A stretch of 32,000 bases of DNA from positions 108,332-140,331 of the forward strand of contig CACYHE010000001.1 in NCBI GenBank assembly GCA_902774185.1, in the 5' to 3' direction. The notes under the pieces were generated by a model. That model saw nothing but the letters and a program-made list of their open reading frames with translations, was not told the DNA's origin and did no database searches. How positions within the stretch are numbered: position 1 is the first letter of the stretch; each line of letters starts with the position of its first letter. Made by a program: the position numbers and the translations under genes. Origin of the DNA: an uncultured Bacteroidales bacterium. GTDB taxonomy: Bacteria; Bacteroidota; Bacteroidia; Bacteroidales; Paludibacteraceae. Shown here one piece after another: positions 1 to 32,000 of the stretch.

Positions 1-100
1 CGGTGTTGAACTGCGCGTGGCAAGTTGAAAATTGAAAATTGAAAATTGAAAGGAAGATGAATAGGAATAATCCTTTCACCTTTAACCTTTCACCTTTCAT
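1..100 (-). CDS. N-terminal end of a secreted protein or lipoprotein gene that runs off the left edge; only the signal peptide is visible
   Basis: ATG (minus) at 98-100 opens MKGERLKVKGLFLFIFLSIFNFQFSTCHAQFNT..., which is open to position 1. It has a basic n-region, a hydrophobic h-region and a C/AxA-like cleavage context. It is absent from the ORF track because it is under 60 aa in the window. Confidence 0.5.
   Translation of the reverse strand, partial: MKGERLKVKGLFLFIFLSIFNFQFSTCHAQFNT
25..52. repeat. Heptamer tandem array ttgaaaa x4 (sense/minus strand ttttcaa)
   Basis: Read directly: ttgaaaa ttgaaaa ttgaaaa ttgaaag. It encodes the h-region LSIFNFQFS of the partial CDS. About 30 nt match array 16228-16255 with 1 mismatch. 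Confidence 0.95.
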
Positions 101-130
101 CCTATGTGTCCTTTCACCTTTCACCGTTCA
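72..130. repeat. Heptamer array cctttca, 4 + 3 units split by a 10-nt spacer (sense tgaaagg)
   Basis: cctttca cctttaa cctttca cctttca / tcctatgtgt / cctttca cctttca ccgttca. The start codon of the partial CDS sits at the spacer edge (98-100). Confidence 0.95.
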
Positions 131-132
131 AC

Positions 133-2445
133 TTACTTACATCCTTCATTGGGGTCGAACCATGCCGGGATATTGAAGTTCTCTTCGGGATCGTATCCTA
201 AATCGGGGTCATTGAGCACTTTCTGCAGATAGATCGCACAGATAGGCAGGGCAGAGTTGGCACCCTGACCGTATTTCATGGCGTCGAAGTGGATCTGATA
301 GTCCTCTCCGCCGCACCATGCACCGGAGACGAGAGACGGGGTGAAGCACATGAACCATCCGTCCGCATTCTCATTGGACGTACCAGTCTTACCACCCATC
401 GGCGCTTTGATACCGTATTTATACCGCATACGGATACCCGTTCCGACGGTATTGGTGACGCTGTCTTTGCCTAAGACGGACTGTAACATATAGGTCATCT
501 TATAGGCGGTCGTCTCGCTGATGATCTCATGCGTCTTGGGCGTGAAGGAGGCTATGACGTTTCCGTTACTGTCTTCAATACGCGTCACGTAGAGCGGTTC
601 GGTTCGGATACCTTTGTTGGCAAAAGTGGTATATGCGTCCACCATCTCTTCCACACTCACCTCACACGGACCCAGACAGAGCGACACGACGGGGTCTATC
701 TGCCCTTTGATACCGAAGGACCGCATCAGTTTGACTAACTGCTCGGGCGTGTAGAGGGACATGATATAAGCAGACATCCAGTTGGATGATATCTGAAGAC
801 CCCATTTGAAGTCATGTATCTCGTACTGGTGTTCGGCGTGCGTGTCCGCCGGGGTCCATATACTGTCGTTTGGCAGCACGAAGGAGACGGAGTCATAGAC
901 CATCGAGTCGCAGGGCCACATGCCTTCGTCCATCGCCAGAGTGAAGAGGTAAGGCTTGACGGTAGAACCGATCTGACGACGACCTTTGGTGGTCATGTCG
1001 TACTGGAACTGCTCGAAGTTAGGTCCGCCCACATAGGCTTTGACGTGACCCGTATGGGGATCCATCGACATGAATCCGCAGCGCAGGAAACTCTTCTGCC
1101 AACGGATCGAGTCGTAGGGTGTGAGCATGGTGTCCACCATGCCTTGGTAAGTGAACATCCGCATCGGACGGGGTTCGTAGAACGTGCGCAGGATCGAGTC
1201 ATGGGCAATGCCGGCTTTCTTCATGAGGCGGTACCGGTCGGTCTGCTTCATGGCTTTCTCCATCGTTGCCTGCATGTCGAAGGCATGGGCTCCTTTGCCT
1301 AACTGTTTCCGGGAGGGTTCGGAGAAAGGTGCATAGCGTTTGCGTTTCAACTCATTGTCGAAGTCTTTCTGCAGCGCACTCATGTGTTCGTTCACCGCCT
1401 CCTCGGCGTAACGTTGCATACGCGAATCGATGGTGGTGTAGATCTTCAAACCATCCTGGTAGATATCGTATTTGGAACCGTCGGGTTTGCGGTATTTCTC
1501 GCAAAAACCATAGAGCGGATTATTCTCCCATTGCTGCTTATCGATGCTGTACTGCAACTTGTTCCAAGACGGATAATCGCTCTCACGCGGTTCTTTGGCT
1601 GTAAGTGTAAGTCGCAGATACTCACGGAAATAAGGCGCGATACCTTGTTTGTGATCGACGGAACTGAAATGCAACTCCAGCGGTAAGGCAGACACGGAAT
1701 CACGGGTTGCTTCGTCGATATAACCGTACTTCGCCATCTGACTGAGGACGGTGTTCCGACGGTTCTTCGCCCGCTCCGGATGACGACGGGGGTTGTAGTA
1801 CGAAGGGTTCTTACACATGCCCACTAACATTGCCGATTCTTCGATCTTGAGGTTCTTGGGCGTGGTGTTGAAGTAGATCTTGGCCGCCGACTGGATACCT
1901 ACGGCATTATAGAGAAAGTCGAACTGGTTGAGGTACATCAGCAGGATCTCATCCTTGGAGTAGAGTCGTTCCAACTTGGTAGCGATGACCCATTCGATGG
2001 GTTTCTGCATGGCGCGCTCCATGGTGTTGTTGGCACGCGGTGACCATAACTGCTTGGATAACTGCTGGGTAAGCGTACTGCCACCACCGGCTTTACCCAT
2101 CTTCATGATGGCACGGAACATGGATTTGAAGTCGATGCCGGTATGGGTGTAGAAACGGGCGTCTTCGGTAGCGATGAGCGCCATGATGAGCGTGTCGTTC
2201 AGGTCACTGTACTGCACGCCGACACGGTTCTCGTACCGGTAATAACGACCCAAGGACTGATGGTCCGACGAGATAATCTCGCTGGCGAAGGTGTTCTTCG
2301 GGTTCTGTAACTCCTCCAAGGGCGGTAAGTAACCCAATGCGCCTTTGGTGATGAGCCACATGATGAGCCAGACGGCCACTATTCCTACTACGAAGATACT
2401 CCAGAACCAAATCAGGAATTTCTTATACCACGGTTTCTTCTCCAT
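133..2445 (-). CDS. mrcA: Class A penicillin-binding protein 1A (bifunctional transglycosylase/transpeptidase)
   Basis: GT51 motifs EDARFYTHTGID, GGSTLTQQ and RKxxE-like are present, as are transpeptidase motifs STVK, SSN and KTGT. I chose the start at MEKKPWYKKF (ATG 2443-2445) ahead of the TM helix. The 2446-2610 extension in the ORF track overlaps hemW and has no PBP-like sequence. Confidence 0.93.
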   Translation of the reverse strand: MEKKPWYKKFLIWFWSIFVVGIVAVWLIMWLITKGALGYLPPLEELQNPKNTFASEIISSDHQSLGRYYRYENRVGVQYSDLNDTLIMALIATEDARFYTHTGIDFKSMFRAIMKMGKAGGGSTLTQQLSKQLWSPRANNTMERAMQKPIEWVIATKLERLYSKDEILLMYLNQFDFLYNAVGIQSAAKIYFNTTPKNLKIEESAMLVGMCKNPSYYNPRRHPERAKNRRNTVLSQMAKYGYIDEATRDSVSALPLELHFSSVDHKQGIAPYFREYLRLTLTAKEPRESDYPSWNKLQYSIDKQQWENNPLYGFCEKYRKPDGSKYDIYQDGLKIYTTIDSRMQRYAEEAVNEHMSALQKDFDNELKRKRYAPFSEPSRKQLGKGAHAFDMQATMEKAMKQTDRYRLMKKAGIAHDSILRTFYEPRPMRMFTYQGMVDTMLTPYDSIRWQKSFLRCGFMSMDPHTGHVKAYVGGPNFEQFQYDMTTKGRRQIGSTVKPYLFTLAMDEGMWPCDSMVYDSVSFVLPNDSIWTPADTHAEHQYEIHDFKWGLQISSNWMSAYIMSLYTPEQLVKLMRSFGIKGQIDPVVSLCLGPCEVSVEEMVDAYTTFANKGIRTEPLYVTRIEDSNGNVIASFTPKTHEIISETTAYKMTYMLQSVLGKDSVTNTVGTGIRMRYKYGIKAPMGGKTGTSNENADGWFMCFTPSLVSGAWCGGEDYQIHFDAMKYGQGANSALPICAIYLQKVLNDPDLGYDPEENFNIPAWFDPNEGCK

Positions 2446-2459
2446 ATAATTGTTGTTTT

Positions 2460-3536
2460 TTAGTCTCTCATTAAATCTTCTATAATGCGGTTGAGCAGAT
2501 GGATCCCTTGCTGCGTAGCGATGACGCGGTTGTTCTTTATTTGCAACAAACCGGCTTCCAATAGGTCGTCGATGTCCCCGTCTATATCTTCCCTTGCCAC
2601 ACCTTGGCATGTTCGTAAACCCAACATTATGTGTTCGTTATAGCGGTCGGTTTCGGTGAGGGTCTCTTGTTCCCGAATGAGTGTCCCGTCTTCGATGCCG
2701 CGTATGTAAGCATCCAAGTCATCGGGGTTCCAACTGCGTACATTCCTTATATAACTATGCGCGCCTGCGCCCACGCCTACGTAGGGGGTGTTGTTCCAAT
2801 AACTGCCGTTATGCTGCGAGGCGTATCCGGGTAAGGCGAAGTTACTCACCTCATAATGGACGAATCCCGCCTGCTGTAAGCGCTCACACAGATAGTCGTA
2901 CATCGCATTCTCCGTGTCCTCGTCGATCGCCTTAATTCGTTCATTCATTAATTCATTATACAAGGCCGTACCGGGTTCGTACATCAAGCCGTAACACGAT
3001 ATATGTCGGATGCCGAGTGTCAATGCGGTCTCGATGTCCGCTTTCCATTGGTCCATCGTCTGCGTAGGCAAGGCGTATATCAGGTCGATGGATATATTGT
3101 CCAAGCCTGCTTCCTGTGCCATATGTACGGCATCGATGGCTTGCTGTGCATTATGTCTTCGTCCAATCAGTGTCAGCAAGTCATCTTGGAAGGACTGTAC
3201 GCCCATTGAGAGACGGTTGACACCCAAAGCACGCAAACCCTGCAGGTATTCCTTCGTGACATCGCCCGGGTTGACCTCCACCGTATATTCCGCTACCTGA
3301 TCCCTATTCAGCACGTGGTTAATACGGGTCATCGCTTCCAAGGACAAGGTGCTTGGCGTTCCGCCGCCTATATAGATCGTGCGGATCGGTTCGCCTGCTT
3401 CGTCCTGCCGTGCTTTTATCTCTTGGACCAATGCCGATACATACGCGTCCTGCCGCTCCAACCGGGTGGTGGAGAAGAAATCGCAATACAAGCAGCGCTT
3501 CTTGCAGAACGGAATATGTATATACAGACCGGACAA
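2460..3536 (-). CDS. hemW: Radical SAM heme chaperone HemW (HemN-like, coproporphyrinogen III oxidase family)
   Basis: The N-terminus MSGLYIHIPFCKKRCLYCDF carries the CxxxCxxC radical SAM motif, and a HemN_C-like tail follows. The start codon at 3534-3536 is TTG, the first start after an in-frame TAA. Confidence 0.9.
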   Translation of the reverse strand: MSGLYIHIPFCKKRCLYCDFFSTTRLERQDAYVSALVQEIKARQDEAGEPIRTIYIGGGTPSTLSLEAMTRINHVLNRDQVAEYTVEVNPGDVTKEYLQGLRALGVNRLSMGVQSFQDDLLTLIGRRHNAQQAIDAVHMAQEAGLDNISIDLIYALPTQTMDQWKADIETALTLGIRHISCYGLMYEPGTALYNELMNERIKAIDEDTENAMYDYLCERLQQAGFVHYEVSNFALPGYASQHNGSYWNNTPYVGVGAGAHSYIRNVRSWNPDDLDAYIRGIEDGTLIREQETLTETDRYNEHIMLGLRTCQGVAREDIDGDIDDLLEAGLLQIKNNRVIATQQGIHLLNRIIEDLMRD

Positions 3537-3570
3537 TTTATGATTTATGATTTATGATTTATGATTTGTG
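3536..3570. repeat. Heptamer array atttatg x5 (sense cataaat)
   Basis: atttatg x4 followed by atttgtg. It fills the hemW-rarA junction and contains the rarA TAA stop (3559-3561) and its last 3 codons. It abuts the hemW TTG start. Confidence 0.95.
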
Positions 3571-4782
3571 CCAAAACTCTGTGCCGACGAGTTCATCGGG
3601 TAAGTACTGCTGCGCTACCCAATGGTTCGGGTAATCATGCGGGTACAAGTACCCGTCGGCGTACCCGAGATCTTTCATCAAACTCGTCGGAGCGTTACGC
3701 AGGTGTAAGGGAACGGGTAGGTTACCCGTCTCACGCACTTTAGCCAAGGCATCGTCGATGGCCAAATAAGCGGAGTTATCTTTCTTGCAGGTAGCCAGAT
3801 AGATGGTTGTCTCTGCCAAGGGGATACGTCCTTCGGGCCAACCGATCTTATTCACCACATCGAAGCAAGTGTTGGCGAGTAACATCGCATTGGGGTTCGC
3901 CAAACCGATATCTTCGCTTGCCAGAATGACGAGTCGCCGTGCAATGAACTTCGGATCCTCCCCGCCTTCTATCATGCGTGCCAACCAGTAGATGGCAGCT
4001 TGCGGATCGCTACCCCGAACGGACTTGATGAAGGCAGAGATGATGTCGTAGTGCATCTCGCCGTCCTTGTCGTACGCGACGGGGTTCTGTTGTAACTGTT
4101 TGGTGACCGTCTCATTATCAATGATTTTCGCACCGCTGTTACTTACCAGTTCGATGATATTGAGTAGCTTGCGTGCGTCACCTCCACTATACCGCAAGAG
4201 TGCCTCGGTTTGTTTGACTTCGATATGAAGCGAACGGATGATCTCATCTTTGGTGAAGACGCGGTTGAGCAGTTCCATCAGGTCCTCTTTGTCGAGCGAC
4301 TTGAGGACATAGACCTGACACCGGCTGAGGAGCGGGGTGATCACTTCGAAAGACGGGTTCTCGGTCGTGGCACCGATAAGGGTGATCGTTCCTTCTTCCA
4401 CCGCACCCAAGAGGCTGTCCTGTTGGGATTTGGAGAAACGGTGGATCTCATCGATGAAGAGGATGGGGGAACGACTGTCCGCAGGCGCAAAGAGACCGCT
4501 GTTGATGGACGCAGTGCGTTTGGCTTTGTCAATGACGTCCCGTACTTCCTTCACGCCGCTCGTGACCGCACTGAGGGTGTAGAAAGGTCGTTGCAGTTGG
4601 TGCGCGATGATACGGGCAAGGGTTGTCTTACCTACACCCGGAGGTCCCCATAAGATGAAACTGGCGATATTTCCGCTCTCTATCATCTGACGAAGGATGG
4701 CTCCTTGTCCCACCAAATGGCGTTGACCTATGTATTCGTCCAGCGTCTTCGGACGCATGCGTTCTGCTAATGGCAAACTCAT
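3559..4782 (-). CDS. rarA: Replication-associated recombination protein A (AAA+ ATPase RarA/MgsA)
   Basis: Walker [10 protein letters not shown], Walker [11 protein letters not shown] and an MgsA_C-like C-terminal domain. ATG at 4780-4782. Confidence 0.93.
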
Positions 4783-4815
4783 TTATGATGTACGATTTAC
4801 GATGTACGATTTAAT
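4781..4815. repeat. Heptamer array with a 14-bp super-unit (atttacg atgtacg)
   Basis: atttatg atgtacg atttacg atgtacg atttaat. It contains the rarA ATG (4780-4782), the recN TAA (4797-4799) and the recN C-terminal residues LNRTS. Confidence 0.95.
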
Positions 4816-6377
4816 AATTCCTTGGCGGTGCTAAGCGCAGCTTCTGTGGTTTGTTTTCCACTCAGCATGGTTGCTATCTCTGTGATACGTTCTTCGTTAC
4901 TGAGACGGCTTATGTGGGTCTCGGTACGTTTATCGGTATCGGCTTTATATACTTTGTAATGGTGGTCACCGAGTGCCGCTATCTGCGGCAGATGGGTGAT
5001 GGCGATGATCTGTCTGTGTCCCGCCATCTCCCGCATGATCGATGCCATCTGGGTGGCGATGTCGCCGCTCACACCGGTGTCTATCTCATCGAAGATGATA
5101 GTCGGCAGACCTTTGGTTCCGGCTATCAGTGCTTTGACACAAAGCATGAGTCGGCTTATCTCACCGCCGGATGCCACTTCGCTGACGTTGCGCAGGCTCT
5201 GGTTGAGGTTGGCGGCAAAGAGCAGTTGTACTTCGTCGCAACCACGTGGTGTAAAGTCTTCGGTGGCAAGGATGGGGATCTCCACTTTGGCATGCGCTAC
5301 ACCCAAACGGGTCAGACCGTTTATAAGACTCTTGCATATCTGCGGTACAACGGCTTTCCGACTCTTGGTCAAGGCATCCGCTGCTTTGCGCAAGGCGTTC
5401 TTCTCTTTCTCCACCTGTTTCTGTGCCTGCTCGATATCGAAATCGAAGGAGTCAAGTCGGTTGACCTGTTCCGCCAATTCATCCCGCATGGCGATGAGTT
5501 CGTCGATCGTCTGCGCACCGAACTTATGCAGCAGGTCTTCCAGTTGCCCGATACGCTCTTCCACCCATTGGAGTCGGGCAGGGTCCATCTCGATATGATG
5601 TAACTTCCGCTCTGCCTCCTCGGCGATGTCTTGCAGTTCGATCCGGGCACTGTCGATTCGTTCCTGCAGGTCATTTGCCGCTTCGTCCAACCGACAGGCA
5701 CGCAGTGCTTCGATGGCGCTTCCTTGTTCGCCGTTCAAGGCAGAGATAGCCGTCTCTAAGGCGGCACGGATCTCTTCCGCATGACTGAGCGTGTATTGCT
5801 CTTGCTCCAGTTCTTCCAACTCGCCGCTTTGCAAGTCGGCATCGCTCAATTGCTGGAACCGATACTGGATATAATCGGCATCGGTCCGGCTTTTCTTTGC
5901 CAAGTCCTGCAGATGTCGCAAGGCTTCGCATGCCTTTGTATAACGCTCGTATTGCGCCGAATAAGTATCTACAAGCGCTTCGTTCTGCGCGATAGTATCT
6001 ACGATATCCAACTGAAAATCAGCATTCTCGATGAGCAGGTTGGCATGCTGCGAATGGATGTCAATGAGTCGGGTAGCCAGCACTTTGAGTTCCTGCAATG
6101 TCACAACGCTGTCATCAACGAAGGAACGACTCTTGCCGTTACTGTACAATTCCCGACGGATGATACAATCGGAGAATTCCGCCTCGATGATACATTTGTC
6201 TTCGCCGTCGGTGATGACCTTACTGTCCGCCCGGGCACCCAAGACCAATGCCAAGGCACCAAGAATGATACTCTTACCGGCTCCGGTCTCACCTGTCATG
6301 ACGGAGAAGCCATCTTCAAAATCAATATTCAGATGACTTATCAGCGCGTAGTTCTGTATGTGTAAATGCTTAAGCAT
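4797..6377 (-). CDS. recN: DNA repair protein RecN
   Basis: Walker A GETGAGKS, a long coiled-coil middle, SGGE signature and Walker B IIFDEIDTG. I chose the start at MLKHLHIQNYALI (ATG 6375-6377). The track start at 6386 is a TTG inside the repeat array. Confidence 0.92.
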   Translation of the reverse strand: MLKHLHIQNYALISHLNIDFEDGFSVMTGETGAGKSIILGALALVLGARADSKVITDGEDKCIIEAEFSDCIIRRELYSNGKSRSFVDDSVVTLQELKVLATRLIDIHSQHANLLIENADFQLDIVDTIAQNEALVDTYSAQYERYTKACEALRHLQDLAKKSRTDADYIQYRFQQLSDADLQSGELEELEQEQYTLSHAEEIRAALETAISALNGEQGSAIEALRACRLDEAANDLQERIDSARIELQDIAEEAERKLHHIEMDPARLQWVEERIGQLEDLLHKFGAQTIDELIAMRDELAEQVNRLDSFDFDIEQAQKQVEKEKNALRKAADALTKSRKAVVPQICKSLINGLTRLGVAHAKVEIPILATEDFTPRGCDEVQLLFAANLNQSLRNVSEVASGGEISRLMLCVKALIAGTKGLPTIIFDEIDTGVSGDIATQMASIMREMAGHRQIIAITHLPQIAALGDHHYKVYKADTDKRTETHISRLSNEERITEIATMLSGKQTTEAALSTAKELLNRTS

Positions 6378-6379
6378 TT

Positions 6380-6409
6380 CTTTCAACTTTCAACTTTAAA
6401 CTTTCAACT
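6380..6409. repeat. Heptamer array ctttcaa x4 (sense ttgaaag), recN leader
   Basis: ctttcaa ctttcaa ctttaaa ctttcaa ct. Positions 6379-6409 are identical (31 nt) to 9024-9054 inside aroE. Confidence 0.95.
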
Positions 6410-6410
6410 G

Positions 6411-6436
6411 ACAGAATCAATTTCCGTTGATTCTGT
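6411..6436 (-). terminator. Perfect 10-bp stem / 6-nt loop hairpin spanning the DUF4835 stop codon
   Basis: acagaatcaa (6411-6420) and ttgattctgt (6427-6436) are exact reverse complements. The TGA stop at 6417-6419 lies inside the stem. There is no U-tract. Confidence 0.35.
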
Positions 6437-7343
6437 CATACGTTGCCTGCCGGGTGGCATCGATATCCATCAGCAGGTCATACACTGTTTTCTTCTCTTT
6501 GTCCGTTCCTTTGCTGAAGATATCCACCAACTCATCGGCTTTGGCGTCCAGGAAAGTGTTGATGACGTAGGTAGCGGGACGGGAACGATAGGCCTCTTTG
6601 AGCACCGGAATGCCTTCGGCGATACGTGCTCTGCCGTTGGTGGCATTGGCACTCATCTCGTCCAAACCCAAACGGTGGTACTCGTAATAGAAATTGCGGT
6701 ATTTCTTGAAAGACTCATCCAAGAGGTTATTAATCAGCGCGTAACGGTTTCGGTTACTGTTAAACGCCGTCCATCCTTTCTGTTCCTTATCGTCCATGCT
6801 CACACCTTGGCAGAGGGTGACGATCTGTTCGCATTGCTGGAAGAACGGGGTGCCGCCTAAACGCTGAAAACTATCGCAGTCATGCCCGATGATGAGATAA
6901 CAGTAGTACGCCAACATCGCCGTGAGGTTGGTAGAGAATGTGTTCTGCTGCCACTCGATGCGGTCAAACTCCTCGTACGTGAAATTGAAGTTTTCATCCC
7001 GGAAGTTGAGGAGCGGGGTGGTGTAGGTCGTGCCAAAGACGGGACGACGGCTCTGTAGTGTCATCTCGCAAAGGTACAGGTTGTCCTGCACGGCTTTTAC
7101 AACAAGTAACATGCTGCACTCGATTTTCTCATGCTCCGCAAAGGTCATGTTGGTCCATCGGTTCTGGTTCATGTACTCTTCGATGGCGGTCTTGAGGGTG
7201 GCAAAGGCCTGTTTGTTCGAACCCTCTATCTGATCCGAGTTCACCGTGACCGTGCATTTGAGTTCCTGGGCATGAAGGGGAGCACAGAACACAGAACACA
7301 GAACACAGACCGATAATGCTATGTATCTAAATTTTAAAATCAT
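6417..7343 (-). CDS. DUF4835 family protein (PorD-like), secreted
   Basis: Signal peptide MILKFRYIALSVCVLCSVFCAPLHA/QE followed by a VTVNSDQIEGSNKQAF...NQNRWT block typical of DUF4835. Its position next to recN is the usual Bacteroidota synteny. The family name is from memory. Confidence 0.8.
   Translation of the reverse strand: MILKFRYIALSVCVLCSVFCAPLHAQELKCTVTVNSDQIEGSNKQAFATLKTAIEEYMNQNRWTNMTFAEHEKIECSMLLVVKAVQDNLYLCEMTLQSRRPVFGTTYTTPLLNFRDENFNFTYEEFDRIEWQQNTFSTNLTAMLAYYCYLIIGHDCDSFQRLGGTPFFQQCEQIVTLCQGVSMDDKEQKGWTAFNSNRNRYALINNLLDESFKKYRNFYYEYHRLGLDEMSANATNGRARIAEGIPVLKEAYRSRPATYVINTFLDAKADELVDIFSKGTDKEKKTVYDLLMDIDATRQATYDRINGN
7283..7310. repeat. Heptamer array cacagaa x4 (sense ttctgtg)
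   Basis: cacagaa x3 followed by cacagac. It encodes VCVLCSVFC, the h-region of the DUF4835 signal peptide. Confidence 0.95.
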
Positions 7344-7366
7344 AAATCTAAAATCTCAAATATCAA
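7325..7366. repeat. Degenerate heptamer array atctaaa-type x6
   Basis: atctaaa ttttaaa atcataa atctaaa atctcaa atatcaa. It spans the DUF4835 start (7341-7343) and the junction to the DUF4831 stop. Confidence 0.8.
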
Positions 7367-8440
7367 TTACTTAGTAATTGATTCAATGTTTCCGGTTCGT
7401 TCGTTAAAGAGAATGACGGGCAGTTGATCGCCGGTAAAGAGTTCTTTGGGCAGCGGTACGTCGATCCCTAACTGGGCGATGGAGATGGTGCGTTGTGCCA
7501 ATTCGTTCTCATTATAACGAACGGTCACGACACCGTTTCCCGGCAGGTTATACACGATCTGCGAGAGGGCAGGAGCCGTTTCTCCTTTTTTCTTCTTCTT
7601 GTCAAGGGGTTCCGGTGCCGGTTTGGCATATTTCTGTGGTTGGAGCGCTACCTGCACGCGAATAGGCAGGGCTTCGAGATTCTCGGCATCGGTGAAACCG
7701 TTCTCAGGAGAGAAGAACCATACATGCTCGGTGCTATCGGGCAGGAAGCTTACTTCTTTATGGATGGTTCGGGTGGTCTTTTTGCCGATGAACAGTTCGG
7801 TCAGTGCCTGTTCCTGTTGGTCCAGTTCTTCCAACACCCGTTTCATCGCTGTGCCATCCGCAGGTGCATGTTCCACTTCGCCGCTCAGCAGGTACATACG
7901 GGTCTCCCGCAGATGGAAGATCTGCTGGGCGATCGCATTGGCTTGCGCCAAAGGAGACGCCGCTTTGAGTACTTCTTCGGGGTACGGCGCGACCTTGATG
8001 GAAGGCTGTTTCTTGCTGCACTCGTCTTTGGACGTATTACCCTTCACCCGTTCACCGTTCATCTTTTCATCCTTGTTCTGCGGCAAGTTATATCCGACCA
8101 GCAGTCCTTTCTCGTTGATGGTCAGAACCATCGGAACCTCGGACTCATGGGTCACCTTGTGCGGACGTGTACGGTCGGCATTGGTACGGGTCAAGACACG
8201 GGCACCGGTGAGGGTGTAGGTCGTCTTTGTCTCCTCAACGGCATTCGTGGCACCGATGAGGTCCGCTGCGAATGCTGCATAGGGACCTGCTTCTTGGTTC
8301 TCTACCTGATACGTGAAGTCAATGACCACTGTTGTCTGCGGTGCATAATACACCATCGCCGACTCATTGGGTGCCAGCACTTGTGCGTGGCTAGTACTGA
8401 TCATTACTGCTCCAAGGAGCACTAAAAAGAATTTTTTCAT
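7367..8440 (-). CDS. Secreted hypothetical protein, DUF4831-like
   Basis: 357-aa ORF with signal peptide MKKFFLVLLGAVMISTSHA/Q. The family assignment is from memory and is less certain than the CDS call. Confidence 0.75.
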   Translation of the reverse strand: MKKFFLVLLGAVMISTSHAQVLAPNESAMVYYAPQTTVVIDFTYQVENQEAGPYAAFAADLIGATNAVEETKTTYTLTGARVLTRTNADRTRPHKVTHESEVPMVLTINEKGLLVGYNLPQNKDEKMNGERVKGNTSKDECSKKQPSIKVAPYPEEVLKAASPLAQANAIAQQIFHLRETRMYLLSGEVEHAPADGTAMKRVLEELDQQEQALTELFIGKKTTRTIHKEVSFLPDSTEHVWFFSPENGFTDAENLEALPIRVQVALQPQKYAKPAPEPLDKKKKKGETAPALSQIVYNLPGNGVVTVRYNENELAQRTISIAQLGIDVPLPKELFTGDQLPVILFNERTGNIESITK

Positions 8441-8453
8441 ATATTTAGCAAAA

Positions 8454-9170
8454 TCAATTATTCCAAATCTTCCAAGCTTCTTTGGCTTGACCTGTTAACA
8501 TCTCTATTCCGTTCTGCGTTCGGACACCTTGTGCTTTGCCTTTACGCAAGAAGAGGGTCTCTTCGGGGTTGTAGATACAATCGTACAACAAATGTTGTGC
8601 CGAAAGGTGTTCGTAGGGTATCGGCGGACAAGTATCGATATCCGGATACATGCCTAATGGCGTACAGTTGACGATGACCGTATGGCGGTTCATGATGTCG
8701 GAATCCAAATCGTCGTACGTCAAGGTTCCTTCTGCAGCATGCCTACTGACAAGGGTAGGGACGATCCCTAACAGCCGTAACGCATAGCACACGGCTTTGG
8801 CGGCACCGCCAGTACCTAACACCAAGGCCTGTCGGTCTTGTTTGTGCAACAATGGTCTTATCGATTCCATGAATCCGATATAGTCGGTGTTGTAACCGGT
8901 TCGTTGATACACCACGTTTACGGCGCCTATCGCTTGTGCCGTCGGGTCGATACGATTCAGGTACGGGATAATCGCCTGTTTATACGGATACGTCACATTA
9001 AACCCGTCCAAATCGGACAAAAGTCTTTCAACTTTCAACTTTAAACTTTCAACTCTCGTTGGGTACAACGAGTACTCCGCCTCTATGCCTTCTGTCGCAA
9101 ATTTCTGATTGAAGAACTGCGCAGAGAACGAGTGTTCCAATGGAAATCCTATGATACCGAAGTGACGCAT
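8454..9170 (-). CDS. aroE: Shikimate dehydrogenase
   Basis: MRHFGIIGFPLEHSFS, GFNVTYPYK, GAVN and the NADP-binding GTGGAAKAV motif. It contains a translated heptamer array at 9025-9054 (RVESLKLKVER). Confidence 0.9.
   Translation of the reverse strand: MRHFGIIGFPLEHSFSAQFFNQKFATEGIEAEYSLYPTRVESLKLKVERLLSDLDGFNVTYPYKQAIIPYLNRIDPTAQAIGAVNVVYQRTGYNTDYIGFMESIRPLLHKQDRQALVLGTGGAAKAVCYALRLLGIVPTLVSRHAAEGTLTYDDLDSDIMNRHTVIVNCTPLGMYPDIDTCPPIPYEHLSAQHLLYDCIYNPEETLFLRKGKAQGVRTQNGIEMLTGQAKEAWKIWNN
9025..9054. repeat. Heptamer array ctttcaa x4, translated inside aroE
   Basis: ctttcaa ctttcaa ctttaaa ctttcaa ct. It is read in frame as RVESLKLKVER. Confidence 0.95.
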
Positions 9171-10030
9171 AATTTTCCTTTCTTAATTCGTGCCTGATGG
9201 GTCTTGGAAGTAAAAACCTTACCCCCTTTACCCTTCTGCAAGGCATCATACATCTTGTCTATTTCCGCAAAATCATAGGCGCGAAGTTCTTCGTAAAGTT
9301 TAGTGATACCCGCTTCGCGTGTTTGCTTGCCCTCTAACAGATCAATATAACCCTGCATGGTTTCTGCCGTCTGCGCCATATGTTCGATTTCTGCCTTGGT
9401 GTACGAACGCAGTTGTTGGCGGATGGCATTGCGGGTGATAGAGGTATCGGTATTGGTACTGTCTTCCACCCATTGCAGCCCTCTTTTGTCCCGCAGATAA
9501 TGTTCAATATAGTCATGCGTGGTACAGAGCAGCGGACGTACGACGGGTACGCTTTCCGGTGCCATCGGGTTCTTACTGACGGGACGCATACCGGCTAATC
9601 CCCGGATACCCGTTCCTCGACGCAGGTTGAGCAAAATCGTCTCTGCTTGATCGTTCTGATGATGGGCGACGCAGATAGCTTGGCAGGCATGCTTGGTTGC
9701 CATCTCATCGAACCAACGGTACCGTAGTTCGCGTGCTGCCACCTCTATACTCACGTGATGCGCCTGTGCGTACGCGTGGGTATCGAAACGGCTGACTTCC
9801 AGGGGAACGTTCAGCTGTGCGCAAAGGTCCCGCACAAAAGCTTCATCCCGGTCACTCTCTGTGCCCCGTAACGCAAAATTACAATGCGCAGCGATACAGG
9901 TGTAACCGGCACGAACCAACACGTCCAACAAGGACACGCTGTCCGCTCCTCCGCTTACTGCCACCAACACCGGTTTATCTTTGCTTAACAACCCGTGTTT
10001 GCGGATATATGTACTTACCCTGCGAAGCAC
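9149..10030 (-). CDS. tilS: tRNA(Ile)-lysidine synthetase, short form
   Basis: PP-loop motif SGGADS in VLVAVSGGADSVSL and a TilS-like N-terminal domain. GTG start at 10028-10030, the first start after an in-frame TAG. It overlaps aroE by 22 nt. At 293 aa it lacks the long C-terminal domain of E. coli-type TilS. Confidence 0.85.
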   Translation of the reverse strand: MLRRVSTYIRKHGLLSKDKPVLVAVSGGADSVSLLDVLVRAGYTCIAAHCNFALRGTESDRDEAFVRDLCAQLNVPLEVSRFDTHAYAQAHHVSIEVAARELRYRWFDEMATKHACQAICVAHHQNDQAETILLNLRRGTGIRGLAGMRPVSKNPMAPESVPVVRPLLCTTHDYIEHYLRDKRGLQWVEDSTNTDTSITRNAIRQQLRSYTKAEIEHMAQTAETMQGYIDLLEGKQTREAGITKLYEELRAYDFAEIDKMYDALQKGKGGKVFTSKTHQARIKKGKLCVTSVS

Positions 10031-10032
10031 CT

Positions 10033-10055
10033 CTAATCCACTAATCCACTAATCC
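10033..10055. repeat. Octamer array ctaatcca x2.9 (sense tggattag)
   Basis: ctaatcca ctaatcca ctaatcc. It lies at the tilS-ettA junction and contains the ettA TAG stop (10041-10043) and its last residues. Confidence 0.9.
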
Positions 10056-11717
10056 TCTGTACTTAACTCGTTTGGGTTCGCAAGCTTCTTCACCTAAGCG
10101 CATTTTCTTGTTCTCTTCGTATTCCGAGTAACTGCCTTCGAACCAGAACACTTTTCCGTCGCCTTCGTACGCCAAGATATGCGTGCAGATACGGTTGAGG
10201 AACCAACGGTCGTGACTGATCACCACGGCGCAACCGGCGAAATTCTCCAGACCTTCTTCCAATGCACGCAAGGTATTGACGTCGATATCGTTCGTCGGCT
10301 CGTCGAGTAAGAGCACGTTCGCTTCCGATTTGAGCGTTAGCGCTAAATGGAGACGGTTTCGTTCACCACCGGACAGCACACCGCATTTCTTCTCTTGGTC
10401 AGCACCCGTGAAGTTAAAACGACTCAAGTATGCACGGGCGTTGATCTCACGACCTGCCACACGGATGAATTCCGTACCTCCGCTGATGGTCTCGAAGACG
10501 GACTTATTGGGGTCGATATCGGTGTGTTGCTGATCGACGTAACCGATCTTTACGGTCTCGCCTACGCTGAACGTGCCCTTGTCGGCTTTCTCCGAACCGA
10601 TGATCATACGGAAGAGGGTGGTCTTACCGGCGCCGTTCGGACCGATCACACCGACGATACCGTTCGGCGGTAACATGAAATTGAGGTCCTCGAACAACAG
10701 ACGGTCACCAAAGGACTTGGCAACGCCCTCTGCATTGATGACCTTATTACCCAAACGCGGTCCGTTCGGGATGAAGATCTCCAGTTTCTCTTCCCGTTCC
10801 TTCTGTTCCTCATTCAACATGCGGTCATAGGACTCGAGACGGGCTTTCTGCTTTGCATGACGGGCTTTCGGTGCCATGCGGATCCATTCCAACTCCCGCT
10901 CCAAGGTCTTACGACGTTTGGATGCCTGTTTCTCTTCCATCGCCATGCGGTTCGTCTTCTGCTCCAACCAACTGGAGTAGTTTCCTTTCCAAGGAATACC
11001 TTCACCTCGGTCAAGTTCGAGAATCCAACCGGCTACGTTATCCAGGAAATAACGGTCGTGTGTGATACAGATCACCGTTCCTGCATACTGCTGTAAGTGT
11101 TGCTCCAACCAGTCGATGGACTCAGCGTCCAAGTGGTTCGTAGGCTCGTCGAGAAGCAGTACGTCCGGTTGTTGCAGCAACAGACGACACAAGGCTACAC
11201 GACGACGTTCACCTCCGGAAAGGGTAGTGACATTGGCATCATCGGGCGGACAACGAAGGGCGTCCATCGCTCGGTCGAGTTTCTGGTCGATGTTCCAAGC
11301 ATCGGCTGCATCTAACTTGTCTTGCAGTTCCGCCTGACGCGCCAAGAGTTTGTCAAAATCGGCATCGGGTTCCGCAAAAGCCATGTTGATATCATCGTAC
11401 TCTTTGAGCATGTCCATGATGGGTTGCACACCTTCCTGTACAACCTCCCGAACGGTCTTAGTGGGATCCAGTTTAGGGTCCTGCTCCAAGTAACCGACGG
11501 AGTAACCGGGACTCCATACCACCTCACCCTGGTATTCTTTCTCAATACCGGCGATGATCTTCAACAGGGTTGATTTACCGGCACCGTTCAGACCGATGAT
11601 ACCGATCTTGGCGCCATAGAAAAAACTAAGGTAAATGTTTTTGAGTACCTGTTTCTGGGGACCGAAACTCTTGTTCAAGCCCACCATCGAAAAAATAATC
11701 TTCTTATCGTCTGCCAT
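10041..11717 (-). CDS. ettA: Energy-dependent translational throttle protein EttA (ABC-F ATPase)
   Basis: Two ABC cassettes: GLNGAGKST/LSGGERRR/LLLDEPTNHLD and GPNGAGKTT/LSGGERNR/LLLDEPTNDID. I chose the start at MADDKKIIFSM (ATG 11715-11717). A TTG at 11745-11747 inside the array would add MKVESLKLKE. Confidence 0.92.
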   Translation of the reverse strand: MADDKKIIFSMVGLNKSFGPQKQVLKNIYLSFFYGAKIGIIGLNGAGKSTLLKIIAGIEKEYQGEVVWSPGYSVGYLEQDPKLDPTKTVREVVQEGVQPIMDMLKEYDDINMAFAEPDADFDKLLARQAELQDKLDAADAWNIDQKLDRAMDALRCPPDDANVTTLSGGERRRVALCRLLLQQPDVLLLDEPTNHLDAESIDWLEQHLQQYAGTVICITHDRYFLDNVAGWILELDRGEGIPWKGNYSSWLEQKTNRMAMEEKQASKRRKTLERELEWIRMAPKARHAKQKARLESYDRMLNEEQKEREEKLEIFIPNGPRLGNKVINAEGVAKSFGDRLLFEDLNFMLPPNGIVGVIGPNGAGKTTLFRMIIGSEKADKGTFSVGETVKIGYVDQQHTDIDPNKSVFETISGGTEFIRVAGREINARAYLSRFNFTGADQEKKCGVLSGGERNRLHLALTLKSEANVLLLDEPTNDIDVNTLRALEEGLENFAGCAVVISHDRWFLNRICTHILAYEGDGKVFWFEGSYSEYEENKKMRLGEEACEPKRVKYRGLVD

Positions 11718-11719
11718 TT

Positions 11720-11749
11720 CTTTCAACTTTAAACTTTCAACTTTCAACT
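11720..11749. repeat. Heptamer array ctttcaa x4 (sense ttgaaag), ettA leader and folA 3' end
   Basis: ctttcaa ctttaaa ctttcaa ctttcaa ct. The flanks catttc...ctg are identical to those of array 6380-6409. Confidence 0.95.
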
Positions 11750-12234
11750 GCTTTCACGTATTCAGCAAACGTGAAAGCATAGGGGTTATTTTCGTCTGCA
11801 GAGTGCCGTTCTGCACTGAGTTGTTTCCAAATAGCCGGGTCTATCTCCGGAAAGAAGGTATCGGCGTCCGGCCAGGAATGATGAATATGGGTGATATAGA
11901 GTTTATCCGCAAACTCCATCGCCTGGCGATACACCATGCCGCCTCCAATGACAAAGGCTTCCTCTTCACCATTGATACATTTCACCATTTCATCAATACT
12001 ATATACCGTCTCGGCCCCTTCGAAGGTCTTACCCTTCACGTCCGTCAACACGATATTACGACGGTTGGGTAGGGGATGTTTGGGTAAGGACAGGAACGTC
12101 CGTTCCCCCATCATGACGGTGTGACCGCTTGTGATGGTTTTGAAATGCTTCAAGTCCGCCGGCATGTGACACAACAGGTCACCTTTCTTGCCGATGGCAT
12201 AATTCTCAGCTATTGCTACAATAATACTTATCAT
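11737..12234 (-). CDS. folA: Dihydrofolate reductase
   Basis: MISIIVAIAENYAIG..., MGERTF, a VIGGG-like motif, and 165 aa. Its TGA stop at 11737-11739 lies inside heptamer array 11720-11749. Confidence 0.9.
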   Translation of the reverse strand: MISIIVAIAENYAIGKKGDLLCHMPADLKHFKTITSGHTVMMGERTFLSLPKHPLPNRRNIVLTDVKGKTFEGAETVYSIDEMVKCINGEEEAFVIGGGMVYRQAMEFADKLYITHIHHSWPDADTFFPEIDPAIWKQLSAERHSADENNPYAFTFAEYVKAVES

Positions 12235-12281
12235 GTTTTACTTTTCAATTTGGGTGTTTTAAGAAAAAAACCTAAATGACA

Positions 12282-12402
12282 CTTTTGAATGATTAAGCGT
12301 TTCACGCTTCCCGTGCTTTGCAGCTAAAAAATCCTTGTAAATAAATTTCCAGATATTTTTTATCACCAAATCACGCCTCTATCGAGTTCAATCATTCAAA
12401 AG
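12282..12402. repeat. 121-bp element bounded by a perfect 13-bp inverted repeat (MITE-like, E1)
   Basis: cttttgaatgatt (12282-12294) and aatcattcaaaag (12390-12402) are exact reverse complements. By eye, the interior resembles the reverse complement of element 13169-13291. Confidence 0.5.
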
Positions 12403-12422
12403 ACATATACATAAAAAACAAT

Positions 12423-12689
12423 TTATTTCTTTTTACGTTGAATAAAATAAATTATGGTTGAAATGATAGCAACCGGAGCACCTACAAATATGCCTATGAA
12501 TCCACACGTACATGCGAAATAGACACAGCCACGTATCCATTTCGGGGCAAATCCCAAAGCATCTGAGGAATCATACCCAAGCACGACGCTAGCATAGGTT
12601 CCTATTCCTACGTATAGTAGAATACAAATAACAGTAACTACCCAAGAGGTAATCAATACTCGTTTTGCTATTTGTAGAGACTCGCTCAT
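12423..12689 (-). CDS. Small hypothetical membrane protein (88 aa, 2-3 predicted TM helices, KKK tail)
   Basis: The ORF has hydrophobic segments VLITSWVVTVICILLYVGIG and GFIGIFVGAPVAIISTIIYF. It sits 7 nt downstream of the GxxExxY gene, is visibly AT-rich, and has no family I recognise. Confidence 0.55.
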   Translation of the reverse strand: MSESLQIAKRVLITSWVVTVICILLYVGIGTYASVVLGYDSSDALGFAPKWIRGCVYFACTCGFIGIFVGAPVAIISTIIYFIQRKKK

Positions 12690-12696
12690 AATTGCA

Positions 12697-13140
12697 TCAA
12701 AACATATACATTACGCCATCCTTGGTATCCAAGTAGTAGTGTTCCGCTTGGTCCATGGGAGGGGCAAAGTTCCACAAAATACCGATCTGCTTGCCGGTCA
12801 GGCGCATGTAGTTCCACAGTTGCTGACGATGCTCCGCTACCAGTTTGTCCACCGCCTTGCACTCTATAATGACCTCATCATTAATCAGGAAATCTACGAA
12901 GTGCTTATGCTGTATGGGCTTGCCGTGAAAGACTACCGAGAAGTAGTACTCACGCTGGTAAGGTATCTGTTGCTCGTCCAGTAGAATCTGCAATGCTTCC
13001 TGATACATATACTCATTCAAGAAAGGTCCAAGCTCGCGGTGTACAGCAGCGCACGCACCATTGATGGCGTAGCATTTAGCCTTTAGTTGCTCGCACAACT
13101 CCGGGTGCTTGTCTATCAATCTTTTCAGCGTATATTGCAT
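12697..13140 (-). CDS. GxxExxY family protein (TIGR04256-like, PD-(D/E)XK nuclease-like fold)
   Basis: 147 aa. The HRELGPFLNEYMYQEAL segment followed by ...DFLINDEVIIECKAV... matches my memory of the multi-copy Bacteroidota GxxExxY family. Confidence 0.75.
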   Translation of the reverse strand: MQYTLKRLIDKHPELCEQLKAKCYAINGACAAVHRELGPFLNEYMYQEALQILLDEQQIPYQREYYFSVVFHGKPIQHKHFVDFLINDEVIIECKAVDKLVAEHRQQLWNYMRLTGKQIGILWNFAPPMDQAEHYYLDTKDGVMYMF

Positions 13141-13168
13141 AATCGAAAAATGTTTTTTGTGTTTATGT

Positions 13169-13291
13169 CTGATTATTGATTTTTAATTCGAAGAATTTGG
13201 AAGATTATTTTGATAAAATGATTTGCAAATTTATTTGTGAAAGCAGTTTAGCAAAATAAGATTCGTATTGTCAAATAAAATCAATAATCAG
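13169..13291. repeat. 123-bp element bounded by a perfect 15-bp inverted repeat (MITE-like, E2); carries the likely GxxExxY promoter
   Basis: ctgattattgatttt (13169-13183) and aaaatcaataatcag (13277-13291) are exact reverse complements. The interior holds a minus-strand TTTG-N18-TAAATTTG. Confidence 0.5.
13226..13255 (-). promoter_or_regulatory. Probable promoter of the GxxExxY / small-membrane-protein pair
   Basis: The minus strand reads TTTG (13252-13255), N18, TAAATTTG (13226-13233), about 85 nt upstream of the ATG at 13140. Confidence 0.4.
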
Positions 13292-13353
13292 GGTTTTGTA
13301 TGTTTTTTTCTTAAATTATCAATCAGTGTTTTATATGTTTTTTTCCTTCAAAT
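13281..13353. repeat. Tandem imperfect duplication of about 37 bp just downstream of the thyA stop
   Basis: tcaataatcagggttttgtatgtttttttcttaaatt versus tcaatcagtgttttatatgtttttttccttcaaat. The first copy includes the right inverted-repeat arm of element 13169-13291. Confidence 0.7.
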
Positions 13354-13354
13354 T

Positions 13355-14149
13355 TTAAACGCTTACAACGCCCGCTATATGAGGGTGCGGGTCGTACCCT
13401 TCTAAAGTAAAGTCTTCGTATTGGAACCCGAATAAGTCTTGCACTTCGGGGTTAATAATCATCTTCGGTAACGCTCTGGGTTCACGTGTCAGCTGCAACT
13501 TGACTTGCTCCAAATGGTTGAGGTAGATATGTGCGTCACCAAGCGTGTGTACGAAATCGCCGCATTGGAGACCCGTCACCTGCGCCATCATCTGCAGGAG
13601 TAGGGCATAAGAGGCGATATTAAACGGTACGCCCAAGAAGATATCGGCACTGCGCTGATAGAGTTGCAAACTCAACTTACCGTCCGCCACATAGAACTGA
13701 AACAGACAGTGACACGGTGGCAACGCCATCTTCTCCACCTCGGCTACATTCCAGGCACTAACCAGCAGGCGTCGGCTGTCGGGGTTTTCCTTAATCGTCT
13801 TCACGATATTGGCTATCTGATCGATGGTACCTCCGTTATAGTCCGGCCAAGAGCGCCATTGATGACCATAGACAGGACCAAGTTCACCGTTCTCGTCTGC
13901 CCATTCGTTCCAGATACGGACACCGTGGTCCTGCAGGTACTTGACGTTCGTGTCGCCGTTCAGGAACCACAATAACTCATAGATGATGGACTTGAGGTGC
14001 AGTTTTTTGGTGGTCAAGAGCGGAAAACCGTCTTCCATCTTAAACCGCATTTGATGACCGAACACGGATATCGTTCCCGTTCCTGTCCGGTCTTGTTTGA
14101 CGGTGCCTTCCTCCAGCACCCGCCTGCATAAGTCTAAATACTGTTTCAT
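13355..14149 (-). CDS. thyA: Thymidylate synthase
   Basis: MKQYLDL..., RTGTGT, active-site LPPCH, and 264 aa. Confidence 0.95.
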
Positions 14150-14152
14150 ATA

Positions 14153-14203
14153 TCTGTATTCTGTCAGCGTAGCGGTCTGTGTTTTGTCAGGCCGCAGGCC
14201 GGT
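14153..14203. repeat. Imperfect tandem duplication of about 23-27 bp (2.3 copies) at the thyA / OmpA-family junction
   Basis: tctgtattctgtcag cgtagcgg / tctgtgttttgtcag gccgcaggccgg / tctagtatag. The 15-nt cores differ at 2 positions. Confidence 0.6.
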
Positions 14204-16294
14204 CTAGTATAGTTTATACGTTGTTTTGAGTACCTTGAACTCGGTACGACGGTTGATCTGGTTGCAGATCTCTTGTTTGTCAATCGGCAGACTGTTGATG
14301 AACGTCTCGTCCAGCACTTGCTCAACCGGTATCCACGGATATTGCTTGTTAAGCGCCTTGTCTGCCACCACCGGTTTGGTTTTACCGTATCCTACCGGCG
14401 TCAGACGTTCTTTCTCAATACCGTGTTGGATGAGGTAGTCACAGCAACTCTGTGCACGTTTCTGACTTAACTCGTTGTTGAACTCGTCCGTACCCTTCAA
14501 GTCCGTATGGGCACTGAGCTCAATGGTGATATTGGGGTTGTCGTTAAGCAGTTTAACCAATTTCTCCATCTCTTTCTCCGAGGCCTGCGTCAACTCCCAT
14601 CGACCGAACTCATAGAACACATTCTCCATCGTGACGGGTCGGCTAATCGGTTGCAGCACAAAGTCCATCGTGTAGGTCTTGCTGTCCTTCAAACCGAAGG
14701 TGTTCCATTGCTCTTTGGCGTTCAGATAACCTCTGGCGGTGACTAACATGACGTACTTGACGTCTTGTTGCAGTTTGATCTTGTACTTACCGTCCCGACG
14801 GGCGTTGAGTTTACTGTTCGTGCCGTCGGATCCCACAATACGCAACATGGCGTCGGCGATAGGATTGCCCAAACCGTCGTTCACCGTCCCTTGTGCTATG
14901 AACTCCATCTCAGGCAAGGTAAACTGGTAGATCTTATCCATCCCTTTCTTATCGCCTCGGTTGGAGGAGAAGAAACCGTTCTGACTGTTTCCGGCAAAAG
15001 TGATACCGAAGTCATCGCCGGCTCCGTTGAAGGGCGCCCCCATGTTAAACAGGATCCACACGACGCTGTCTTTGTAGGTCGTGTCACGTGTGGCTTTGAA
15101 GATATCCAGACCTCCGTAACCCGGATGACCGTTCGAGGCAAAATAGAGCGTACCGTCAGCGTGTACATAAGGGAACATCTCATCGGCACTCGTGTTGATT
15201 CCGGCTTCCAAAGGATGCGCGTTCACCCATTGGTTTTCTGCCAACTCCGCCATCCAGATATCTTTTCCTCCTTGACCGCCCGGTGCATCACTGGCGAAAT
15301 AGAGCGTGTCACCCATCGGACTGAGCGCAGGATGACCCACCGTGATCGTACTGTCGGTAAATAGTTTGACTTCCTGTGCTTCGCCCCATTCACCGCTTGC
15401 CCGTTCACTACAGTAGATCTTAGCACCCAGATCCTGACCGTTGATAGGCTTGGAGTAAGTGAAATACATCATCCTGCCGTCCTTGGTAAAGCAGCACGCA
15501 CCCATCTCTGCGTTCGCTCCGCCTTTACCACTGGTCGAGTCATTCTGTTGTTCCTCTTCCTCTTGATCCCCGTACAAACCCTCTGCCGGTTCTATCTCTT
15601 CCCATTCTCCGGCTGCGTTCTTGCGTGTCTGGTAGAGTTGGAAAAGCTGTTGACCCGTCACGTTACTGGCGCGTTTGAGTTTTTTCGTTCCCTTCTCTTT
15701 GGACTCCTGCCGGTTTGATGTGAACATGAGTGCGTCGTTTTGATCACCGATGAACATCGGGGCGAAGTTACTGCTGCGTTTCTTGTTAAACATCTTCGCT
15801 TCGCTTACCTTGTACCGGCTGGTCTCTTTCTTCCACTCGTCCATCTTCGTGCAAGCGTACTTGCCGGCCTGCGCTACATAGTCATCGGGATGGGCTTCCA
15901 GATAGGAATCGTAGTGCTTGATGGCATCTTTGTATTTACCTTGGTTCTGCAGCACTTGTGCGGCATGCAGGTAAATCGTCGAGTCCTGTAACTGGTACTT
16001 ACAACGCAATGCACTCTGGTAAGCATTAGCAGCACGGGGATTATTGATATAGCGGTAACACTCCGCCTGACGGTAAGCGACGTAGCCCTTCAAGTCCCGT
16101 TGCTTCTGCGTACTGAGCCGACTATAACAGGACTTGTAGATCTCTCCGGCCGCATAGTACTCCCCGATGGCGTATTTCTTATCCGCCCGCTTGATACGTT
16201 GCTGGATAGAGCACCCGCTCAGAAGAATTGAAAATTGAAAAATGAAAATTGAAAGGAGAAAACCTTTCACCTTTGACCTATCACTTTTCAACAT
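14204..16294 (-). CDS. OmpA-family lipoprotein with TPR, TolB-like beta-propeller, CarboxypepD_reg-like and OmpA C-terminal domains
   Basis: Lipobox LLSGC, TPR-like AECYRYINNPRAANAYQSAL, WD40-like repeats (YFASD/YFASN), and a C-terminal OmpA motif (LSAHTDLKGTDEFNNELSQKRAQS). I chose the ATG at 16292-16294 (MLKSDRSKVKGFLL...). The track start at 16315 is a GTG inside a repeat. Confidence 0.88.
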   Translation of the reverse strand: MLKSDRSKVKGFLLSIFIFQFSILLSGCSIQQRIKRADKKYAIGEYYAAGEIYKSCYSRLSTQKQRDLKGYVAYRQAECYRYINNPRAANAYQSALRCKYQLQDSTIYLHAAQVLQNQGKYKDAIKHYDSYLEAHPDDYVAQAGKYACTKMDEWKKETSRYKVSEAKMFNKKRSSNFAPMFIGDQNDALMFTSNRQESKEKGTKKLKRASNVTGQQLFQLYQTRKNAAGEWEEIEPAEGLYGDQEEEEQQNDSTSGKGGANAEMGACCFTKDGRMMYFTYSKPINGQDLGAKIYCSERASGEWGEAQEVKLFTDSTITVGHPALSPMGDTLYFASDAPGGQGGKDIWMAELAENQWVNAHPLEAGINTSADEMFPYVHADGTLYFASNGHPGYGGLDIFKATRDTTYKDSVVWILFNMGAPFNGAGDDFGITFAGNSQNGFFSSNRGDKKGMDKIYQFTLPEMEFIAQGTVNDGLGNPIADAMLRIVGSDGTNSKLNARRDGKYKIKLQQDVKYVMLVTARGYLNAKEQWNTFGLKDSKTYTMDFVLQPISRPVTMENVFYEFGRWELTQASEKEMEKLVKLLNDNPNITIELSAHTDLKGTDEFNNELSQKRAQSCCDYLIQHGIEKERLTPVGYGKTKPVVADKALNKQYPWIPVEQVLDETFINSLPIDKQEICNQINRRTEFKVLKTTYKLY
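16228..16255. repeat. Heptamer array ttgaaaa x4 (sense ttttcaa)
   Basis: ttgaaaa ttgaaaa atgaaaa ttgaaag. It encodes LSIFIFQFS of the OmpA-family lipoprotein signal peptide. Confidence 0.95.
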
Positions 16295-16328
16295 ATATTT
16301 CCTTTCACTTTTCACCTTTCACCTTTCA
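16263..16328. repeat. Heptamer array cctttca, 4 + 4 units split by a 10-nt spacer (sense tgaaagg)
   Basis: cctttca cctttga cctatca cttttca / acatatattt / cctttca cttttca cctttca cctttca. The spacer carries the ATG at 16292-16294. The last unit carries the DUF1015 TGA stop (16326-16328). Confidence 0.95.
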
Positions 16329-17615
16329 ATTTAGCTCGTGGATTACCAATCCCGAGCGTAACTTGGGTTCAAACCATGTGGTCTTGGGCGGCATGATATT
16401 GCCGCTATCGGCGATGTCGATGATCTGCTGCATGGTAACGGGGTAGAGCGCCAAAGCCACTTTCATCTCTCCGCTATCCACTCTCTGCTTCAACTCGCCC
16501 AGACCACGGATACCGCCTACGAAGTCGATTCGTTTGTCCGTACGCAGATCTTTGATGCCAAGGATCTTATCCAGAATAAGATTACTCGATATCGTAACAT
16601 CCAGCACACCTATCGGGTCCGCATCATTATAGCGTCCCTCCTTAGCGGTCAACGAGTACCACTTCCCGCCCAGATACAGGCTGAAGTTGTGCAGCGCTTT
16701 GGGTTTTACATCATTAAGCACGGAGGATTGCCTGTGGCCATCCGAATCGAGCAAGTCACCATTATAACATTCAACAATGAAGTCCTTATTAAGGGCTTCG
16801 AGGAACTCCTCCTCGCTAAGTCCGTTCAGGTCTTTTACCACACGGTTATAATCGATGATATTGAGTTGATTATCCGGGAAACAAACGGCTAAGAAATACT
16901 CGTACTCAGGAACCTTAATTTTTAATTTTTCATTTTTAATTTTTAATTCCTGTCCTACGCCAGCCGCCGCAGCTGAACGATGGTGTCCGTCAGCGATGTA
17001 CATCGCCGGAATCTCCGCAAAGATCTCGGTGATACGATCAATCGTCTTTTTGTCCTCAATGATCCAGAACGTGTGACGGAATCCTTCCGGAGCGGCTACG
17101 AAGTCATACTCCGGTGTGCCCTTGGTTACTTCTGCAACGATAGCATCAAGGTCGTCCCGGTGAGGGTAGGCGAAGAATACCGGTTCCATGTTCGCGTTCA
17201 GCGTACGTACATGTTTCATGCGGTCTTCCTCTTTGTCCTTACGCGTCAACTCATGTTTCTTAATGCGTCCCTCCAGATAGTCATCTACCCAAGCGCCGAC
17301 AACCAAACCATACTGCGTCTTGCCAAAACCCGTTTGCGCGTAAACGTAGTATTTCTCCTCTTGGTCTTGTTCCAACCAACCTTTGACACGAAAACGCTTG
17401 TATTGTGACAACGCCTCCTGATACACACGAGGGTCATGCTCATCGGTACCGGGTTCAAAATTGATCTCCGGCTTGATGATATGATACAGACTCATCTCGT
17501 TGCCTTCCGCTTCCTGACGTGCCTCCTCGGAGTTCAATACGTCATACGGCCGACTACTCACTTTGGTCACCAACTCTTTCGGTGGCCGTATTCCCTTAAA
17601 TGGTTTTATCTTCAT
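16326..17615 (-). CDS. DUF1015 family protein
   Basis: MKIKPFKGIRP..., the ADGHHR motif, and 429 aa. It contains a translated heptamer array at 16915-16949 (ELKIKNEKLKIK). Confidence 0.88.
   Translation of the reverse strand: MKIKPFKGIRPPKELVTKVSSRPYDVLNSEEARQEAEGNEMSLYHIIKPEINFEPGTDEHDPRVYQEALSQYKRFRVKGWLEQDQEEKYYVYAQTGFGKTQYGLVVGAWVDDYLEGRIKKHELTRKDKEEDRMKHVRTLNANMEPVFFAYPHRDDLDAIVAEVTKGTPEYDFVAAPEGFRHTFWIIEDKKTIDRITEIFAEIPAMYIADGHHRSAAAAGVGQELKIKNEKLKIKVPEYEYFLAVCFPDNQLNIIDYNRVVKDLNGLSEEEFLEALNKDFIVECYNGDLLDSDGHRQSSVLNDVKPKALHNFSLYLGGKWYSLTAKEGRYNDADPIGVLDVTISSNLILDKILGIKDLRTDKRIDFVGGIRGLGELKQRVDSGEMKVALALYPVTMQQIIDIADSGNIMPPKTTWFEPKLRSGLVIHELN
16915..16949. repeat. Heptamer array ttaattt x5, translated inside the DUF1015 gene
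   Basis: ttaattt ttaattt ttcattt ttaattt ttaattc. The sense strand reads ELKIKNEKLKIK. Confidence 0.95.
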
Positions 17616-17620
17616 CGTTT

Positions 17621-17686
17621 GATTTACGATTTTATGATTTACGATTTTACGATTTATTAGACGATTTCGATAAATTTAACGATTTG
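17621..17686. repeat. gatttac/gattttac array (alternating 7/8 bp, 15-bp super-unit) grading into degenerate copies
   Basis: gatttac gattttat gatttac gattttac gatttattagac gatttc gataaatttaac gatttg. It lies directly upstream of the DUF1015 ATG. Confidence 0.9.
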
Positions 17687-17709
17687 TAGAAGACAATGGT
17701 CCAATTCTG

Positions 17710-17766
17710 TCAATTGATCAATTGATCAATCAATCGTCCAATCGTCAATCGTCCAATCGTCAATTA
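17710..17766. repeat. tcaattga x2 followed by a caatcgtc/caatcgt array (7/8 alternation, 15-bp super-unit x2)
   Basis: tcaattga tcaattga tcaat caatcgtc caatcgt caatcgtc caatcgt caatta. It ends at the bactofilin TAA (17764-17766). Confidence 0.9.
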
Positions 17767-18126
17767 TTTCGTCGGCGCAGCCTTTGGCTGACCCATAGCG
17801 CATGTTCCGTTGAACTGTGCACCCGGTTCTACGATCAAAGTCTTTGTCTGTACATCGCCTTGGATCTTACCGCTTGCACGCAGACTCAGCTGTTGACTGC
17901 AGTTGATCTTGCCGTCCAGAAGACCCATGATCTCGGCGTTCTGACAGTTAACCGTACCTTTGATACGACCCGATTCGCCGATTACTACTTTACCCGAACA
18001 ATTTAATTCACCTTCGATCAAACCATCGATACGGTAATCGCTATCCGCCGTGATGGTTCCTACGATTTTACTTCCTGCGGTCAGCGCATTGAACATCAAA
18101 CCGCTTTGTTGTCTCTCATTTGCCAT
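17764..18126 (-). CDS. Bactofilin (polymer-forming cytoskeletal protein, DUF583)
   Basis: Repetitive beta-helix pattern: IVGTITADSDYRIDGLIEGELNCSGKVVIGESGRIKGTV... Start chosen at MANERQQ (ATG 18124-18126). Confidence 0.85.
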   Translation of the reverse strand: MANERQQSGLMFNALTAGSKIVGTITADSDYRIDGLIEGELNCSGKVVIGESGRIKGTVNCQNAEIMGLLDGKINCSQQLSLRASGKIQGDVQTKTLIVEPGAQFNGTCAMGQPKAAPTK

Positions 18127-18140
18127 AATATAATTATTTA

Positions 18141-18161
18141 TCAATTGTCAATTATCAATTA
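18141..18161. repeat. Heptamer array tcaattg/tcaatta x3
   Basis: tcaattg tcaatta tcaatta. It lies at the bactofilin-esterase junction and contains the esterase TGA stop (18155-18157). Confidence 0.85.
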
Positions 18162-18901
18162 TTGAAAAGTTTCGGCAAGAAACGTTTCAAATACTCTTGC
18201 CAATTCGGCCATACATGACCGTCCGTACTCTCGTAATACGTGTACTCCACATGCTCTTTTTCAAGCCATTTGCGGTACTCCTGAAAACTATCCCACAGAA
18301 AATCCTCCGTACCGATACCCAACCAGAACACTTTCGCGTCTTTCGGAGCATTATGAACGAACGTAGCCGGCGAGAACATTCCTACATACGCAAATTGTCC
18401 TTCCAACACATAGGACACCCGCATCGTGTGGTAACCACCCATTGAGAGACCGGCGATCGCGCGTTGCTCGGGATCCGTGCAGATACGGTATTTCGACTCT
18501 GTCTCCTTCATGAAAGCACCGAAGTTCGCTTCCCATTGACCGTTGGACGCGTTCTCTCTCTCTTCCTCCGAAGTAGGCCTGCTCGGACAGTTATCCGGCA
18601 TCACGACAACCATCTCACGTATCTCGCCTGCGCGTAGAAGGGAGTCCATAATAGGCACTAATCGACCCTGTGTGGTCCAGTCGAACTCATTTCCCCACAT
18701 CCCGTGTTGCAGATAGAGCACCGGAAAGACCTCCGTACGTGCTGCGTACTGATCCGGCAGATAGACACAGCAGGGCACGCCGTTCAAGGTGTCTTGTACC
18801 ACCGTACCGGCCTGTAACGGCCTGTCTTCCACCTGTTTCGCACATGCTATACTCATGCACGCGATACCTATCAGATAGGCACTAAAAATCCATTTCTTCA
18901 T
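18155..18901 (-). CDS. Esterase family alpha/beta hydrolase, lipoprotein or secreted
   Basis: Signal peptide MKKWIFSAYLIGIACMSIAC, the GLSMGG nucleophile elbow, and a PF00756-like layout. Start at ATG 18899-18901. The upstream track extension reads through the promoter. Confidence 0.85.
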   Translation of the reverse strand: MKKWIFSAYLIGIACMSIACAKQVEDRPLQAGTVVQDTLNGVPCCVYLPDQYAARTEVFPVLYLQHGMWGNEFDWTTQGRLVPIMDSLLRAGEIREMVVVMPDNCPSRPTSEEERENASNGQWEANFGAFMKETESKYRICTDPEQRAIAGLSMGGYHTMRVSYVLEGQFAYVGMFSPATFVHNAPKDAKVFWLGIGTEDFLWDSFQEYRKWLEKEHVEYTYYESTDGHVWPNWQEYLKRFLPKLFNN

Positions 18902-18922
18902 ATATGCACACAAATTTGGGTG

Positions 18923-18954
18923 CAAAGGTACGACTTTTTTTTGACATACGCAAG
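18923..18954 (-). promoter_or_regulatory. Bacteroidota sigma-A type promoter of the esterase gene
   Basis: The minus strand reads cTTGcgtatgtcaaaaaaaagtcgTAccTTTGc. The -7 box TACCTTTG (18923-18930) lies 21 nt upstream of the ATG. Confidence 0.7.
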
Positions 18955-19110
18955 CACGCGCGTACTTTTTTATGATTTTTATTACTTTTTCCTTCTTCCA
19001 AATTCGCATAGTTCAAAATTATTTGTTCCTTAATATCCTATGTATCGAACTCAACCATCGATACCTGTGTAATCCATGTAAAATAAAGGCTTGCCACGTA
19101 TGCGTATTGG

Positions 19111-19150
19111 GTGATTATAGGGAGATTATTGCGTGATTATTGCGTGATTC
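19111..19150. repeat. 11-bp period tandem repeat gtgattattgc x3.6
   Basis: gtgattatagg gagattattgc gtgattattgc gtgattc. It lies in the spacer between the FGE stop and the esterase promoter. Confidence 0.85.
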
Positions 19151-19205
19151 AACACAATATTCATAGAACATAAATCAATTAAAAACCACAAAATCATAGT
19201 GTTAT

Positions 19206-19220
19206 GGTAAGAGGCTTACC
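19206..19220 (-). terminator. Small hairpin just after the FGE gene stop
   Basis: ggtaag agg cttacc, a 6-bp stem with a 3-nt loop. This is weak evidence. Confidence 0.2.
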
Positions 19221-19223
19221 GGC

Positions 19224-20534
19224 TTATCGAACGGGGATGACTAACCGAAGAGGGCGAGACTCGTCGTCGGCTTGTTTGAATTGCAAGAGTACCGGGTCGT
19301 CAGGTTTAGGCAGGCGTACTCCAACTAATTCCGTCAAGGGAGAGAGTTTGTCGGCAACTCTCCGTTTACGTTGGATAGAACGGATTGATTCCTTCTTGTG
19401 GCTCACGTTCGGTTGATACGCTTCGATAATATGTTGCTGCTCTGCCAATACAATCTGTTCGGCAGACGCGACTAACAGAGCCTCTTTGGCTGACCGACTG
19501 CAATATTCGGCAAAACGAGTACGGTCGGACTTATTCATTCCGAGCGCTATGCTTTTGCATCGATCCGGTGGATCTTTCTGCATCATTTTCTTCCATAGCG
19601 AACACTCTACTTCTTCTGAGATATAATACGGTTGTTCTGCCGGCACATAGACAAAGCGCAACTTCTTGCTCTTGATACGTATAGAGCGAATAAGCGGCGG
19701 TTCTTCCTCTTGCTGTATTTGCTGCATGGGATCGTTCGGCAGCGTCAGCGCCACACGGAAACCGATATACTCTGTAGCTGTCTCCGGTAAGTGCCAACGA
19801 CGCACGGAGAGATGGCTGTTTGCCACACATTCGTCGTAACTTCCGCCACGTACAATACGGTAACTCCCCGTATCGGCGCCACATGGATCGGGCTGTGTGC
19901 TAAGCGTGTAAGGACCATAGATATCCTGACACCATTCTGACACGTTGCCGGTCATGTCGTACAAGCCCAATTCGTTCGGTTGCTTGCGTCCTACAGGATG
20001 TTTCCAATCTCCCGAACAGGGATAGGTCCAACCGACACTATCTGCTTCATTTCCGCCTGCAAAACGATAGGCTTTGCTCTTTGCTCCGCCTCGTGCCGCA
20101 TATTCCCATTCGGCTTCTGTCGGCAAACGAAACGGAAGACCTGTGATGCTATCCAACCGCCGCACAAACTCCTGACAATCAAACCATGACACGTATGAGA
20201 CAGGTACGGTCGGATAACCTTCCGGGTTGATAATCTCCCGTTCGGGCATCAAGGCACGCCATAGTTGAACGGTCACCTCTGTAGTGGCAATATAGTAGGG
20301 AGAAAGAAAAACGAGGTGAGCCGGTTTGTCAGTATAGGTATCTTTGTCCGTCTGGTCGAGCGTGGCACCCATCATAAACGATCCGCCTTCGACCCGTTGC
20401 ATGGAAAATTCGATACCGTTGATCTGCATTTCCAGGCGTTGCAACGAATCGGGAACAATCGGTTTATGCTTACGCGCACAAATCGGTAATACGCAAACGA
20501 TGGAGATAAATAATATGATGCCTCTTACATGCAC
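19224..20534 (-). CDS. Formylglycine-generating enzyme (SUMF1/FGE-sulfatase) domain protein with an uncharacterised C-terminal extension of about 150 aa
   Basis: GGSFMMG, WEYAARGG, NVSEWCQD and RGGSY motifs after a signal peptide. GTG start at 20532-20534. Confidence 0.82.
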   Translation of the reverse strand: MHVRGIILFISIVCVLPICARKHKPIVPDSLQRLEMQINGIEFSMQRVEGGSFMMGATLDQTDKDTYTDKPAHLVFLSPYYIATTEVTVQLWRALMPEREIINPEGYPTVPVSYVSWFDCQEFVRRLDSITGLPFRLPTEAEWEYAARGGAKSKAYRFAGGNEADSVGWTYPCSGDWKHPVGRKQPNELGLYDMTGNVSEWCQDIYGPYTLSTQPDPCGADTGSYRIVRGGSYDECVANSHLSVRRWHLPETATEYIGFRVALTLPNDPMQQIQQEEEPPLIRSIRIKSKKLRFVYVPAEQPYYISEEVECSLWKKMMQKDPPDRCKSIALGMNKSDRTRFAEYCSRSAKEALLVASAEQIVLAEQQHIIEAYQPNVSHKKESIRSIQRKRRVADKLSPLTELVGVRLPKPDDPVLLQFKQADDESRPLRLVIPVR

Positions 20535-20688
20535 GCCTTGTCCCTAACAAATACTGTGCCATATATAAAATGTGATATTTTCTTATTTTGCGTGTTTTTT
20601 GGGGAATGGAGAAGATGAGGAATGAAAATCGAGGGGGTGTCGAAAAATGAATAAAAATCGCTTAAAATGCAAAAAAATGGGCAAAAAA

Positions 20689-20720
20689 CTTGCGTATGTC
20701 AAAAAAAAGTAGTAATTTTG
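20689..20720 (+). promoter_or_regulatory. Bacteroidota sigma-A type promoter of the SIMPL gene
   Basis: cTTGcgtatgtcaaaaaaaagtagTAatTTTGc. The -7 box TAATTTTG lies at 20713-20720. The 22-nt core is identical to the esterase promoter. Confidence 0.7.
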
Positions 20721-20738
20721 CGCAAAATTTGGAAAGAT

Positions 20739-21425
20739 ATGAAAAATAATGTTTTTGCGGGCGCGTTGGTAGCGCTGGGTTTATGTCTTGGAGGTTTGTT
20801 CATTAACCTCGGTATTAATAAGTTTGCCTCGAAAGATCGGGCGGTGACGGTGAAGGGTCTGAGTACCCGTGAAGTGGAAGCGGACTATGCCGTTTGGCCT
20901 TTGTCGTTTGCATGGAGCGGAAATGATCTGCCGGCACTCTATACGAAGTTGGAACAAGTGACCGAGCGGGTGAAGAACCATCTGCAGTCCCTGGGCTTTG
21001 AGGAAGCCGATATCCGGCAGGGTAGTGTGTCGGTTAGCAATAACTGGGACGGATACTACGGTAATCGTCCGGAATTCAAATATACGCTGAGTACGTCGCT
21101 TATCGTTTCGACCGATAAAGTGGCGTTGGTTGTGGCGAGTCAAGGAAAGGAATCCGCTTTGCTCAAAGAGGGAATCATCGTGACTACAGAGAAATGGAAT
21201 CTGGATTACCAGTTCAACGGTCTGCCTGAGTTGAAGCCGTCGATGATCGAAGAGGCAACGCGTAATGCCCGTGCGGTCGCACAGAAATTTGCGGACGATG
21301 CCCAATGTAACTTGGGTTCGATCCGTCAAGCCAGCCAAGGACAGTTCTCCATCGAGTCCGACCAGTACCAGCCTTGGCGCAAACATGTACGCGTCGTGAC
21401 GACCGTTGATTATTATCTCAATTAA
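20739..21425 (+). CDS. SIMPL domain-containing protein (DUF541)
   Basis: MKNNVFAGALVALGLCLGGLFINLG (TM anchor) followed by DRAVTVKGLSTREVEADYAVWPL, typical of Bacteroidales SIMPL proteins. ATG at 20739, 19 nt after a TAATTTTG -7 box. Confidence 0.85.
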   Translation: MKNNVFAGALVALGLCLGGLFINLGINKFASKDRAVTVKGLSTREVEADYAVWPLSFAWSGNDLPALYTKLEQVTERVKNHLQSLGFEEADIRQGSVSVSNNWDGYYGNRPEFKYTLSTSLIVSTDKVALVVASQGKESALLKEGIIVTTEKWNLDYQFNGLPELKPSMIEEATRNARAVAQKFADDAQCNLGSIRQASQGQFSIESDQYQPWRKHVRVVTTVDYYLN

Positions 21426-21454
21426 GAATTAAGAATTACGAATTAAGAATCAAA
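21420..21454. repeat. Heptamer array aattaag x5, gyrA leader
   Basis: aattaag aattaag aattacg aattaag aatcaaa. It contains the SIMPL TAA stop (21423-21425) and ends 11 nt before the gyrA ATG. Confidence 0.95.
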
Positions 21455-21465
21455 TAATTATACAA

Positions 21466-24063
21466 ATGGAAGAAAACAACGAGATTATTAAGAATGATCA
21501 CATTATTCCGGTGAAGATCGATGAGGAAATGAAGTCCTCGTATATCGATTACTCGATGTCTGTGATCGTTAGTCGTGCGCTGCCTGATGTGCGCGACGGT
21601 TTCAAACCCGTACACCGCCGTGTGCTGTTCGGAATGAACGAGTTGGGTAACACCTCGGATAAGCCGACCAAGAAGAGTGCACGTATCGTAGGTGAGGTGA
21701 TGGGTAAGTATCACCCGCATGGTGACAGTTCGATCTATGGTACGTTAGTTCGTATGGCGCAACCCTGGGCAATGCGTTATTGCTTAGTGGACGGTCAAGG
21801 TAACTTTGGTTCGGTCGATGGTGACGGCGCAGCTGCTATGCGTTACACCGAGGCACGTCTGAGTAAACTTGCCGAAGAGATGTTGCGCGATATCGAAAAG
21901 GATACCGTAGATATGCAGAATAACTTCGACGACAGCTTGAAGGAGCCGGTTGTGTTGCCTTGCCGTTTCCCGAACTTGTTGGTGAACGGAGCGAGCGGTA
22001 TTGCCGTAGGTATGGCAACGAACATGCCGACGCATAACTTGAGCGAGGTAATCGACGGTTGCTGTGCGTACATTAAGAATATCGTCGCGCGTATGCACGA
22101 CCAGTTCGTAGAGGAGATCACGGTTGAGGAACTCATGGAGCATGTGAAGGCTCCGGACTTCCCGACCGGCGGTACGATCTACGGTTATCAGGGTGTGAAG
22201 GACGCTTACGAGACCGGTCGTGGACGTATCATCATTCGTTCGAACGCCGATATTGAGACCGATGATAACGGTCGTGAGCATATCGTGATTACCGAACTGC
22301 CGTACGGTGTTGTGAAGAAAGACCTGGTTCAGAACATTGCTGAGTTGGTTAGCGACAAGAAGATCGAGGGTATCGCCGACATCAACGACTATTCGAAACG
22401 CGATATCCGTATCGTAGTAGAGGTAAAACGTGACGCGAATGCACAGGTGGTTCTGAACAAGTTGTATAAATTCACGGCGCTGCAGTCTAGTTTTGCAGTT
22501 AATAACATCGCCCTTGTGAAAGGACGTCCGATGCTCTTGAACCTCAAGCAACTCATCGGTAACTTCATCGAACACCGTATGGAGATTGTGGTTCGCCGTA
22601 CGAAGTTCGAACTCAAGAAAGCCGAAGAGCGTGCGCATATATTGGAAGGTTTGATCATCGCTGTCGATAATATTGACGAGGTGGTTCGTATCATCCGTGC
22701 CAGCCGTACGCCGGCTGACGCACAAGCAAACCTGGAGGCTCGTTTCAACCTCGATAACCTGCAGTCGAAGGCGATCGTCGATATGCGTCTGAGCGCCCTC
22801 ACCGGTCTGCGTATCGATGAGTTGAAGAACGAGTATGCCGAGATCGAGAAGTTGATTGCGCATTTGAATGAGTTACTCAATAACGAAGAGATGCGTTATG
22901 AACTGATTGAGAATGAGTTGATTGAAGTAAAAGAGAAATACGGTGACGAGCGTCGCACGAAGATCGTGAAGATGGCTACCGAGTTCAACCCGGAGGATAT
23001 GTACGCCGATGACGATATGGTGATTACCATTTCGCACCTCGGATATATCAAACGTACGCCGTTGGCTGATTTCCGTCAGCAGACACGCGGTGGTGTTGGT
23101 TCGAAAGCCGGTTCGGCTCGTGATCAGGACTTCATTGAATACGTTCACCAGGCTTCTATGCACTCGACGATGATGTTCTTTACGGAGATGGGGCGTCTGT
23201 ACTGGCTCAAGGTGTATGAGTTACCGGAAGGCAACAAGCAGTCCAAGGGTCGTGCTATCCAGAATATGATCAACCTGCAGAAGGGCGATAAGGTTCGTAC
23301 CTGCATCAACGTGAAGGGTCTGAATGATGCTGAGTATGTAGAGAACCACTTCCTGATCTTCATCACGAAGAACGGACTCATGAAGAAGACCACGTTGGAG
23401 GCTTATTCCCGTCCTCGTGCCAACGGTATCATTGCACTCGGTCTGCGTGAAGGCGACGAACTGATCGGTGTTACGTTGACGGACGGACAGAGCGAGATGT
23501 TAGTGGCTTCGTACAACGGTAAGGTCGTTCGTTTCAACGAAGGCGGCGTACGTCCGATGGGTCGTTCGGCAACCGGTGTGAAGGCCATTACGTTGGAAGA
23601 AGACGGTCAAGATCGCGTAATTGGCACGGTTTGTGTAGAGAAGAATACAGACAAAACCATTTTGGTGATCTCGGAGAACGGATTCGGTAAGCGTACACCT
23701 GTCGATGACGAGAACGGCGAACCGATTTATCGTATCACTAACCGTGGCGGTAAGGGTGTTAAGACCATCGAGATCACCGAGAAGACCGGTCACCTCGTAG
23801 GTATCGAAGCCGTTACCGATGCCGATGACCTGATGCTCATCACGAAGTCCGGTACAGCTATCCGCATGGATATCTCGACCATTCGTCAGACCGGTCGTGC
23901 CGCACAAGGCGTCAAACTGATAGACCTCCAGAAACGTAACGACAGCCTTATGAGCGGTTGTATCGTTCCGAAGGACGAAGAGGAGAGCGAAATGAGCGCG
24001 GAAGAACCGCTCAATGATGAGAATGGTGAAAATGCTGAAAACAATAACGAAACAAACGAATAA
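21466..24063 (+). CDS. gyrA: DNA gyrase subunit A
   Basis: SYIDYSMSVIVSRALPDVRDGFKPVHRR, QRDR HPHGDSSIY, catalytic AAMRYTE, a GyrA-box beta-pinwheel CTD and an acidic tail. Confidence 0.97.
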   Translation: MEENNEIIKNDHIIPVKIDEEMKSSYIDYSMSVIVSRALPDVRDGFKPVHRRVLFGMNELGNTSDKPTKKSARIVGEVMGKYHPHGDSSIYGTLVRMAQPWAMRYCLVDGQGNFGSVDGDGAAAMRYTEARLSKLAEEMLRDIEKDTVDMQNNFDDSLKEPVVLPCRFPNLLVNGASGIAVGMATNMPTHNLSEVIDGCCAYIKNIVARMHDQFVEEITVEELMEHVKAPDFPTGGTIYGYQGVKDAYETGRGRIIIRSNADIETDDNGREHIVITELPYGVVKKDLVQNIAELVSDKKIEGIADINDYSKRDIRIVVEVKRDANAQVVLNKLYKFTALQSSFAVNNIALVKGRPMLLNLKQLIGNFIEHRMEIVVRRTKFELKKAEERAHILEGLIIAVDNIDEVVRIIRASRTPADAQANLEARFNLDNLQSKAIVDMRLSALTGLRIDELKNEYAEIEKLIAHLNELLNNEEMRYELIENELIEVKEKYGDERRTKIVKMATEFNPEDMYADDDMVITISHLGYIKRTPLADFRQQTRGGVGSKAGSARDQDFIEYVHQASMHSTMMFFTEMGRLYWLKVYELPEGNKQSKGRAIQNMINLQKGDKVRTCINVKGLNDAEYVENHFLIFITKNGLMKKTTLEAYSRPRANGIIALGLREGDELIGVTLTDGQSEMLVASYNGKVVRFNEGGVRPMGRSATGVKAITLEEDGQDRVIGTVCVEKNTDKTILVISENGFGKRTPVDDENGEPIYRITNRGGKGVKTIEITEKTGHLVGIEAVTDADDLMLITKSGTAIRMDISTIRQTGRAAQGVKLIDLQKRNDSLMSGCIVPKDEEESEMSAEEPLNDENGENAENNNETNE

Positions 24064-24080
24064 TATGAAGGTTCGTGATA

Positions 24081-24111
24081 GTCGAGTGTAAGCTCGCTTA
24101 CGCAACTCGAC
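24081..24111 (+). terminator. Hairpin downstream of gyrA (possible intrinsic terminator, no U-tract)
   Basis: gtcgagt gtaagc tc gcttac gca actcgac. The outer 7-bp stem and an inner 4-6-bp stem are separated by a 3-nt bulge. It starts 18 nt after the gyrA stop. Confidence 0.4.
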
Positions 24112-24141
24112 GAAGACGAAGCTACAGAAATTAACAAATTT

Positions 24142-25383
24142 ATGAAAAAGAGTTTGATTTTGGCAGCTATTGTGCTCATGAGTGCAGGCTGCATGGCTCA
24201 GAAGAACCCCTTGGTTAAGAAAGCCAAAAACTACATGATGGCATCGGAGAACGCTGATTTCTCTGCTGCACGTGCCGCTATCGGCGAAGCTATCGAGCAG
24301 GAACCTACTGCAGAGACCTATTACTGGGCCGGTATGATCGGTTATCAGGAGTTGCAGCAGGAGAACTACAACCAGATGCTGGGTAAGGGCGCTAACCAAG
24401 CTAAAGCCGGTGCTGCGGTAGAAGAGAGTTACGCATATTGGGTTCATGCTGATGAGTTGGCAATGATTCCGACAACCGACAAAAAAGGTCGTGAAGTAGT
24501 GGATACGAAGACCCGTAACAACATCGCCAAGAAGATGCTGGAGTACTACAAGAACCAAGAGTTGGTGAAGTACGGTATCTATCTGAACGAGCAGAAGGAC
24601 TACGAGGGTGCTTTCCGTGCATTCAAAATGCATATCGACATGCCGGATCTGGACATGATGCAGAATGCTAAGATGCAAGACGAGATGCCGCGTGACACTA
24701 TCTACGAGCAGTATAAGTACTACGCAGCTATCTTCGCTGTTCAGGCTGAACTGCATGAGGATGCGATTCTCTTGTTGGAGCAGATGAAAAACGGTTCGTT
24801 TGAGGCTATCTCTATCAACCAGTTCCTCTATCAAGAGTACCTGGCTCTCAAGGATACGGTTAGTTTCGTTCGTACGCTTCAAGATGCTACCGTTCGTTTC
24901 CCGGGTGAGCCTTGGTTCCTGCAGAACCTGATCAACTTCTATATCTACTCCGGTCAGGAGCAGACGGCAGTTGAGTACCTGGCACAAGCTATCGAGCGCG
25001 AACCGAATGTAGCGCAGTATCATCATATCAAGGGTAACCTGGATGAGAACTTAGGTAACTACGAAGAGGCACTCAAGGACTTTGATAACGCATTGGCACT
25101 CGACCCGACACTGGCTGACGCCATGGCTGGTAAAGGACGTGTTTATTACAACCAAGCCGTTAAAATGAACGAAGCAGCTGCGATGATCTCCGATAACAAG
25201 GAGTATAAGAAAGCATTGGCTGAAATGACTGAGGTATTCCGTCAGTCGCTGCCGTTCTTCGAGAAAGCACACGAGATGGATCCGACAGACCGTCAGTATC
25301 TGGTGATCCTCAAAGGATTGTACTATCGTTTCGGAATGGAGGCAAAGTACAATGAAGTATCCGAGAAACTGAATAACCTCTAA
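24142..25383 (+). CDS. Tetratricopeptide-repeat lipoprotein
   Basis: Lipobox LMSAGC and several TPR-like helices (for example YEEALKDFDNALALDP). A gene of this kind downstream of gyrA is usual in Bacteroidales. Confidence 0.85.
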   Translation: MKKSLILAAIVLMSAGCMAQKNPLVKKAKNYMMASENADFSAARAAIGEAIEQEPTAETYYWAGMIGYQELQQENYNQMLGKGANQAKAGAAVEESYAYWVHADELAMIPTTDKKGREVVDTKTRNNIAKKMLEYYKNQELVKYGIYLNEQKDYEGAFRAFKMHIDMPDLDMMQNAKMQDEMPRDTIYEQYKYYAAIFAVQAELHEDAILLLEQMKNGSFEAISINQFLYQEYLALKDTVSFVRTLQDATVRFPGEPWFLQNLINFYIYSGQEQTAVEYLAQAIEREPNVAQYHHIKGNLDENLGNYEEALKDFDNALALDPTLADAMAGKGRVYYNQAVKMNEAAAMISDNKEYKKALAEMTEVFRQSLPFFEKAHEMDPTDRQYLVILKGLYYRFGMEAKYNEVSEKLNNL

Positions 25384-25805
25384 TGGGTCGCATTCTCGCA
25401 ATAGATTACGGTCGTAAACGCACAGGATTAGCCGTTACGGATATTCTCCGCATAACGGCTAATCCGTTGCTTACGATTGAGACGAAGGATTTGATAAACT
25501 GGTTGACGGGCTACTTCGCTAAAGAAGCTGTTGACGAAGTGGTTATCGGTCATCCGACCCAGATGAACGGTACAGAATCGGAGTCGATGAATTATATCCG
25601 ACCGTTCATGGGCGTATTTAAAAAGACGTTTCCAGACAAACCTATAACTATGTATGACGAGCGCTTCACGTCGGTATTGGCGCACAGGGCAATGATTGAC
25701 GGGGGAATGAAGAAAAAAGACCGACAGGACAAAGCGGTAGTGGATAAGATCGCCGCATGTATCATCCTCGAGGGTTACCTCGAGAAGTTGAAAGTTGAGA
25801 GTTGA
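25383..25805 (+). CDS. ruvX: Holliday junction resolvase-like protein RuvX (YqgF)
   Basis: MGRILAIDYGRKRTGLAV and DERFTS motifs. TAATG overlap with the upstream gene. Its TGA stop at 25803-25805 lies inside array 25788-25815. Confidence 0.9.
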   Translation: MGRILAIDYGRKRTGLAVTDILRITANPLLTIETKDLINWLTGYFAKEAVDEVVIGHPTQMNGTESESMNYIRPFMGVFKKTFPDKPITMYDERFTSVLAHRAMIDGGMKKKDRQDKAVVDKIAACIILEGYLEKLKVES

Positions 25806-25815
25806 AAGTTGAAAG
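25788..25815. repeat. Heptamer array ttgaaag x4 on the plus (sense) strand
   Basis: ttgaaag ttgagag ttgaaag ttgaaag. It encodes the ruvX C-terminus KLKVES plus its TGA stop. This is the same unit family as 6380, 9025 and 11720, again in sense orientation. Confidence 0.95.
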
Positions 25816-25852
25816 AAGTTATATAGTATATATAGTAGAAAGTTATTAGAGT

Positions 25853-26401
25853 ATGATTTTACCAATATATTTGTACGGTCAGCCGGTACTGAGAAAAGAG
25901 GCTGAGGAAATTGAGAACACGCCGGAGTTGAAGCAACTTATTGCGGACATGTACGAGACCTTGACGCAAGCGGAGGGTTGTGGTTTGGCGGCTCCGCAGG
26001 TGGGCAAACCCTGGCGTCTGTTTGTAGTGGACGGAAATGAGTTAGCCGAAGATTATCCGGAGTGCAAGGGTTTCAAACGGGCGTTCATCAATCCGGAGTT
26101 ACTGGAAGAGAGTGAAGAGACTTGTACGTATTCGGAAGGATGTCTCTCATTGCCGGGTATCAGTGAGAATGTCGTCAGACCGACTACGATCACGATGCGT
26201 TACTTGGACGAGGACTTTAATGAGCACACGGAGACCTTCGCCGGTTTTCAGGCACGTATCGTGCAACATGAGTACGACCACTTGGAAGGACACGTGTTCA
26301 CCGATCGTATCTCACCCATCCGTAAGACCTTCGTTCGCAACAAGTTAGTCTCTATTGCCAAAGGCAAAACCGTAGCTCGATATAAATATAGAAGGAATTA
26401 G
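25853..26401 (+). CDS. def: Peptide deformylase
   Basis: Motifs GCGLAAPQ, EGCLS and QHEYDHLEG. Confidence 0.95.
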   Translation: MILPIYLYGQPVLRKEAEEIENTPELKQLIADMYETLTQAEGCGLAAPQVGKPWRLFVVDGNELAEDYPECKGFKRAFINPELLEESEETCTYSEGCLSLPGISENVVRPTTITMRYLDEDFNEHTETFAGFQARIVQHEYDHLEGHVFTDRISPIRKTFVRNKLVSIAKGKTVARYKYRRN

Positions 26402-26404
26402 GGA

Positions 26405-26962
26405 ATGGATTGGATTAATGTCATCATAATGGCTATCGGTTTGGCGATGGATTGCTGTGCGGTATCGGCCGTACAAGGTCTGATGCAACGCCAATGGCAC
26501 CCTAGGGCTTTGCTGATGGCAGCTATCTTCGGTTGCTTCCACATGGGCATGCCGATCATTGGGTACTATGCCGGTAACTTGTTGGTGGATTTCATGCGGG
26601 TGTATGCCCCTTGGATTGCTCTCGCTTTATTAGGATTCTTGGGTATTAAGATGATTTTGGAAGCGTATCATGAGAAAGAAGAGGCGCAGAAGTGTGCCAA
26701 CTGGCATGTTATGAACCTCTTGTTTTTAGCCATAGCTACCAGTATAGACGTGTTAGTAACAGGTTTGCTCTTTGTACCGTATCCGGAGTGGTTATATCCG
26801 TCAGTGCTTACGATAGGCGGTATTACGGCGCTCTTTTCTTTAGGAGGTTACTTAGTGGGCGTGTTTGTGGGAAAACTGAAGATCAAAATGGAACTGATAG
26901 GCGGACTTGTCCTTATCGGTTTGGGTATTAAGATCTGGGCGGAAGGATTTTTTGGATTGTAA
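26405..26962 (+). CDS. mntP: Manganese efflux pump MntP
   Basis: A 185-aa polytopic membrane protein with the duplicated DUF204 pattern (GLAMDCCAVS / ATSIDVLVTG). Confidence 0.85.
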   Translation: MDWINVIIMAIGLAMDCCAVSAVQGLMQRQWHPRALLMAAIFGCFHMGMPIIGYYAGNLLVDFMRVYAPWIALALLGFLGIKMILEAYHEKEEAQKCANWHVMNLLFLAIATSIDVLVTGLLFVPYPEWLYPSVLTIGGITALFSLGGYLVGVFVGKLKIKMELIGGLVLIGLGIKIWAEGFFGL

Positions 26963-27531
26963 TGTTTGTAATCGGCAATAACACATTAGTCAGTCTGGAC
27001 GTACTTGAAAAAGAGTTCTGCTGTGACCTGGATACCTGTCGGGGGTGTTGCTGTATCGAAGGCGATGCCGGTTGTCCTATTACCGATGAGGAAGTAGTAC
27101 AGATAAAGCAGATCTTACCGCAACTGTTGCCGCAGATGACCAAAGAAGCACGGGAAGTAGTTGAACAACAGGGACTTAGTTATCTGGACCCTTCCGGAGA
27201 ACAAGTGCTCTCTATCGTGAACGGAAAGGATTGTGTTTTTGCCCGTATCGATCATCAAGGCTGGTGTTACTGTTTGATAGAGAAAATGGGATTTTCCAAA
27301 CCGATATCGTGTCATCTGTATCCGATACGGCTGACTAAAGTAGGAGACTATACTGGCGTGGAGTACCATCGTTGGGATATCTGTCATTGTGCCCGGCTGA
27401 AAGGAAAAAAACTGCATTTGCCGCTCTATCAGTTCTTGAAAGAACCACTAATACGTCGTTTTGGGCAGGCATGGTATGATGAATTGGAACTAACGGCTAA
27501 TGAATGGAAAAAACAATGCGCGCAGAGATAA
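26962..27531 (+). CDS. DUF3109 family protein (Cys-rich)
   Basis: FCCDLDTCRGCCCIEGDAGCP is characteristic of DUF3109. TAATG overlap with mntP. Confidence 0.85.
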   Translation: MFVIGNNTLVSLDVLEKEFCCDLDTCRGCCCIEGDAGCPITDEEVVQIKQILPQLLPQMTKEAREVVEQQGLSYLDPSGEQVLSIVNGKDCVFARIDHQGWCYCLIEKMGFSKPISCHLYPIRLTKVGDYTGVEYHRWDICHCARLKGKKLHLPLYQFLKEPLIRRFGQAWYDELELTANEWKKQCAQR

Positions 27532-28748
27532 TTACGATAGGAGATGAACTGCTGATCGGTCAGGTGGTGGACACCAACTCCGCTTGGATGGCCCAGCGAT
27601 TGAATGAGCAAGGTATTGAACTATACCGGATTACGTCCGTTCATGACGATAAGGCACAGATCATAGATGCCTTAGATGCTGCATTTAACGAAGTGGATAT
27701 CGTGTTGACGACCGGCGGTTTGGGTCCGACCAAAGATGATATCACCAAGCAGGTGTTATGCGATTATTTCCATACGCACCTTATAGAAGATACGCGTGTG
27801 CGTACGCATATAGAGGAACTCTATCGTGATCGTCCGGACGTGTTGAACCGACTGACCGCTACGCAATGGCAAGTGCCTGCTTGTGCCGAGATTCTGGAGA
27901 ATCGGGTAGGGTCCGCTCCGCTGATGGTTTTTAAGAAGGATGACAAGCTGCTTATCACTATGCCCGGTGTGCCTTACGAGATGAAGATCGCGATGGAGGA
28001 ACAAATTCTGCCGTTTATAGAGTCGAAAGTCGAAAGTCAAAAGTCGAAAGCCATTATCCATAAGACGCTGCAGGTGACGGGTATCGCAGAGAGTTCGTTG
28101 GCGATCTTACTGGAGGACTTTGAGAACCGAATGCCTTCGTCCTTGCACTTGGCGTATTTACCCAAAGACGGGGTGATCCGTTTGCGTTTGTCGAGTTACG
28201 GCGATATGACAGAAGAAGAGGTGACACGTTGGTTTGATGAGTTGAAACAGTTGACGGCTGATTATCTGATCGCCGATACCGATGAACCGCTTGAAGTGAT
28301 TGTAGGCAATGTGTTAAAAGCCAAAGGCATGACCATCTCCACTGCCGAGAGTTGTACAGGCGGTAAACTGGCTTCATTACTCAATAAGCATGCCGGTTCG
28401 TCTGCTTTCTATTGGGGTTCGGTCATCAGTTATGACAACTCCGTCAAGGTGCAGGTCTTAGGCGTTCCGGCAGAACTGATAGAAAAGTACGGCGTAGTAA
28501 GCGAAGAGGTGGTACGTGTGATGGCACAGTCTGTTCGCAAACTAACCAATACTACTTGTAGTATTGCTACATCCGGTATCGCAGGACCATCCGGTGGTTC
28601 GAAAACCAAGCCGGTTGGTACCGTTTGGATGGCTTGGGACACGCCTAAAGGGACGTTTGCGGAGTGTTTTCATTTAGGCAAACTGCGTGAACAGGTAACC
28701 GACAGAGCATGCCAGAAAGCATTGATAGGATTATTAAAACATATTTAA
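27516..28748 (+). CDS. cinA: CinA family protein (competence/damage-inducible; NMN deamidase-type C-terminal domain)
   Basis: MRAEIITIGDELLIGQVVDTNS (MoCF_biosynth domain) and a C-terminal ESCTGG CinA domain. An alternative ATG at 27504 would add MEKT. It contains a translated array at 28021-28048 (ESKVESQKSK). Confidence 0.9.
   Translation: MRAEIITIGDELLIGQVVDTNSAWMAQRLNEQGIELYRITSVHDDKAQIIDALDAAFNEVDIVLTTGGLGPTKDDITKQVLCDYFHTHLIEDTRVRTHIEELYRDRPDVLNRLTATQWQVPACAEILENRVGSAPLMVFKKDDKLLITMPGVPYEMKIAMEEQILPFIESKVESQKSKAIIHKTLQVTGIAESSLAILLEDFENRMPSSLHLAYLPKDGVIRLRLSSYGDMTEEEVTRWFDELKQLTADYLIADTDEPLEVIVGNVLKAKGMTISTAESCTGGKLASLLNKHAGSSAFYWGSVISYDNSVKVQVLGVPAELIEKYGVVSEEVVRVMAQSVRKLTNTTCSIATSGIAGPSGGSKTKPVGTVWMAWDTPKGTFAECFHLGKLREQVTDRACQKALIGLLKHI
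28021..28048. repeat. Heptamer array agtcgaa x4, translated inside cinA
   Basis: agtcgaa agtcgaa agtcaaa agtcgaa. It reads ESKVESQKSK. The unit differs by one base from gttgaaa (TGA becomes CGA). Confidence 0.95.
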
Positions 28749-28760
28749 AATAAACAGATA

Positions 28761-30284
28761 ATGAAAAAATCGATTTTTACACTTTTGGTTCTTGGTTTGT
28801 TGTGTACTCTTCCTATGCGTGCACAGGAACGTATCATGCTGTTTGCTGACCCGCATGTGTATCCGCAGGCGCTTATTGAGGCAGATCCGGATTTTGACAC
28901 TTACATGGAAGGGCAGCGTAAAATGGTGGACTTGAGTGAACCCATCTGGCATGCCTTGATGGACACGGCGAAGAAGTACAAACCGTCTTTGGTTCTTATC
29001 CCGGGTGACTTGACGCGTGACGGAGAGGCAGAGAGTCATGCACTTGTCTCGCAATCTCTCAATGAATTACAAGAACTGGGTATCCGTACATTGGTCATTC
29101 CGGGTAACCATGACCTGCCGGGTGCCAATTGGGAGACGCTTTATCCGGGTACGTATCAGGATGCTGTTCGGGATGAAGACTCGCATACCTATGCCGTAGA
29201 ACCGCTGCCCGGACTGACTGTCATCGGTATCGATGGTACGGATGATAAGGCCGGAATAGGTAAGATGTCCAAAAAGACATTGGCTTTTGTTTTGGCACAA
29301 GCTGATAGTGCTAATGCTAAAGGGAATAGTATCATCGCTATGTGTCACTGGCAGATCTTGGAGCATTTTGACAAACAAGGTACGCTGGAGAGTTCTTGTC
29401 GTATGAAAGAGGCAGACGCCTTGCGAGACAGCTTGATGCATCATGGTGTACACCTTGTGCTGACAGGACATTTTCATGTGAACGGAATCACTACTTTCCG
29501 GGACACGACAGGTCTGACGCAAGACAGTCTTGTGGAGATCACAACCGGTTCGCCGATCACCTATCCTTGTCCTTACCGCTGGTTGACGTTTGCCAAAAAT
29601 CAAGCGGATATCGCTGTGAGTACCGATTATATCACTTCGCTGGAAAATATTCCGGATATGTACACCTATAGTCGGGAATGGATGACAGAACATGCGCAGA
29701 ATATGTTACCGGCTTTGACCCTTAGAGCATGGGCAAAAGCAGAGAGTATGACGGACAAATTGGCAGAACAATTTGGAGGAACTGTAGCTGCTGTTGTAAA
29801 GGCATGTCTGCCTACGGATGATGCTACCAAGATTGCCTTGACAGAGAAGTATTTCGGTTCAACCGTTATTGAACTCTATCTCTTCCATAGCGATGCCAAT
29901 GAGAACGAGCGCCCCGAGTTGGGTGATTCTTTGGCTCAGGAGGTCTATAAAGGTATGGACGGTATGATGCATGAACTGACGGACGAGAAGATGGATAATG
30001 TTATCATGCGTAGTTTCCAAGAGCTTCTGATCAACACGGCGATGGACGTAGCAGAGGAACCGGTTCAGTCCTTGGTAGAAGATATTACCGGATGGAAGTC
30101 AAATTATCCGGATAGGACAGATGATCTGCGCCCGACACTGCGTATCGGTACACCGAAAGAGGTAGAAGCAATTCCGGAATTGATACCGGAGGATACCAAC
30201 TGCCGCAAACGTTTGGTGAACGGTCAACTGTTCATCGAGCGAAACGGCGCTATCTATAATGCGGAAGGTAAACGAATCCGTTAA
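28761..30284 (+). CDS. Secreted metallophosphoesterase (calcineurin-like) with a C-terminal extension
   Basis: Signal peptide, ADPH, GDLTRDG, GNHD and GHFH motifs. Confidence 0.85.
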   Translation: MKKSIFTLLVLGLLCTLPMRAQERIMLFADPHVYPQALIEADPDFDTYMEGQRKMVDLSEPIWHALMDTAKKYKPSLVLIPGDLTRDGEAESHALVSQSLNELQELGIRTLVIPGNHDLPGANWETLYPGTYQDAVRDEDSHTYAVEPLPGLTVIGIDGTDDKAGIGKMSKKTLAFVLAQADSANAKGNSIIAMCHWQILEHFDKQGTLESSCRMKEADALRDSLMHHGVHLVLTGHFHVNGITTFRDTTGLTQDSLVEITTGSPITYPCPYRWLTFAKNQADIAVSTDYITSLENIPDMYTYSREWMTEHAQNMLPALTLRAWAKAESMTDKLAEQFGGTVAAVVKACLPTDDATKIALTEKYFGSTVIELYLFHSDANENERPELGDSLAQEVYKGMDGMMHELTDEKMDNVIMRSFQELLINTAMDVAEEPVQSLVEDITGWKSNYPDRTDDLRPTLRIGTPKEVEAIPELIPEDTNCRKRLVNGQLFIERNGAIYNAEGKRIR

Positions 30285-30925
30285 CGCACCTTACGAATAA
30301 TCGTAAGACCGTCACGAATAGGGAGGATGACTTGCTCAAAGCGGTCATCCTCTTTGATTTGATCATTGAAAGCACGAAGTCCCAGGGTCTGTTTGTCCTT
30401 ATCGTACGCCGGATCAATAATATGACCGTCCCAAAGGGTGTTGTCCGCCAAGATGAACCCGCCTATAGGCACCAGGGGATAGACCAATTCAAGATAGGCG
30501 CAGTACTCCCGTTTGTCGGCATCGATGAAGACAAGATCGAATAATGGGTGAACGGTTGAATGGATGAAGGTTGAAAGGATATCCTTTGCATCGCCGATGA
30601 TCAATTCGATACGGTCGGATAGGGGAGACCGGGACAGATTACGTCGTATCGTCTCTTCCAACTCATCGTTATGCTCGATGGTCACTACTTTGCCTCCTTC
30701 TGCCAAGCCTTCCGCCAGACAGAGCGCACTGTAACCGGTGAACGTACCGAGTTCCAGAATGCGCTGCGGACGAATCATATGACTGATCATACTTAATACC
30801 CGTCCTTGCACGTGACCACTAAGCATATGTGGATTGAGTATATGTACATAGGTATCACGTGTGATGGCTTCCAATGCGGCATTTTCGGGTGTCGAATGAG
30901 ACGAAATATATTCCTCAAGTGTCAT
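30281..30925 (-). CDS. Class I SAM-dependent O-methyltransferase (caffeoyl-CoA OMT family)
   Basis: ILELGTFTGYSALCLAEGL SAM motif and FIDADK. Start chosen at MTLEEYI (ATG 30923-30925). Convergent 4-nt overlap with the metallophosphoesterase gene. Confidence 0.85.
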   Translation of the reverse strand: MTLEEYISSHSTPENAALEAITRDTYVHILNPHMLSGHVQGRVLSMISHMIRPQRILELGTFTGYSALCLAEGLAEGGKVVTIEHNDELEETIRRNLSRSPLSDRIELIIGDAKDILSTFIHSTVHPLFDLVFIDADKREYCAYLELVYPLVPIGGFILADNTLWDGHIIDPAYDKDKQTLGLRAFNDQIKEDDRFEQVILPIRDGLTIIRKVR

Positions 30926-30943
30926 AATGTTACAAAATTTGTG

Positions 30944-30975
30944 CAAAATTAGTGAAAAATTTCTTATTTTACAAA
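30944..30975 (-). promoter_or_regulatory. Probable promoter of the O-methyltransferase gene
   Basis: The minus strand reads TTTG (30972-30975), N20, TAATTTTG (30944-30951), 18 nt upstream of the ATG at 30925. Confidence 0.5.
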
Positions 30976-31000
30976 TAAAAACGATTATTTTTCACAAAAT

Positions 31001-31032
31001 TTTGCACATATCAAAAAAAAATTGTAATTTTG
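31001..31032 (+). promoter_or_regulatory. Bacteroidota sigma-A type promoter of the Lrp/AsnC gene
   Basis: TTTGcacatatcaaaaaaaaattgTAatTTTGc. The architecture is the same as the two promoters above: TTGC-N2-AT-N-TCAAAAAAAA-N2/3-GTA-N2-TTTGC. Confidence 0.65.
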
Positions 31033-31061
31033 CAGTCAAATTTAAGCATTTTATTACAGTA

Positions 31062-31520
31062 ATGGAAAAGATAGACGAATTAGATCGTAAAATTCTTAGA
31101 ATTATCACGCAGAGCGCCCGTATTCCGTTCAAGGATGTAGCGGAGCAATGTAACGTAAGTCGCGCCGCAGTACACCAGCGTGTGCAGAAGATGTTTGACA
31201 ACGGTGTCATCACCGGTTCCAGTTACCATGTAGAGCCGGCTGCTTTGGGATATCACCTGTGTGTGTATATCGGTATCACGATGGAGAAAGCATCGATGTA
31301 CAACAAAGTCATTGCTGCACTGAAGGAGATTCCGGAGGTAGTGGAGGCACAATATACCTTAGGTGCTTTCGGTCTGCTTGTCAAAGTGTTTGCACATGAT
31401 AACGAGCATCTGCTGCAGGTGTTGAATACGAAGATCCAAGAGATACCAGGTGTTGCCAATACGACTACGTTAACGGCACTTGCACAACCTATCTATCGTC
31501 AGTTACCGATTGAGGTTTAA
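31062..31520 (+). CDS. Lrp/AsnC family transcriptional regulator
   Basis: MEKIDELDRKILRIITQSARIPFKDVAEQCNVSRAAVHQRV is the HTH_AsnC segment, followed by an RAM/ACT-like C-terminal domain. ATG lies 30 nt after a TAATTTTG box. Confidence 0.88.
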   Translation: MEKIDELDRKILRIITQSARIPFKDVAEQCNVSRAAVHQRVQKMFDNGVITGSSYHVEPAALGYHLCVYIGITMEKASMYNKVIAALKEIPEVVEAQYTLGAFGLLVKVFAHDNEHLLQVLNTKIQEIPGVANTTTLTALAQPIYRQLPIEV

Positions 31521-31558
31521 GGAATTAGGGTTTAGAGAATTAGGGAATTAGAGAATTT
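31516..31558. repeat. aattaggg/aattagag array (period 7-8, roughly 16-bp super-unit), trpS leader
   Basis: tttaagg aattaggg tttagag aattaggg aattagag aattt. It starts at the Lrp-family gene stop codon and ends at the trpS ATG. Confidence 0.9.
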
Positions 31559-32000
31559 ATGGAAAGAGTTATTAGTGGTATACGACCGACGGGTAATTTG
31601 CATTTGGGCAATTATTTCGGTGCGGTGAAGAGTTTTGTGAAAATGCAGGACGAATATGACTGTATGTTCTTCATTGCAGACTGGCACTCCTTGACCACCC
31701 ATCCGACGCCGGAGAATATCAAACGTTCGGTCAAGACGATCTTAAGCGAGTATCTGGCTTGCGGTATTGATCCTCAGAAGGCACCTATCTATGTGCAGAG
31801 CGATGTGAAACAGGTGCTGGAGTTGTATCTGTATCTGAATATGAACGCGTATCTGGGTGAATTGGAGCGTGTTACGTCATTCAAGGAGAAAGTGCGCAAG
31901 CAGCCGGATAACGTTAATGCCGGTTTGCTGACTTATCCTTGTCTGATGGCAGCGGATATCTTAATGCACAAGGCAGACAAAGTGCCGGTTGGAAAGGATC
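31559..32000 (+). CDS. trpS: Tryptophan--tRNA ligase, 5' part; continues past the window
   Basis: MERVISGIRPTGNLHLGNYFGAVKSF carries the HIGH-type motif, followed by ADWHSLTT. The frame is open to the window end. Confidence 0.9.
   Translation, partial: MERVISGIRPTGNLHLGNYFGAVKSFVKMQDEYDCMFFIADWHSLTTHPTPENIKRSVKTILSEYLACGIDPQKAPIYVQSDVKQVLELYLYLNMNAYLGELERVTSFKEKVRKQPDNVNAGLLTYPCLMAADILMHKADKVPVGKD

Follow-up and report, generated by a model that had tools for sequence, protein, structure and literature searches.

Tandem Arrays in the 32-kb Window

The window, i.e., the whole stretch of 32,000 nucleotides that was analysed, carries gene blocks on both strands, and short tandem arrays lie at many of its gene junctions. 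In the curated gene map, 23 of the 27 co-directional junctions are free of gene overlap and 14 of these 23 hold arrays, close to the original prediction of about 13 in about 20. With TRF at a score of at least 40, 23 arrays with periods of 7–11 were found; when the window was shuffled 100 times with its dinucleotides preserved, the mean was 0.01 and the maximum 1. All 21 arrays predicted earlier were recovered by TRF and sequence reading, exactly or a few bases off; the one placed at 19111–19150 has a period of 11 rather than 7–8 and extends over 19105–19149, and the one placed at 7325–7366 is degenerate (70% matches, 7325–7361). Two arrays had been missed, an 8-mer within HemW (2932–2958) and an 11-mer (30933–30962). 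The predicted unit families and their loci were correct, as was the sense orientation of TTGAAAG in minus-strand and plus-strand blocks alike.

On the minus strand (units given in the sense orientation), 3.9 copies of TTTTCAA (25..51) form the hydrophobic signal-peptide core (MKGERLKVKGLFLFIFLSIFNFQFSTCHAQ) of an ORF that starts at 100 and continues past the window edge, and 8.6 copies of GTGAAAG/TGAAAGG (72..134) cover the PBP1 stop region together with the leader, ATG and charged N-region of the ORF downstream. The MgsA stop TAA (3559–3561) lies inside 4.6 copies of CATAAAT (3536..3567), which adjoin the TTG start of HemW (3536); 4.7 copies of ATCGTAC/ATCGTAA (4781..4813) contain the last RecN codons with the RecN stop and end at the MgsA ATG (4782). 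The array TTGAAAG TTTAAAG TTGAAAG TTGAAAG (6380..6409) ends 2 nt short of the RecN ATG (6378). Next to it, a hairpin with an 11-bp stem (6410..6438) encloses the DUF4835 stop codon (6417–6419); its 3′ arm is complementary to the last codons of the DUF4835 gene, and equivalent pairing with a different sequence is found in other lineages. In the signal peptide of DUF4835 (MILKFRYIALSVCVLCSVFCAPLHA, followed by QE), the hydrophobic core is encoded by 3.9 copies of TTCTGTG (7283..7309). Between the DUF4831 stop and DUF4835 lie 5.3 degenerate copies of ATTTTAG (7325..7361), among which the variant unit ATTTATG is the source of the DUF4835 ATG (7343), and a 9-bp palindrome (7362..7382) encloses the DUF4831 stop codon (7367–7369).

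Further along the same strand, 2.9 copies of GGATTAGT (10033..10055) contain the ABC-F stop (TAG) and end 2 nt before the GTG start of TilS. The DHFR stop TGA (11737–11739) lies inside 4.3 copies of TTGAAAG, one of them TTTAAAG (11720..11749), which end 2 nt before the ABC-F ATG; in most relatives, this junction is a gene overlap of 14–23 nt. For the OmpA/TPR lipoprotein, 4.1 copies of TTTTCAA (16226..16254) encode the hydrophobic core of the signal peptide (MLKSDRSKVKGFLLSIFIFQFSILLSGC), and 9.1 copies of TGAAAGG/GTGAAAG (16262..16328) cover the DUF1015 stop together with the leader, ATG (16294) and charged N-region of this lipoprotein. The spacer from bactofilin to DUF1015 is filled by a 148-nt composite (17616..17763), consisting of (TTGACGATTGGACGA)n plus (TTGATCAA)n and, further on, (AAATCGTA)n. 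The esterase stop lies inside 3.6 copies of TTGATAA (18138..18162), 11 nt upstream of the bactofilin ATG, and the 214-nt spacer from FGE to the esterase holds 4.1 copies of the 11-mer AATCACGCAAT (19105..19149), which belongs to a separate 11-nt class.

On the plus strand, 4.4 copies of AATTAAG (21420..21450) contain the SIMPL stop (TAA) about 15 nt upstream of the GyrA ATG, and 4.4 copies of AAGTTGA (equal to TTGAAAG; 25785..25815) code for the last RuvX residues and the RuvX stop. A GGAATTAG-type 8-mer in 5.2 copies (31514..31557) starts at the AsnC stop TAA (31518–31520) and ends 1 nt before the TrpS ATG (31559). Assigned to neither strand, 2.7 copies of the 11-mer CAAAATTTGTG (30933..30962) lie in the divergent OMT/AsnC region.

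Other arrays lie in frame inside genes. On the minus strand, these are 3.4 copies of a TGAATTAA-type 8-mer (2932..2958) between the radical-SAM and HemN_C domains of HemW, TTGAAAG TTTAAAG TTGAAAG TTGAAAG (9025..9054) in AroE (VESLKLKVER), and 4.9 copies of AATTAAA (16915..16948) in DUF1015 (ELKIKNEKLKIK), the last common to about 15 related species. On the plus strand, 4.3 copies of GTCGAAA (28021..28050) lie in the interdomain linker of CinA (ESKVESQKSK). The variant second unit of the AroE array abolishes its sole in-frame TGA, the variant AATGAAA abolishes the in-frame TAA of the DUF1015 array, and the GTCGAAA unit has no stop in any frame. In-frame copies persist in protein loops where one variant unit removes the stop. 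As had been predicted, stop codons, C-terminal residues, signal-peptide cores and internal enzyme segments physically lie within arrays.

Three loci of the window are inverted array pairs that are predicted to fold into long hairpins. Arrays 25–51 and 72–134 are inverted partners (hairpin 15–140, −40.3 kcal/mol, z −4.9), as are arrays 16226–16254 and 16262–16328 (−32.1 kcal/mol, z −3.7), and the inverted arms of the 148-nt composite fold at −37.7 kcal/mol (z −2.5). The original prediction that the arrays are not palindromic and hence not REP-like holds for single arrays and fails at these three loci, and the 148-nt composite, found again at other junctions, contradicts its statement that the arrays are far shorter than MITEs.

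Arrays in Related Genomes

Contigs 100% identical to the window are present in ENA ERZ1029112, and the same arrays occur in contigs 96–99% identical to it in JGI, ENA and Logan assemblies. Arrays also recur in independent assemblies and, among related rumen sequences, in about 160 MAG or metagenome loci, and TRF found 234 period-7 arrays in 80 related MAG loci. Short tandem repeats of 7–8 bases are real and common throughout the clade of this uncultured rumen Bacteroidales (GenBank label Paludibacteraceae).

In a clade-wide survey of 1.4 Mb of related sequence, periods above chance relative to shuffles were 7, 8 and 11 (and 14, i.e., 2 × 7), and periods 4–6, 10, 12 and 13 gave no excess. Intergenic DNA makes up 10.8% of the bases but 69% of the array bases, and arrays account for 8.8% of all intergenic bases; about 0.30 arrays per gene end are found at stop-to-start junctions, against about 0.09 at convergent ones. 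The array starts 1–14 nt ahead of where the upstream stop codon ends in 112 of 216 cases and ends 0–14 nt upstream of the ATG in 109 of 216, and the median array occupies 72% of the spacer. The copy number has its mode at 4–4.5 (about 30 nt), and lengths drop sharply above about 35 nt, intergenic arrays included. At least 68 different heptamer units exist in the clade, and relatives differ in density from 0 to 7 arrays per 10 kb.

The sense strand of arrays contains 43% A and 6.5% C, with a strong orientation bias. After removal of orthologous duplicates, sense:antisense counts are 12:1 for AAAAATT, 11:0 for AAAGTTG, 11:2 for AATAATG, 10:1 for AATTGAT and 8:0 for AAGAATT, which supports the predicted dependence of orientation on the transcribed strand. 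The predicted junction enrichment is supported as well. A stop triplet lies within the unit in 90 of 118 junction events read in sense, against 55 of 118 read in antisense. Array leaders have a median folding energy of −2.3 kcal/mol, against −4.2 kcal/mol for non-array leaders; their shuffled control gives −2.45 kcal/mol, so this weak folding follows from base composition alone. In the reverse orientation, T-rich heptamers form the signal-peptide cores of many orthologues.

At the junction from DUF4835 to RecN, 80 lineages were compared: about half have retained a stop-start overlap (TAATG/TGATG), and the others carry many different array units. Several units are exact duplicates of the last heptamer of the upstream gene, as in L100 (gaaaattaa followed by AAATTAAGAATTAAAAATTaatg) and likewise in L099, L105, L121 and L015, and the most frequent unit, AATAATG, is none other than the overlap motif. 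These varied units and gene-end matches at one junction indicate that the arrays there were born locally and repeatedly. The predicted explanation of near-identity by copying or gene conversion instead of slippage holds in part: copying or exchange is shown for some composite modules, and this orthologous junction acquired its many units independently.

Presence and absence differ between genomes 95–98% identical, by entire blocks of 43–60 nt. In L089 (96% identical), the whole RecN-junction array block (6380–6409) is missing together with the hairpin arm, and a TGATG overlap stands instead; in L085 and L087, a 60-nt block at RuvX–Def is missing (ATGA overlap), with a Def protein that is 100% identical. 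Single-unit changes are also seen: L085 has one additional 7-nt unit (+7 nt at 18154) in the esterase/bactofilin array, and L009 and L019 differ by one unit. Seven arrays keep their copy numbers between genomes 97% identical, so ongoing slippage is slow and births may be multi-unit events.

Relation to Known Bacterial Repeats

The original prediction placed the arrays in no described repeat family, which is not borne out, since heptanucleotide long simple-sequence repeats (LSSRs) are a described kind. The arrays belong to this bacterial kind, and their closest counterparts are the heptameric LSSRs and the TAACTGA repeats (MacGregor 2015). The latter are known from marine Beggiatoaceae, some Cyanobacteria and five Bacteroidetes, including Paludibacter propionicigenes (PMC4679880). 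Like the present arrays, they consist of 2–6 tandem 7-nt copies, lie mainly in intergenic DNA in forward orientation, stop about 1 nt short of start codons and may run into the end of the upstream ORF; their unit places stops in all three frames. ‘Split’ sets with one variant unit, reverse copies translated in ORFs, 7-nt-step indels between strains and the absence of a Shine-Dalgarno sequence are likewise shared (PMC4679880). However, the TAACTGA system has one dominant unit, which is absent here, and its copy number declines from 2 upward, whereas at least 68 units and a mode of about 4 are found in the present clade. Many births here are moreover traceable to the local gene end at stop/start overlaps, so there is no need to assume that one unit spread horizontally.

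According to the summaries of Mrazek 2007 in PMC4679880 and PMC4692102, heptamers are the most abundant class of long SSRs in bacteria, and polymerase slippage is their proposed cause; the taxa named in the former summary are Burkholderia, two Cyanobacteria, three Actinobacteria and Xanthomonas. As summarised there, LSSRs resemble the present arrays in their 5–11 nt units with heptamers dominant, a length beyond chance, an intergenic position and a patchy phylogeny. Compared with that survey, the density here is high (the 8.8% of intergenic bases given above), and period-7 arrays are often in frame, a use that the survey, as summarised, held to be disfavoured. The heptamers GGGAATC of Xanthomonas and GGGGAYT of Nostoc (Rehm et al. 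2015, PMC4692102) are also intergenic, have four units in most arrays, sometimes occur as inverted pairs that could fold into stem-loops and occupy the same junctions in related species with varying length and sequence. Those units are G-rich and quadruplex-forming (PMC4692102), whereas the present ones are A/T-rich and C-poor in the sense strand. Neither GGGAATC nor GGGGAYT occurs here.

The cyanobacterial STRR heptamers of Calothrix and Anabaena are families of tandem heptanucleotides dispersed in intergenic regions, with the units CCCCAGT, TTGGTCA and CAACAGT and often longer arrays. None of these three units is present here. STRR heptamers are mentioned in PMC4692102 as well. With REP/BIME and MITE-like hairpins, the likeness lies in the three window composites, which are imperfect inverted repeats of 110–150 nt between co-directional genes, one family being multi-copy; unlike those elements, the arms are heptamer or octamer arrays, the copy number is low, single arrays are non-palindromic and no target-site duplication was seen in the composite copies. 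The prediction that the arrays are not CRISPR is supported.

Origin of the Arrays

The arrays are probably heptanucleotide (7–8 nt) long simple-sequence repeats and a lineage-wide mutational product, not a dedicated genetic system, and on balance most of them seem to stem from a local duplication at the end of a gene, stop codon included. Orthologous junctions suggest that the ancestral state of many operon junctions was a stop/start overlap (TAATG, TGATG or ATGA). Replication slippage or template switching would then copy the last 7–8 nt of the upstream gene with its stop codon; the first copy would keep terminating the upstream gene, and the start codon would remain at the far end. As both are left intact, the duplication would harm neither gene, and the array could then grow to about 4 copies, or about 30 nt. 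Since 7 and 3 are coprime, a unit with TAA, TGA or TAG puts stops in all three frames and is thus safe right after a gene and lethal inside one; this filter, together with seeding from A-rich gene ends, produces the sense-strand bias. Inside genes, copies survive in loops and linkers only, with a stop-free unit or one stop-removing variant, and T-rich reverse copies survive as hydrophobic signal-peptide cores. Internal arrays show a copy-number dip at 3, which fits a frame-preserving step of +21 nt. An overlapping, translationally coupled gene pair may thereby become one whose members lie about 30 nt apart, separated by A/U-rich, C-poor, weakly structured RNA that resembles the leader favoured by Shine-Dalgarno-independent initiation in Bacteroidota. 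Inverted array pairs would be made by template switching to the opposite strand. A few such hairpin modules of 110–150 nt are dispersed, one of them exchanged between species, and on this reading recombination carried them within and between genomes.

In favour of this explanation stand the restriction to a few periods, the intergenic enrichment and stop-to-ATG placement, the stop triplets in the units, the gene-end duplicates at the RecN junction, the unit-sized indels and the presence or absence of blocks among close relatives, the stop-removing variants of in-frame arrays, the T-rich signal-peptide cores, the weak folding of array leaders and the slippage proposed for bacterial heptamers. 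Several observations count against it. Slippage alone predicts a roughly geometric copy-number distribution, which fits neither the mode of about 4 nor the sharp fall above about 35 nt, a fall that holds even in intergenic arrays, where the reading frame is irrelevant. Several array-bearing loops are about equal in length to the array-free loops of relatives, so simple insertion does not explain them. Also counted against it are the unchanged copy numbers of seven arrays at 97% identity, the purely compositional cause of the weak leader folding, the proneness of this clade, which it does not account for, with the spread in density among relatives, the modules common to divergent genomes and the variant patterns recurring at unrelated sites.

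The last two lead to a rather unlikely alternative, in which arrays of about 30 nt, already formed, and inverted-array hairpins of 110–150 nt act as small non-autonomous mobile cassettes and are copied to junctions and loops by a putative enzyme or by illegitimate or homologous recombination, with recurrent units reflecting descent and not convergence. A module of about 150 nt, comprising the OmpA/TPR leader and signal peptide, is 100% identical between the window and L019 despite flanks about 77% identical, and another module is found in L009, which is closely related to L019; downstream of PBP1 there is a paralogue (82% over about 130 nt), with a second copy also in L019. The 148-nt TTGACGA/TCGTAAA composite has end-to-end homologues at other junctions in L120, L007 (two copies) and L006, and half-copies elsewhere. 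The pattern TTGAAAG TTTAAAG TTGAAAG TTGAAAG stands at the unrelated sites 6380 and 9025, AATGAATAATTAATAATGAATAATGAATA is repeated at several junctions of L008, L019 and L023, and arrays coding for VESLKLKVE, VESQKSKVE and ELKIKNE recur in unrelated proteins; the whole-block presence and absence also favours cassettes. However, aligned composite copies have no target-site duplication and no conserved ends besides the stop codon and ATG, and Pfam gave no transposase, integrase or reverse-transcriptase domain among the window's genes. The many heptamer units, often matching the local gene end at a single junction, speak against it, as do the cheap convergence of such simple repeats and the possibility that modules pass between species by ordinary homologous recombination via conserved coding flanks.

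It is less probable still that the arrays are selected cis-acting RNA elements, i.e., binding sites or landing pads through which a trans-acting factor such as ribosomal protein S1, a cold-shock protein or a CsrA-like protein would govern how the next cistron is translated, as was proposed for TAACTGA repeats (PMC4679880) and in bioRxiv 10.1101/2022.06.06.494920. The sense orientation, the filling of the spacer up to 0–14 nt before the ATG, the excess at stop-to-start over convergent junctions and the A/U-rich, C-poor, weakly structured leaders agree with it. Yet the diversity of units argues against a sequence-specific binder, close relatives whose downstream proteins are identical lack the array, coding regions, where a leader function cannot apply, contain arrays of equal size and the same unit, and the structural effect is purely compositional.

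Phase-variable contingency loci, at which rapid copy-number change would switch adjacent genes, are very improbable: the arrays are tandem SSRs close to start codons, one differs by a single 7-nt copy in L085, and junction arrays diverge faster than coding flanks among close relatives (a biased test), but the genes are housekeeping ones (GyrA, RecN, DHFR, Def, TilS and others), and copy numbers are the same in all arrays compared at 97–99% identity. Moreover, a unit change between stop codon and ATG shifts no reading frame, and in the in-frame arrays of period 7 it destroys an essential enzyme instead of switching it. An assembly or sequencing artefact can practically be dismissed, since, although source-assembly contigs break within arrays (L081 ends at 16295 and L082 at 16254), identical arrays stand in independent ENA, JGI, Logan and GenBank MAG assemblies made with different assemblers, and specific variant units keep reading frames open.

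Distribution and Anatomy of the Arrays

The original prediction had listed 21 short tandem arrays, enriched at gene junctions; all 21 of these sites were found by TRF and by direct reading of the sequence to carry tandem arrays, and the observation as a whole is confirmed. Some details needed correction: the array at 19105–19149 has a period of 11 nt according to TRF, that at 7325–7361 is present but degenerate, and the arrays at 2932–2958 and 30933–30962 were absent from the list. With a TRF score of at least 40 and a period of 7–11, 23 arrays were obtained in the window, against a mean of 0.01 in 100 dinucleotide-preserving shuffles. On our own gene map of the window, 14 of the 23 co-directional, non-overlapping junctions contain an array, and 7 additional arrays are located inside coding sequence. 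The genes are ordinary Bacteroidales housekeeping genes by Pfam: the minus-strand block (1 to about 20534) encodes PBP1, HemW, MgsA, RecN, DUF4835, DUF4831, AroE, TilS, ABC-F, DHFR, PDDEXK_3, ThyA, an OmpA/TPR lipoprotein, DUF1015, bactofilin, an esterase and an FGE-sulfatase, and the plus-strand block that follows encodes SIMPL, GyrA, TPR, RuvX, Def, MntP, DUF3109, CinA, a metallophosphatase, AsnC and TrpS. The start codons given by the gene caller used here are approximate, and base preferences by position upstream of the ATG are left uninterpreted.

The arrays are neither an artefact nor peculiar to the genome of the window. Contigs 100% identical to the window are present in the ENA assembly ERZ1029112, a contig identical to the window was also the sole return of an exact-protein look-up with ThyA, and the same arrays occur in JGI contigs (98–99% identity) and in ENA, JGI and Logan contigs (95–98%). 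A protein search with DUF1015, restricted to one genome per species, yielded 80 syntenic loci in MAGs of rumen and gut origin that bear the label Paludibacteraceae or uncultured Bacteroidales, the best of them with 89% protein identity. A further 80 loci came from scanning metagenomes with DUF4835 (loci and contigs compared with the window are designated L plus a number). In the 80 DUF1015 loci, TRF detected 234 arrays of period 7, 54 of period 8, 18 of period 9, 12 of period 10 and 81 of period 11, and none of a period below 7; the density among species ranged from 0 to 7 arrays per 10 kb.

In 1.4 Mb of DNA (the window plus relatives), heptamer runs of 16–35 nt were in large excess over shuffles and then dropped sharply; periods 8 and 11 showed a smaller excess, and periods 4, 5, 6, 10, 12 and 13 stayed at the shuffle background. 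Intergenic DNA, which makes up 10.8% of the bases, holds 69% of the array bases, and arrays account for 8.8% of it. Among 216 period-7/8 arrays near a gene end, the start lies 1–14 nt ahead of the upstream stop codon's end in 112, and the end lies 0–14 nt short of the downstream ATG in 109, the median array filling 72% of the stop-to-ATG spacer. At least 68 distinct heptamer units were distinguished. After orthologous copies had been collapsed, the units showed a strong strand preference (sense:antisense 12:1 for AAAAATT, 11:0 for AAAGTTG, 11:2 for AATAATG, 10:1 for AATTGAT and 8:0 for AAGAATT). The sense strand of the arrays is composed of 43% A, 35% T, 15% G and 6.5% C, and a stop triplet is contained in 90 of 118 junction units in the sense reading, versus 55 of 118 in the antisense reading. 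The copy number has its mode at 4–4.5 (about 30 nt), at junctions and within genes alike, and the length cut-off near 35 nt is found even where the reading frame is irrelevant; intragenic arrays show a dip at 3 copies.

Probable Birth of Arrays at Orthologous Junctions

The junction between DUF4835 and RecN was compared in 80 lineages, about half of which retain a stop/start overlap (TAATG or TGATG), whereas in the others an array is inserted exactly between the stop codon and the ATG. The units vary by lineage and include TTGAAAG, ATTTTAG, AAATTAA, GAATTAC, ATACTGA, GTGAATTA, GGATTAGN and GTTTAGA, among others. In several lineages (L100, L099, L105, L121 and L015) the unit is the last heptamer of the upstream gene, stop codon included: gaaaattaa is followed by AAATTAA GAATTAA AAATTaatg in L100, acgaattaa by AAATTAC GAATTAC and further units in L099, and gaaactga by AAACTGA ATACTGA and further units in L105. 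AATAATG, the unit found most often in the data, is itself the overlap motif AA-TAA-TG. A like pattern is seen between DHFR and ABC-F, where most species have a gene overlap of 14–23 nt and others have differing arrays. From these two junctions we infer that most arrays probably originated on the spot, through tandem duplication of sequence at a stop/start overlap.

Such a duplication would be harmless, since the first copy would still terminate the upstream gene and the start codon would merely be displaced downstream. Moreover, a heptamer that contains a stop codon closes all three reading frames, because 7 is coprime to 3. Seeding by A-rich gene ends, together with a filter for stops in three frames, would be enough to explain the sense-strand bias.

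Inverted Pairs, Hairpins and Dispersed Modules

Three loci of the window consist of array pairs in inverted orientation and are predicted to fold better than shuffles: 15–140 (−40.3 kcal/mol, z −4.9), 16215–16335 (−32.1 kcal/mol, z −3.7), with the ATG of the lipoprotein in the upper part of the hairpin, and 17610–17770 (−37.7 kcal/mol, z −2.5). Set beside REP/BIME elements, which are imperfect palindromes of about 20–40 nt, single arrays are not self-complementary, and these three composites are predicted to fold into long hairpins (z −2.5 to −4.9). The composite of 148 nt at 17616–17763, whose inverted TTGACGA/TCGTAAA arrays fill the spacer between bactofilin and DUF1015, can be aligned over its entire length with elements that occupy junctions other than this one in L120, L006 and, as two copies, L007. 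Set beside MITEs, which have terminal inverted repeats, target-site duplications and many dispersed copies, this element has inverted arms and is represented in four genomes by at least five full copies, spread over four different junctions; its copies always begin at a stop codon and finish near an ATG, and no target-site duplication is visible at the aligned copies.

The window and L019 share the module of the OmpA/TPR gene, which comprises the leader array, the ATG and the signal peptide, at 100% identity over about 150 nt, with flanks of about 77% identity; L019 differs solely in having 31 nt more of array (16180–16345 in the window versus 11270–11430 in L019). In L009, which is closely related to L019, the module is a different one. 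A fully identical module within such diverged flanks indicates that this N-terminal cassette has probably been exchanged recently between species. A paralogous module with 82% identity is located downstream of PBP1, and L019 also has a second copy.

Short predicted hairpins enclose the stop codons of DUF4835 (6410–6438) and DUF4831 (7362–7382). In the former, the arm after the stop is complementary to the final codons of DUF4835, and other lineages preserve this pairing with a different sequence (GACAGAATCAA/TTGATTCTGTC in the window, GATCGAA/TTCGATC in L008). Neither is a classical terminator, because no U-tract follows.

Taken together, the local duplications, both direct and inverted, suggest template switching during replication as their probable source, and the shared modules mean that some copying and inter-species exchange occurs too. 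On balance, we consider it reasonably probable that the arrays are locally born heptamer SSRs, filtered by constraints of reading frame and strand and occasionally copied as hairpin modules.

Arrays within Genes and Signal Peptides

In-frame arrays of period 7 are found in many housekeeping proteins of the clade, with 103 mid-gene arrays according to the gene calls. In AroE (9025–9054, minus strand) the array reads GTT GAA AGT TTA AAG TTG AAA GTT GAA AGA and encodes VESLKLKVER, its lone variant unit TTTAAAG abolishing the sole in-frame TGA; in DUF1015 (16915–16948, minus strand) it reads ELKIKNEKLKIK, and the variant AATGAAA abolishes an in-frame TAA. The linker array of CinA (28021–28050, plus strand) has the unit GTCGAAA, which is stop-free in all frames. 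The previously unlisted linker array of HemW (2932–2958, minus strand) is in frame and composed of 8-mers of the TGAATTAA type, with the peptide YNELMNERIK; small indels distinguish it between L089 and the window.

Equivalent loop positions appear to carry different units in different species: the AroE segment is VESLKLKVES, IGNLKLEIGN or MDNGQWTMDNG depending on the lineage, and DUF1015 has three such hot spots. Array-bearing loops also often appear no longer than the array-free loops of relatives. In L004, L021 and L047, the DUF1015 loop that holds the AATTAAA array of the window contains a longer peptide repeat (MSAAKLLND/MSATKSLND), and this loop is therefore a general hot spot of tandem duplication for several unit lengths.

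As for the reverse, T-rich arrays, they encode the hydrophobic cores of predicted signal peptides, namely those of DUF4835 (MILKFRYIALSVCVLCSVFCAPLHA|QE), of the OmpA/TPR lipoprotein (MLKSDRSKVKGFLLSIFIFQFSILLSGC) and of the ORF downstream of PBP1 (MKGERLKVKGLFLFIFLSIFNFQFSTCHAQ). Other T-rich heptamer arrays occupy the signal-peptide position in many OmpA/TPR orthologues.

Another explanation is that the clade possesses a dedicated or strongly biased process of array writing, for example a template-switching polymerase or repair activity or a so far unrecognised mobility system for small cassettes, and we judge it unlikely. In single events, such a process would write heptamer arrays of about 30 nt as well as inverted-array hairpins measuring 110–150 nt; it would swap portable cassettes of leader plus signal peptide between lipoprotein genes and between species, and would rewrite protein loops in place without a change of length. 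A dedicated process of template switching or cassette copying is kept alive as a minority reading by the preference for period 7, the mode of about four copies and the cut-off near 35 nt that hold even where frame does not matter, the array-bearing loops that are often no longer than array-free ones in relatives, the identical variant patterns at unrelated sites and the very different densities of sister species.

Turnover among Close Relatives

For the locally born heptamer SSRs that we prefer, slippage predicts length changes in whole units between relatives, and these are present: L085 has 7 nt more than the window at 18154, and a single unit separates L009 from L019. L088 (96.9% identical to the window along 8.9 kb that contain seven arrays) matches the window in the copy number of every array, the single difference being a variant unit (TTTAAAG in the window, TTAAAAG in L088); in L083 and L084 (98–99% identity to the window) no array indels were seen. 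Presence or absence of whole blocks was observed at 95–98% identity to the window: L089 is missing a block of 43 nt, hairpin arm plus array, at the RecN junction, and L085 and L087 are without the RuvX–Def block of 60 nt and have an ATGA overlap instead, their Def protein being identical to that of the window. In the test of arrays against their flanks, pairs were picked for a common unit, so that high identity at large divergence is biased and the comparison is confined to close-relative bins.

Stable copy numbers at 97–99% identity, combined with block differences at 95–98% and with single-unit differences, therefore mean that the arrays turn over on the timescale of species divergence and are not hypervariable contingency loci. 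Phase-variable contingency SSRs, which sit in promoters or 5' coding regions of surface, virulence or restriction-modification genes, were also rejected for the genes concerned, since the adjoining genes are housekeeping genes by Pfam and the arrays lie between the stop codon and the ATG.

Within the 24 nt upstream of the RuvX–Def array (25763–25786), the window differs from L085 and L087 by nine substitutions, mostly at third codon positions, and the 33 nt preceding 25763 are identical. This clustering beside identical sequence suggests that the array-bearing allele may have been acquired from a more divergent strain through a short tract of recombination.

Comparison with Known Repeats

The closest published description is that of the TAACTGA repeats (MacGregor 2015, PMC4679880), heptamers reported in Beggiatoaceae, Cyanobacteria and five Bacteroidetes including Paludibacter. 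They are intergenic, forward-oriented and present in 2–6 copies, most commonly ending 1 nt before the start codon; they occasionally overlap the end of the upstream ORF, contain stops in all frames, form 'split' sets in which one unit is a variant, and are translated inside ORFs when reversed (PMC4679880). The arrays here are likewise intergenic and forward, end a few nt before the start codon and can overlap the upstream stop. However, the unit is a different one: there is no TAACTGA dimer in 1.92 Mb (the window plus loci), and the nearest units are ATACTGA/AAACTGA in L105.

According to Mrazek 2007, as cited in PMC4679880 and PMC4692102, heptamers are the commonest long SSR in bacteria, and polymerase slippage is a possible cause. 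Such repeats have units of 5–11 nt. The arrays here, with units of 7–11 nt in the window, similarly are longer than composition predicts, have heptamers as the dominant unit length (234 arrays of period 7) and vary between relatives by whole units, yet not in the seven arrays compared at 97% identity. Heptamers with a four-unit mode and inverted pairs have also been reported in Xanthomonas (Rehm et al. 2015, PMC4692102), and TTTTGAA heptamers close to start codons have been implicated in regulation in a preprint on Nostoc that gives no mechanism. Because of this likeness to published heptamer repeats, the arrays are an unusually dense, multi-unit case of a known kind and not a new kind; the original prediction had found no described family for them, and its interpretation as a whole is supported in part. 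No paper on both Paludibacteraceae and tandem repeats was found in the literature.

Other kinds can be set aside. The G-quadruplex heptamers of Xanthomonas and Nostoc (GGGAATC, GGGGAYT) are absent as arrays, with no GGGAATC dimer, one GGGGATT dimer and no trimer of either in the 1.92 Mb of window plus loci, and the composition here is A/T-rich with 15% G. The cyanobacterial STRR units are CCCCAGT, TTGGTCA and CAACAGT, and no dimer of any of them occurs in the same 1.92 Mb. The window has no match to Rfam RNA families at the gathering threshold. CRISPR is rejected, the array units being contiguous and the window genes without cas domains by Pfam; a CRISPR-like stretch in L019 (9411–9565), three AATAATG cassettes with a period of 63 nt, is a plain tandem duplication, because its 'spacers' are identical.

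Proposed Consequences for Translation and Effects on Annotation

Leaders with arrays have a predicted folding energy (46 nt) with a median of −2.3 kcal/mol, versus −4.2 kcal/mol for other leaders. Composition-matched shuffles are predicted to fold exactly as the array leaders do and repetition itself contributes nothing, so an unstructured leader as an effect of repetition was rejected. Bacteroidota initiate translation without Shine-Dalgarno pairing, on A/U-rich and unstructured leaders; for this reason an array would most likely turn a translationally coupled, overlapping gene pair into one with an independent landing pad of about 30 nt. We argue that the leader effect, if any, is a by-product and not the reason for the arrays, because close relatives lack a given array and arrays of the same size occur inside genes.

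To our knowledge, where heptamer repeats of bacteria come from and what they do has been unsettled since they were first noticed (STRR; Mrazek 2007; MacGregor 2015). The rumen clade is a rich natural experiment in this respect, in which one operon junction exists as an overlap or as many different arrays across hundreds of related genomes. It is suited to counting births and their step size, to finding a replication or repair gene that tracks array density, and to testing translation from an overlap versus a 30-nt A/U-rich spacer in bacteria whose translation does without Shine-Dalgarno sequences. It also offers what appear to be clear cases of simple-repeat DNA recruited into predicted signal peptides and enzyme loops.

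There is also a practical warning for MAG annotation, namely that the arrays break short-read contigs and mislead start-codon calls and protein lengths. In the source short-read assembly, contigs L081 and L082 stop inside arrays (window 16254–16295), and genes beside arrays receive differing starts and lengths from gene callers (SIMPL 252 or 228 aa, AsnC 197 or 172 aa); contig ends within arrays and discordant starts thus show that both assembly and annotation are degraded.

Inserted Genes and the 11-nt Class

Most relatives have ThyA and DHFR side by side; in the window, the two are separated by a PDDEXK_3 (PF13366) gene and an ORF of 88 aa (12423–13354), bordered by AT-rich spacers of 188 and 214 nt and a direct repeat of 35 nt (13286–13354); this looks like an inserted selfish or accessory gene. 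In L019, an unrelated small gene is inserted between bactofilin and DUF1015, with arrays at its borders.

The 11-nt tandem repeats form a separate class of about 4 copies, represented in the window at 19105–19149 and 30933–30962 and also present at other loci. Their units are GC-richer, for example AATCACCCNAT and CCCATAGGATT, and they are almost exclusively intergenic (81 of 90), in longer spacers of the promoter type. Since 11 nt is about one helical turn, the period suggests that they are phased protein-binding sites and not products of the heptamer process.

Follow-up and report, generated by a model that had tools for sequence, protein, structure and literature searches.

A dispersed cassette of 7-base units at a PBP1A/TPR gene junction in Bacteroidales, likely translated as a signal peptide

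The very short junction between a PBP1A-family penicillin-binding protein gene and a TPR protein gene carries one copy (copy A) of a dispersed repeat cassette of about 80-110 nt that is built from 7-base units. Taken as a whole, copy A is likely a member of a clade-specific family of such cassettes (type 1) that was copied to this junction and is translated as a signal peptide. A second copy of the same family (copy B) is found in the window, by which we mean the whole stretch of 32,000 nt that was analysed. The coordinates are collected in Table 1; those of copy A are all read on the minus strand.

Table 1. Positions of copy A, copy B, the type 2 cassette and the PBP1A gene in the window
Feature	Position	Strand	Remarks
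PBP1A-family penicillin-binding protein gene	133..2445	-	770 aa; stop TAA 135-133 is the left boundary of the copy A cassette
Copy A, leader array TGAACGG TGAAAGG TGAAAGG	130-110	-	Directly 3' of PBP1A; TGA in 3/3 frames
Copy A, non-repeat spacer ACACATAGG	109-101	-	Kept as ACA(C/T)ATA(A/G)G in copies preceding other genes
Copy A, ATG start codon of TPR gene	100-98	-	Chosen by gene callers on L001 and L002
Copy A, purine-rich coding arm (A)TGAAAGG TGAAAGG TTAAAGG TGAAAGG	99-72	-	n-region MKGERLKVKG
Copy A, 18-nt linker ATTATTCCTATTCATCTT	71-54	-	LFLFIF, start of h-region; predicted hairpin loop and inner stem
Copy A, T-rich arm CCTTTCAATTTTCAATTTTCAATTTTCAA = CCTTTCAA(TTTTCAA)x3	53-25	-	LSIFNFQFS, h-region; degenerate inverted complement of purine arm
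Gene-specific c-region T-C-H-A	25..14	-	Predicted signal peptidase I site between Ala (16-14) and Gln (13-11)
First codons of mature TPR protein (QFNT...)	13..1	-	Gene continues beyond window edge
Type 2 cassette (ACATAGCATTATCGG + TCTGTGT x4)	7283..7343	-	Encodes ..YIALSVCVLCSVFCAPLHAQ of T9SS PorD (364 bits)
Copy B, same family	16211..16328	-	Begins T9SS PorE lipoprotein gene (14204..16294)
Copy B, leader	16328-16301	-	
Copy B, ATG	16294-16292	-	
Copy B, purine arm	16290-16263	-	
Copy B, 6-nt linker		-	
Copy B, T arm	16256-16228	-	
Copy B, Cys codon	16213-16211	-	

In the type 1 architecture a linker joins a purine-rich array, (GTGAAAG)n, to a degenerate inverted one, CCTTTCAA(TTTTCAA)n. Copy A occupies the entire space from the PBP1A stop codon to the predicted signal peptidase site of the TPR protein, and its translation is MKGERLKVKGLFLFIFLSIFNFQFSTCHAQFNT. 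Stop codons lie in two of the three frames of its purine arm, leaving a single open frame. The upstream gene carries the Pfam domains Transgly/PBP_middle/Transpeptidase and matches TIGR02074 at 426 bits, and its protein has an exact match on two other contigs. A longer version taken from the longest ORF (825 aa) had no look-up match, and the true start is at 2445. PBP1A and TPR are presumed to be co-transcribed, as the junction is so short.

The TPR gene encodes 668 aa (in L001) and, in two independent assemblies with an identical PBP1A protein, is called from the ATG given in Table 1, 33 nt past the PBP1A gene. Judged by eye, the N-terminus fits the criteria for a Sec-type (signal peptidase I) signal peptide, i.e. 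a charged n-region, an h-region of about 10-15 residues and small residues at -3 and -1. The n-region has a net charge of +3, the h-region is LFLFIFLSIFNFQFS, and the c-region TCHA has C at -3 and A at -1. Bacteroidetes are reported to follow a 'Q-rule' of Gln at +1 (Bochtler et al. 2018), which copy A also meets. No lipobox in canonical context was found in copy A; the residues read STC and then HAQ, and the Cys is absent from the orthologues.

In about 120 TPR homologues AQ is found at one fixed position regardless of the type of signal peptide. The mature end AQ(F/L)NTDRITAIG is kept behind very different signal peptides, some of them ordinary non-repeat ones, and we therefore infer that the TPR protein is exported and requires this N-terminus. 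The copy A cassette is thus probably read as the TPR export signal. Translation, export and cleavage are all inferred here, without experimental evidence.

Copy B has a leader array (16301-16328) that covers stops in all three frames. Its signal peptide ends in LLSGC, which meets the lipobox criterion of signal peptidase II (LSGC, Cys28), and the gene behind it matches the T9SS PorE lipoprotein family with 738 bits. PorE is annotated as an outer-membrane lipoprotein family. Aligned from the upstream stop array through the whole T arm (about 94 positions), copies A and B are about 88% identical. The sole gap is one in-frame gap of 12 nt in the linker, and the reading frame relative to the element is identical. 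The window contains the 29-nt T arm at 25-53 (0 mismatches) and again at 16228-16256 (1 mismatch), against 0 occurrences in dinucleotide shuffles. Allowing up to two mismatches, TGAAAGGTGAAAGG has 19 matches where 0.25 are expected. Gene duplication as the origin of A and B was rejected because both the upstream and the downstream genes of the two copies are unrelated.

The family was scanned with the pattern GTGAAAGG-N(4-30)-CCTTTCAATTTTCA, using one genome per species. This gave 45 loci, about 38 of them from rumen Bacteroidales/Paludibacteraceae MAGs, with a maximum of nine per genome. An nhmmer profile found additional copies within these loci, outside the search pattern. All family sequences are from MAGs or metagenome contigs. 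Assembly chimera, i.e. an artefact of repeats about as long as the assembler k-mer, was rejected because the order PBP1A-TPR-TraB recurs in six independent assemblies with three cassette types. A search for phage origin gave no exact match of the T arm among 2.9 million viral contigs.

The aligned family core is AAGGTGAAAGGTGAAAGGTTAAAGGTGAAAGG, a linker and CCTTTCAATTTTCAWTTTTCAATTTTCAA, and it is common to copies preceding different genes; the number of leader units differs among the other type 1 copies. Long ORFs are opened by 27 copies, and in all of these the T arm is read as LSIF(N/I)FQFS. At least 12 envelope protein families, unrelated by Pfam, begin with a type 1 cassette. These include Omp85/POTRA, CarbopepD_reg+DUF5686, M23 and S41 peptidases, Wzi-like proteins, DUF6048, OMP beta-barrels, TraB/GumN, T9SS PorE (copy B) and TPR (copy A). 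The criteria for a dispersed repeat, namely non-orthologous positions and a similarity that reaches into non-repeat parts, are met. The shared part stops just short of the gene-specific A|Q in copy A, or of the lipobox Cys (LSGC) in copy B. From the sequence we infer a division of roles, in which the purine arm would supply the charged n-region and the linker and T arm the h-region, with each gene contributing its own cleavage site.

It could be argued that A and B are independent A/T-rich heptamer arrays, grown by local slippage and alike only through low complexity. The genome is indeed full of locally variable period-7 arrays, able to arise and change in place. Against this, the similarity spans non-repeat parts (the spacer and the arm/linker junctions), and the architecture, the position of the variant unit and the reading frame are the same. 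The recurrence of the 29-mer, found in no shuffle, and the presence of the same composite element before at least 12 unrelated genes in many genomes are further points against it. The nhmmer matches outside the pattern speak against an artefact of the search. Chance resemblance is, in our judgement, practically ruled out.

A preliminary description of copy A, made from the sequence alone, had proposed that this is the second copy of a signal-peptide-encoding repeat module. This held, with the reservation that export itself is inferred. The following details held as well: the layout of seven units with the spacer, the ATG at 98-100 and the T-rich arm; TGA in all three frames directly past the PBP1A stop (TGAACGG, TGAAAGG, TGAAAGG at 130-110); the match of the T arm at 25-52 to 16228-16255 with one mismatch (the arm is 29 nt, with the mismatch in B); and, on the plus strand, an inverted repeat of tgaaagg (47-53) and cctttca (72-78) with a loop of 18 nt. 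The description would have been refuted if the ORF were not kept leftward of the window edge, or if A and B were no more similar than random A/T-rich heptamer arrays. The ORF is kept, as the 668-aa TPR gene starts from this ATG in two assemblies, and the similarity reflects shared descent in a family of dozens of copies.

One part of the preliminary description failed. It had taken TTAAAGG in copy A and TCAAAGG in copy B, found at the unit in which TGA would be in frame, for two different single-base fixes, but as independent events these are not supported. TTAAAGG is found at unit 3 in nearly all type 1 copies regardless of the gene and is the family consensus; it is therefore inherited together with the element. 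Copy B's TCAAAGG may have been derived from TTAAAGG through one transition.

Another explanation is that the cassette is a non-coding intergenic repeat (a REP/REPIN-like hairpin, a terminator or an mRNA stabiliser) and that the true TPR start is elsewhere. REPs and REPINs are mobilised by RAYT transposases; they are extragenic and untranslated, have a GTAG-type motif and co-occur with a RAYT gene. No such motif or gene was found with the cassettes in the loci analysed, which fall short of whole genomes. The likeness lies in hairpin-forming doublets of about 100 nt with tens to hundreds of dispersed copies at gene ends. A non-coding role is also supported by Tb.RUG.288, in which inverted arrays of the same kind are mostly found after stop codons, outside long ORFs and untranslated, as in a few other genomes; the element is therefore not intrinsically a signal peptide. 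Strong hairpins are predicted for types 1 and 3 (see below), and copy B was flagged as one weak terminator-like site with 3 G-C pairs.

Several observations argue against a non-coding role. No alternative start was found, and the mature TPR sequence follows directly after the cassette with no Met or other signal peptide beyond it. In repeat-free homologues an ordinary signal peptide occupies this position and ends in the same AQ, and the PorE lipobox Cys comes directly after copy B. Copy A has no intrinsic terminator site. No Rfam 15 family reached its gathering score anywhere in the window, and positions 1-300 had no match even at E<=1. As most type 1 copies are translated, they fail to be extragenic in the way REPINs are. 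The linker lengths of the 27 coding copies are 0 mod 3 in 21 cases, 2 mod 3 in 6 and 1 mod 3 in none, i.e. no coding copy has a length that would place TGA in frame. This last evidence is partly circular, because 'coding' copies were defined through their open frame. Altogether we consider a purely non-coding element very improbable.

The cassettes lie in a setting rich in heptamer arrays. The window and the clade loci have about 4.5 period-7 arrays per 10 kb, mostly at gene junctions, and next to none of periods 6, 8 and 9; in five unrelated control loci the period-7 count is 0. Exact arrays of at least three copies in the window have period 7 only; with one mismatch allowed there are 15 period-7 arrays in 32 kb vs 0-1 for periods 6, 8 and 9. 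All junction arrays of the window are in sense orientation and have a stop triplet in the unit on the sense strand. Heptamer arrays are also found inside cytoplasmic enzymes and between unrelated genes, and they vary by insertions and deletions between strains that are 97.5% identical.

Such abundance has precedents. Long simple sequence repeats (LSSRs) with units of 5-11 nt have been described (Mrazek et al. 2007, as summarised in PMC4679880), and heterocystous cyanobacteria have STRR heptamers. The arrays here meet the LSSR criterion of at least three tandem 7-nt copies in excess over other periods. They share with these systems a genome-wide excess specific to period 7, for which polymerase slippage favoured at 7 nt has been proposed. 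Those accounts cover array abundance only, however, and not composite inverted-array signal-peptide cassettes. Beggiatoaceae, Cyanobacteria and five Bacteroidetes, Paludibacter propionicigenes among them, have been reported to carry direct repeats of the heptamer TAACTGA ahead of their start codons (MacGregor 2015, PMC4679880). The placement in that system (sense, directly before starts, with three-frame stops) is also that of the window arrays. Common features are sense arrays of 2-6 units just before start codons with stops in 3/3 frames, occasional overlap with the upstream stop codon, lack of a recognisable Shine-Dalgarno sequence and a patchy phylogenetic distribution. In contrast, the units here are diverse (GTGAAAG, TTGAAAG, CATAAAT, TTGATAA, TCTGTGT and others), the density given above is far above 169 sets per genome, and the arrays run on into the ORF as a translated inverted T-rich array. 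The TAACTGA unit itself was found in no array of the window.

With tandem units of this kind a contingency locus has to be considered, in which slipped-strand gain or loss of 7 nt would turn envelope proteins on and off (phase variation). The period of 7 is not a multiple of 3, and the TGA of the purine arm in the other two frames means that a shift would end translation at once. Non-coding arrays do vary, by 5 units between species in the copy B leader and by 2 units of CATAAAT between strains. However, only non-coding leader arrays vary in this way, and the unit-number polymorphism expected of a contingency locus is not found: the coding arms always have four units, both across species with 72-100% identical proteins and in all strain variants of 99-100% identity. 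No frameshifted allele was found among the homologues, cassettes are found on genes expected to be essential, e.g. that of an Omp85/BamA-like protein, and four-unit arrays are short for efficient slippage. Phase variation is thus a very unlikely explanation.

The PBP1A/TPR junction carries three different heptamer cassettes among strains with near-identical flanks. In two loci (L048 and L049) the TPR proteins are 95% identical to that of the window and the flanks nearly so, while the sequence between the PBP1A stop and the AQ codons is unrelated, consisting of TCTGTGT x4 (type 2) or of TTGATAA x4 + TCAATTG x4 (type 3). The type 2 cassette thus stands in for type 1 at the TPR gene in other strains. 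It does so too at the TraB/GumN gene, the gene after TPR, which has type 1 in RUG12549 and RGIG3224 and type 2 in the window's strain. This wider context was out of reach of the preliminary description: period-7 arrays abound at gene junctions both in the window and in its relatives, and at least two other heptamer cassettes take this junction in near-identical strains.

Within one genome the copies resemble each other. In RGIG3224 the spacer GGATAAATAGG and the linker AATGTTTCTTCTCATCTT are common to three neighbouring copies, and in RUG12549 AATTCTTATTCTTTTCTT is common to the TPR and TraB copies. Orthologous TPR copies differ from genome to genome. That paralogous copies share genome-specific linkers points to copying inside the genome. 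The cassettes undergo concerted evolution within genomes, together with exchange of cassette type among strains. The mode of spread is inferred from sequence patterns, and no enzyme or mechanism of copying has been identified. The inverted arrays of type 1 resemble the TIRs of a MITE. Where relatives lack type 1 at such a site they carry another cassette in its place; none of these sites was found empty, and neither a target-site duplication nor an associated transposase came to light for the type 1 cassette. The claim of copying therefore depends on sequence patterns alone. Filled vs empty sites of solitary TTGAAAG arrays showed no evident duplication.

Among known translated repeats, the Rickettsia palindromic elements (RPEs; Ogata et al. 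2000, Science 290:347, as cited in PMC2759123) are similar in being short dispersed palindromic repeats that are in frame in genes, translated, and found in many unrelated genes of one clade. They differ in that they are not tandem heptamers and insert at internal, surface-exposed positions. To our knowledge RPEs do not supply signal peptides and are not swapped between alternative cassettes at one site; no sequence relationship is expected. The enterobacterial MITE-like RU-1/RU-2 (Delihas 2007, PMC2759123) likewise shows an intergenic mobile repeat fused to an ORF. It is a single in-silico case, whereas type 1 has at least 12 envelope families, many genomes, cross-species conservation and rival cassettes at the same junction. 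In the vsa/vsp/vlp loci of Mycoplasma a conserved signal-peptide expression site serves variable lipoproteins. There, too, one 5' signal-peptide segment serves different mature proteins through DNA rearrangement, but those loci involve one gene family at one locus, site-specific recombinases and antigenic variation, whereas the cassettes serve unrelated, scattered housekeeping envelope genes.

The cassette is conserved at the nucleotide level beyond the coding requirement. Copy B and its orthologue, in a species with about 76% identity across the region, are identical over about 135 nt including the variant units, the loop and the spacer; the sole exception is an indel of 5 units in the non-coding leader. 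Across the orthologous pairs compared, identity is 79-100% for the T arm and 77-100% for the purine arm; for the next 300 nt of coding sequence it is 64-83% in most pairs (94% and 99% in two close pairs). These estimates are inflated by ascertainment, as the pattern used to find most of the orthologues itself fixes 22 nt. The only pair found without the pattern (TraB, L006/L024) has 4 differences in 27 positions of the T arm.

Folding predictions give a hairpin with the AUG within the stem for copy A (-36.8 kcal/mol, z = -4.7) and copy B (-31.6 kcal/mol, z = -4.6). For the type 3 cassette, which has different heptamers, a hairpin of about 30 bp is predicted (z = -6.0). Types 1 and 3 are thus predicted by the model to fold into an AUG-burying hairpin. 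We used the type 3 hairpin as a substitute for covariation, which would be uninformative here because the search pattern dictates the arms and the register of pairing within the arrays is ambiguous. Type 2 cassettes fold no better than shuffles (z = -0.2 to -0.8), and some type 1 copies reach only z = -1.5 to -2.8. A hairpin is not a feature of every cassette, and any function it has is therefore dispensable for export. Its role is inferred; there are no RNA structure data.

The mechanism we propose is as follows. The cassette would have reached the PBP1A/TPR junction through copying from elsewhere in the genome (gene conversion or insertion), not by local slippage and not by duplication of genes. 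It would be translated in the single frame left open by the TTAAAGG variant unit, and the three upstream units would supply TGA in every frame behind PBP1A. The two arms may pair in the mRNA, so that the AUG is buried. In that case the hairpin would have to be opened for initiation, and the simplest way would be termination of ribosomes at the adjacent upstream stop (translational coupling).

The strongest competitor to this proposal is that the cassettes are neutral, selfish or mutational filler: a heptamer process lands at junctions, and its products persist since any hydrophobic stretch works, with no function of hairpin or sequence. Signal peptides tolerate almost any hydrophobic sequence. 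Three unrelated cassettes serve one gene, type 2 is without structure, arrays are also found in cytoplasmic enzymes and between unrelated genes, and selfish insertion is also how the closest precedents (the RPEs and, from Delihas 2007, the MITE-derived peptide) are viewed. On the other hand, neutral sequence should diverge at least at the synonymous-site rate, and copy B does not, given its identity over about 135 nt at 76% regional identity. In most orthologue pairs conservation is higher in the arms than in the neighbouring coding sequence, and the junction arrays of the window are all in sense orientation with sense-strand stop codons. We consider filler less likely than not, though a real possibility.

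Beyond the reading of copy A as a translated type 1 cassette, a bolder one is conceivable. Heptamer cassettes may be placed at junctions, as exchangeable units, by a sequence-specific copy-and-paste process that is active in this clade and for which no enzyme is known. In the same joint claim, a cassette might at once give three-frame termination, a hairpin-held start that gates or couples initiation without Shine-Dalgarno pairing, and the n- and h-regions. At about 4.5 arrays per 10 kb, a genome would by extrapolation contain on the order of a thousand of them.

Signal peptides are usually seen as evolving gene by gene under physicochemical constraint only. Here one DNA cassette appears to be the source of export signals, with export inferred, for many unrelated outer-membrane and periplasmic proteins. 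Swaps occur between strains whose TPR proteins are at least 95% identical, the copies in one genome are kept alike, and the nucleotide conservation of copy B exceeds that of the proteins served by these cassettes. Bacteroidetes initiate translation without Shine-Dalgarno pairing, and the hairpin, if functional, would be a compact means of coordinating the translation of adjacent genes without it. If the cassettes are instead selfish DNA, they would provide the clearest example in bacteria of a repeat family surviving by posing as signal peptides. Either way, the heptamer excess of this clade is a tractable system for the question of why some prokaryotes favour 7-nt repeats.

On the practical side, the cassettes mislead start-codon calling and may cause assembly breaks in rumen MAGs. 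In copy A the start codon is ambiguous between the ATG at 100-98, an in-frame GTG in the leader array (124-122) and an in-frame GTG at 79-77. The start at 98-100 given in the preliminary description is supported by the gene callers, with the GTG codons remaining as alternatives. The NCBI annotation of a 99%-identical homologue (P0007) starts with MKGLFLF, which corresponds to the GTG at 79-77; the choice of start at these cassettes differs between annotation pipelines.

Copy A, the repeat between a PBP1A-family gene and a TPR protein gene, is inferred from sequence alone to be a translated member of a dispersed family of heptamer-array cassettes. Its translation is MKGERLKVKGLFLFIFLSIFNFQFSTCHAQFNT, and the cassette would provide the n- and h-regions of a signal peptide, the cleavage site coming from the gene itself. 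The layout is given in the table, where the purine arm and the T arm are the two coding arrays of a type 1 cassette. Alignment with copy B, which starts the T9SS PorE lipoprotein gene at 16211-16328 (minus strand), covered everything between the stop array and the far end of the T arm and gave approximately 88% identity. It contained a single gap, 12 nt long, in frame and located in the linker, and both copies use the same reading frame relative to the element. The preliminary description had claimed a match between the T-rich arms of the two copies and an inverted repeat (47-53 and 72-78) with an 18-nt loop. Both claims held; a second occurrence of the 29-nt T arm, with 1 mismatch, lies at 16228-16256, and shuffles gave 0 matches. 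The claim that two different single-base changes had opened the frame in the two copies did not hold in that form. TTAAAGG, the variant unit abolishing the only in-frame TGA of the purine arm, is found in nearly all family copies and was therefore inherited with the element.

Positions of copy A elements and of other repeat features (window coordinates unless a contig is named)
Feature	Position	Strand	Remarks
PBP1A-family gene end, TAA	135-133	minus	true start 2445, 770 aa
Leader array TGAACGG, TGAAAGG, TGAAAGG	130-110	minus	TGA in three frames out of three
Spacer ACACATAGG	109-101	minus	
ATG start codon	100-98	minus	
Purine arm (A)TGAAAGG, TGAAAGG, TTAAAGG, TGAAAGG	99-72	minus	four units
Linker	71-54	minus	18 nt
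T-rich arm CCTTTCAA(TTTTCAA)x3	53-25	minus	
Type 2 cassette	7283-7343	minus	start of T9SS PorD gene
Type 2 site, contig L001	~14215-14290		
Type 2 site, contig L048	3001-3070		
TTGAAAG family	6380-6409	minus	
TTGAAAG family (TTGAAAG/TTTAAAG)	9025-9054	minus	in shikimate dehydrogenase gene 8454..9170 (-)
TTGAAAG family	11720-11749	minus	
TTGAAAG family	25785-25815	plus	
AGTCGAA x4	28021-28050	plus	in CinA-like gene 27504..28748
AATTAAA x5	16915-16948	minus	in DUF1015 gene, read in the sole open frame of the array
35-nt direct repeat, 1.9 copies	13286-13354		just downstream of thymidylate synthase gene 13355..14149 (-)
11-nt repeat TATTGGGTGAT, 4.1 copies	19105-19149		intergenic
Promoter-like block	~18920-18957	minus	
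Promoter-like block	~20689-20730	plus	

That the open reading frame continues past the window edge was confirmed by leftward extension. An identical PBP1A protein is encoded on two other contigs, L001 (99.99% identity to the window, reaching 10 kb past its left edge) and L002 (~97.5% identity), and in both the called gene of a 668-aa TPR protein begins at the ATG of copy A. Close homologues bear the name 'MAG: Paludibacteraceae bacterium'. The mature end AQ(F/L)NTDRITAIGRNALYFEDY is common to ~120 TPR homologues, whose signal peptides group into recurring types: type 1 is the cassette of copy A, type 2 (..YIALSVCVLCSVLC.PLHAQ) is encoded by TCTGTGT x4 and type 3 (..LSIVNCQLSICFAQ) by TCAATTG x4. 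More distant relatives carry ordinary, non-repeat signal peptides.

Cassette types have been swapped among strains. TPR proteins 95-98% identical to that of the window carry a signal peptide of type 2 or 3. In contigs L048 and L049 a near-perfect match to the window runs up to the PBP1A stop codon and resumes at the AQ codons; the intervening 100-125 nt are unrelated to it. For TraB/GumN, the next gene downstream, the cassette is of type 2 in the strain of the window and of type 1 in two further species.

Type 2 is a dispersed family too, with ACATAGCATTATCGG followed by TCTGTGT x4 yielding ..YIALSVCVLCSVFC.PL(H/K)AQ. It is found at the start of both PorD and TraB/GumN, and other strains have it on the TPR protein. 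TACATAGCAT also occurs within the long linker of two type 1 copies (L005, L026), a hint that chimeras between types may exist.

The cassette family exists and is in use on unrelated exported proteins. Scanning one genome per species with the pattern GTGAAAGG-N(4-30)-CCTTTCAATTTTCA gave 45 loci, ~38 of them in rumen Bacteroidales/Paludibacteraceae MAGs with at most 9 per genome; a handful of matches in unrelated phyla are due to chance. Further type 1 copies inside these loci were recovered by profile search. Long ORFs are opened by 27 copies, reading ..K(V/G)KGERLKVKG(I/L).. and then ..LSIF(N/I)FQFS... The envelope families led by type 1 copies are mutually unrelated: Omp85/POTRA, CarboxypepD_reg + DUF5686, peptidase M23, Wzi-like, DUF6048, two OMP beta-barrel proteins, S41 peptidase, TraB/GumN, the TPR protein (copy A) and PorE (copy B, 738 bits). 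The common sequence ends just 5' of the gene-specific c-region, which has A|Q in signal peptidase I substrates and the lipobox Cys in lipoproteins.

In one genome, Tb.RUG.288, related inverted arrays are mostly untranslated and downstream of stop codons. At its loci L009, L015, L035, L047 and L004, stop codons are followed by a palindrome with fewer imperfections, (GGTGAAA)n - loop - (CCTTTCA)n(ATTTTCA)n, and in one case a canonical G+C-rich terminator comes directly after it. This palindrome could represent the ancestral state of the cassette, in which it is not translated. Purine arrays were also found in frame in the mature part of an S41 peptidase ORF (L044, ..PSVKVKGERLKVKGKDS..) and near the C-terminus of the ORF at locus L008 (..GGKVKGERTKDG..); coding sequence has therefore been entered outside signal peptides too.

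Copies within a genome are in concerted evolution. Three neighbouring type 1 copies in the genome RGIG3224 have the same spacer (GGATAAATAGG) and the same linker (AATGTTTCTTCTCATCTT), both particular to that genome, and the TPR and TraB copies of RUG12549 have one linker, unlike that of RGIG3224. Orthologous TPR copies are unlike one another across genomes, and this combination is a signature of within-genome copying or gene conversion.

According to the main rival explanation, the cassettes are filler of selfish or mutational origin, and they are tolerated as any hydrophobic sequence serves in signal peptides. We lean against it, since a conserved island at copy B speaks against pure neutrality. 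In contrast to the within-genome likeness of type 1 copies, this conservation is between species: between the upstream stop codon and the lipobox, ~135 nt are identical to the orthologue in a species whose surrounding region is 75.7% identical. The sole exception is a 35-nt indel of five units in the non-coding leader array (longer at ~5150-5200 of locus L007 than at 16301-16328 of the window), and freedom to change in unit number is therefore confined to sequence outside the reading frame. With the coding arms held at four units, phase variation through these arrays is unlikely. For the signal-peptide cassettes themselves, the orthologue pairs tested showed 79-100% identity in the T arm and 77-100% in the purine arm; the 300 coding nucleotides that follow were 64-83% identical in most pairs, with third-position differences of up to 35-55%. 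The arm figures are inflated by the search pattern, and the only pair found without it had 4/27 differences in the T arm.

An extra role in cis is suggested by conservation at the nucleotide level, together with the hairpins that types 1 and 3 form in prediction. The predicted RNA folds of copy A (-36.8 kcal/mol, z = -4.7) and copy B (-31.6 kcal/mol, z = -4.6) pair the T-rich arm with the purine arm, AUG included. Type 3, with other heptamers (TTGATAA / TCAATTG), is predicted to form a ~30-bp hairpin at the same junction (z = -6.0). Type 2 folded no better than shuffles, and a hairpin or coupling role is therefore dispensable for export. The most likely role in cis would be translational coupling or start-codon gating, favoured on two grounds: the outer stem has its beginning at the stop codon of the upstream gene, and translation in Bacteroidetes does not depend on Shine-Dalgarno pairing. 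This is inference only. Copy A was not terminator-like and copy B weakly so in the terminator check. No family was matched in Rfam, and viral contigs contained no match to the T arm.

The nearest precedents are the Rickettsia palindromic elements, likewise translated and dispersed, a lone Y. pestis case in which a MITE-like repeat adds to a predicted signal peptide (Delihas, PMC2759123), the TAACTGA heptamer repeats that precede start codons in Beggiatoaceae, Cyanobacteria and a few Bacteroidetes, Paludibacter among them (MacGregor, PMC4679880), and a general excess of heptanucleotide repeats (Mrazek, as cited in PMC4679880). Composite inverted heptamer arrays acting as exchangeable signal-peptide cassettes for many envelope genes are described in none of the four.

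Tandem Repeats Finder identified ~20 short period-7 arrays in the window. Among exact arrays of at least 3 copies with periods 4-12, only period 7 occurred. With one mismatch allowed, 15 period-7 arrays were counted in 32 kb (~4.5 per 10 kb), with equal density in the relatives' loci and 0 in five unrelated control loci; arrays of periods 6, 8 and 9 were nearly absent. The majority lie at junctions of co-directional genes in sense orientation, and most have TGA, TAA or TAG on the sense strand. Turnover is fast: compared with the window, L002 lacks two TTGAAAG arrays (40-43 nt) and one GGATTAGT array, and its CATAAAT array is two units shorter. At both missing TTGAAAG sites the flanking genes of L002 overlap stop-to-start.

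TTGAAAG forms a second dispersed array family of four units, one of them variant (TTTAAAG or TTGAGAG), and every copy is in sense orientation. Immediately 5' or 3' of gene ends are three copies, two of which are missing in L002. Exactly one frame is open (..ESLKLKVE..), as in the purine arm of the cassette. The copy within the Shikimate_dh_N domain is translated in frame as RVESLKLKVERL; the Pfam match is complete (1-83 of 83), and the array thus seemingly substitutes part of the domain and is not an extension. AGTCGAA is a stop-free relative of TTGAAAG, and the CinA-like and DUF1015 arrays are in genes of cytoplasmic proteins. The 35-nt and 11-nt repeats are the sole longer-period arrays in the window. 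A block CTTGCGTATGTCAAAAAAAAGT(C/A)GTA..TTTGC, common to two divergent promoter-like regions, ends in a motif resembling the Bacteroidetes -7 box (TAnnTTTG), and the true starts of ORFs 18155..19009 and 20667..21425 are likely further downstream than in the longest-ORF listing.

Follow-up and report, generated by a model that had tools for sequence, protein, structure and literature searches.

Stop-bearing heptanucleotide arrays at compact gene junctions of an uncultured Bacteroidales: probably simple-sequence repeats rather than purpose-built stop insulators

Introduction

What is the role of a stop triplet that recurs in every unit of a tandem array, when the array lies exactly between two genes? 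The question is raised by the rarA/hemW junction in a 32-kb window (the whole stretch of DNA analysed here) from the genome of an uncultured gut Bacteroidales, probably of the rumen. A sequence-only reading of the window proposed that such arrays act as natural three-frame stop insulators. The junction is one instance of a local abundance: the window holds about 20 heptamer-type arrays, 14 at junctions and 6 translated, and its density of period-7/8 arrays is 0.81 per kb, where most of 80 related loci have about 0.1 per kb. The account favored below is that the stop in each focal unit is probably incidental, a consequence of how long the repeat is and of its base composition, and not a purpose-built insulator.

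Genes were called with a codon-usage-scored caller, which reproduced the genes of the window; naive longest-ORF calling got hemW and ruvX wrong. Metagenomes were also scanned for (TTGAAAG)3; the matches came from very varied contexts and organisms and were used only for a test of orientation and as a source of extra arrays. A scan of the whole window against Rfam gave no family at threshold, and a tRNA/tmRNA scan found none.

The rarA/hemW junction

The focal array occupies positions 3536–3570, with the sense sequence CACAAAT(CATAAAT)4 on the minus strand; the plus strand reads (ATTTATG)4 followed by ATTTGTG. It amounts to 4.6 perfect copies (TRF score 64) and lies beyond chance, with 0 matches expected in a dinucleotide-shuffle control. 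It spans the stop codon of rarA (also mgsA; 3559–4782, minus strand, 407 aa; RuvB_N, AAA and MgsA_C domains) and abuts the start of a hemW-like radical SAM gene (2460–3536, minus strand, 358 aa; Radical_SAM and HemN_C domains), the domains being public Pfam calls from the same genome. An exact-protein look-up for rarA found no record. The public gene call for rarA in this genome begins 8 codons later, because of array sequence; arrays mislead gene callers. Around the focal array, a scan for sigma-70 promoters and intrinsic terminators gave weak consensus matches only, from a model unsuited to Bacteroidetes.

On the sense strand the junction reads CAC AAA TCA TAA, then ATCATAAATCATAAATCATAAA, then TTG. 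The last three codons of rarA and its TAA stop at 3561–3559 (HKS*) are thus array sequence; 22 nt lead from that stop to the hemW TTG at 3536–3534, which is formed by the degenerate last unit AAATTGT. Four TAA triplets at 7-nt spacing close all three frames, and on the antisense strand four TGA triplets likewise close all three. In these respects, including the TTG start at the array edge, the junction is as the sequence-only reading described it. That reading had also supposed that insertion of the array reshaped the native hemW start, and comparison with the related species L001 and L002, whose rarA is 94% and 92% identical, bears this out: both are without the array, and the TAG of rarA overlaps a GTG start of hemW (TAGTG), leaving one frame closed; the hemW N-terminus found here aligns with theirs. 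These are the only loci where hemW adjoins rarA, 78 other rarA loci having been checked for a hemW start. The conspecific strain L210, ~97% identical, has 2+1 units and is 14 nt shorter, with only two frames closed. Change in unit number at this junction shifts only the stop-to-start spacing (8 vs 22 nt), not the reading frame.

Arrays across the window

At most junctions the array ends 0–5 nt from the start codon. On the minus strand, an AAATCGT/ACATCGT array between recN and rarA (4781–4815) holds the recN stop, ends at the rarA ATG and carries three TAA triplets covering three frames. An (AGTTGAA)4.3 array (6380–6409) lies directly upstream of the recN ATG; another (11720–11749), between folA and an ABC-F gene, holds the folA stop. 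An octamer array, (GGATTAGT)3, between ABC-F and tilS (10033–10055) holds the ABC-F stop, with TAG three times at period 8. A (GATTTTA-like)n array (7325–7361) spans the start codon of a DUF4835 gene. Two inverted blocks, TTGACGA/TTGGACGA and AAATCGT, separate a bactofilin gene from a DUF1015 gene (17620–17764), and (TAATTGA)3.6 between an esterase gene and the bactofilin gene (18138–18162) holds the esterase stop; both arrays carry TAA and TGA. Blocks of (TGAAAGG)n, rich in TGA (72–134), follow the PBP1A stop and contain the ATG of the next gene, which encodes a TPR protein and is also called at L209 12213. On the plus strand, (GAATTAA)4.4 between a SIMPL gene and gyrA (21420–21450) holds the upstream stop; (AAGTTGA)4.4 between ruvX and def (25785–25815) holds the ruvX stop and has four TGA triplets; and the octamer array (GAATTAGG)n between an AsnC-type regulator gene and trpS (31514–31557) ends at the trpS ATG. 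The stop content that had been ascribed to the arrays at 4781, 25788, 10033, 72, 16263, 17621 and 18141 proved correct.

None of the six translated arrays has an in-frame stop. On the minus strand, (TTTTCAA)4 (25–51) encodes the hydrophobic core of the TPR protein signal peptide. A related composite, (TGAAAGG)n then (TTTTCAA)n (16226–16328), takes in the DUF1015 stop and, for an OmpA-like protein, both the ATG and the lipoprotein signal peptide; its translated TTTTCAA part is 16226–16262 and its TGA-rich part 16263–16328. The (TTCTGTG)4 array (7283–7309) is translated within the DUF4835 signal peptide, as a module common to two other genes. Inside genes lie (AGTTGAA)4.3 in aroE (9025–9054), (AAATTAA)4.9 in the DUF1015 gene (16915–16948) and, on the plus strand, (AGTCGAA)4.3 in cinA (28021–28050). 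Sense-strand stops number zero in 25–51, 16226–16262, 7283–7309 and 28021–28050, in keeping with what had been claimed for the translated TTTTCAA, TTCTGTG and GTCGAAA arrays. The remaining two had been said to owe their reading frame to a single fixing substitution. One variant unit does open the frame in each (unit 2 in 9025–9054, a T-to-G variant in 16915–16948); the frame-opening unit TTTAAAG is found in the untranslated 6380 and 11720 arrays as well.

Variation among strains and species

Junctions that are otherwise conserved may have or lack an array, and whole units are gained or lost between strains about 97% identical, the differences in L202 and L206 being 7 or 8 nt. L202 has one unit fewer at 4781; the 10033 array has 3 units here and 2 in L202, and is missing from both L210 and L001; the 18138 array has one extra unit in L202 and L206, and the unit number at 21420 varies in the same two. 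The 6380 array is missing in L202, L204, L210, L001 and L002, where TGA and ATG overlap. The 11720 array is present in L001 and L202 and missing in L210, whose two genes share a 14-nt overlap; the 25785 array is missing in L206 and L208, with an ATGA overlap instead. Among translated arrays, that at 16915 is missing in strain L206, and in L001 every unit of the aroE array is TTGAAGA with the architecture unchanged, a concerted change between species. At 17620, an unrelated spacer is found in L202, L204 and L206.

Array-less alleles with overlapping stop and start are known for four junctions, and array-less alleles are found at 6380, 10033, 11720 and 25785. Without an array the junction is in its ancestral form, stop and start overlapping compactly as TAGTG, TGATG or ATGA or over 14 nt; in the filled allele that overlap is split, the upstream gene has a new stop and altered last few residues, and there remains a short spacer ending at or a few bases from the next start codon.

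Stop content and composition

A role as insulator would mean that arrays are kept for their capacity to halt ribosomes of any frame ahead of the next cistron. Much of the window looks at first sight as though this were so: all 14 junction arrays carry sense stops, 10 of the 14 close three frames, and 10 of this genome's 16 junction arrays contain the codon at which the upstream gene actually terminates. That a stop-bearing unit of period 7 closes every frame within three units, as the sequence-only reading supposed, is arithmetic.

The check set beforehand was for an excess of stops over composition-matched heptamers, and none was found, which on the terms of the sequence-only reading refutes the insulator role. 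A sense stop is present in 57 of 87 co-directional junction arrays, with 59.8 expected from letter-permuted units; for the window alone the figures are 8 and 7.7. In a curated set from the same genome, 15–16 of 16 arrays have a sense stop against 13.3 expected by letter permutation, for which P = 0.04 if all 16 arrays are counted and P = 0.14 if 11 unit families are. A second check compared the strands and did not refute the idea, an asymmetry being present: among discordant arrays, 36 have stops only on the sense strand versus 15 only on the antisense strand (p = 0.005). However, composition alone predicts 59.8 sense versus 37.7 antisense; the sense strand is ahead only because the units are A/G/T-rich and C-poor. 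Base fractions are A.43, C.05, G.23, T.29 on the sense strand of the junction arrays and A.41, C.15, G.13, T.32 in native upstream regions. Single arrays, A-rich and C-poor on the sense strand, are also predicted to be less structured than shuffled controls. One comparison does leave a residue: every junction array in this genome has sense stops, well above the 52–54% expected if heptamers were drawn from native upstream sequence (P about 1e-3 when counted by unit family), and there may be a filter or selection that acts on composition.

Nor is closure conserved. It is lost in L210 at the focal array and in L202 at 10033; arrays 6380, 11720, 17620 and 21420 leave one frame open, two of them bearing the frame-opening variant itself; sister strains and species work with overlapping stop and start and no array; and of the window's 27 co-directional junctions an array is found at only 13. 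Orientation tells the same way: at co-directional junctions of metagenome loci, where gene calls on short contigs are crude, the sense strand reads TTGAAAG 17 times and CTTTCAA 22 times, so that the stop-bearing orientation of this duplex is not preferred.

A correlation of stop content with translation status had been put forward as an informative point. Coding arrays are indeed depleted of stop-bearing units, 13 versus 22.1 expected, and none closes three frames, but the correlation is largely definitional, because no ORF can contain an array whose sense stops cover all frames.

Origin and persistence of the arrays

One way to understand these arrays, and probably the right one, is as hypervariable heptanucleotide simple-sequence repeats, the focal tract being one among many. 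They would arise and change by replication slippage and be moved or homogenized by recombination, and they would survive only at sites that can accommodate a period other than a multiple of three: in the gap that separates a stop from the following start, or in coding sequence of low constraint (signal peptides, the aroE helix) with the copy number locked to the frame. One stop per unit then follows from a period of 7, coprime with 3, together with the A/G/T alphabet and survivorship. For most units a stop triplet appears in 73–100% of letter permutations (range, 60–100%), and a stop-less array just ahead of a compact junction would leave the upstream ORF fused or lengthened, to be lost or else scored as translated. 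Stops would make junction arrays tolerable; they do not count as evidence for an evolved insulator.

Slippage does not sit comfortably with every observation. Copy number at period 7 does not follow the geometric distribution that simple slippage predicts but has a second mode at 4.0–4.9 copies, about 30 nt; this is seen for period 7 only, and L027 has a mode of 4.5 copies for period 6. The array units have no obvious derivation from empty-site sequence: duplication of local sequence was considered as their source and set aside, comparison of four junctions having given no convincing similarity. The stop content exceeds that of native upstream heptamers in this genome.

A second perspective supposes that the arrays act as translation-initiation or regulatory leaders: an unstructured, A-rich RNA spacer, or a binding site for an RNA-binding protein of the S1 or Csp type, might uncouple the downstream gene, with copy number tuning or phase-varying its translation. 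This we think unlikely. The closeness to start codons at most junctions is what such a leader would show, as are the consistently A/G/T-rich sense strand in this genome, the TTGAAAG unit followed by AA-ATG at two starts, and the polymorphic copy number. Folding predictions also lean this way, single arrays scoring z = +0.1 to +1.3 against shuffles; predicted hairpins lie in paired blocks, 25–51 with 72–134 (z = -4.7), within 16226–16328 (z = -3.4) and in the inverted blocks of 17620–17764 (z = -3.4). There is precedent in TAACTGA repeats, for which S1- or Csp-type binding has been proposed (PMC4679880). Against this, there are at least 11 diverse unit families, which argues against one sequence-specific binder; the duplex occurs near starts in either orientation across metagenomes; and array-less alleles are common among sister strains.

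A variant of the leader idea concerns Shine-Dalgarno pairing. The TGAAAGG unit contains GAAAGG, a complement of the 16S tail; Bacteroidetes are largely without Shine-Dalgarno-led initiation, a point in favor of a leader role in general, and this lineage probably does not rely on such pairing. The arrays were dropped as Shine-Dalgarno-like sites, most unit families being without such a motif.

A third perspective gives the ~30-nt length a meaning of its own. That quantized cassettes of about this size, together with larger modules, are copied into gene boundaries and remodel operon junctions, bringing new stops, spacers, start contexts and complete signal peptides that are exchanged between strains, seems to us distinctly unlikely; that they are pre-formed and copied into gene boundaries by a dedicated mechanism, and not grown in place, has little chance of being right. 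The sharp copy-number mode without geometric decay (for period 7, and in L027 for period 6), and units unlike the empty-site sequence, are what such copying would produce. So are the shared modules: an identical 31-mer, variant unit included, at 6379–6409 (non-coding) and 9024–9054 (coding, in aroE), a match that would have roughly a 1-in-84 chance had the two arisen independently; a 44–48-nt signal-peptide module, 96–98% identical, at three unrelated gene starts; the similarity of module 16226–16328 to 25–134; and, in a 97%-identical strain, the exchange of the whole signal peptide of the same gene for a different array. Identical modules at unrelated sites require copying between sites, not local slippage alone. 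Yet ectopic recombination between arrays could account for them, and an expansion/contraction equilibrium around a focal length could account for the mode; unit-by-unit indels show ordinary slippage to be active, and neither a target-site duplication nor terminal repeats nor an associated enzyme gene came to light.

The evolved three-frame stop insulator, finally, we consider very improbable, on the composition, conservation and orientation results given above.

Simple-sequence repeats thus remain the preferred reading, and under it the locus has an interest of its own. The insulator idea adds little: stops in three frames are a matter of arithmetic, known from the TAACTGA repeats (PMC4679880), and neither enriched nor conserved here. 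What the locus offers is a clean natural example, with filled and empty alleles in strains about 97% identical, of simple-sequence repeats rebuilding compact operon junctions, in which stop/start overlaps are separated and C-termini and start codons rewritten. The interest would be wider if arrays did tune translation or spread by a dedicated mechanism.

Relation to known systems

Long simple-sequence repeats of prokaryotes have units of 5–11 nt, with heptanucleotides the most abundant (Mrazek 2007, as cited in PMC4679880 and PMC4692102); heptameric repeats are described as over-represented in bacteria, and slippage has been proposed for them (PMC4692102, citing Mrazek 2007). The focal and related arrays share the defining features: at least three tandem copies beyond chance, polymorphism by whole units, and a position that is mostly non-coding or else frame-locked. 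Like the GGGAATC and GGGGA(C/T)T arrays of Xanthomonas and Nostoc, they are mostly intergenic, lie between co-directional ORFs near an ORF end, and vary in length among close relatives, polymerase slippage being the proposed cause; unlike those arrays, which are G-rich, quadruplex-forming and often long, they are A/T/G-rich, ~30 nt long and set against start codons. Heterocystous cyanobacteria are reported, in Calothrix PCC 7601, to carry STRR heptanucleotide repeats (cited in PMC4692102), which resemble the arrays here, by description, as tandem families dispersed in non-coding DNA. They differ, again by description, in phylum and in units, and STRR arrays are longer.

The phase-variable simple-sequence repeats of Haemophilus and Neisseria are known as contingency loci. 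With these the arrays have in common an instability of unit number by slippage and strain polymorphism beside or within genes; unlike them, a change of unit at the focal junction alters spacing and not frame, and the genes are housekeeping genes. Three-frame stop linkers, or translational insulators, are engineered into cloning vectors; each is a short tract with a stop in every frame, as here, but those are designed, whereas the property here is incidental, unconserved and not above composition.

The closest parallel is the TAACTGA repeat. Its copies lie just upstream of start codons, and stops in three frames have already been noted there; forward repeats have stops in all three frames, so that overlap is possible only with ORF ends, and the few translated copies are in a permissive orientation (PMC4679880). 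As in TAACTGA-type repeats (MacGregor 2015), the arrays here are tandem heptamers of 2–6 copies and come to within a few nucleotides of the start codon that follows, often taking in the upstream stop. That system has one dominant unit per genome, whereas at least 11 unrelated unit families are found here; tandem TAACTGA is absent from the window, which has 2 single copies only. The present system differs further in that some arrays form inverted pairs of blocks and some code for signal peptides, and in the strain-level data on copy number and on presence or absence given here.

The rarA/hemW junction

On the plus strand, positions 3536-3570 read (ATTTATG)x4 followed by ATTTGTG; TRF scores the array at 64 with 4.6 perfect copies, and zero matches are expected from shuffled sequence. 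The minus strand carries the genes from 133 to 20534 and is the sense strand here. Public Pfam calls in the same genome identify the upstream ORF as rarA/mgsA (3559-4782, minus, 407 aa) and the downstream one as a hemW-type radical SAM protein (2460-3536, minus, 358 aa); between them the sense strand reads TGG CAC AAA TCA TAA / ATCATAAATCATAAATCATAAA / TTG TCC GGT. The sequence-only reading had placed the rarA stop and last three codons within the array, and the sequence bears this out. Its statement that TAA every 7 nt closes all three frames also stands (four TAA, 7-nt spacing, three frames shut), and its remaining sequence statements all held on checking. The stop-bearing array at this junction is confirmed.

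The earliest possible hemW start is the TTG at 3536-3534, itself part of a degenerate last unit (AAATTGT vs AAATCAT). The same reading supposed that the array had displaced or reshaped the native start. In two related species (L001 and L002) the array is absent, and the rarA TAG overlaps a GTG hemW start (TAGTG). The supposition is supported in part: start and second codon differ in this species, but the relatives were already non-ATG. In strain L210, 96.8% identical over 12 kb, the array is two units shorter; two TAA close two frames, and an 8-nt gap leads to the same TTG.

Such arrays have misled public gene calls: in this genome rarA comes out 8 codons too short (399 vs 407 aa; L205/L209 7555-8754), and the called gpsA start reaches into a (TAAATGG)5 junction array (L209 about 20903-20950).

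Distribution of the arrays

The source species, an uncultured Bacteroidales bacterium, is represented by contigs of ENA sample ERZ1029112, 100% identical to the window, and by assemblies of about 97% identity (L202, L203 [GCA_017446895.1], L204, L206, L208 and L210), which are therefore conspecific strains. The rarA gene is 94% and 92% identical in two Bacteroidales MAGs (L001, L002) and 79% in a Paludibacteraceae MAG. Arrays of period 7 or 8 fill 26 TRF rows in the window (0.81 per kb); among 80 related loci most have about 0.1 per kb, and only one Prevotellaceae MAG (L027) has a similar density. Arrays occupy 13 of the window's 27 co-directional gene junctions, usually with 0-5 nt between array and following start codon, and six more are translated, in signal peptides, aroE, DUF1015 and cinA.

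At about 19000-20700, where cumulative GC skew is at its lowest, genes turn from minus to plus orientation; the site may be a replication origin region or a mere strand switch. For every window array, sense strand is accordingly confounded with putative leading strand. In several Bacteroidetes-like contigs (metagenome loci L104, L140, L144, L146, L147, L158, L191 and L194), (CTTTCAA)n lies directly upstream of a TAnnTTTG-type motif (other strand: ...GCAAAGGTACAAA); since the motif resembles the Bacteroidetes -7 promoter box, some arrays may occupy promoter-upstream positions.

Variation among strains and origin of the arrays

Strains that are 97% identical differ by indels of whole units, the signature that slipped-strand replication leaves at simple-sequence repeats. 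Arrays 4781, 18138 and 21420 (named by window start) differ by whole units among strains, and array 10033 has 3, 2 or 0 units depending on the strain. Others are missing altogether: 6380 from L202, L204, L210, L001 and L002, leaving a TGATG overlap; 11720 from L210, with a 14-nt overlap between folA and the next start; and 25785 from L206 and L208, which have an ATGA overlap and a RuvX C-terminus of ...LESKL* vs ...LEKLKVES* with the array. One frame is left open by 4 of 14 window junction arrays. Two of the four contain TTTAAAG, the variant to which the translated copy in aroE owes its open reading frame. At co-directional junctions across metagenomes, the sense strand of (TTGAAAG)n duplexes is the stop-free one 22 times and the stop-bearing one 17 times, with crude gene calls on these short contigs. 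The three-frame stop property is neither conserved nor needed.

Each 7-nt unit shifts the reading frame, so that arrays survive in only two settings: the interval separating a stop from the following start, and permissive coding stretches where copy number is locked. The unit of the aroE array is TTGAAAG here and TTGAAGA in L001; its four units have all changed in step between the species, and unit 2 has kept its frame-opening variant. This is concerted evolution, with selection keeping the frame open. Coding arrays are poor in stop-bearing units (13 vs 22.1 expected), and none shuts three frames.

At 17610-17775, between bactofilin and DUF1015, the spacer consists of two inverted array blocks. 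Conspecific strains have in its place about 130 nt of unrelated sequence that includes an ordinary hairpin, and their bactofilin C-terminus is different. A 1.1-kb insertion (12235-13354) separates thyA from folA, which overlap directly in L202, L203, L204 and L210. Of the insertion's two small genes, one encodes an 88-aa membrane protein and the other a PDDEXK_3 protein; it also contains a repeat at 13286-13354 (35 nt, x1.9). Over the DUF4835 stop, at 6410-6437, lies a perfect 11-12-bp hairpin (GACAGAATCAA / TTGATTCTGTC) whose 3' arm is an inverted copy of the end of that gene; hairpin and adjoining array are both missing from sister strains, and this joint absence suggests a template-switch insertion. 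A period-11 repeat at 19105-19149 (TATTGGGTGAT, 4.1 copies; 3' intergenic, downstream of an FGE-sulfatase gene) is kept with point changes in 97%-identical strains.

On a second view, arrays would spread by copying from site to site or be the products of a dedicated process, or else would work as leaders with which translation can be tuned. Its probability is low; it is kept alive by the copy-number distribution, a repeated 31-mer, a signal-peptide module and a swap of that module in L210. In the window, L027 and metagenome loci alike, period-7 arrays show a second peak in copy number, at 4.0-4.9 (about 30 nt); periods 8-11 decay monotonically from 2 copies, and period-6 arrays of L027 cluster too, at 4.5 copies. 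An identical 31-mer (TCTTTCAACTTTCAACTTTAAACTTTCAACT, plus strand) occurs at 6379-6409, non-coding upstream of recN, and at 9024-9054, translated within aroE; the two share a variant unit that only the coding copy needs. There are near-identical versions of it at 11718-11749 and, in inverted orientation, at 25786-25817. Three unrelated genes (window 7279-7326; TraB start, L209 about 14216-14290; amidase start, L209 about 15115-15200) carry at their 5' ends a 44-48-nt module, ATACATAGCATTATCG(G/A)(TCTGTGT)4, with 96-98% identity between copies, which gives their proteins nearly one signal peptide (KYIALSVCVLCSVFCAP..AQ); in the 97%-identical L210, a (TTGTCAA)4 array encodes the TraB signal peptide instead.

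The composite (TGAAAGG)n - ATG - (TGAAAGG)n - (TTTTCAA)4 is present twice, at 1-134 (TPR protein) and 16226-16328 (OmpA-like lipoprotein), each time encoding the Met, basic n-region and hydrophobic core of a signal peptide and folding as a strong predicted hairpin (z = -4.7 and -3.4, respectively). Paired inverted arrays have strong predicted hairpins (z -3.2 to -4.7); for single arrays, less structure is predicted than for shuffled sequence (z +0.1 to +1.3).

Stop content and composition

The weakest perspective is that of the sequence-only reading, in which junction arrays are natural three-frame stop insulators with more stops than composition-matched heptamers. A gene caller scored by codon usage, written for this analysis, reproduced the window's genes. 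With it, every period-7/8 array with at least three copies in the fetched loci (2.03 Mb) was classified; with the seed arrays of the metagenome scan excluded, 87 lay at co-directional junctions. A stop-bearing sense-strand unit was found in 57 of the 87, against 59.8 expected when each unit's letters are permuted; by the reading's own measure, this lack of excess refutes it. Antisense stops numbered 36 (37.7 expected). Stops are indeed more frequent on the sense strand, as that reading requires (36 sense-only vs 15 antisense-only arrays, p = 0.005), but composition alone predicts an equal gap, because sense-strand units are purine-rich with T. With an A/G/T alphabet, a stop is present in 73-100% of letter orders for most units here (range 60-100%).

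Window arrays alone give 8 with a sense stop vs 7.7 expected. Of 16 junction arrays curated by hand from this genome (window plus 14 kb of extensions), 15-16 have sense stops against 13.3 expected, with P = 0.04 if all 16 are taken as independent and P = 0.14 for the 11 distinct unit families; antisense stops are 5 vs 5.4 expected. Against another null, heptamers of native Bacteroidales upstream regions (52-54% with a stop), arrays are richer (P about 1e-3 by family), because base composition differs: junction arrays have 5% C and 23% G on their sense strand, native upstream regions 15% C and 13% G.

Once an array has inserted into a compact junction, the upstream ORF runs into it and ends at the first in-frame stop, at most seven codons on; an array without stops would lengthen or fuse that ORF. 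The real upstream stop lies inside the array at 10 of 16 junction arrays. Composition and this survivorship filter jointly explain why every junction array here has stops. Except in the trivial sense that units with stops are the ones compact junctions can host, the insulator interpretation is not supported.

Relation to known heptamer repeats

Of the long SSR classes, that of heptanucleotides is reported to be the most over-represented in many bacteria; it is mostly intergenic, and slippage has been proposed to cause it (Mrazek 2007, as cited in PMC4679880 and PMC4692102). In Beggiatoaceae, cyanobacteria and five Bacteroidetes, Paludibacter among them, TAACTGA heptamer repeats stand at most a few nt before start codons; forward repeats have stops in all three frames and hence can overlap only with ORF ends (MacGregor 2015, PMC4679880). 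The property singled out by the sequence-only reading was thus already described. Tandem TAACTGA does not occur in the window. The present arrays are another example of the same known kind of feature; they differ from the TAACTGA repeats in that their units are distinct and far more varied.

What the first reader, a model, noticed from the sequence alone, without database searches (positions are those of the whole stretch)
7283..7366. The DUF4835 signal peptide is built from two different heptamer arrays
(TTCTGTG)4 on the sense strand encodes VCVLCSVFC, an odd cysteine-rich h-region. The degenerate array 7325-7366 provides the junction to the upstream gene, the ATG (7341-7343) and the n-region ILKFRY. 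Together with the two tripartite modules, three of the signal peptides visible in this window are repeat-encoded. Others (DUF4831, esterase, TPR lipoprotein, metallophosphoesterase) are not. Because a 7-nt period cycles through all three frames, a T-rich unit yields a hydrophobic 7-aa period whatever the phase, which makes such arrays ready-made h-regions.
Basis: partly seen in the sequence, partly recalled or inferred. Interest (0 to 1): 0.6.

Follow-up and report, generated by a model that had tools for sequence, protein, structure and literature searches.

The report
Repeat-built signal peptide of PorD
The export signal of a type IX secretion protein (PorD) in an uncultured Paludibacteraceae bacterium is encoded by short 7-base DNA repeat modules that are scattered over the genome, and a sister lineage carries a different signal at the same spot, so signal peptides here behave as swappable repeat cassettes.

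Summary
Window 7283-7309 is a perfect (TTCTGTG)x3.9 array on the sense (minus) strand. It is translated as the hydrophobic core CVLCSVFC of the 25-residue signal peptide of a DUF4835 protein, which is the T9SS component PorD. Window 7325-7366 is a real but degenerate period-7 tract that carries the only usable ATG, the n-region and a 23-nt spacer.

In this genome at least 44 (TCTGTGY) arrays of three or more units exist, and most have exactly four units. All 13 that are sense-oriented inside ORFs lie at 5' ends of envelope-protein genes of unrelated families (8 of 8 scanned). 25 of the 26 antisense ones are internal and read as the hydrophilic RTQNTEH. Three nearby genes share a longer cassette.

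The cassette replaced an ordinary signal peptide. Most congeners have an ATGA overlap with the upstream gene and unrelated signals. A sister lineage (~95% DNA identity, identical mature protein) carries a different signal, swapped exactly between the last codons of DUF4831 and the A|Q cleavage site. Copy number is always four, so phase variation is unlikely.

Export and cleavage are inferred, and how the modules spread is unknown. This scan had already noted the same class of heptamer cassettes elsewhere in this genome.

The parts
7367..8440 (-). Upstream gene, DUF4831 family. Its stop TAA is at 7367-7369.
   Evidence: Pfam PF16115, E 1.9e-59. In 12 of 19 congeners, and in L021 and L029, this gene overlaps porD by ATGA.
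7344..7366 (-). 23-nt AT-rich spacer (TTGATA TTTGAGA TTTTAGA TTT) that replaces the ancestral ATGA stop/start overlap. It is the 5' part of the degenerate heptamer tract.
   Evidence: The homologous spacer in L028 is a clear 6.4-unit TTTAGGA/TTTCAGA array.
7325..7366 (-). It holds the spacer, the ATG and most of the n-region (its 3' end, 7325-7326, overlaps the linker listed below).
   Evidence: TRF score 39, 70% matches. Period-7 self-match 0.71; 2 of 20,000 shuffles reach it.
7341..7343 (-). ATG start codon of porD, inside a degenerate unit (ATTTATG).
   Evidence: It is the first start after an in-frame TGA. No other start precedes the hydrophobic core.
7310..7326 (-). Non-repeat linker ATACATAGCATTATCGG, the 'head' of the h-region cassette (encodes YIALS).
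   Evidence: Identical or nearly identical in front of the arrays of the amidase_3 and TraB/GumN genes of this genome and of orthologues L024, L027 and L029. The core CATTAT.G is invariant in 8 aligned cassettes.
7283..7309 (-). (TCTGTGT)x3.9 perfect heptamer array, translated as CVLCSVFC, the hydrophobic core of the signal peptide.
   Evidence: TRF 100% matches. One of at least 44 such arrays in the genome.
7269..7282 (-). c-region CTCCCCTTCATGCC, completing codons A-P-L-H-A. Predicted SPase I cleavage lies after Ala25 (7269-7271), before Gln26 (7266-7268).
   Evidence: A|QE[IL]xC is kept in all orthologues and Pfam DUF4835 begins at residue 26. Bacteroidetes Q-rule (PMC5837995). The c-region is shared with the amidase_3 cassette.
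6417..7268 (-). Mature PorD (DUF4835) coding region plus stop codon.
   Evidence: Pfam PF16119, E 3e-105. NCBIfam NF052317 T9SS_PorD equivalog, 364 bits against a cut-off of 170.

Best explanation
The 5' end of porD (DUF4835, a periplasmic type IX secretion component) is a mosaic of short repeat modules that together make a working Sec/signal-peptidase-I signal peptide.

The modules are:
- a degenerate AT-rich heptamer tract, which supplies a 23-nt spacer in place of the ancestral ATGA overlap, the ATG and the basic n-region (K4, R6);
- a 17-nt linker;
- a four-unit (TCTGTGY) module, which is read as the hydrophobic core;
- a short c-region ending in A|Q.

The h-region module is one copy of a dispersed family of modules of about 30-37 nt in this genome. 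Each base of a heptamer is a second codon position exactly once per 21 nt, so the T-rich strand always reads as hydrophobic residues (FCVLCSV) and the A-rich strand as hydrophilic ones (HRTQNTE), whatever the phase.

Selection therefore keeps sense copies only in signal peptides and antisense copies only in tolerant surface loops.

At porD the cassette replaced an ordinary signal peptide, and related lineages carry other cassettes at the same site.

Shown here: the anatomy, the family, the orientation sorting and the allelic replacement. Inferred: export and cleavage, and that the modules spread by copying (gene conversion or an unknown insertion process) rather than by local slippage.
For: Anatomy.

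PorD identity. PorD is periplasmic and has a signal peptide in P. gingivalis (PMC8754138).

Cleavage site: all 19 congener orthologues and 134 database relatives have an 18-26 aa signal followed by invariant QE[IL]xC. This fits the Bacteroidetes Q-rule (PMC5837995).

Family: 29 TRF arrays of this unit. There are 44 arrays of three or more units, and 28 of them are exactly 28 nt. Context counts are sense at the 5' end 13, sense internal 0, antisense internal 25, antisense at the 5' end 1, intergenic 5.

Hosts of the sense copies: amidase_3, TraB/GumN, DUF5074, LptE, a TonB-dependent receptor, an OMP beta-barrel protein, DUF2490 and a TolC-like OEP.

Shared linker and c-region across genes and species.

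Genome-wide sorting: Fisher p 1e-14 and 1e-16.

Replacement: L021 is 94-96% identical to the window in DNA and its mature protein is identical. Its signal is MKKFFFILLAISYWPLAFS, and the swapped segment runs from the last codons of DUF4831 to the cleavage site.

Ancestral ATGA overlap: 12 of 19 congeners.

Patchy distribution of signal types on the gene tree.

The cassette is more alike between species (84-88%) than the gene body (74-81%).
Against: - No experimental or SignalP evidence for export or cleavage. Residue -3 is Leu, which is acceptable but not ideal.
- Gene calls and the signal-peptide screen are my own heuristics.
- The direction of the window/L021 swap rests on parsimony with an outgroup (P0002/P0122 carry the cassette), not on a rooted test.
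- Constant copy number was seen in assemblies only, which give consensus sequences.
- No enzyme or mechanism for module dispersal was identified, and no target-site duplications were looked for.
Confidence: 0.8

Rival explanations
1. The array arose on the spot. Replication slippage amplified a 7-mer of the pre-existing T-rich signal-peptide codons, and A-rich 7-mers in loops were amplified likewise. On this view the orientation sorting only reflects local composition and no module was imported.
For: Heptanucleotide repeats are the classic over-represented long SSR in prokaryotes and are ascribed to polymerase slippage (Mrazek et al. 2007, as summarised in PMC4679880). Signal-peptide DNA is T-rich anyway. 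Some orthologues have period-6 Leu-Ala repeats that are clearly local (L005 and L006).
Against: - The same unit, in exact reverse complement, is used in 13 signal peptides and 25 loops.
- The same non-repeat linker and c-region accompany it in unrelated genes.
- Non-signal-peptide copies share a 9-nt head, GTAAWYMGG.
- A fixed length of four units dominates in several unit families, where slippage would give a spread.
- MutS and MutL are intact.
Confidence: 0.1
2. The array is a phase-variation switch. Gain or loss of one 7-nt unit shifts the frame and turns porD off and on, as in contingency loci.
For: The repeat lies in the 5' coding region and its unit is not a multiple of 3. With 3, 5 or 2 units the frame ends after 31, 73 or 66 codons.
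Against: - There are only four units.
- Every allele seen has four units. These alleles are protein variants recorded on about 48 contigs; I read the DNA of the window, L024 and L025.
- The 75%-identical species L027 and L029 also have four units.
- The one short product (P0124) is a contig that ends inside the array, not a frameshift.
- Units are heterogeneous (T/C, G/A) in relatives, which lowers slippage.
Confidence: 0.03
3. [quoted passage not shown] On this view their translation in the signal peptide is a by-product.
For: Arrays are strongly concentrated at gene junctions and starts: 827 period-7 arrays, most at or near gene ends. TAACTGA repeats in other bacteria sit just upstream of start codons (PMC4679880).
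Against: - A sister lineage with an identical mature protein lacks both tracts and keeps the ancestral ATGA overlap.
- There are 175 different units.
- Many arrays are deep inside ORFs.
- The region around the start shows no unusual RNA structure (z +0.5).
Confidence: 0.05
4. The true start lies downstream, or the protein is not exported, so the array is untranslated leader.
For: None beyond the general uncertainty of start calls in Bacteroidales, which lack Shine-Dalgarno sites.
Against: - The next ATG is at codon 58, inside the Pfam domain, which begins at residue 26.
- The only other start-type codon is a GTG inside the array.
- All orthologues carry an N-terminal signal that ends at the same A/G|Q.
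- PorD is periplasmic (PMC8754138).
Confidence: 0.02

Closest known systems
Long simple sequence repeats of prokaryotes, heptanucleotide class (Mrazek, Guo & Shah 2007, as summarised in PMC4679880)
   Same: Tandem 7-nt units, over-represented relative to other periods (827 of 2400 TRF rows here), mostly outside or at the edges of genes.
   Different: Here there are many different units and a fixed length of about four units. Identical arrays with shared flanks are dispersed to dozens of loci. They are translated in frame, with the peptide context decided by orientation. No copy-number variation was seen.
Intergenic TAACTGA heptamer direct repeats of Beggiatoaceae, cyanobacteria and a few Bacteroidetes (PMC4679880)
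   Same: Heptamer direct repeats of 2-6 copies, abundant in one lineage, lying within a few nucleotides upstream of start codons. Origin and spread are unexplained.
   Different: That system has a single unit, which carries stop codons in the forward orientation and is described as intergenic and possibly regulatory. Here there are 175 units, and the TTCTGTG unit is stop-free on both strands and is translated as a signal-peptide core or as loops.
Rickettsia palindromic elements inserted in frame into ORFs (Ogata et al. 2000; from my own knowledge, not checked here)
   Same: Short dispersed repeats that sit in frame inside unrelated protein genes and are tolerated where the encoded peptide does not disturb the fold.
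   Different: RPEs are 100-150 bp palindromic elements, not 30-nt heptamer arrays. They are not known to supply signal peptides or to be sorted by orientation.
Phase-variable heptanucleotide repeats, e.g. (ATCTTTC)n upstream of H. influenzae hmw1A/hmw2A (PMC8262952, PMC12721329)
   Same: 7-nt tandem repeats at the 5' end of genes for envelope proteins.
   Different: Those tracts are long, vary in copy number between and within strains, and lie in the promoter or 5'-UTR. The porD tract is four units, invariant in number and translated.
Conserved 5' leader and signal-peptide cassettes of lipoprotein multigene families (Mycoplasma vlp/vsp, Borrelia; from my own knowledge)
   Same: Nearly identical signal-peptide-coding 5' segments are joined to different mature regions.
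   Different: Those cassettes are shared by paralogous families and arise by gene duplication and recombination. Here the hosts are unrelated single-copy housekeeping envelope genes, and the cassette is made of microsatellite-like units.

Membership tests
Sec / signal peptidase I signal peptide (Bacteroidetes type) | Basic n-region after Met | tested here: met
   K4 and R6 in MILKFRY.
Sec / signal peptidase I signal peptide (Bacteroidetes type) | Uncharged hydrophobic core of about 10-15 residues | tested here: met
   IALSVCVLCSVFC has no charged residue. Mean Kyte-Doolittle value of the array-encoded part is 2.71.
Sec / signal peptidase I signal peptide (Bacteroidetes type) | Small residue at -1, permissive residue at -3, Gln at +1 (Q-rule) | tested here: met
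   L-H-A|Q. A or G followed by Q is kept in the 19 congener orthologues and in all 134 database relatives. Q-rule: PMC5837995.
Sec / signal peptidase I signal peptide (Bacteroidetes type) | Demonstrated export and cleavage | not testable with these tools
   No SignalP, proteomics or reporter data were available.
Type IX secretion protein PorD (DUF4835) | Match to the curated equivalog model above its cut-off | tested here: met
   NF052317, 364 bits against a cut-off of 170. PF16119, E 3e-105.
Phase-variable SSR contingency locus | Repeat number differs between or within closely related strains | tested here: not met
   Four units in every allele seen, and the same in two other species.
Phase-variable SSR contingency locus | A unit change shifts the reading frame of the gene | tested here: met
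   With 3 units the frame ends after 31 codons and with 5 units after 73.
Long SSR (heptanucleotide) generated by in-situ slippage | Locus-specific unit and a broad copy-number distribution | tested here: not met
   The same unit is found at 44 loci with shared flanks, and 28 of 44 arrays are exactly four units.
Miniature mobile element (MITE/RPE-like) | Defined ends, terminal inverted repeats or target-site duplications, empty sites in relatives | tested here: inconclusive
   The length is defined and the 5' head is conserved. At porD the cassette replaces earlier sequence rather than being a clean insertion. Inverted repeats and target duplications were not looked for.

The most novel reading that the evidence does not exclude
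The head-plus-four-heptamer modules (about 30-37 nt) are products of an active, length-limited copy-and-paste or gene-conversion process in this Paludibacteraceae genus. This process seeds identical micro-modules throughout the genome in both orientations. Protein-level selection then turns them into exchangeable signal-peptide cassettes and loop inserts. If so, this is a new class of ultra-small coding mobile module and a new route by which signal peptides are made and swapped between strains and species.
Probability: 0.3. Interest if true: 0.85.

Novelty: new variant of a known kind. Interest (0 to 1): 0.6.

Why it matters
Signal peptides are known to tolerate sequence change, but they are usually thought to drift by point mutation.

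Here a housekeeping secretion-system gene has had its whole signal, its start codon and its junction with the upstream gene replaced by modules of 7-base repeats. The same modules serve about a dozen unrelated envelope proteins.

A simple rule explains where each orientation survives: the number of T in the unit equals the number of residues whose codon has T in second position, which are the hydrophobic ones.

This gives three things:
- a concrete, testable example of coding sequence born from microsatellite-like DNA;
- natural signal-peptide variants joined to an identical mature protein, which can be used to compare export efficiency;
- a practical warning that assemblies and start-codon calls break at these modules.

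If the modules spread by an active mechanism, that mechanism is unknown and worth finding.

Tried and rejected
- Phase variation: rejected on constant unit number. The short product P0124 turned out to be a contig that ends inside the array.
- Loss of mismatch repair as a cause of the repeats: MutL and two MutS homologues are present and intact.
- Special mRNA structure around the start: MFE -14.3 kcal/mol, z +0.5 for -30..+75. The alternative allele is similar. Nothing to report.
- The 36-nt insert in the L023 array as a repeated mini-element: no copy in G000, only chance matches of 14 nt or less.
- Lipoprotein reading of the three Cys residues: none sits in a lipobox (-1 is V, L or F), and the conserved A|Q site follows. 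Rejected by inspection.
- Literature: no paper was found on heptamer repeats encoding signal peptides or on repeats in Paludibacteraceae.
- I ran no further search on the TraB/GumN or amidase hosts.

Full report
**What is there**

The window is G000:C1:108332-140331, from a 2.19-Mb, 35-contig assembly with 47.7% G+C.

On the minus strand, ORF 6417..7343 encodes a 308-aa protein. It matches Pfam DUF4835 from residue 26 to 305 (E 3e-105). It also matches the NCBIfam equivalog for the type IX secretion protein PorD (364 bits, cut-off 170). PorD of P. gingivalis is a periplasmic partner of PorW and has a signal peptide (PMC8754138).

The N-terminus reads MILKFRYIALSVCVLCSVFCAPLHA|QELKC.

TRF finds two tracts:
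- 7283-7309: a perfect period-7 array (3.9 units; TTCTGTG on the sense strand).
- 7325-7361: a degenerate period-7 tract.

The degenerate tract is real. Its period-7 self-match is 0.71, and only 2 of 20,000 shuffles reach that value.

ATG 7341-7343 is the only usable start. An in-frame TGA lies five codons upstream. The next start-type codon is a GTG inside the array, and the next ATG is codon 58, inside the domain.

**The frame argument**

A heptamer array returns to the same frame every 21 nt, so all three frames read the same cyclic heptapeptide. (TTCTGTG)n gives FCVLCSV in every phase, and the complementary strand gives HRTQNTE.

Each base of the unit is a second codon position exactly once. 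The four T give F, V, L and V. The two G between T give Cys. The four A on the other strand give polar residues. Neither strand contains a stop. This accounts for the 'odd' Cys-rich core and is a property of the unit, not of this gene.

**It is one copy of a dispersed family**

The genome has 2400 TRF rows, of which 827 have period 7. They comprise 175 canonical units, with a modal length of 30-33 nt.

The unit of this finding occurs in 29 TRF arrays. A pattern search finds 44 arrays of three or more units, and 28 of them are exactly 28 nt long. Their contexts split almost perfectly:

| Orientation and position | Arrays |
|---|---|
| Sense, within 100 nt of a gene start | 13 |
| Sense, internal | 0 |
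| Antisense, internal (read as RTQNTEH-like loops) | 25 |
| Antisense, at a 5' end | 1 |
| Intergenic | 5 |

(examples)

The eight sense-copy hosts that I scanned with Pfam are of unrelated families: amidase_3, TraB/GumN, DUF5074, LptE, a TonB-dependent receptor, an OMP beta-barrel protein, DUF2490 and a TolC-like OEP. In LptE and DUF5074 the array is followed by a lipobox, so the module serves both SPase I and SPase II signals.

The same holds for all period-7 arrays lying inside ORFs:

| | Within 90 nt of the start | Internal |
|---|---|---|
| T>A : A>T in the sense strand | 50:19 | 54:194 |
| Median Kyte-Doolittle hydropathy | 1.12 | -0.85 |
| Strongly hydrophobic | 27 of 70 | 4 of 257 |

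Fisher p is 1e-14 for strand composition and 1e-16 for the strongly hydrophobic fraction.

By my crude screen, 33 of 516 signal-like N-termini have a period-7 array in the core. These are mainly TTTCAAT (13) and TTCTGTG with its variants.

**It is a cassette, not only two arrays**

Two neighbouring genes in C1, 8-12 kb from porD, are the amidase_3 and TraB/GumN genes. They share with porD the linker ATACATAGCATTATCGG, the four units and a similar c-region ((K/R)YIALS(V/I)CVLCSVFC(A/V)P(L/I)(H/K)A|Q). The amidase also has an AAATCTA-type tract around its start, which is the reverse complement of the porD n-region unit.

In an alignment of eight cassettes from five gene families and three species, CATTAT.G plus the array is invariant.

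The non-signal-peptide copies carry a related 9-nt head (G-T-A-A-W-Y-M-G-G) in front of the array.

These shared flanks, the fixed four-unit length in several unit families and the use of one unit in both orientations argue that the arrays are copies of one another rather than products of local slippage. MutS and MutL are present.

**Evolution at the porD site**

In 19 species representatives of the same genus, PorD is 50-81% identical. All 19 have an ordinary 18-25 aa signal ending in A/G|QE[IL]xC, and none has VCVLCSVFC. In 12 of the 19 the DUF4831 stop overlaps the porD start as ATGA, which is the likely ancestral state. Spacers longer than 15 nt are heptamer tracts in the window, L019, L026, L027 and L028.

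In the large protein collection, 25 of 139 distinct orthologues (78-91% identical) do carry IALSVC.L[CY]SV[LF]C. Others carry:
- LCSLFLVP, from TTGTTCY units;
- ISYWPLA, from CTATTAG units;
- IFLVSLIG, which has no obvious period

.

On a tree of the mature parts, the TTCTGTG type needs at least 12 changes, four of them forced by well-supported branches. Near-identical tips differ in signal type. This was a quick IQ-TREE run with midpoint drawing only.

DNA of two other species (L027 and L029, about 75% identical) shows the same linker plus four degenerate TCTGTRY units. In L029 this sits behind an ancestral MRK n-region and an ATGA overlap. L028 has the porD-type n-region tract with a different core. 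The modules are therefore combined independently.

The clearest case is within the species complex. The window protein equals P0128. P0125, P0130 and P0134 have a mature part that is identical to it or differs by one residue, but their signal is MKKFFFILLAISYWPLAFS. Their DNA (L021, L022) is 94-96% identical to the window over 7 kb. The two alleles diverge only between GAATCAAT, near the end of DUF4831, and CAGGAACTC, the first codons of mature PorD. The swap thus covers the last codons of the upstream gene, the junction and the whole signal, and it ends at the cleavage site.

The more distant P0002 and P0122 (91% identical) have the TTCTGTG cassette. Parsimony therefore suggests that the L021 lineage replaced it, but this direction is inferred. 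The L021 signal is itself 88% identical in DNA to that of another species (G023), where the rest of the gene is 64-81% identical. The TTCTGTG cassette is 84% identical between the window and L027 or L029, against 74-79% for the mature part. The segments are short, so this is only suggestive of exchange or homogenisation.

**Distribution of the unit**

(TTCTGTG)x3 with up to two mismatches gives 53 hits in G000, and 0 or 1 in 60 other species of the genus. The looser TCTGTRY x3 occurs in 93 of 267 species genomes, mostly as TCTGTAY. TTTCAAT x3 occurs in 30 of 61. Unit repertoires are thus lineage-specific variants of genus-wide families.

**Phase variation**

A change of one unit would truncate PorD: 31 codons with 3 units and 73 with 5.

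Every allele seen has four units. This covers the window, L024 and L025, the protein variants P0121-P0132 (recorded on about 48 contigs), and also L027 and L029.

One variant (L023) has a private 36-nt in-frame insert in the array. The short product P0124 is a contig that starts inside the array.

**Comparison with what is known**

The closest described things are:
- the heptanucleotide class of long SSRs, and the intergenic TAACTGA repeats of Beggiatoaceae, cyanobacteria and a few Bacteroidetes (PMC4679880);
- in-frame Rickettsia palindromic elements (from my own knowledge);
- phase-variable heptamer tracts of H. influenzae (PMC8262952);
- shared leader cassettes of lipoprotein families (from my own knowledge).

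None of these combines short fixed-length heptamer modules, dispersal to unrelated single-copy genes, translation as signal-peptide cores with orientation sorting, and allelic swapping of the whole signal. Searches of the paper library found no such description.

Earlier notes of this scan on the same genome describe the same class of cassettes at other positions. I used them as leads and tested the claims that bear on this locus myself.

**Verdict**

It is an instance of a genome-wide, apparently undescribed phenomenon. Function as a signal peptide is very likely but inferred, and the dispersal mechanism is open.

Noticed in passing
G000 genome-wide, e.g. C2:82527-82560(-), C5:10686-10730(-), C16:15564-15610(-): A second module, TCTGTCAGCG[A/C]AGCGGTCTGT, occurs 41 times. 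It usually lies between TCTGTGY units and is sometimes tandem itself. It looks like a composite partner of the heptamer family.
   Followed up: partly
L023:426-560 (JGI 3300033463 contig): A strain variant of porD has a private 36-nt in-frame insert (CTTAACTCGCGGGCTCGTACGATCTGCTTCGCGTTG) inside the array, giving ...SVCVLNSRARTICFALLCSVLC... No copy of the insert exists in G000.
   Followed up: partly
G000, 31 non-signal-peptide TCTGTGY arrays: A conserved 9-nt head, G-T-A-A-W-Y-M-G-G, lies immediately 5' of the array. In coding sense it reads as ...TD(L/W)(I/L)... after the RTQNTEH stretch.
   Followed up: partly
G000 genome-wide: Exactly four units (28 nt) is the modal length in the TCTGTGT (25 of 33), TTTCAAT (30 of 38), CTTTCAA (41 of 91) and CCTTTCA (18 of 49) families. 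Several loci share the same internal variant unit, e.g. CTTTCAA CTTTCAA CTTTAAA CTTTCAA.
   Followed up: partly
window 6380-6409, 9025-9054, 11720-11749: Three near-identical (CTTTCAA)x4.3 arrays. One lies between the porD stop and the recN start, one inside the aroE ORF and one at the 11737/11747 gene junction.
   Followed up: no
L019 (G015:C37), 47 nt upstream and codons 13-21 of porD: An independent three-array build of the same signal in another species: (AGTCGAA)3.3 and (AAAGATA)2.7 in the spacer, and (TTTTCAT)3.7 as the core LLVFSFFIFQFS.
   Followed up: partly
G094:C11:259993-260083: A long TCTGTAY array of at least 13 units in a congener, in contrast with the four-unit norm.
   Followed up: no
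G000:C16:78955-79000: The only antisense TTCTGTG-family array at a gene 5' end. It reads MALKEHRTQSTEHR..., a hydrophilic extension in front of a hydrophobic stretch.
   Followed up: no
L041:1-40: A metagenome contig ends inside the porD array. Assemblies break at these dispersed cassettes, and gene callers then pick a false GTG start.
   Followed up: yes

Follow-up and report, generated by a model that had tools for sequence, protein, structure and literature searches.

The heptamer array translated inside the shikimate dehydrogenase gene (aroE) of a Paludibacteraceae-like Bacteroidales genome is, in the explanation that we hold with moderate confidence, a micro-cassette produced by template switching or copy-paste, tolerated in frame, and belonging to a lineage-wide population of ~30-nt period-7 arrays. 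The window (the whole stretch of 32,000 nt that was analysed; see Table 1 for its features) contained 12-13 period-7 arrays versus 0-2 at any other period from 4 to 12 (0 at periods 4-6, 9, 10, and 12; 1 each at periods 8 and 11), and period 7 alone was over-represented, as sampled on the 32-kb window and related fragments rather than on the whole genome. The period-7 preference was also found in related Paludibacteraceae-like MAGs; the related MAG loci (L001-L056) had 0-6 period-7 arrays each, and the non-Bacteroidales loci had none. Most arrays of the window were located in short gene junctions just 5' of an ATG, and five were located inside coding sequences (CDS). The in-frame arrays occupy permissive positions of the proteins, namely signal peptides, linkers, and a putative surface helix of AroE. 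The same unit recurs among the arrays within genomes, and many units coexist in one genome.

The aroE array and its copies in the window

The ORF carrying the array was assigned to AroE by its domain (PF08501, Shikimate_dh_N, which was recorded on all aroE hits), by the residues S14, K64, N85, D96, and Q228 (invariant across the orthologue set and present in the window protein), and by its full-length similarity to solved AroE (1nvt, E=1e-37, residues 4-237). The sense strand of the array reads A GTTGAAA GTTTAAA GTTGAAA GTTGAAA GA, from the third base of codon 39 through codon 49, and encodes RVESLKLKVER. As the first-pass annotation had stated, the array is read as in-frame codons that follow the conserved EYSLYP strand and precede the GFNVTYPYK motif, and TTTAAAG is the unit that escapes an in-frame TGA: on direct reading, TTGAAAG as unit 2 would give TGA, and the actual variant gives TTA. 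Its proposal that a segment had been overwritten without lengthening the protein was also supported, since the array segment was aligned gap-free to 'PENLKYVIDGAKA' in 1nvt and 'PEELKKAFEGFKA' in 2hk7 (solved AroE structures) and is at most 3 aa longer than its counterpart in array-less orthologues. The AlphaFold model (mean pLDDT 78.6; only 34-68 for residues 1-60) supports a predicted helix at residues 43-53 but does not back its surface exposure.

The identity of positions 9024-9054 to the non-coding positions 6379-6409, which had been noticed at the outset, was confirmed at 31/31 nt. Near-copies of this 31-mer with 2 mismatches each were found at 11719-11749 (same strand) and 25786-25816 (opposite strand), so that 4 matches were observed in the window versus 0.00 expected from 100 dinucleotide-preserving shuffles. 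The copies are head-to-tail direct repeats of 7 nt with at least 3 copies, as in heptanucleotide tandem repeats; TRF reported period 7 with 4.3 copies at 9025-9054, 6380-6409, and 11720-11749, and with 4.4 copies at 25785-25815. Both identical copies were also present in the ENA metagenome contig L082 (99.99% identical over 12.3 kb; possibly a same-source assembly) and in L081, a strain 94-98% identical to the window.

Table 1. Positions of arrays, adjoining hairpins, and the aroE ORF in the window
Feature	Position	Strand	Remarks
TGAAAGG-type arrays	72..134	-	3' of PBP gene
Junction array (AAATCAT)x4.6	3536..3567	-	rarA to radical-SAM gene
Junction array (AAATCGT / ACATCGT)	4781..4813	-	recN stop to rarA ATG
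Non-coding 31-mer copy	6379..6409	-	1 nt 5' of recN ATG (6377), 3' of DUF4835 stop (CDS end 6417)
12-bp hairpin, recN leader	6409..6438	-	TGACAGAATCAA / TTGATTCTGTCA; 3' arm adjoins array
In-frame TCTGTGT array	7283..7309	-	signal-peptide core of DUF4835
In-frame cassette in DUF4831	8036..8075 (approximate)	-	sense ACAAGGATGAAAAGATGAACGGTGAACGGGTGAAGGG = KDEKMNGERVKG
aroE (shikimate dehydrogenase, PF08501)	8454..9170	-	238-aa ORF
In-frame (TTGAAAG)x4.3 array in aroE	9024..9054	-	residues 39-49
Perfect 7-bp hairpin in aroE CDS	9055..9072	-	sense CTCGTTG-TACC-CAACGAG; codons S-L-Y-P-T-R
Third 31-mer copy	11719..11749	-	variant unit in position 3; ends 1 nt before ABC-F ATG (11717)
10-bp hairpin, ABC-F leader	11750..11778	-	GCTTTCACGT / ACGTGAAAGC; adjoins array
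In-frame TTTTCAA array	16226..16254	-	40 nt (~13 codons) into OmpA/PD40 protein; signal peptide by position only
Junction array (TGAAAGG type)	16262..16328	-	5' of OmpA/PD40 gene
In-frame AATTAAA array	16915..16948	-	DUF1015 protein
Junction array (ATAATTG)	18138..18162	-	
Junction array (AATTAAG)x4.4	21420..21450	+	15 nt 5' of an ATG
7-bp hairpin, ruvX/def	25767..25784	+	CTCGAGG-GTTA-CCTCGAG; adjoins array
Fourth 31-mer copy	25785..25816	+	sense orientation again; includes ruvX stop; 36 nt 5' of def ATG
In-frame (TCGAAAG)x4 array	28021..28050	+	CinA inter-domain linker

The arrays located 5' of genes (27 in total) had a median distance of ~5 nt to the ATG and were oriented towards the downstream start, and their sense strand consisted of 3% C and 29% G. 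As RNA the arrays were nearly unstructured, and composition-matched shuffles were equally so; periodicity as the cause of the low structure was rejected because no effect was seen beyond base composition, which fully accounts for it, and a role in the initiation region is thus only plausible. Stops in all three frames as a selected trait of junction arrays were likewise rejected (17/27 observed versus 20 expected with shuffled units). The GC skew and the gene orientation both flip near 20 kb, so replication and transcription are inseparable as causes of the strand bias in the window.

Age and turnover of the arrays in related genomes

An array-like segment (VESLKLKVE-like or sister) was present at the same codons in 120/120 of the closest aroE orthologues (71-95% identity), and the orthologues at 61% identity or less were without the array, with a period-7 score at background. 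These comparisons, which are of sequences only, show the array as ancestral to a genus-level clade, its units changing in concert and differing between lineages. A private or recent array, as implied by the first-pass annotation, was not borne out, and the search that it had proposed for related aroE alleles without the array returned none among the 120 closest orthologues (71-95% identity). It had further held that a VESLKLKVE-like segment shared among orthologues would speak against an array. Such a segment is literally shared, in 120/120, but the array stands, because the DNA is strictly 7-nt periodic and the array is absent at 61% identity or less. The abundance of arrays in the window, the in-frame arrays of other genes, and the adjoining hairpins had escaped the first-pass annotation.

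The near orthologues that were read as DNA had a strict 7-nt array with a lineage-specific unit, except that the array of L209 has decayed and that L208 has an unrelated cassette at the array site; the ORF is intact in both. The units at this site were, by lineage, GTTGAAA, GTCGAAA, ATTGAAG, ATTGGAA, and TGGTCAT. All of the 120 orthologues were in frame, and the length of the array columns was constant except in P0002 (a replacement with +2 aa); the out-of-frame alleles by which a phase-variable locus is recognised were not found among them. At conserved residues, codon identity between L083 and L086 was 12/12 in the array versus 48% elsewhere (p=2e-4), and that between the window and L084 was 10/11 versus 56% (p=0.02). 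The differences between L209 and L210 were concentrated in the aroE array codons (14/39 versus 45/678 elsewhere, p=4e-7), and a common 18-mer was shifted by 7 nt between the two, which corresponds to a compensated +7/-7 change.

At the DUF4835/recN junction, five of the seven genus-level relatives that were read (L084, L086, L207, L209, and L210) had an array-free TAATG overlap together with the aroE array; the aroE copy is thus at least as old as the recN-leader copy. Since relatives have overlapping stop and start codons at the array junctions of the window, the junction arrays are insertions. Whole arrays of ~30-42 nt were present or absent between strains at ~95% identity, and differences of one unit were found in junction arrays between close strains. 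L081 carries exactly one additional unit at 18138-18162, and is without the recN/rarA junction array, these two genes overlapping instead. The array at 11719-11749, which provides the TGA stop of folA, is missing in the same 95% strain (L081) and in five relatives. At the in-frame sites, L081 has a non-array segment, 9 nt shorter, in the DUF1015 gene, and the signal-peptide site of DUF4835 has TATTAGC in L081 and TTGGCTG in L086.

A 30-mer shared with the aroE array was found in frame in the genes for DHFR, an NTP-transferase (ManC-like), and a GT4 glycosyltransferase of rumen relatives, in addition to AroE, and a second cassette was found in both DUF4831 and aroE, so that occurrence in frame in several unrelated genes, a property of mobile elements, was observed. 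The DUF4831 cassette and the sequence at the aroE site of L208 agreed in ~34/37 bases by hand count, of which a 17-nt exact match was verified with a tool; we take this agreement as showing that at least one in-frame cassette was copied between different genes. A switch of a serine codon in the DHFR gene of L150 was dropped as a sign of templated change because TCN codons are found in relatives too. No conserved flanks or ends beyond the array were detected among 90 copies on 80 metagenome contigs, and the hairpin arms consist of local sequence, for which reasons a mobile element with defined ends (MITE, REP, or RPE-like) was rejected.

Adjoining hairpins and the choice among explanations

In this genus-level lineage, a perfect hairpin lies directly 5' of the arrays (with reference to the purine-rich strand), that of aroE included. 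A stem of at least 7 bp adjoined the arrays in 12/62 cases on the 5' side and in 3/62 on the 3' side, versus 0.5% of random positions; the 12 matches include orthologous sites (aroE five times and recN three times), and the independent loci were estimated at ~8-10. In aroE, the end of the 3' arm coincides exactly with the start of the array. In the recN leader, the last part of the DUF4835 CDS forms the 5' arm, and its stop codon spans the loop end and the first bases of the 3' arm; two positions per arm differ between the window and L083 with the pairing kept, the arms of L083 matching each other. The 3' arm of the ABC-F leader hairpin falls inside the 42 nt missing in L081, and relatives without the array lack the 3' arm at two junctions. 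The idea that heptamer arrays generally adjoin hairpins was rejected, since such adjacency was found in 0/49 of the other Paludibacteraceae loci and in 4/124 of the diverse contigs; arrays in general therefore do not require a hairpin. The MFE of the array flanks gave no general signal, and the upstream flank of the array at 16262-16328 was strongly structured (-13.0 kcal/mol). The aroE hairpin, with a stem of only 7 bp, was modest against synonymous-codon nulls (mean z -0.9). When strict covariation of this hairpin was considered, the stems of the different lineages lay in different registers, and the comparison of native with chimeric arms gave p=0.07. An intrinsic terminator was not recognised on direct reading (the hairpins are followed by AGUUGAAAG..., with no U tract), and a known structured RNA family for the hairpin and array was rejected with 0 Rfam matches at or above the gathering score across the whole window.

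We consider it unlikely that the hairpin and array form a functional RNA or DNA module (protein-binding, RNA processing or stability, ribosome standby, or a regulator of aroE) that is kept by selection, even in CDS. Such a module would agree with the synonymous sites, far more conserved in the array than elsewhere in aroE, with the adjoining of hairpins of different sequences in several lineages, with the upstream CDS of aroE folding better than synonymous nulls in array-bearing orthologues only, with the position of the junction modules at start codons in sense orientation, and with the pairing kept in the recN leader. However, homogenisation makes every unit position non-synonymous in some unit, so that synonymous sites can be frozen by it alone, without any function. 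The units vary between lineages and among the arrays of one genome, which makes a single sequence-specific partner unlikely; aroE stayed intact with its array decayed in L209 and replaced in L208; the same cassette occurs in unrelated enzymes; native and chimeric hairpin arms did not differ significantly (p=0.07); and the window has no Rfam match. A contingency switch, with gain or loss of one unit frameshifting aroE on and off, is quite improbable: 120/120 orthologues are in frame with length variation only in P0002, four units are short for high-rate switching, and aroE is a housekeeping gene, with similar arrays in DHFR, CinA, and signal peptides, although a 7-nt unit is not divisible by 3, close strains differ by one unit in junction arrays, and the compensated pair in aroE shows slippage of a unit inside the gene.

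By implication, the first-pass annotation had the aroE copy arising recently, through insertion of a small mobile element copied from the recN leader, a view that is largely refuted for both direction and age and that we regard as highly improbable. The 31/31 identity does cover the variant unit, copy-paste of in-frame cassettes does occur, and whole arrays are gained and lost between ~95% identical strains; against this, all 120 orthologues, with identities as low as 71%, have the array at identical codons, the five relatives named above have it without a recN-leader array, the T variant serves a purpose solely in the coding copy, and the 80 metagenome contigs share no flanks or ends. Scarcely credible, in view of the DNA comparisons that refute it, is an ancestral amphipathic helix that merely looks repetitive, or an artefact of assembly. 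Protein selection cannot yield a strict 7-nt period over three codon phases, codons are identical across species with parallel changes in all four units, and array-less orthologues are at background for period 7, even though solved AroE have an E-x-L-K-like motif here (PEELKK, PENLKY) and TTG AAA (Leu-Lys) could have seeded the unit; as for an artefact, several other metagenome assemblies, made from different samples, contain the array as well.

In the explanation by template-switch micro-cassettes, arrays would be written and renewed by template switching during replication or repair, as the comparison of metagenome assemblies suggests. Such events would include slippage by 7 nt, templated copying from ectopic sites, and switches that perfect a palindrome at a hairpin that causes stalling. 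Selection would act only as a filter, which in a CDS retains arrays that are free of in-frame stops, change the total length by a multiple of three, and encode a peptide compatible with a helix (V/E/S/L/K). Filtering of in-frame stops would have left TTTAAAG in unit 2 of the aroE array. Without a function of its own, this array may simply supply the codons for the loop and the initial turns of the second helix. The aroE array and the recN leader would be identical through membership of one within-genome family, probably via ectopic copying, and the stop-avoiding T variant in the non-coding recN copy hints at the coding copy as the donor. Junction copies probably persist by uncoupling overlapping genes and by providing an unstructured, C-poor region for initiation at the downstream gene, which would suit the Shine-Dalgarno-independent Bacteroidia; initiation in Bacteroidetes is tuned by low mRNA structure (Baez 2019, PMC6847099). 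A more far-reaching reading, which we put forward only tentatively, is that an active cassette-writing process operates in a rumen/gut genus of Paludibacteraceae, through a peculiarity of replication or repair or through an unrecognised enzyme. Each cassette would combine a ~30-nt heptamer array with local upstream sequence copied in inverted orientation, and the same sites, at junctions and in in-frame enzyme surface segments, would be overwritten repeatedly. If this is true, it would represent a transposase-less, self-renewing class of micro-elements that remodels operon junctions and protein surfaces.

Significance and comparison with known systems

Bacterial heptanucleotide repeats have been described for decades and have no accepted origin or function. 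The aroE locus provides a series of orthologues along which the process can be traced stepwise, with five units and one foreign cassette at one site, and with the compensated one-unit shift, the presence or absence of junction arrays at ~95% identity, and the side-specific hairpins as further steps. If the process is genome-wide, slippage or template switching can rewrite surface segments of proteins and turn overlapping genes into separated ones, and both the reason for a 7-nt unit and the role of the repeats become testable in a gut/rumen lineage. For annotation, it follows that peptides such as VESLKLKVE, IEDLRLKIED, and KDEKMNGERVKG stem from repeats when they occur in Bacteroidales proteins and do not represent conserved motifs.

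Template-switch mutagenesis, comprising slipped-strand misalignment in direct repeats and quasi-palindrome correction, is known from the work of Ripley and of the Lovett laboratory. It would fit the gains and losses of one unit, the clustered hairpin-perfecting changes, and the overwriting without large length change observed here; it is not known to produce period-7 arrays of ~30 nt as a population across a genome. Contingency loci share with the aroE array a repeat unit not divisible by 3 inside an ORF, but here no out-of-frame alleles occurred among 120 orthologues, the genes are housekeeping genes, and the copy number is low and fixed. Palindromic elements of Rickettsia and small dispersed repeats of cyanobacteria are reportedly found in frame in protein genes. 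In both, as here, one short element occurs in several unrelated housekeeping genes at fold-tolerant positions, but those elements are longer and have their own conserved palindrome, whereas the present arrays are plain heptamer arrays with a hairpin arm of local sequence and no conserved ends. Cyanobacteria are also said to have heptamers of the STRR type.

Long simple sequence repeats (LSSR) of prokaryotes have units of 5-11 nt, among which heptanucleotides are the commonest (Mrazek et al. 2007, as cited in PMC4679880; cf. PMC4692102), and polymerase slippage has been proposed as the cause of LSSR and STRR. LSSR and STRR resemble the arrays described here in the genome-wide heptanucleotide excess in sporadic lineages, the mainly non-coding location, and the genome-specific families. 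In that literature, units that are not multiples of 3 are reported to avoid coding regions, whereas in the present lineage such units have repeatedly become fixed in frame, in blocks of ~30 nt with variant units that avoid stops. The marks of heptanucleotide repeats, namely the period-7 excess, the junction position near starts, and the polymorphism of copy number and presence, were all found here.

The direct repeats of the heptamer TAACTGA occur in Beggiatoaceae, cyanobacteria, and a few Bacteroidetes including Paludibacter propionicigenes; no function has been established for them, although they were proposed to act in translation initiation (MacGregor 2015, PMC4679880). Like the present arrays, they are mostly intergenic, forward-oriented, and a few nt 5' of start codons, the stop of the preceding gene is often included in them, and the few in ORFs are at peripheral positions (PMC4679880). 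In the TAACTGA system one unit is dominant per genome, whereas many units coexist among the arrays here, which also differ in their size near 30 nt, in being in frame in conserved enzyme domains, in the concerted change of orthologous units, and in the adjoining perfect hairpin. Nothing specific was found in the literature on heptamer arrays in Bacteroidales. As a kind, heptanucleotide repeats are already known; their in-frame, multi-unit, and hairpin-adjoined form is new.

The array in aroE and its orthologues

The array in aroE (tctttcaactttcaactttaaactttcaact) and the copy in the recN leader are identical at all 31 nt, and two further copies with 2 mismatches were found in the window, where no copies were expected by chance (100 shuffles); TRF gave a period of 7 and 4.3-4.4 units for each of the four. 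Both the aroE and the recN-leader copies were found again in L082 (a contig with 99.99% identity to the window over 12.3 kb) and in the 94-98% identical strain L081. The identity reported by the first-pass annotation is real. On the sense strand, the aroE array is read as A GTT GAA AGT TTA AAG TTG AAA GTT GAA AGA, that is, (R)VESLKLKVER (residues 39-49). Because any (TTGAAAG)n puts TGA in every third unit, the variant unit TTTAAAG dodges an in-frame stop (a regular unit 2 would read AGT TGA). The recN-leader copy is non-coding, lying 1 nt 5' of the recN ATG (6377) and 3' of the DUF4835 stop. As a side observation, the variant unit (sense U UUA AAG within AGU UUA AAG) makes UUUAAAG, phased X XXY YYZ like a classical slippery heptamer for -1 frameshifting; a TGA would follow in the -1 frame a few codons on, and no obvious downstream stimulator was seen.

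Among the 120 closest AroE proteins (71-95% identical), the segment is constant in length and follows an x-E-x-L-x-[LS]-x-[VI]-E-like pattern in a few families (among them VESLKLKVE, IEDLRLKIED, IGNLKLEIGN, VEGLKSKVE, KEENLESKVES), DKDEWMNGERVKG being the exception. In the orthologue DNAs compared, the heptamers stand in one common register (see the table), the array of L209, a genus-level relative, being partly decayed. Within one lineage all four units carry equal substitutions, and the private T stays in unit 2. In AroE orthologues of 61% identity or less, the segment is non-periodic and up to 3 aa shorter. Since all close orthologues hold the array but these do not, it is ancestral to the genus-level clade and no recent hit. 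The initial interpretation is partly supported, with overwriting and stop avoidance upheld. Solved AroE structures have 'PENLKYVIDGAKA' (1nvt) and 'PEELKKAFEGFKA' (2hk7) opposite the segment, in a gapless alignment, and the array therefore overwrites the loop and the beginning of the second helix, without lengthening the protein. The AlphaFold model has a helix at residues 43-53, with low confidence over the N-terminal 60 residues. The canonical E-x-L-K motif (TTG AAA) may have been the seed of the unit. The residues invariant across the orthologue set (e.g. S14, K64, N85, D96, Q228) are all present in the window protein. Other lineages have a second in-frame array site in aroE, near residue 143 (about 140-150). 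The arrays at this second site lengthen a loop of the NADP-binding domain.

Arrays, hairpins and array units in the window and in related MAG loci or metagenome contigs (L numbers)
Feature	Locus	Position	Detail
aroE ORF	window	8454-9170	minus strand
Coding array, aroE	window	9024-9054	variant unit at 9040-9046
Copy, recN leader	window	6379-6409	
Copy	window	11719-11749	2 mismatches
Copy	window	25786-25816	2 mismatches, opposite strand
Coding array, CinA	window	28021-28050	inter-domain linker
Coding array, DUF1015 protein	window	16915-16948	loop
Coding array, DUF4835	window	7283-7309	N-terminal signal-peptide region
Coding array, OmpA/PD40 protein	window	16226-16254	N-terminal signal-peptide region
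Hairpin, recN-leader array	window	6409-6438	12 bp
Hairpin, folA/ABC-F array	window	11750-11778	10 bp
Hairpin, fourth TTGAAAG copy	window	25767-25784	7 bp
Hairpin inside aroE	window	9055-9072	7 bp, CTCGTTG-TACC-CAACGAG
aroE array units	window, L081, L084		GTTGAAA GTTTAAA GTTGAAA GTTGAAA
aroE array units	L210		GTCGAGA GTCTAAA GTCGAAA GTTGAAG
aroE array units	L083, L086		ATTGAAG ATTTAAG ATTGAAG ATTGAAG
aroE array units	L207		ATTGGAA ATTTGAA ATTGGAA ATTGGAA
aroE array units	L001-L003 (70% identity)		TGGTAAA TGGTCAT TGGTCAT TGGTAAT
Second aroE site	L055	4418-4449	AGGCGAG
Second aroE site	L056	4452-4485	AGGTGAG
Second aroE site	L020		QLAIGDGQLAIG (QLAIGDG repeat)

Array population and change between strains

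The self-similarity scan of the window gave 12 arrays of period 7, one each of periods 8 and 11, and none of periods 4-6, 9, 10 or 12. The arrays are about 27-34 nt long with varied units (TTGAAAG in four; elsewhere TCGAAAG, TGAAAGG, TTGAAAA/TTTTCAA, AAATCAT/AAATCGT, TCTGTGT, AATTAAA, AATTAAG and ATAATTG). Five are inside coding sequences; most of the arrays occupy almost all of a short operon junction, ending a few nt before the next ATG. Related MAG loci hold 0-6 period-7 arrays per 8.7 kb, with other periods almost nil, and no period-7 arrays were found in the loci from other phyla. In a pool of 67 arrays, drawn from the window and from related loci, the median length was 30 nt; 27 stood 5' of a start codon (median distance about 5 nt), and these 27 had 3% C versus 29% G on their sense strand. 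The host, an uncultured Paludibacteraceae-like Bacteroidales from rumen or gut metagenomes, finds its top AroE match in species-representative genomes at 70% identity. (TTGAAAG)4 occurs on at least 120 metagenome contigs of 30-67% G+C; no flanks are common to these copies, and thus there are no element ends. Contigs with one such array often hold others: among 81 additional arrays, 15 share its unit, with up to 6 on one contig; array families are therefore genome-specific.

Several other repeats were observed. A pyrimidine-rich 7/8-nt array at 30543-30580, in a minus-strand O-methyltransferase-like ORF (30281-30925; sense CCTTTCAACCTTCATCCATTCAACCGTTCACCC, in frame as ILSTFIHSTVHP), corresponds in reverse complement to the GGATGAA/GGTGAA family of DUF4831 and L208 aroE. 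The DUF1015 gene has on its 5' side a spacer of 148 nt (17616-17764) that is nearly all period-7/8 and period-15 arrays, with the ATCGTAAA type at 17620-17656 and both TCAATTGA and CAATCGTC at 17710-17764; most of this spacer differs in L081, the 95% strain. Longer intergenic regions hold 1.9 copies of a 35-nt unit (13286-13354) and 4.1 copies of the 11-nt unit TATTGGGTGAT (19105-19149). A different lineage of Paludibacteraceae has 106-193 nt of heptamers in the spacer 5' of aroE (L046 3879-3984, L047 3817-3990, L056 3803-3995); the unit drifts along the array, and its forms include AGAGGTG (Shine-Dalgarno-like, GAGGTGA) and TAGGGTT (as in plant telomeres). In several MAGs, the genes flanking aroE contain in-frame arrays of GGCGAAA/GGCGAGA, 24-66 nt long and orthologous in position (d5'=213 and 389; L006/L007/L014/L016/L055 at about 3200-3340, L013/L027/L028 at about 5120-5170). 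The window's genes run on the minus strand up to 20429 and on the plus strand from 20667, and around this switch (about 19500-20700) the sign of GC skew reverses and the cumulative skew bottoms out. A replication origin may lie there, or the switch may be just the boundary of divergent operons; no dnaA gene was seen in the window.

At conserved array residues, 12 of 12 codons are identical between L083 and L086, against 48% in the rest of aroE (p=2e-4), and 10 of 11 between the window and L084, against 56% (p=0.02). L209 and L210 (aroE 92% identical) differ at 14/39 array positions versus 45/678 outside (p=4e-7); the 18-mer AGAGTCTAAAGTCGAAAG is common to both with an offset of exactly 7 nt, which amounts to one unit gained 5' and one lost 3' with the frame preserved. 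One-unit differences were also found in the junction array 18141-18162 (window versus L081) and 3' of aroE (L209 versus L210). L081 is without the recN/rarA array (30 nt plus one codon) and without 42 nt at the folA/ABC-F junction, and the genes overlap at both; in L086, L207, L209 and L210, stop and start codons overlap at most junctions that hold arrays in the window. In DUF4835, the window's array unit TCTGTGT has TATTAGC as its counterpart in L081 and TTGGCTG in L086, and the DUF1015 coding array corresponds in L081 to a non-array segment 9 nt shorter.

Arrays are also common to different genes. In L208 (P0002), a 79%-identical relative, the array site of aroE holds an odd segment, ACAAGGATGAATGGATGAATGGTGAACGGGTGAAGGG, which matches ACAAGGATGAAAAGATGAACGGTGAACGGGTGAAGGG in the window's DUF4831 (encoding KDEKMNGERVKG) over about 37 nt with a 17-nt exact run (window 8036-8075 compared with L208 1142-1864); DUF4831 of L208 itself is without the cassette. 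Convergence does not account for a non-simple match of 37 nt between two different genes, and on comparison of the sequences the cassette is copy-paste. Rumen contigs carry AGTTGAAAGTTGAAAGTTTAAAGTTGAAAG, or the sister form whose unit 2 has the T, in frame in a DHFR (replacing MVKCINGEEEA of the window's orthologue, +3 aa), in an NTP-transferase (ManC-like), in a GT4 glycosyltransferase and in one further ORF.

Hairpins at the array side

All four TTGAAAG copies of the window have a perfect hairpin on the 5' sense side, with the 3' arm touching the array. In the window, genus-level relatives and rumen contigs with T-variant arrays, perfect stems of at least 7 bp ending -2 to +5 nt from the array 5' end (purine-rich strand) were found at 12/62 arrays, orthologous sites being counted repeatedly (independent loci estimated at about 8-10), versus 3/62 at the 3' side and 0.5% at random positions; they include DHFR-internal (9-10 bp) and ManC-like internal (11 bp) arrays. 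In array-less relatives the recN junction reads ...ATCAACCAGTAATG..., with the 3' arm missing, and the arms in L083 (TGATCGAATCA / TGATTCGATCA) agree with its own synonymous codons. At the folA junction the 3' arm falls in the 42 nt missing from L081, and the last 25 coding bases of folA have 9 differences (window 11737-11800 versus L081 7407-7537; strains about 95% identical elsewhere). These differences change D-Y-T to A-F-T and create the 5' arm of the array-side hairpin. The aroE stems of the L083, L086 and L207 lineages are in the same place but each different, in slightly shifted registers. Against synonymous-codon nulls, array-bearing aroE had a mean folding z of -0.91 versus about 0 for array-less aroE (Mann-Whitney p=0.007); arm swap between lineages gave p=0.07. 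Adjacency was 0/49 in other Paludibacteraceae loci and weak (4/124) in diverse contigs, and the hairpin-array link is thus real for this lineage, not universal for heptamer arrays.

Origin of the arrays and known systems

The simplest account that covers all observations is a mutational origin. Arrays would be written and renewed by template switching in the form of 7-nt-offset slippage, of templated copying from an ectopic site, and of switches that perfect a palindrome at a stalling hairpin, and selection would then sort which survive, a coding array surviving if it has no in-frame stop, changes length by a multiple of three and gives a product tolerated by the fold. When a heptamer array read in three phases is homogenised, every unit position is non-synonymous somewhere; the frozen synonymous sites would follow from this, and function is not invoked. 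A functional hairpin-array RNA or DNA module, to which the side-specific stems might be ascribed, is a possible but rather unlikely reading, and no function of the array in AroE is needed by the evidence; the array would simply encode a putative surface loop and helix start.

The 31-nt identity would reflect membership in one within-genome family, and the stop-avoiding T, useless in the recN leader, suggests a coding donor for that copy; recent insertion into aroE from the recN leader, to which the same identity might point, is very improbable given the ancestral array of the clade. A phase-variation switch, for which whole-unit changes might speak, has little probability, the 120 closest orthologues all being in frame. 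Least credible of all is that the segment is an ancestral helix or an artefact, the conserved peptide pattern notwithstanding: the segment is non-periodic in distant orthologues, and the copies recur in other assemblies. Junction arrays plausibly persist by uncoupling overlapping genes and by supplying a C-poor, unstructured 30 nt beside the ATG; their low structure is accounted for by base composition alone. Bacteroidia initiate translation without pairing to a Shine-Dalgarno sequence, and mRNA structure tunes the process (PMC6847099).

Repeats of this kind are known: among the long simple-sequence repeats of prokaryotes, tandem heptanucleotides are the most frequent (PMC4679880; PMC4692102), and TAACTGA sets just 5' of start codons have been described from Beggiatoaceae, cyanobacteria and a few Bacteroidetes including Paludibacter (PMC4679880). 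As far as the literature searched shows, the multi-unit population of about 30-nt arrays in this Bacteroidales lineage, the repeated in-frame fixation inside conserved enzymes, the orthologous series with concerted unit change, compensated shifts and cassette replacement, and the side-specific hairpin are new. The aroE series offers tractable material for an old open question on heptamer repeats. Parallels are the Rickettsia palindromic elements and the small dispersed repeats of cyanobacteria.

Follow-up and report, generated by a model that had tools for sequence, protein, structure and literature searches.

Heptanucleotide repeat arrays at folA/ettA and other gene junctions of an uncultured rumen Paludibacteraceae: probable slippage products that may act as intercistronic spacers

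How does a short tandem repeat come to hold the stop codon of one gene and to lie directly before the start codon of the next, and does it do anything there? We addressed this question in a 32,000-nucleotide stretch of DNA (the window) from an uncultured rumen Paludibacteraceae, in which folA (dihydrofolate reductase, 165 aa; 11737..12234, minus strand) precedes ettA (ABC-F translational throttle, 558 aa; 10041..11717, minus). Read on the minus strand, positions 11750-11715 consist of CAG, the four units TTGAAAG (11747-11741), TTGAAAG (11740-11734), TTTAAAG (11733-11727) and TTGAAAG (11726-11720), then AA and ATG, which reproduces the array (11720..11747) described earlier from the letters alone (the sequence-only reading). 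TRF and a strict repeat scan both give 4.3 copies of a 7-nt unit, and TTGAAAGTTGAAAG with up to two mismatches occurs 23 times against 0.29 expected. Heptanucleotide long SSRs are recognized by tandem repetition of a 5-11-nt unit beyond chance, and the folA/ettA element, with its 7-nt unit and about four copies, is one. The TGA of unit 2 (11737..11739) is indeed the folA stop, giving the C-terminus ...FAEYVKAVES, and the ettA ATG (11715..11717) lies 2 nt past the last unit, both as that reading had it. The DHFR profile match in FolA stops at about residue 160 of 165, so that the KAVES tail is derived from the array and from the arm of a hairpin described below. The far end of ettA is also repetitive: an 8-mer array, GGATTAGT x3 (10033-10055, minus), supplies the ettA stop as the TAG of its third unit and has two or three copies depending on the strain.

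Pure (TTGAAAG)n closes all three forward frames, whereas the TTTAAAG variant in the window leaves the ettA frame open back to a TTG at 11747-11745 (LKVESLKLKE-MADDKK), from which an N-terminally extended EttA had been proposed. We reject this extension. The array is conserved in three other species (L005, L009 and L010 among the related loci), in which unit 3 is TTGAAAG and its TGA closes the ettA frame at -15, so the open frame in the window is an accident of unit order. In addition, EttA begins with the conserved MADDKKII in every one of 80 related loci, and the alignment to the EttA model TIGR03719 starts at residue 6.

The same four units, reordered as TTGAAAG, TTTAAAG, TTGAAAG and TTGAAAG (6380..6407, minus), precede recN between CAG and AA ATG (leader 6410-6375, ATG 6377-6375), as the sequence-only reading had noted. 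The shared CAG that it had counted as part of a cassette is present at both sites; it is merely a partial unit ending in AG, and elsewhere the flank is GAG or AAG. The idea of a special two-copy cassette has to be abandoned, since two further copies had been missed and many other arrays lie in the window. The third copy (9025..9054, minus) falls within the coding part of aroE and contributes VESLKLKVE to the protein; over its 30 nt it matches the recN copy exactly, variant unit included, and in other species the same aroE codons hold different heptamer units. The fourth (25788..25815, plus; TTGAAAG, TTGAGAG, TTGAAAG, TTGAAAG) lies at the ruvX-def junction and provides the ruvX stop as the TGA of its unit 3 (25803-25805).

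A strict scan found 14-15 period-7 arrays in the window (at least three copies, typically about four) against 0-2 in shuffled sequence, all of period 7 and built of many different units. TTGAAAG-like arrays (GTGAAAG, TTGAAAA, TCGAAAG) occur at 25-134, 16226-16328 and 28021-28050; besides these and the four TTGAAAG copies, about ten period-7 or period-8 arrays of other units lie at other gene junctions. At the DUF1015/porE junction a GTGAAAG-type array (16226..16328, minus) extends into the PorE lipoprotein signal peptide and is followed by an inverted array, TTTCAAT x4; a second GTGAAAG...TTTCAAT arrangement (25..134, minus) encodes another signal peptide (MKGERLKVKG...FQFSTC). Coding sequences also hold (TCGAAAG) x4.3 in cinA (28021..28050, plus) and (TTCTGTG) x3.9 in the DUF4835 signal peptide (7283..7309, minus). 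The junction arrays comprise (AATCATA) x4.6 (3536..3567, minus); (AATCGTA / CATCGTA) x4.7, which contains the recN stop codon and has three or four copies depending on the strain (4781..4813, minus); a GATTTTA-like array with the palindrome ATCAATTACT/AGTAATTGAT just before it (7325..7366, minus); (AATTGAT) x3.6, which follows a 12-bp stem containing one mismatch and has one extra unit in L001 (18138..18162, minus); and (AATTAAG) x4.4, which differs from L001 by 14 nt, or two units (21420..21450, plus). An entire intergenic region (17620..17764, minus) is built from AATCGTA-type and AATTGACG-type arrays, and the L001 sequence there is unrelated. Rfam at its gathering threshold gave no match anywhere in the window, and a literature search for the literal repeat strings returned a sole match, unrelated and primer-type. 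The GC skew changes sign at about 20 kb, coinciding exactly with the flip in gene orientation, so the directions of transcription and replication are inseparable in this window.

Comparison with close relatives shows how these arrays change. Over 20.5 kb at 97.3% identity the window and L001, a contig of the same species, differ by 12 indels, 10 of them within arrays, and the lengths are mostly exact unit multiples (7, 7, 8 and 14 nt; also 20 nt and a 43-nt recN cassette). Whole-unit copy-number change between close strains, the signature of slippage, is thus observed directly. The recN array is present in the window and in L004 and absent from L001-L003 of the same species, and in L008 and L013 the arrays at the recN junction are an amplified form of the native stop-codon region. 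At folA/ettA, the array is identical in five same-species contigs from different samples, has four units in the window, L005 and L009 and three in L010, and differs from the window at two positions in L005 and L009; the flanking genes are only 77-85% identical among the four species that keep array and hairpin. In L007, L013, L014 and L162 the array is absent and folA overlaps ettA directly (...FAEYGRR), and L007 is 95.7% identical to the array-bearing L005; the array is dispensable. Orthologous junctions are therefore either periodic (L005, L009, L010) or spacer-free, and the same sequence without periodicity, an outcome named in advance as fatal to the sequence-only reading, was not seen. 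Where ettA follows another gene, other species carry heptamer arrays of unrelated units (AATCGTA, ATTTATG, AATTACG, AATTGAT and others), whereas species with a TAnnTTTG-type promoter before ettA have no array there. We also rejected a promoter role: the Bacteroidetes -7 motif, TAnnTTTG, has no match in the units, and the arrays are missing where such a motif precedes ettA.

A census of 1.29 Mb of related Paludibacteraceae loci yielded 215 short arrays, 134 of them of period 7, with a modal copy number of four; because many of these arrays are orthologues of one another, the statistics suggest more independent events than there were. The period-7 arrays fall in coding sequences (39 of 134) and at co-directional (tail-to-head), convergent and divergent junctions (60, 12 and 8, respectively), counts that are approximate because simple ORF-based gene calls mislabel a few junctions, such as 3536-3567, which becomes 'convergent' through a spurious ORF. 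Per junction there is no clear excess at tail-to-head sites (60/731) over convergent ones (12/98). Of the 60 tail-to-head arrays, 32 contain the stop codon of the upstream gene, 36 end no more than 11 nt before the downstream ATG, and all three frames are closed on the sense strand in 45, against 15 on the antisense strand. Sense strands are rich in A (0.42) and poor in C (0.067), with A exceeding T in 44 arrays and the opposite in 15, and G exceeding C in 48 against 10; ordinary start regions in these genomes are likewise A-rich (40-50%) and C-poor (~12%). Runs of A favour -4..-6 and -11..-13, a register common to 10 of 25 distinct arrays (p = 0.015), and the arrays in the folA/ettA and recN regions are predicted to be unpaired. 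At -3 the ettA and recN leaders have G in place of A; the arrays in general disfavour A at this position.

The most reasonable explanation, and one we hold to be probable, is that these are slippage-generated heptanucleotide repeats that are kept or tolerated as spacers, ending the upstream ORF and giving the next gene a leader for initiation independent of Shine-Dalgarno (SD) pairing. The arrays would arise and change through replication slippage or template switching and, in this rumen clade, would have accumulated at intra-operon gene junctions, where they may persist by being harmless and probably useful. Any upstream frame would end within three units, because the period of 7 is not divisible by 3 and a stop triplet occurs in every unit. 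On the mRNA the roughly 30 nt of array directly 5' of the next AUG would be unpaired, rich in A and poor in C, which may suit Bacteroidia ribosomes because they do not use SD pairing, and the array would take the place of the stop/start overlap, the other junction design, found in sister genomes. Slippage as the mechanism is our inference from these patterns, as is any influence on the efficiency of initiation, on re-initiation or on termination; a role of the arrays in translation is plausible on sequence grounds. The sequence-only reading had seen an intercistronic cassette here, and it was right about the supply of a stop and an A-rich leader, predicted unpaired; the element is one of a lineage-wide class with many units, and no dedicated cassette. 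Its proposed fit to SD-independent initiation likewise agrees with a composition like that of ordinary initiation regions and with the phasing of A-runs, and a functional benefit may follow.

Strand bias and phase could also reflect a survival filter and no positive function, and on the neutral alternative, which we judge somewhat unlikely, the arrays are functionless slippage products that survive where stops in all frames and an A-rich composition do no harm. Their presence or absence differs among strains and sister species, whole units are gained and lost, arrays also occur in coding sequences and at convergent and divergent junctions, units can derive from local sequence, and heptamers are reportedly the commonest long SSR class in bacteria (Mrazek 2007, summarized in PMC4679880). 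Neutrality accounts less readily for the persistence of the folA/ettA array and its hairpin in four species with such diverged flanking genes, for the stem invariance described below, for the non-random register relative to the ATG, for the strong sense-strand bias and for the repeated arrival of arrays of unrelated units at the ettA start.

An unexpected finding concerns what lies upstream. All four TTGAAAG arrays of the window have a hairpin or inverted repeat directly before them, which the earlier reading had missed. At folA, a predicted 11-bp hairpin (11749..11779, minus; 5' arm 11779-11769, loop 11768-11760, 3' arm 11759-11749) occupies the 3' end of the gene, 1 nt before the array; synonymous third positions of its stem are invariant (6/6) in four species against a 35% background and its loop varies, and L007 lacks the hairpin as well as the array. 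At recN, an 11-12-bp hairpin, GACAGAATCAA / TTGATTCTGTC (6410..6437, minus; z = -3.8), spans the DUF4835 stop (6419-6417) and abuts the array; its 3' arm belongs to the 43-nt indel relative to L001, and L015 has a covarying palindrome in the same position. The aroE array is preceded by CTCGTTG-4-CAACGAG, an inverted repeat absent from the minimum-energy fold predicted by RNAfold, and the ruvX/def array by CTCGAG-6-CTCGAG. The hairpin sequences at folA, recN, aroE, ruvX and in metagenome contexts are all different. In independent metagenome contexts a stem of at least 8 bp ends no more than 4 nt upstream in 8 of 33 arrays of exactly four units, against 1.3% in controls, 3.7% on the downstream side and 0/46 for longer arrays (p = 1e-8), a test devised after the pattern had been seen in the window. 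A rule that every heptamer array has an upstream hairpin fails across the Paludibacteraceae loci, where mean predicted folding energies before arrays in general are -5.7 against -5.2 kcal/mol (p = 0.29), although short stems (6 bp or more, with the end no further than 4 nt away) are about two-fold more frequent (17% against 8.7%); the TTGAAAG arrays of L010 have no hairpins. The negative general test limits the link to some arrays, notably four-unit TTGAAAG. The hairpin beside the folA/ettA array is probably part of the same unit, and its putative roles include a structural boundary on the mRNA, a stabilizer of the 3' end or the trace of template-switch mutagenesis.

These hairpins raise the possibility, in our view unlikely, of a hairpin-coupled insertion module: 'hairpin + AG(TTGAAAG)4' would be a discrete unit of ~30-45 nt that template switching at quasi-palindromes, or else a mobile or templated process, creates in a single step; its 3' arm would be copied from the upstream flank, and it could land in intergenic or coding DNA in either orientation. 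Beyond the enrichment of stems before four-unit arrays and the diversity of the adjacent hairpin sequences, several lines of evidence point this way. Arrays lie in the coding sequences of unrelated genes (a FolA loop, a nucleotidyltransferase, a HemK-like protein, AroE) and encode LKVESLKLK when in sense and LSTFNFQLST when in antisense; in the window, recN and aroE have the same 30 nt of array, down to the variant unit; the 3' arm is part of the indel that separates L005 from L007, and likewise the window from L001; and changes in the 5' arm are clustered toward complementarity, four in 8 nt against a 3.5% background. Simple slippage leaves unexplained the recN/aroE identity, the one-step in-frame appearance in coding sequences and the adjacent hairpins. 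Against the module stand the weak association over all heptamer arrays of the Paludibacteraceae loci, the bare arrays of L010, the post hoc nature of the hairpin test and the fact that no associated enzyme was found. The 'AFT' and 'DYT' codon versions of the FolA arm both occur in array-less species, so short-tract recombination between co-resident species could explain the clustered changes, and 'array-less' species already show degenerate 7-8-nt periodicity at the in-CDS sites, which points to in-situ turnover and not insertion. In its strongest form, in which the hairpin plus ~30-nt four-heptamer composite is a templated one-step unit co-opted in SD-less Bacteroidia as an intercistronic 'stop, boundary and landing pad', we regard this idea as somewhat less likely still. 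Fold-back or template switching where quasi-palindromes occur could be the route, as could a mobile element or retro-element whose activity has gone unrecognised; in many genomes the process would write the same array beside newly completed hairpins, not only between genes but also in frame within conserved proteins.

It is very doubtful that the heptamers are mRNA (or DNA) sites for a multimeric S1, cold-shock or HutP/TRAP-like ring regulator giving post-transcriptional control over the downstream gene. Their regular period and copy number directly 5' of start codons would suit such a protein, and similar ideas have been put forward for TAACTGA repeats (PMC4679880) and for Nostoc heptamers, whose deletion altered reporter output (10.1101/2022.06.06.494920). 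At least ten unrelated units in one 32-kb window are hard to reconcile with a single sequence-specific binder, the genes that follow the arrays have housekeeping functions without a shared theme, and arrays also occur in coding sequences and in antisense orientation. It is scarcely credible that the array gives EttA or AroE an alternative upstream start or a site for frameshifting (U UUA AAG), or that it is an on/off switch set by copy number: the open ettA frame, the match of TTTAAAG, in frame in aroE, to the canonical X XXY YYZ heptamer and the varying copy number of other arrays are outweighed by the closed ettA frame in three species and the lack of any extension where the array is missing, by a -1 frame in aroE that meets a TGA after three codons, with the hairpin upstream and not downstream (on which grounds we reject programmed frameshifting), and by an array that is identical in all five same-species contigs and flanked by core housekeeping genes (which speaks against a phase-variable contingency locus).

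The preferred reading, repeats born of slippage and serving as spacers, bears on a general question. Bacteroidia do without SD pairing, which is why it is still poorly understood how their ribosomes begin translation of the inner cistrons of an operon. Junctions in this clade follow two interchangeable designs, the stop/start overlap or the heptamer array with hairpin, and sister pairs that sometimes differ solely there (L005 and L007, the window and L001) are natural experiments on SD-independent leaders. The arrays are the main source of indels between strains and can rewrite short protein loops and signal peptides, effects that matter for the annotation of MAGs (start-codon calls, false N-terminal extensions) and for strain typing. 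Should the coupling to hairpins prove general, it would suggest a specific mutational process by which short repeats are built beside palindromes.

Several known systems resemble these elements in part. REP/BIME elements are intercistronic palindromes of Enterobacteria; the malE-malF REP stabilises the upstream mRNA, and RAYT transposases mobilise such elements. Here, too, a hairpin lies at the 3' end of the upstream cistron inside an operon, its presence varies among strains and, by analogy, it could set differential mRNA stability. Whereas REP elements have a conserved hairpin sequence and a dedicated transposase, the hairpins here are locus-specific and partly made of neighbouring coding sequence, the conserved part is the tandem repeat and not the palindrome, and there is no known transposase. 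We reject a mobile palindrome of the REP/BIME type because no palindrome is common to the folA, recN, aroE, ruvX and metagenome hairpins.

The start regions of SD-less Bacteroidia offer a second comparison: A at -6, -12 and -13 is a positive determinant, and low secondary structure favours initiation (Baez et al. 2019, PMC6847099). The arrays resemble these Kozak-like regions in placing AAA at -4..-6 and -11..-13 within a stretch predicted to be unpaired, and they depart from them at -3, where A is the strongest determinant in that work and the ettA and recN leaders have G. What PMC6847099 describes is a positional nucleotide preference, not a repeat.

Repeats of this kind have been reported from other bacteria before. 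Long SSRs with 5-11-nt units are known from prokaryotes (Mrazek, Guo & Shah 2007, as summarized in PMC4679880), and the heptamers of cyanobacteria (STRR, Nostoc TTTTGAA) lie near start codons or promoters, where their deletion changes reporter output (bioRxiv 10.1101/2022.06.06.494920). Dominance of 7-nt units, sporadic taxonomy and a presumed slippage origin are common to all, the present lineage is absent from those surveys, and the copy number is tightly centred on four in the arrays studied here; the surveys do not describe the start-codon phasing, the supply of upstream stops or the replacement of overlaps that we find.

The closest relatives are the TAACTGA direct repeats of marine Beggiatoaceae, some Cyanobacteria and five Bacteroidetes including Paludibacter propionicigenes, for which translational regulation was proposed (MacGregor 2015, PMC4679880). 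Those sets consist of two to six tandem 7-nt units in forward orientation a few nucleotides upstream of start codons, and the four intergenic copies at ettA and recN end 2 nt before the ATG. TAACTGA sets have forward stops in every frame, so that an upstream ORF can run into a set for only a short distance; here 45/60 junction arrays close all three frames, and in the folA/ettA array the ettA frame is open in the window and closed in L005, L009 and L010. In both cases the repeats themselves have no predicted secondary structure and the downstream genes share no function. Unlike TAACTGA, of which the window contains no array, the units here are TTGAAAG and TTTAAAG, and unlike the Beggiatoaceae genome, in which related heptamers were rarely or never repeated (PMC4679880), a single genome here carries many unrelated units. 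The present arrays also fill a large share of operon junctions, are common in coding regions, where positions are conserved and the unit turns over, and are in some cases coupled to an upstream hairpin, a feature not reported in PMC4679880.

The array between folA and ettA lies on the minus strand at 11750-11715 and reads CAG TTGAAAG TTGAAAG TTTAAAG TTGAAAG AA ATG. As the sequence-only reading had proposed, the folA ORF (11737-12234, minus strand; 165 aa, C-terminus ...FAEYVKAVES*) terminates at the TGA of unit 2, and the array abuts the ettA ATG (11717-11715, minus strand; N-terminus MADDKK). Its further observations, that the recN leader carries the same type of array (6410-6375, minus strand; CAG TTGAAAG TTTAAAG TTGAAAG TTGAAAG AA ATG) and that the ettA frame contains no stop back to the TTG at 11747-11745, also hold in the window. 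The gene identities are firm: FolA is a DHFR whose profile match stops near residue 160 of 165, EttA matches TIGR03719 with 957 bits (cut-off 807) and RecN matches TIGR00634 with 425 bits (cut-off 408). The recN start codon itself lies within a small predicted hairpin, AAAUGC-UUAA-GCAUUU (6366-6381, minus strand), directly 3' of the array.

The notion of a dedicated cassette present in two copies did not survive inspection of the window. A third TTGAAAG copy lies within the aroE coding sequence (9054-9025, minus strand), where it matches the recN copy over all of its 30 nt and is translated as ...YPTR-VESLKLKVE-RLLSDLDGFNVT, and a fourth (25788-25815, plus strand; TTGAAAG TTGAGAG TTGAAAG TTGAAAG), upstream of def, contributes the TGA that ends ruvX. 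Matches to TTGAAAGTTGAAAG with at most two mismatches number 23 against 0.29 expected, far above chance. Tandem Repeats Finder and a strict scan identified 14 arrays in the window (at least 3 copies, at least 80% identity), every one with period 7, compared with 0-2 in shuffled sequence; the units include AATCATA, AATCGTA, GATTTTA, GTGAAAG, TTGAAAA, AATTGAT, AATTAAG, TCGAAAG and TTCTGTG. Units of 8 nt such as GGATTAGT are also present, and an array of this 8-mer supplies the stop codon of ettA itself (...RGLVD*). Arrays occupy about 11 of the approximately 24 co-directional junctions. Two lipoprotein or secreted-protein signal peptides (16226-16328 and 25-134, both minus strand), one of them that of the T9SS protein PorE, are apparently built out of heptamer arrays, with GTGAAAG-type units encoding the charged N-regions (MLKSDRSKVKG and MKGERLKVKG) and four inverted TTTCAAT units the hydrophobic cores (FLLSIFIFQFSILLSGC and LSIFNFQFSTC); in the mRNA, the two kinds of array could base-pair near the start codon. 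Gene orientation in the window switches from all minus to all plus at ~20500-20700, where GC skew changes from about -0.11 to +0.12, and this could mark a replication origin or merely a divergent operon boundary.

The window was compared with related genome and metagenome loci, which are numbered with the prefix L. Exact FolA matches came from rumen metagenome contigs and the MAG GCA_017446895.1, and scanning species-representative genomes with EttA yielded 80 loci, chiefly from rumen or gut Paludibacteraceae and Bacteroidales MAGs. At the nucleotide level, L004 is 100% identical to the window, L001-L003 (same species) 97.3% and L005-L020 ~74-76% overall, yet the EttA proteins of the last group are 96-99% identical. 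In a census of the window plus L005-L084 (1.29 Mb), period 7 accounts for 134 of 215 arrays, followed by periods 4 (26), 8 (15) and 11 (15); copy number has its mode at 4 (29, 69, 23, 7 and 4 arrays with 3, 4, 5, 6 and 7 copies), and density is greatest in the near clade, at 1-5 per 10 kb. Using junction classes from simple ORF-based gene calls, 60 period-7 arrays are tail-to-head, 39 lie in coding sequences, 12 are convergent, 8 divergent and 15 at locus edges. The 60 tail-to-head arrays have a sense-strand composition of A 0.42, T 0.33, G 0.18 and C 0.067, with A exceeding T in 44 versus 15 and G exceeding C in 48 versus 10. All three frames are closed in the sense direction in 45 of them and in the antisense direction in 15; 32 contain the stop codon of the upstream gene, and in 36 no more than 11 nt separate the end of the array from the downstream ATG. 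Taken with the phase and strain comparisons below, these data show that the heptanucleotide SSR arrays are a real, non-random, lineage-wide class with unit-wise dynamics. They gather mainly at operon junctions, in the sense orientation, where they supply stop codons and take a preferred phase before starts.

That phase is evident in the arrays that abut start codons, in which the frequency of A is raised at -4/-6, -11/-13 and -18/-20 and lowered at -3, -10 and -17; with orthologues collapsed, this register is found in 10 of 25 against 3.6 expected (p = 0.015). RNA folding predicts the arrays to be unpaired. Array-free start regions of the same genomes are likewise A-rich (40-50%) and C-poor (~12%) from -20 to -1. 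In Flavobacterium johnsoniae, initiation is promoted by A at -3, -6, -12 and -13 together with low structure (PMC6847099); the TTGAAAG...GAA ATG register has A at -6, -12 and -13 but G at -3.

Comparison of the close relatives indicates how the arrays change. Over 20.5 kb, at 97.3% identity, 12 indels distinguish the window from L001; because 10 of these fall in arrays, the arrays are the chief indel hot spots, as slippage would predict. The array indels are mostly exact unit multiples (7, 7, 8 and 14 nt), plus one of 20 nt and the entire 43-nt recN cassette. The remaining indels include a 1124-bp insertion between thyA and folA (window 12235-13358), which L001-L003 lack, thyA and folA there sharing a 4-nt overlap. 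Within the insertion lie a PD-(D/E)XK_3 family nuclease gene (12697-13140), an ORF of 88 aa without a Pfam match (12423-12689) and 1.9 copies of a 35-nt direct repeat (13286-13354). In the window, the DUF1015/bactofilin intergenic region (17620-17780) is built entirely from AATTGACG-type and AATCGTA-type arrays; L001 has unrelated, non-repetitive sequence there. In aroE (shikimate dehydrogenase), codons ~39-48 contain species-specific heptamer units in the same register (GTTGAAA in the window, ATTGAAG in L009, ATTGGAA in L014, GTCGAAA in L019 and L020, ATGGACA in L013), and the "array-less" species have a degenerate 8-nt periodicity there; this site is one of concerted unit turnover at a tolerant protein loop. 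L162, a related rumen genome, has (TTGAAAG)4 in frame within an internal FolA loop (5049-5076, minus strand; ...YSINELMEK-LKVESLKLK-EEVFVIGGG), preceded by a 9-bp hairpin, and the equivalent position of the window folA (~11935-11975, minus strand) has the degenerate 8-mer periodicity GATGAAAT GGTGAAAT GTATCAAT GGTGAAGA.

Upstream of ettA, L005 and L009 share the order folA-hairpin-array-ettA with four units, including the variants TTGATAG and TTGAATG, and L010 has three units and then TTTATG. The array is absent from L007, L013, L014 and L162, in which folA runs into ettA (ttcgcagagtATGGCAGACGATAA; FolA ...FAEYGRR*). Where ettA follows other genes, its ATG is abutted by arrays of other units (AATCGTA, ATTTATG x6, AATTACG, AATTGAT, AAATGGT and others), and among the upstream regions compared none has an array where ettA carries its own Bacteroidetes-type promoter (tacctttgca). 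Periodicity is thus retained wherever a spacer exists, and the result that would have counted against the sequence-only reading, orthologous folA/ettA junctions with the same sequence but without the repeat period, did not appear; the folA/ettA array is nevertheless dispensable. An N-terminally extended EttA, suggested by the open frame in the window, is rejected: unit 3 is TTGAAAG in L005, L009 and L010, placing a TGA at -15 that shuts the ettA frame, so the extension is a chance product of how the units happen to be ordered in the window's species only. At DUF4835/recN, stop and ATG overlap in most species, and the arrays of L008 and L013 are plainly amplified from the native stop-codon region.

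An inverted repeat of locus-specific sequence lies directly 5' of each of the window's four TTGAAAG arrays: 11 bp at folA, 12 bp at recN (z = -3.8), CTCGTTG-4-CAACGAG at aroE, which is not favoured in the minimum-energy fold, and CTCGAG-6-CTCGAG at ruvX. Among all heptamer arrays of the clade a preceding hairpin is no general rule. A metagenome scan with the 28-mer array gave more than 120 contigs among the matches listed (G+C 0.38-0.60); among these, a stem of 8 bp or more ends no further than 4 nt upstream in 8 of 33 arrays whose copy number is exactly four (binomial p = 1e-8), against 1.3% at control positions, 3.7% on the downstream side and 0 of 46 longer arrays, and every hairpin sequence is different. 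Several of the listed arrays sit in long ORFs of unrelated genes, reading LKVESLKLK in sense, where the TTTAAAG variant abolishes the in-frame TGA, or LSTFNFQLST in antisense. Two (TTGAAAG)4 arrays from one metagenome (QMCE01; L129 and L101) have conserved flanks on both sides (GAGCAG...TGAGGCTAACGC[G/A]ATAAAAA) and differing upstream sequence; in that organism the array belongs to a larger dispersed repeat.

Several lines of evidence indicate that hairpin and array act as one unit at folA and recN. In the window, L005, L009 and L010, all six synonymous third positions of the folA stem are invariant against an ettA background of 35% (162/464; p ~0.002), and three of the four loop codons vary. 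L005 and L007 (95.7% identical) are separated by a 42-nt indel comprising the 3' arm and array; in addition, an 8-nt stretch of the 5' arm has four changes, where the background is 3.5%. At recN, window and L001 likewise differ by locally clustered changes, every one of which increases complementarity, and L015 has a covarying palindrome at the recN site. This joint behaviour could stem from selection at the RNA level, from template-switch "palindrome correction" or from short-tract recombination between co-resident species; the last is plausible, since array-less species have both AFT and DYT arm codons.

We suggest that the arrays are generated by slippage and would be kept because they close an incoming frame of any phase within 21 nt and present the next start with an unstructured leader, rich in A and poor in C, that would suit SD-independent initiation, and so would serve as an alternative to stop/start overlap at junctions. 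The original proposal of an intercistronic terminator and leader is thereby partly supported as a mechanism, but the array can be dispensed with and does not constitute a dedicated cassette. A bolder and less probable reading would make the hairpin together with its four units a single composite element. The window arrays belong to an already known kind of heptamer repeat, heptamers being the most common long SSR class (Mrazek 2007, as summarised in PMC4679880). The nearest counterpart comes from Beggiatoaceae, Cyanobacteria and a few Bacteroidetes, whose TAACTGA repeats occur in sets of 2-6 with a hypothesised translational role (PMC4679880) and, like the arrays here, lie just upstream of starts with stops in all frames. 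In Nostoc, TTTTGAA-type repeats occur near start codons and their deletion affects a reporter (bioRxiv 10.1101/2022.06.06.494920). New relative to these repeats are the lineage, the range of unit families, how densely the arrays occur, their hot spots in coding regions and the coupling to hairpins.
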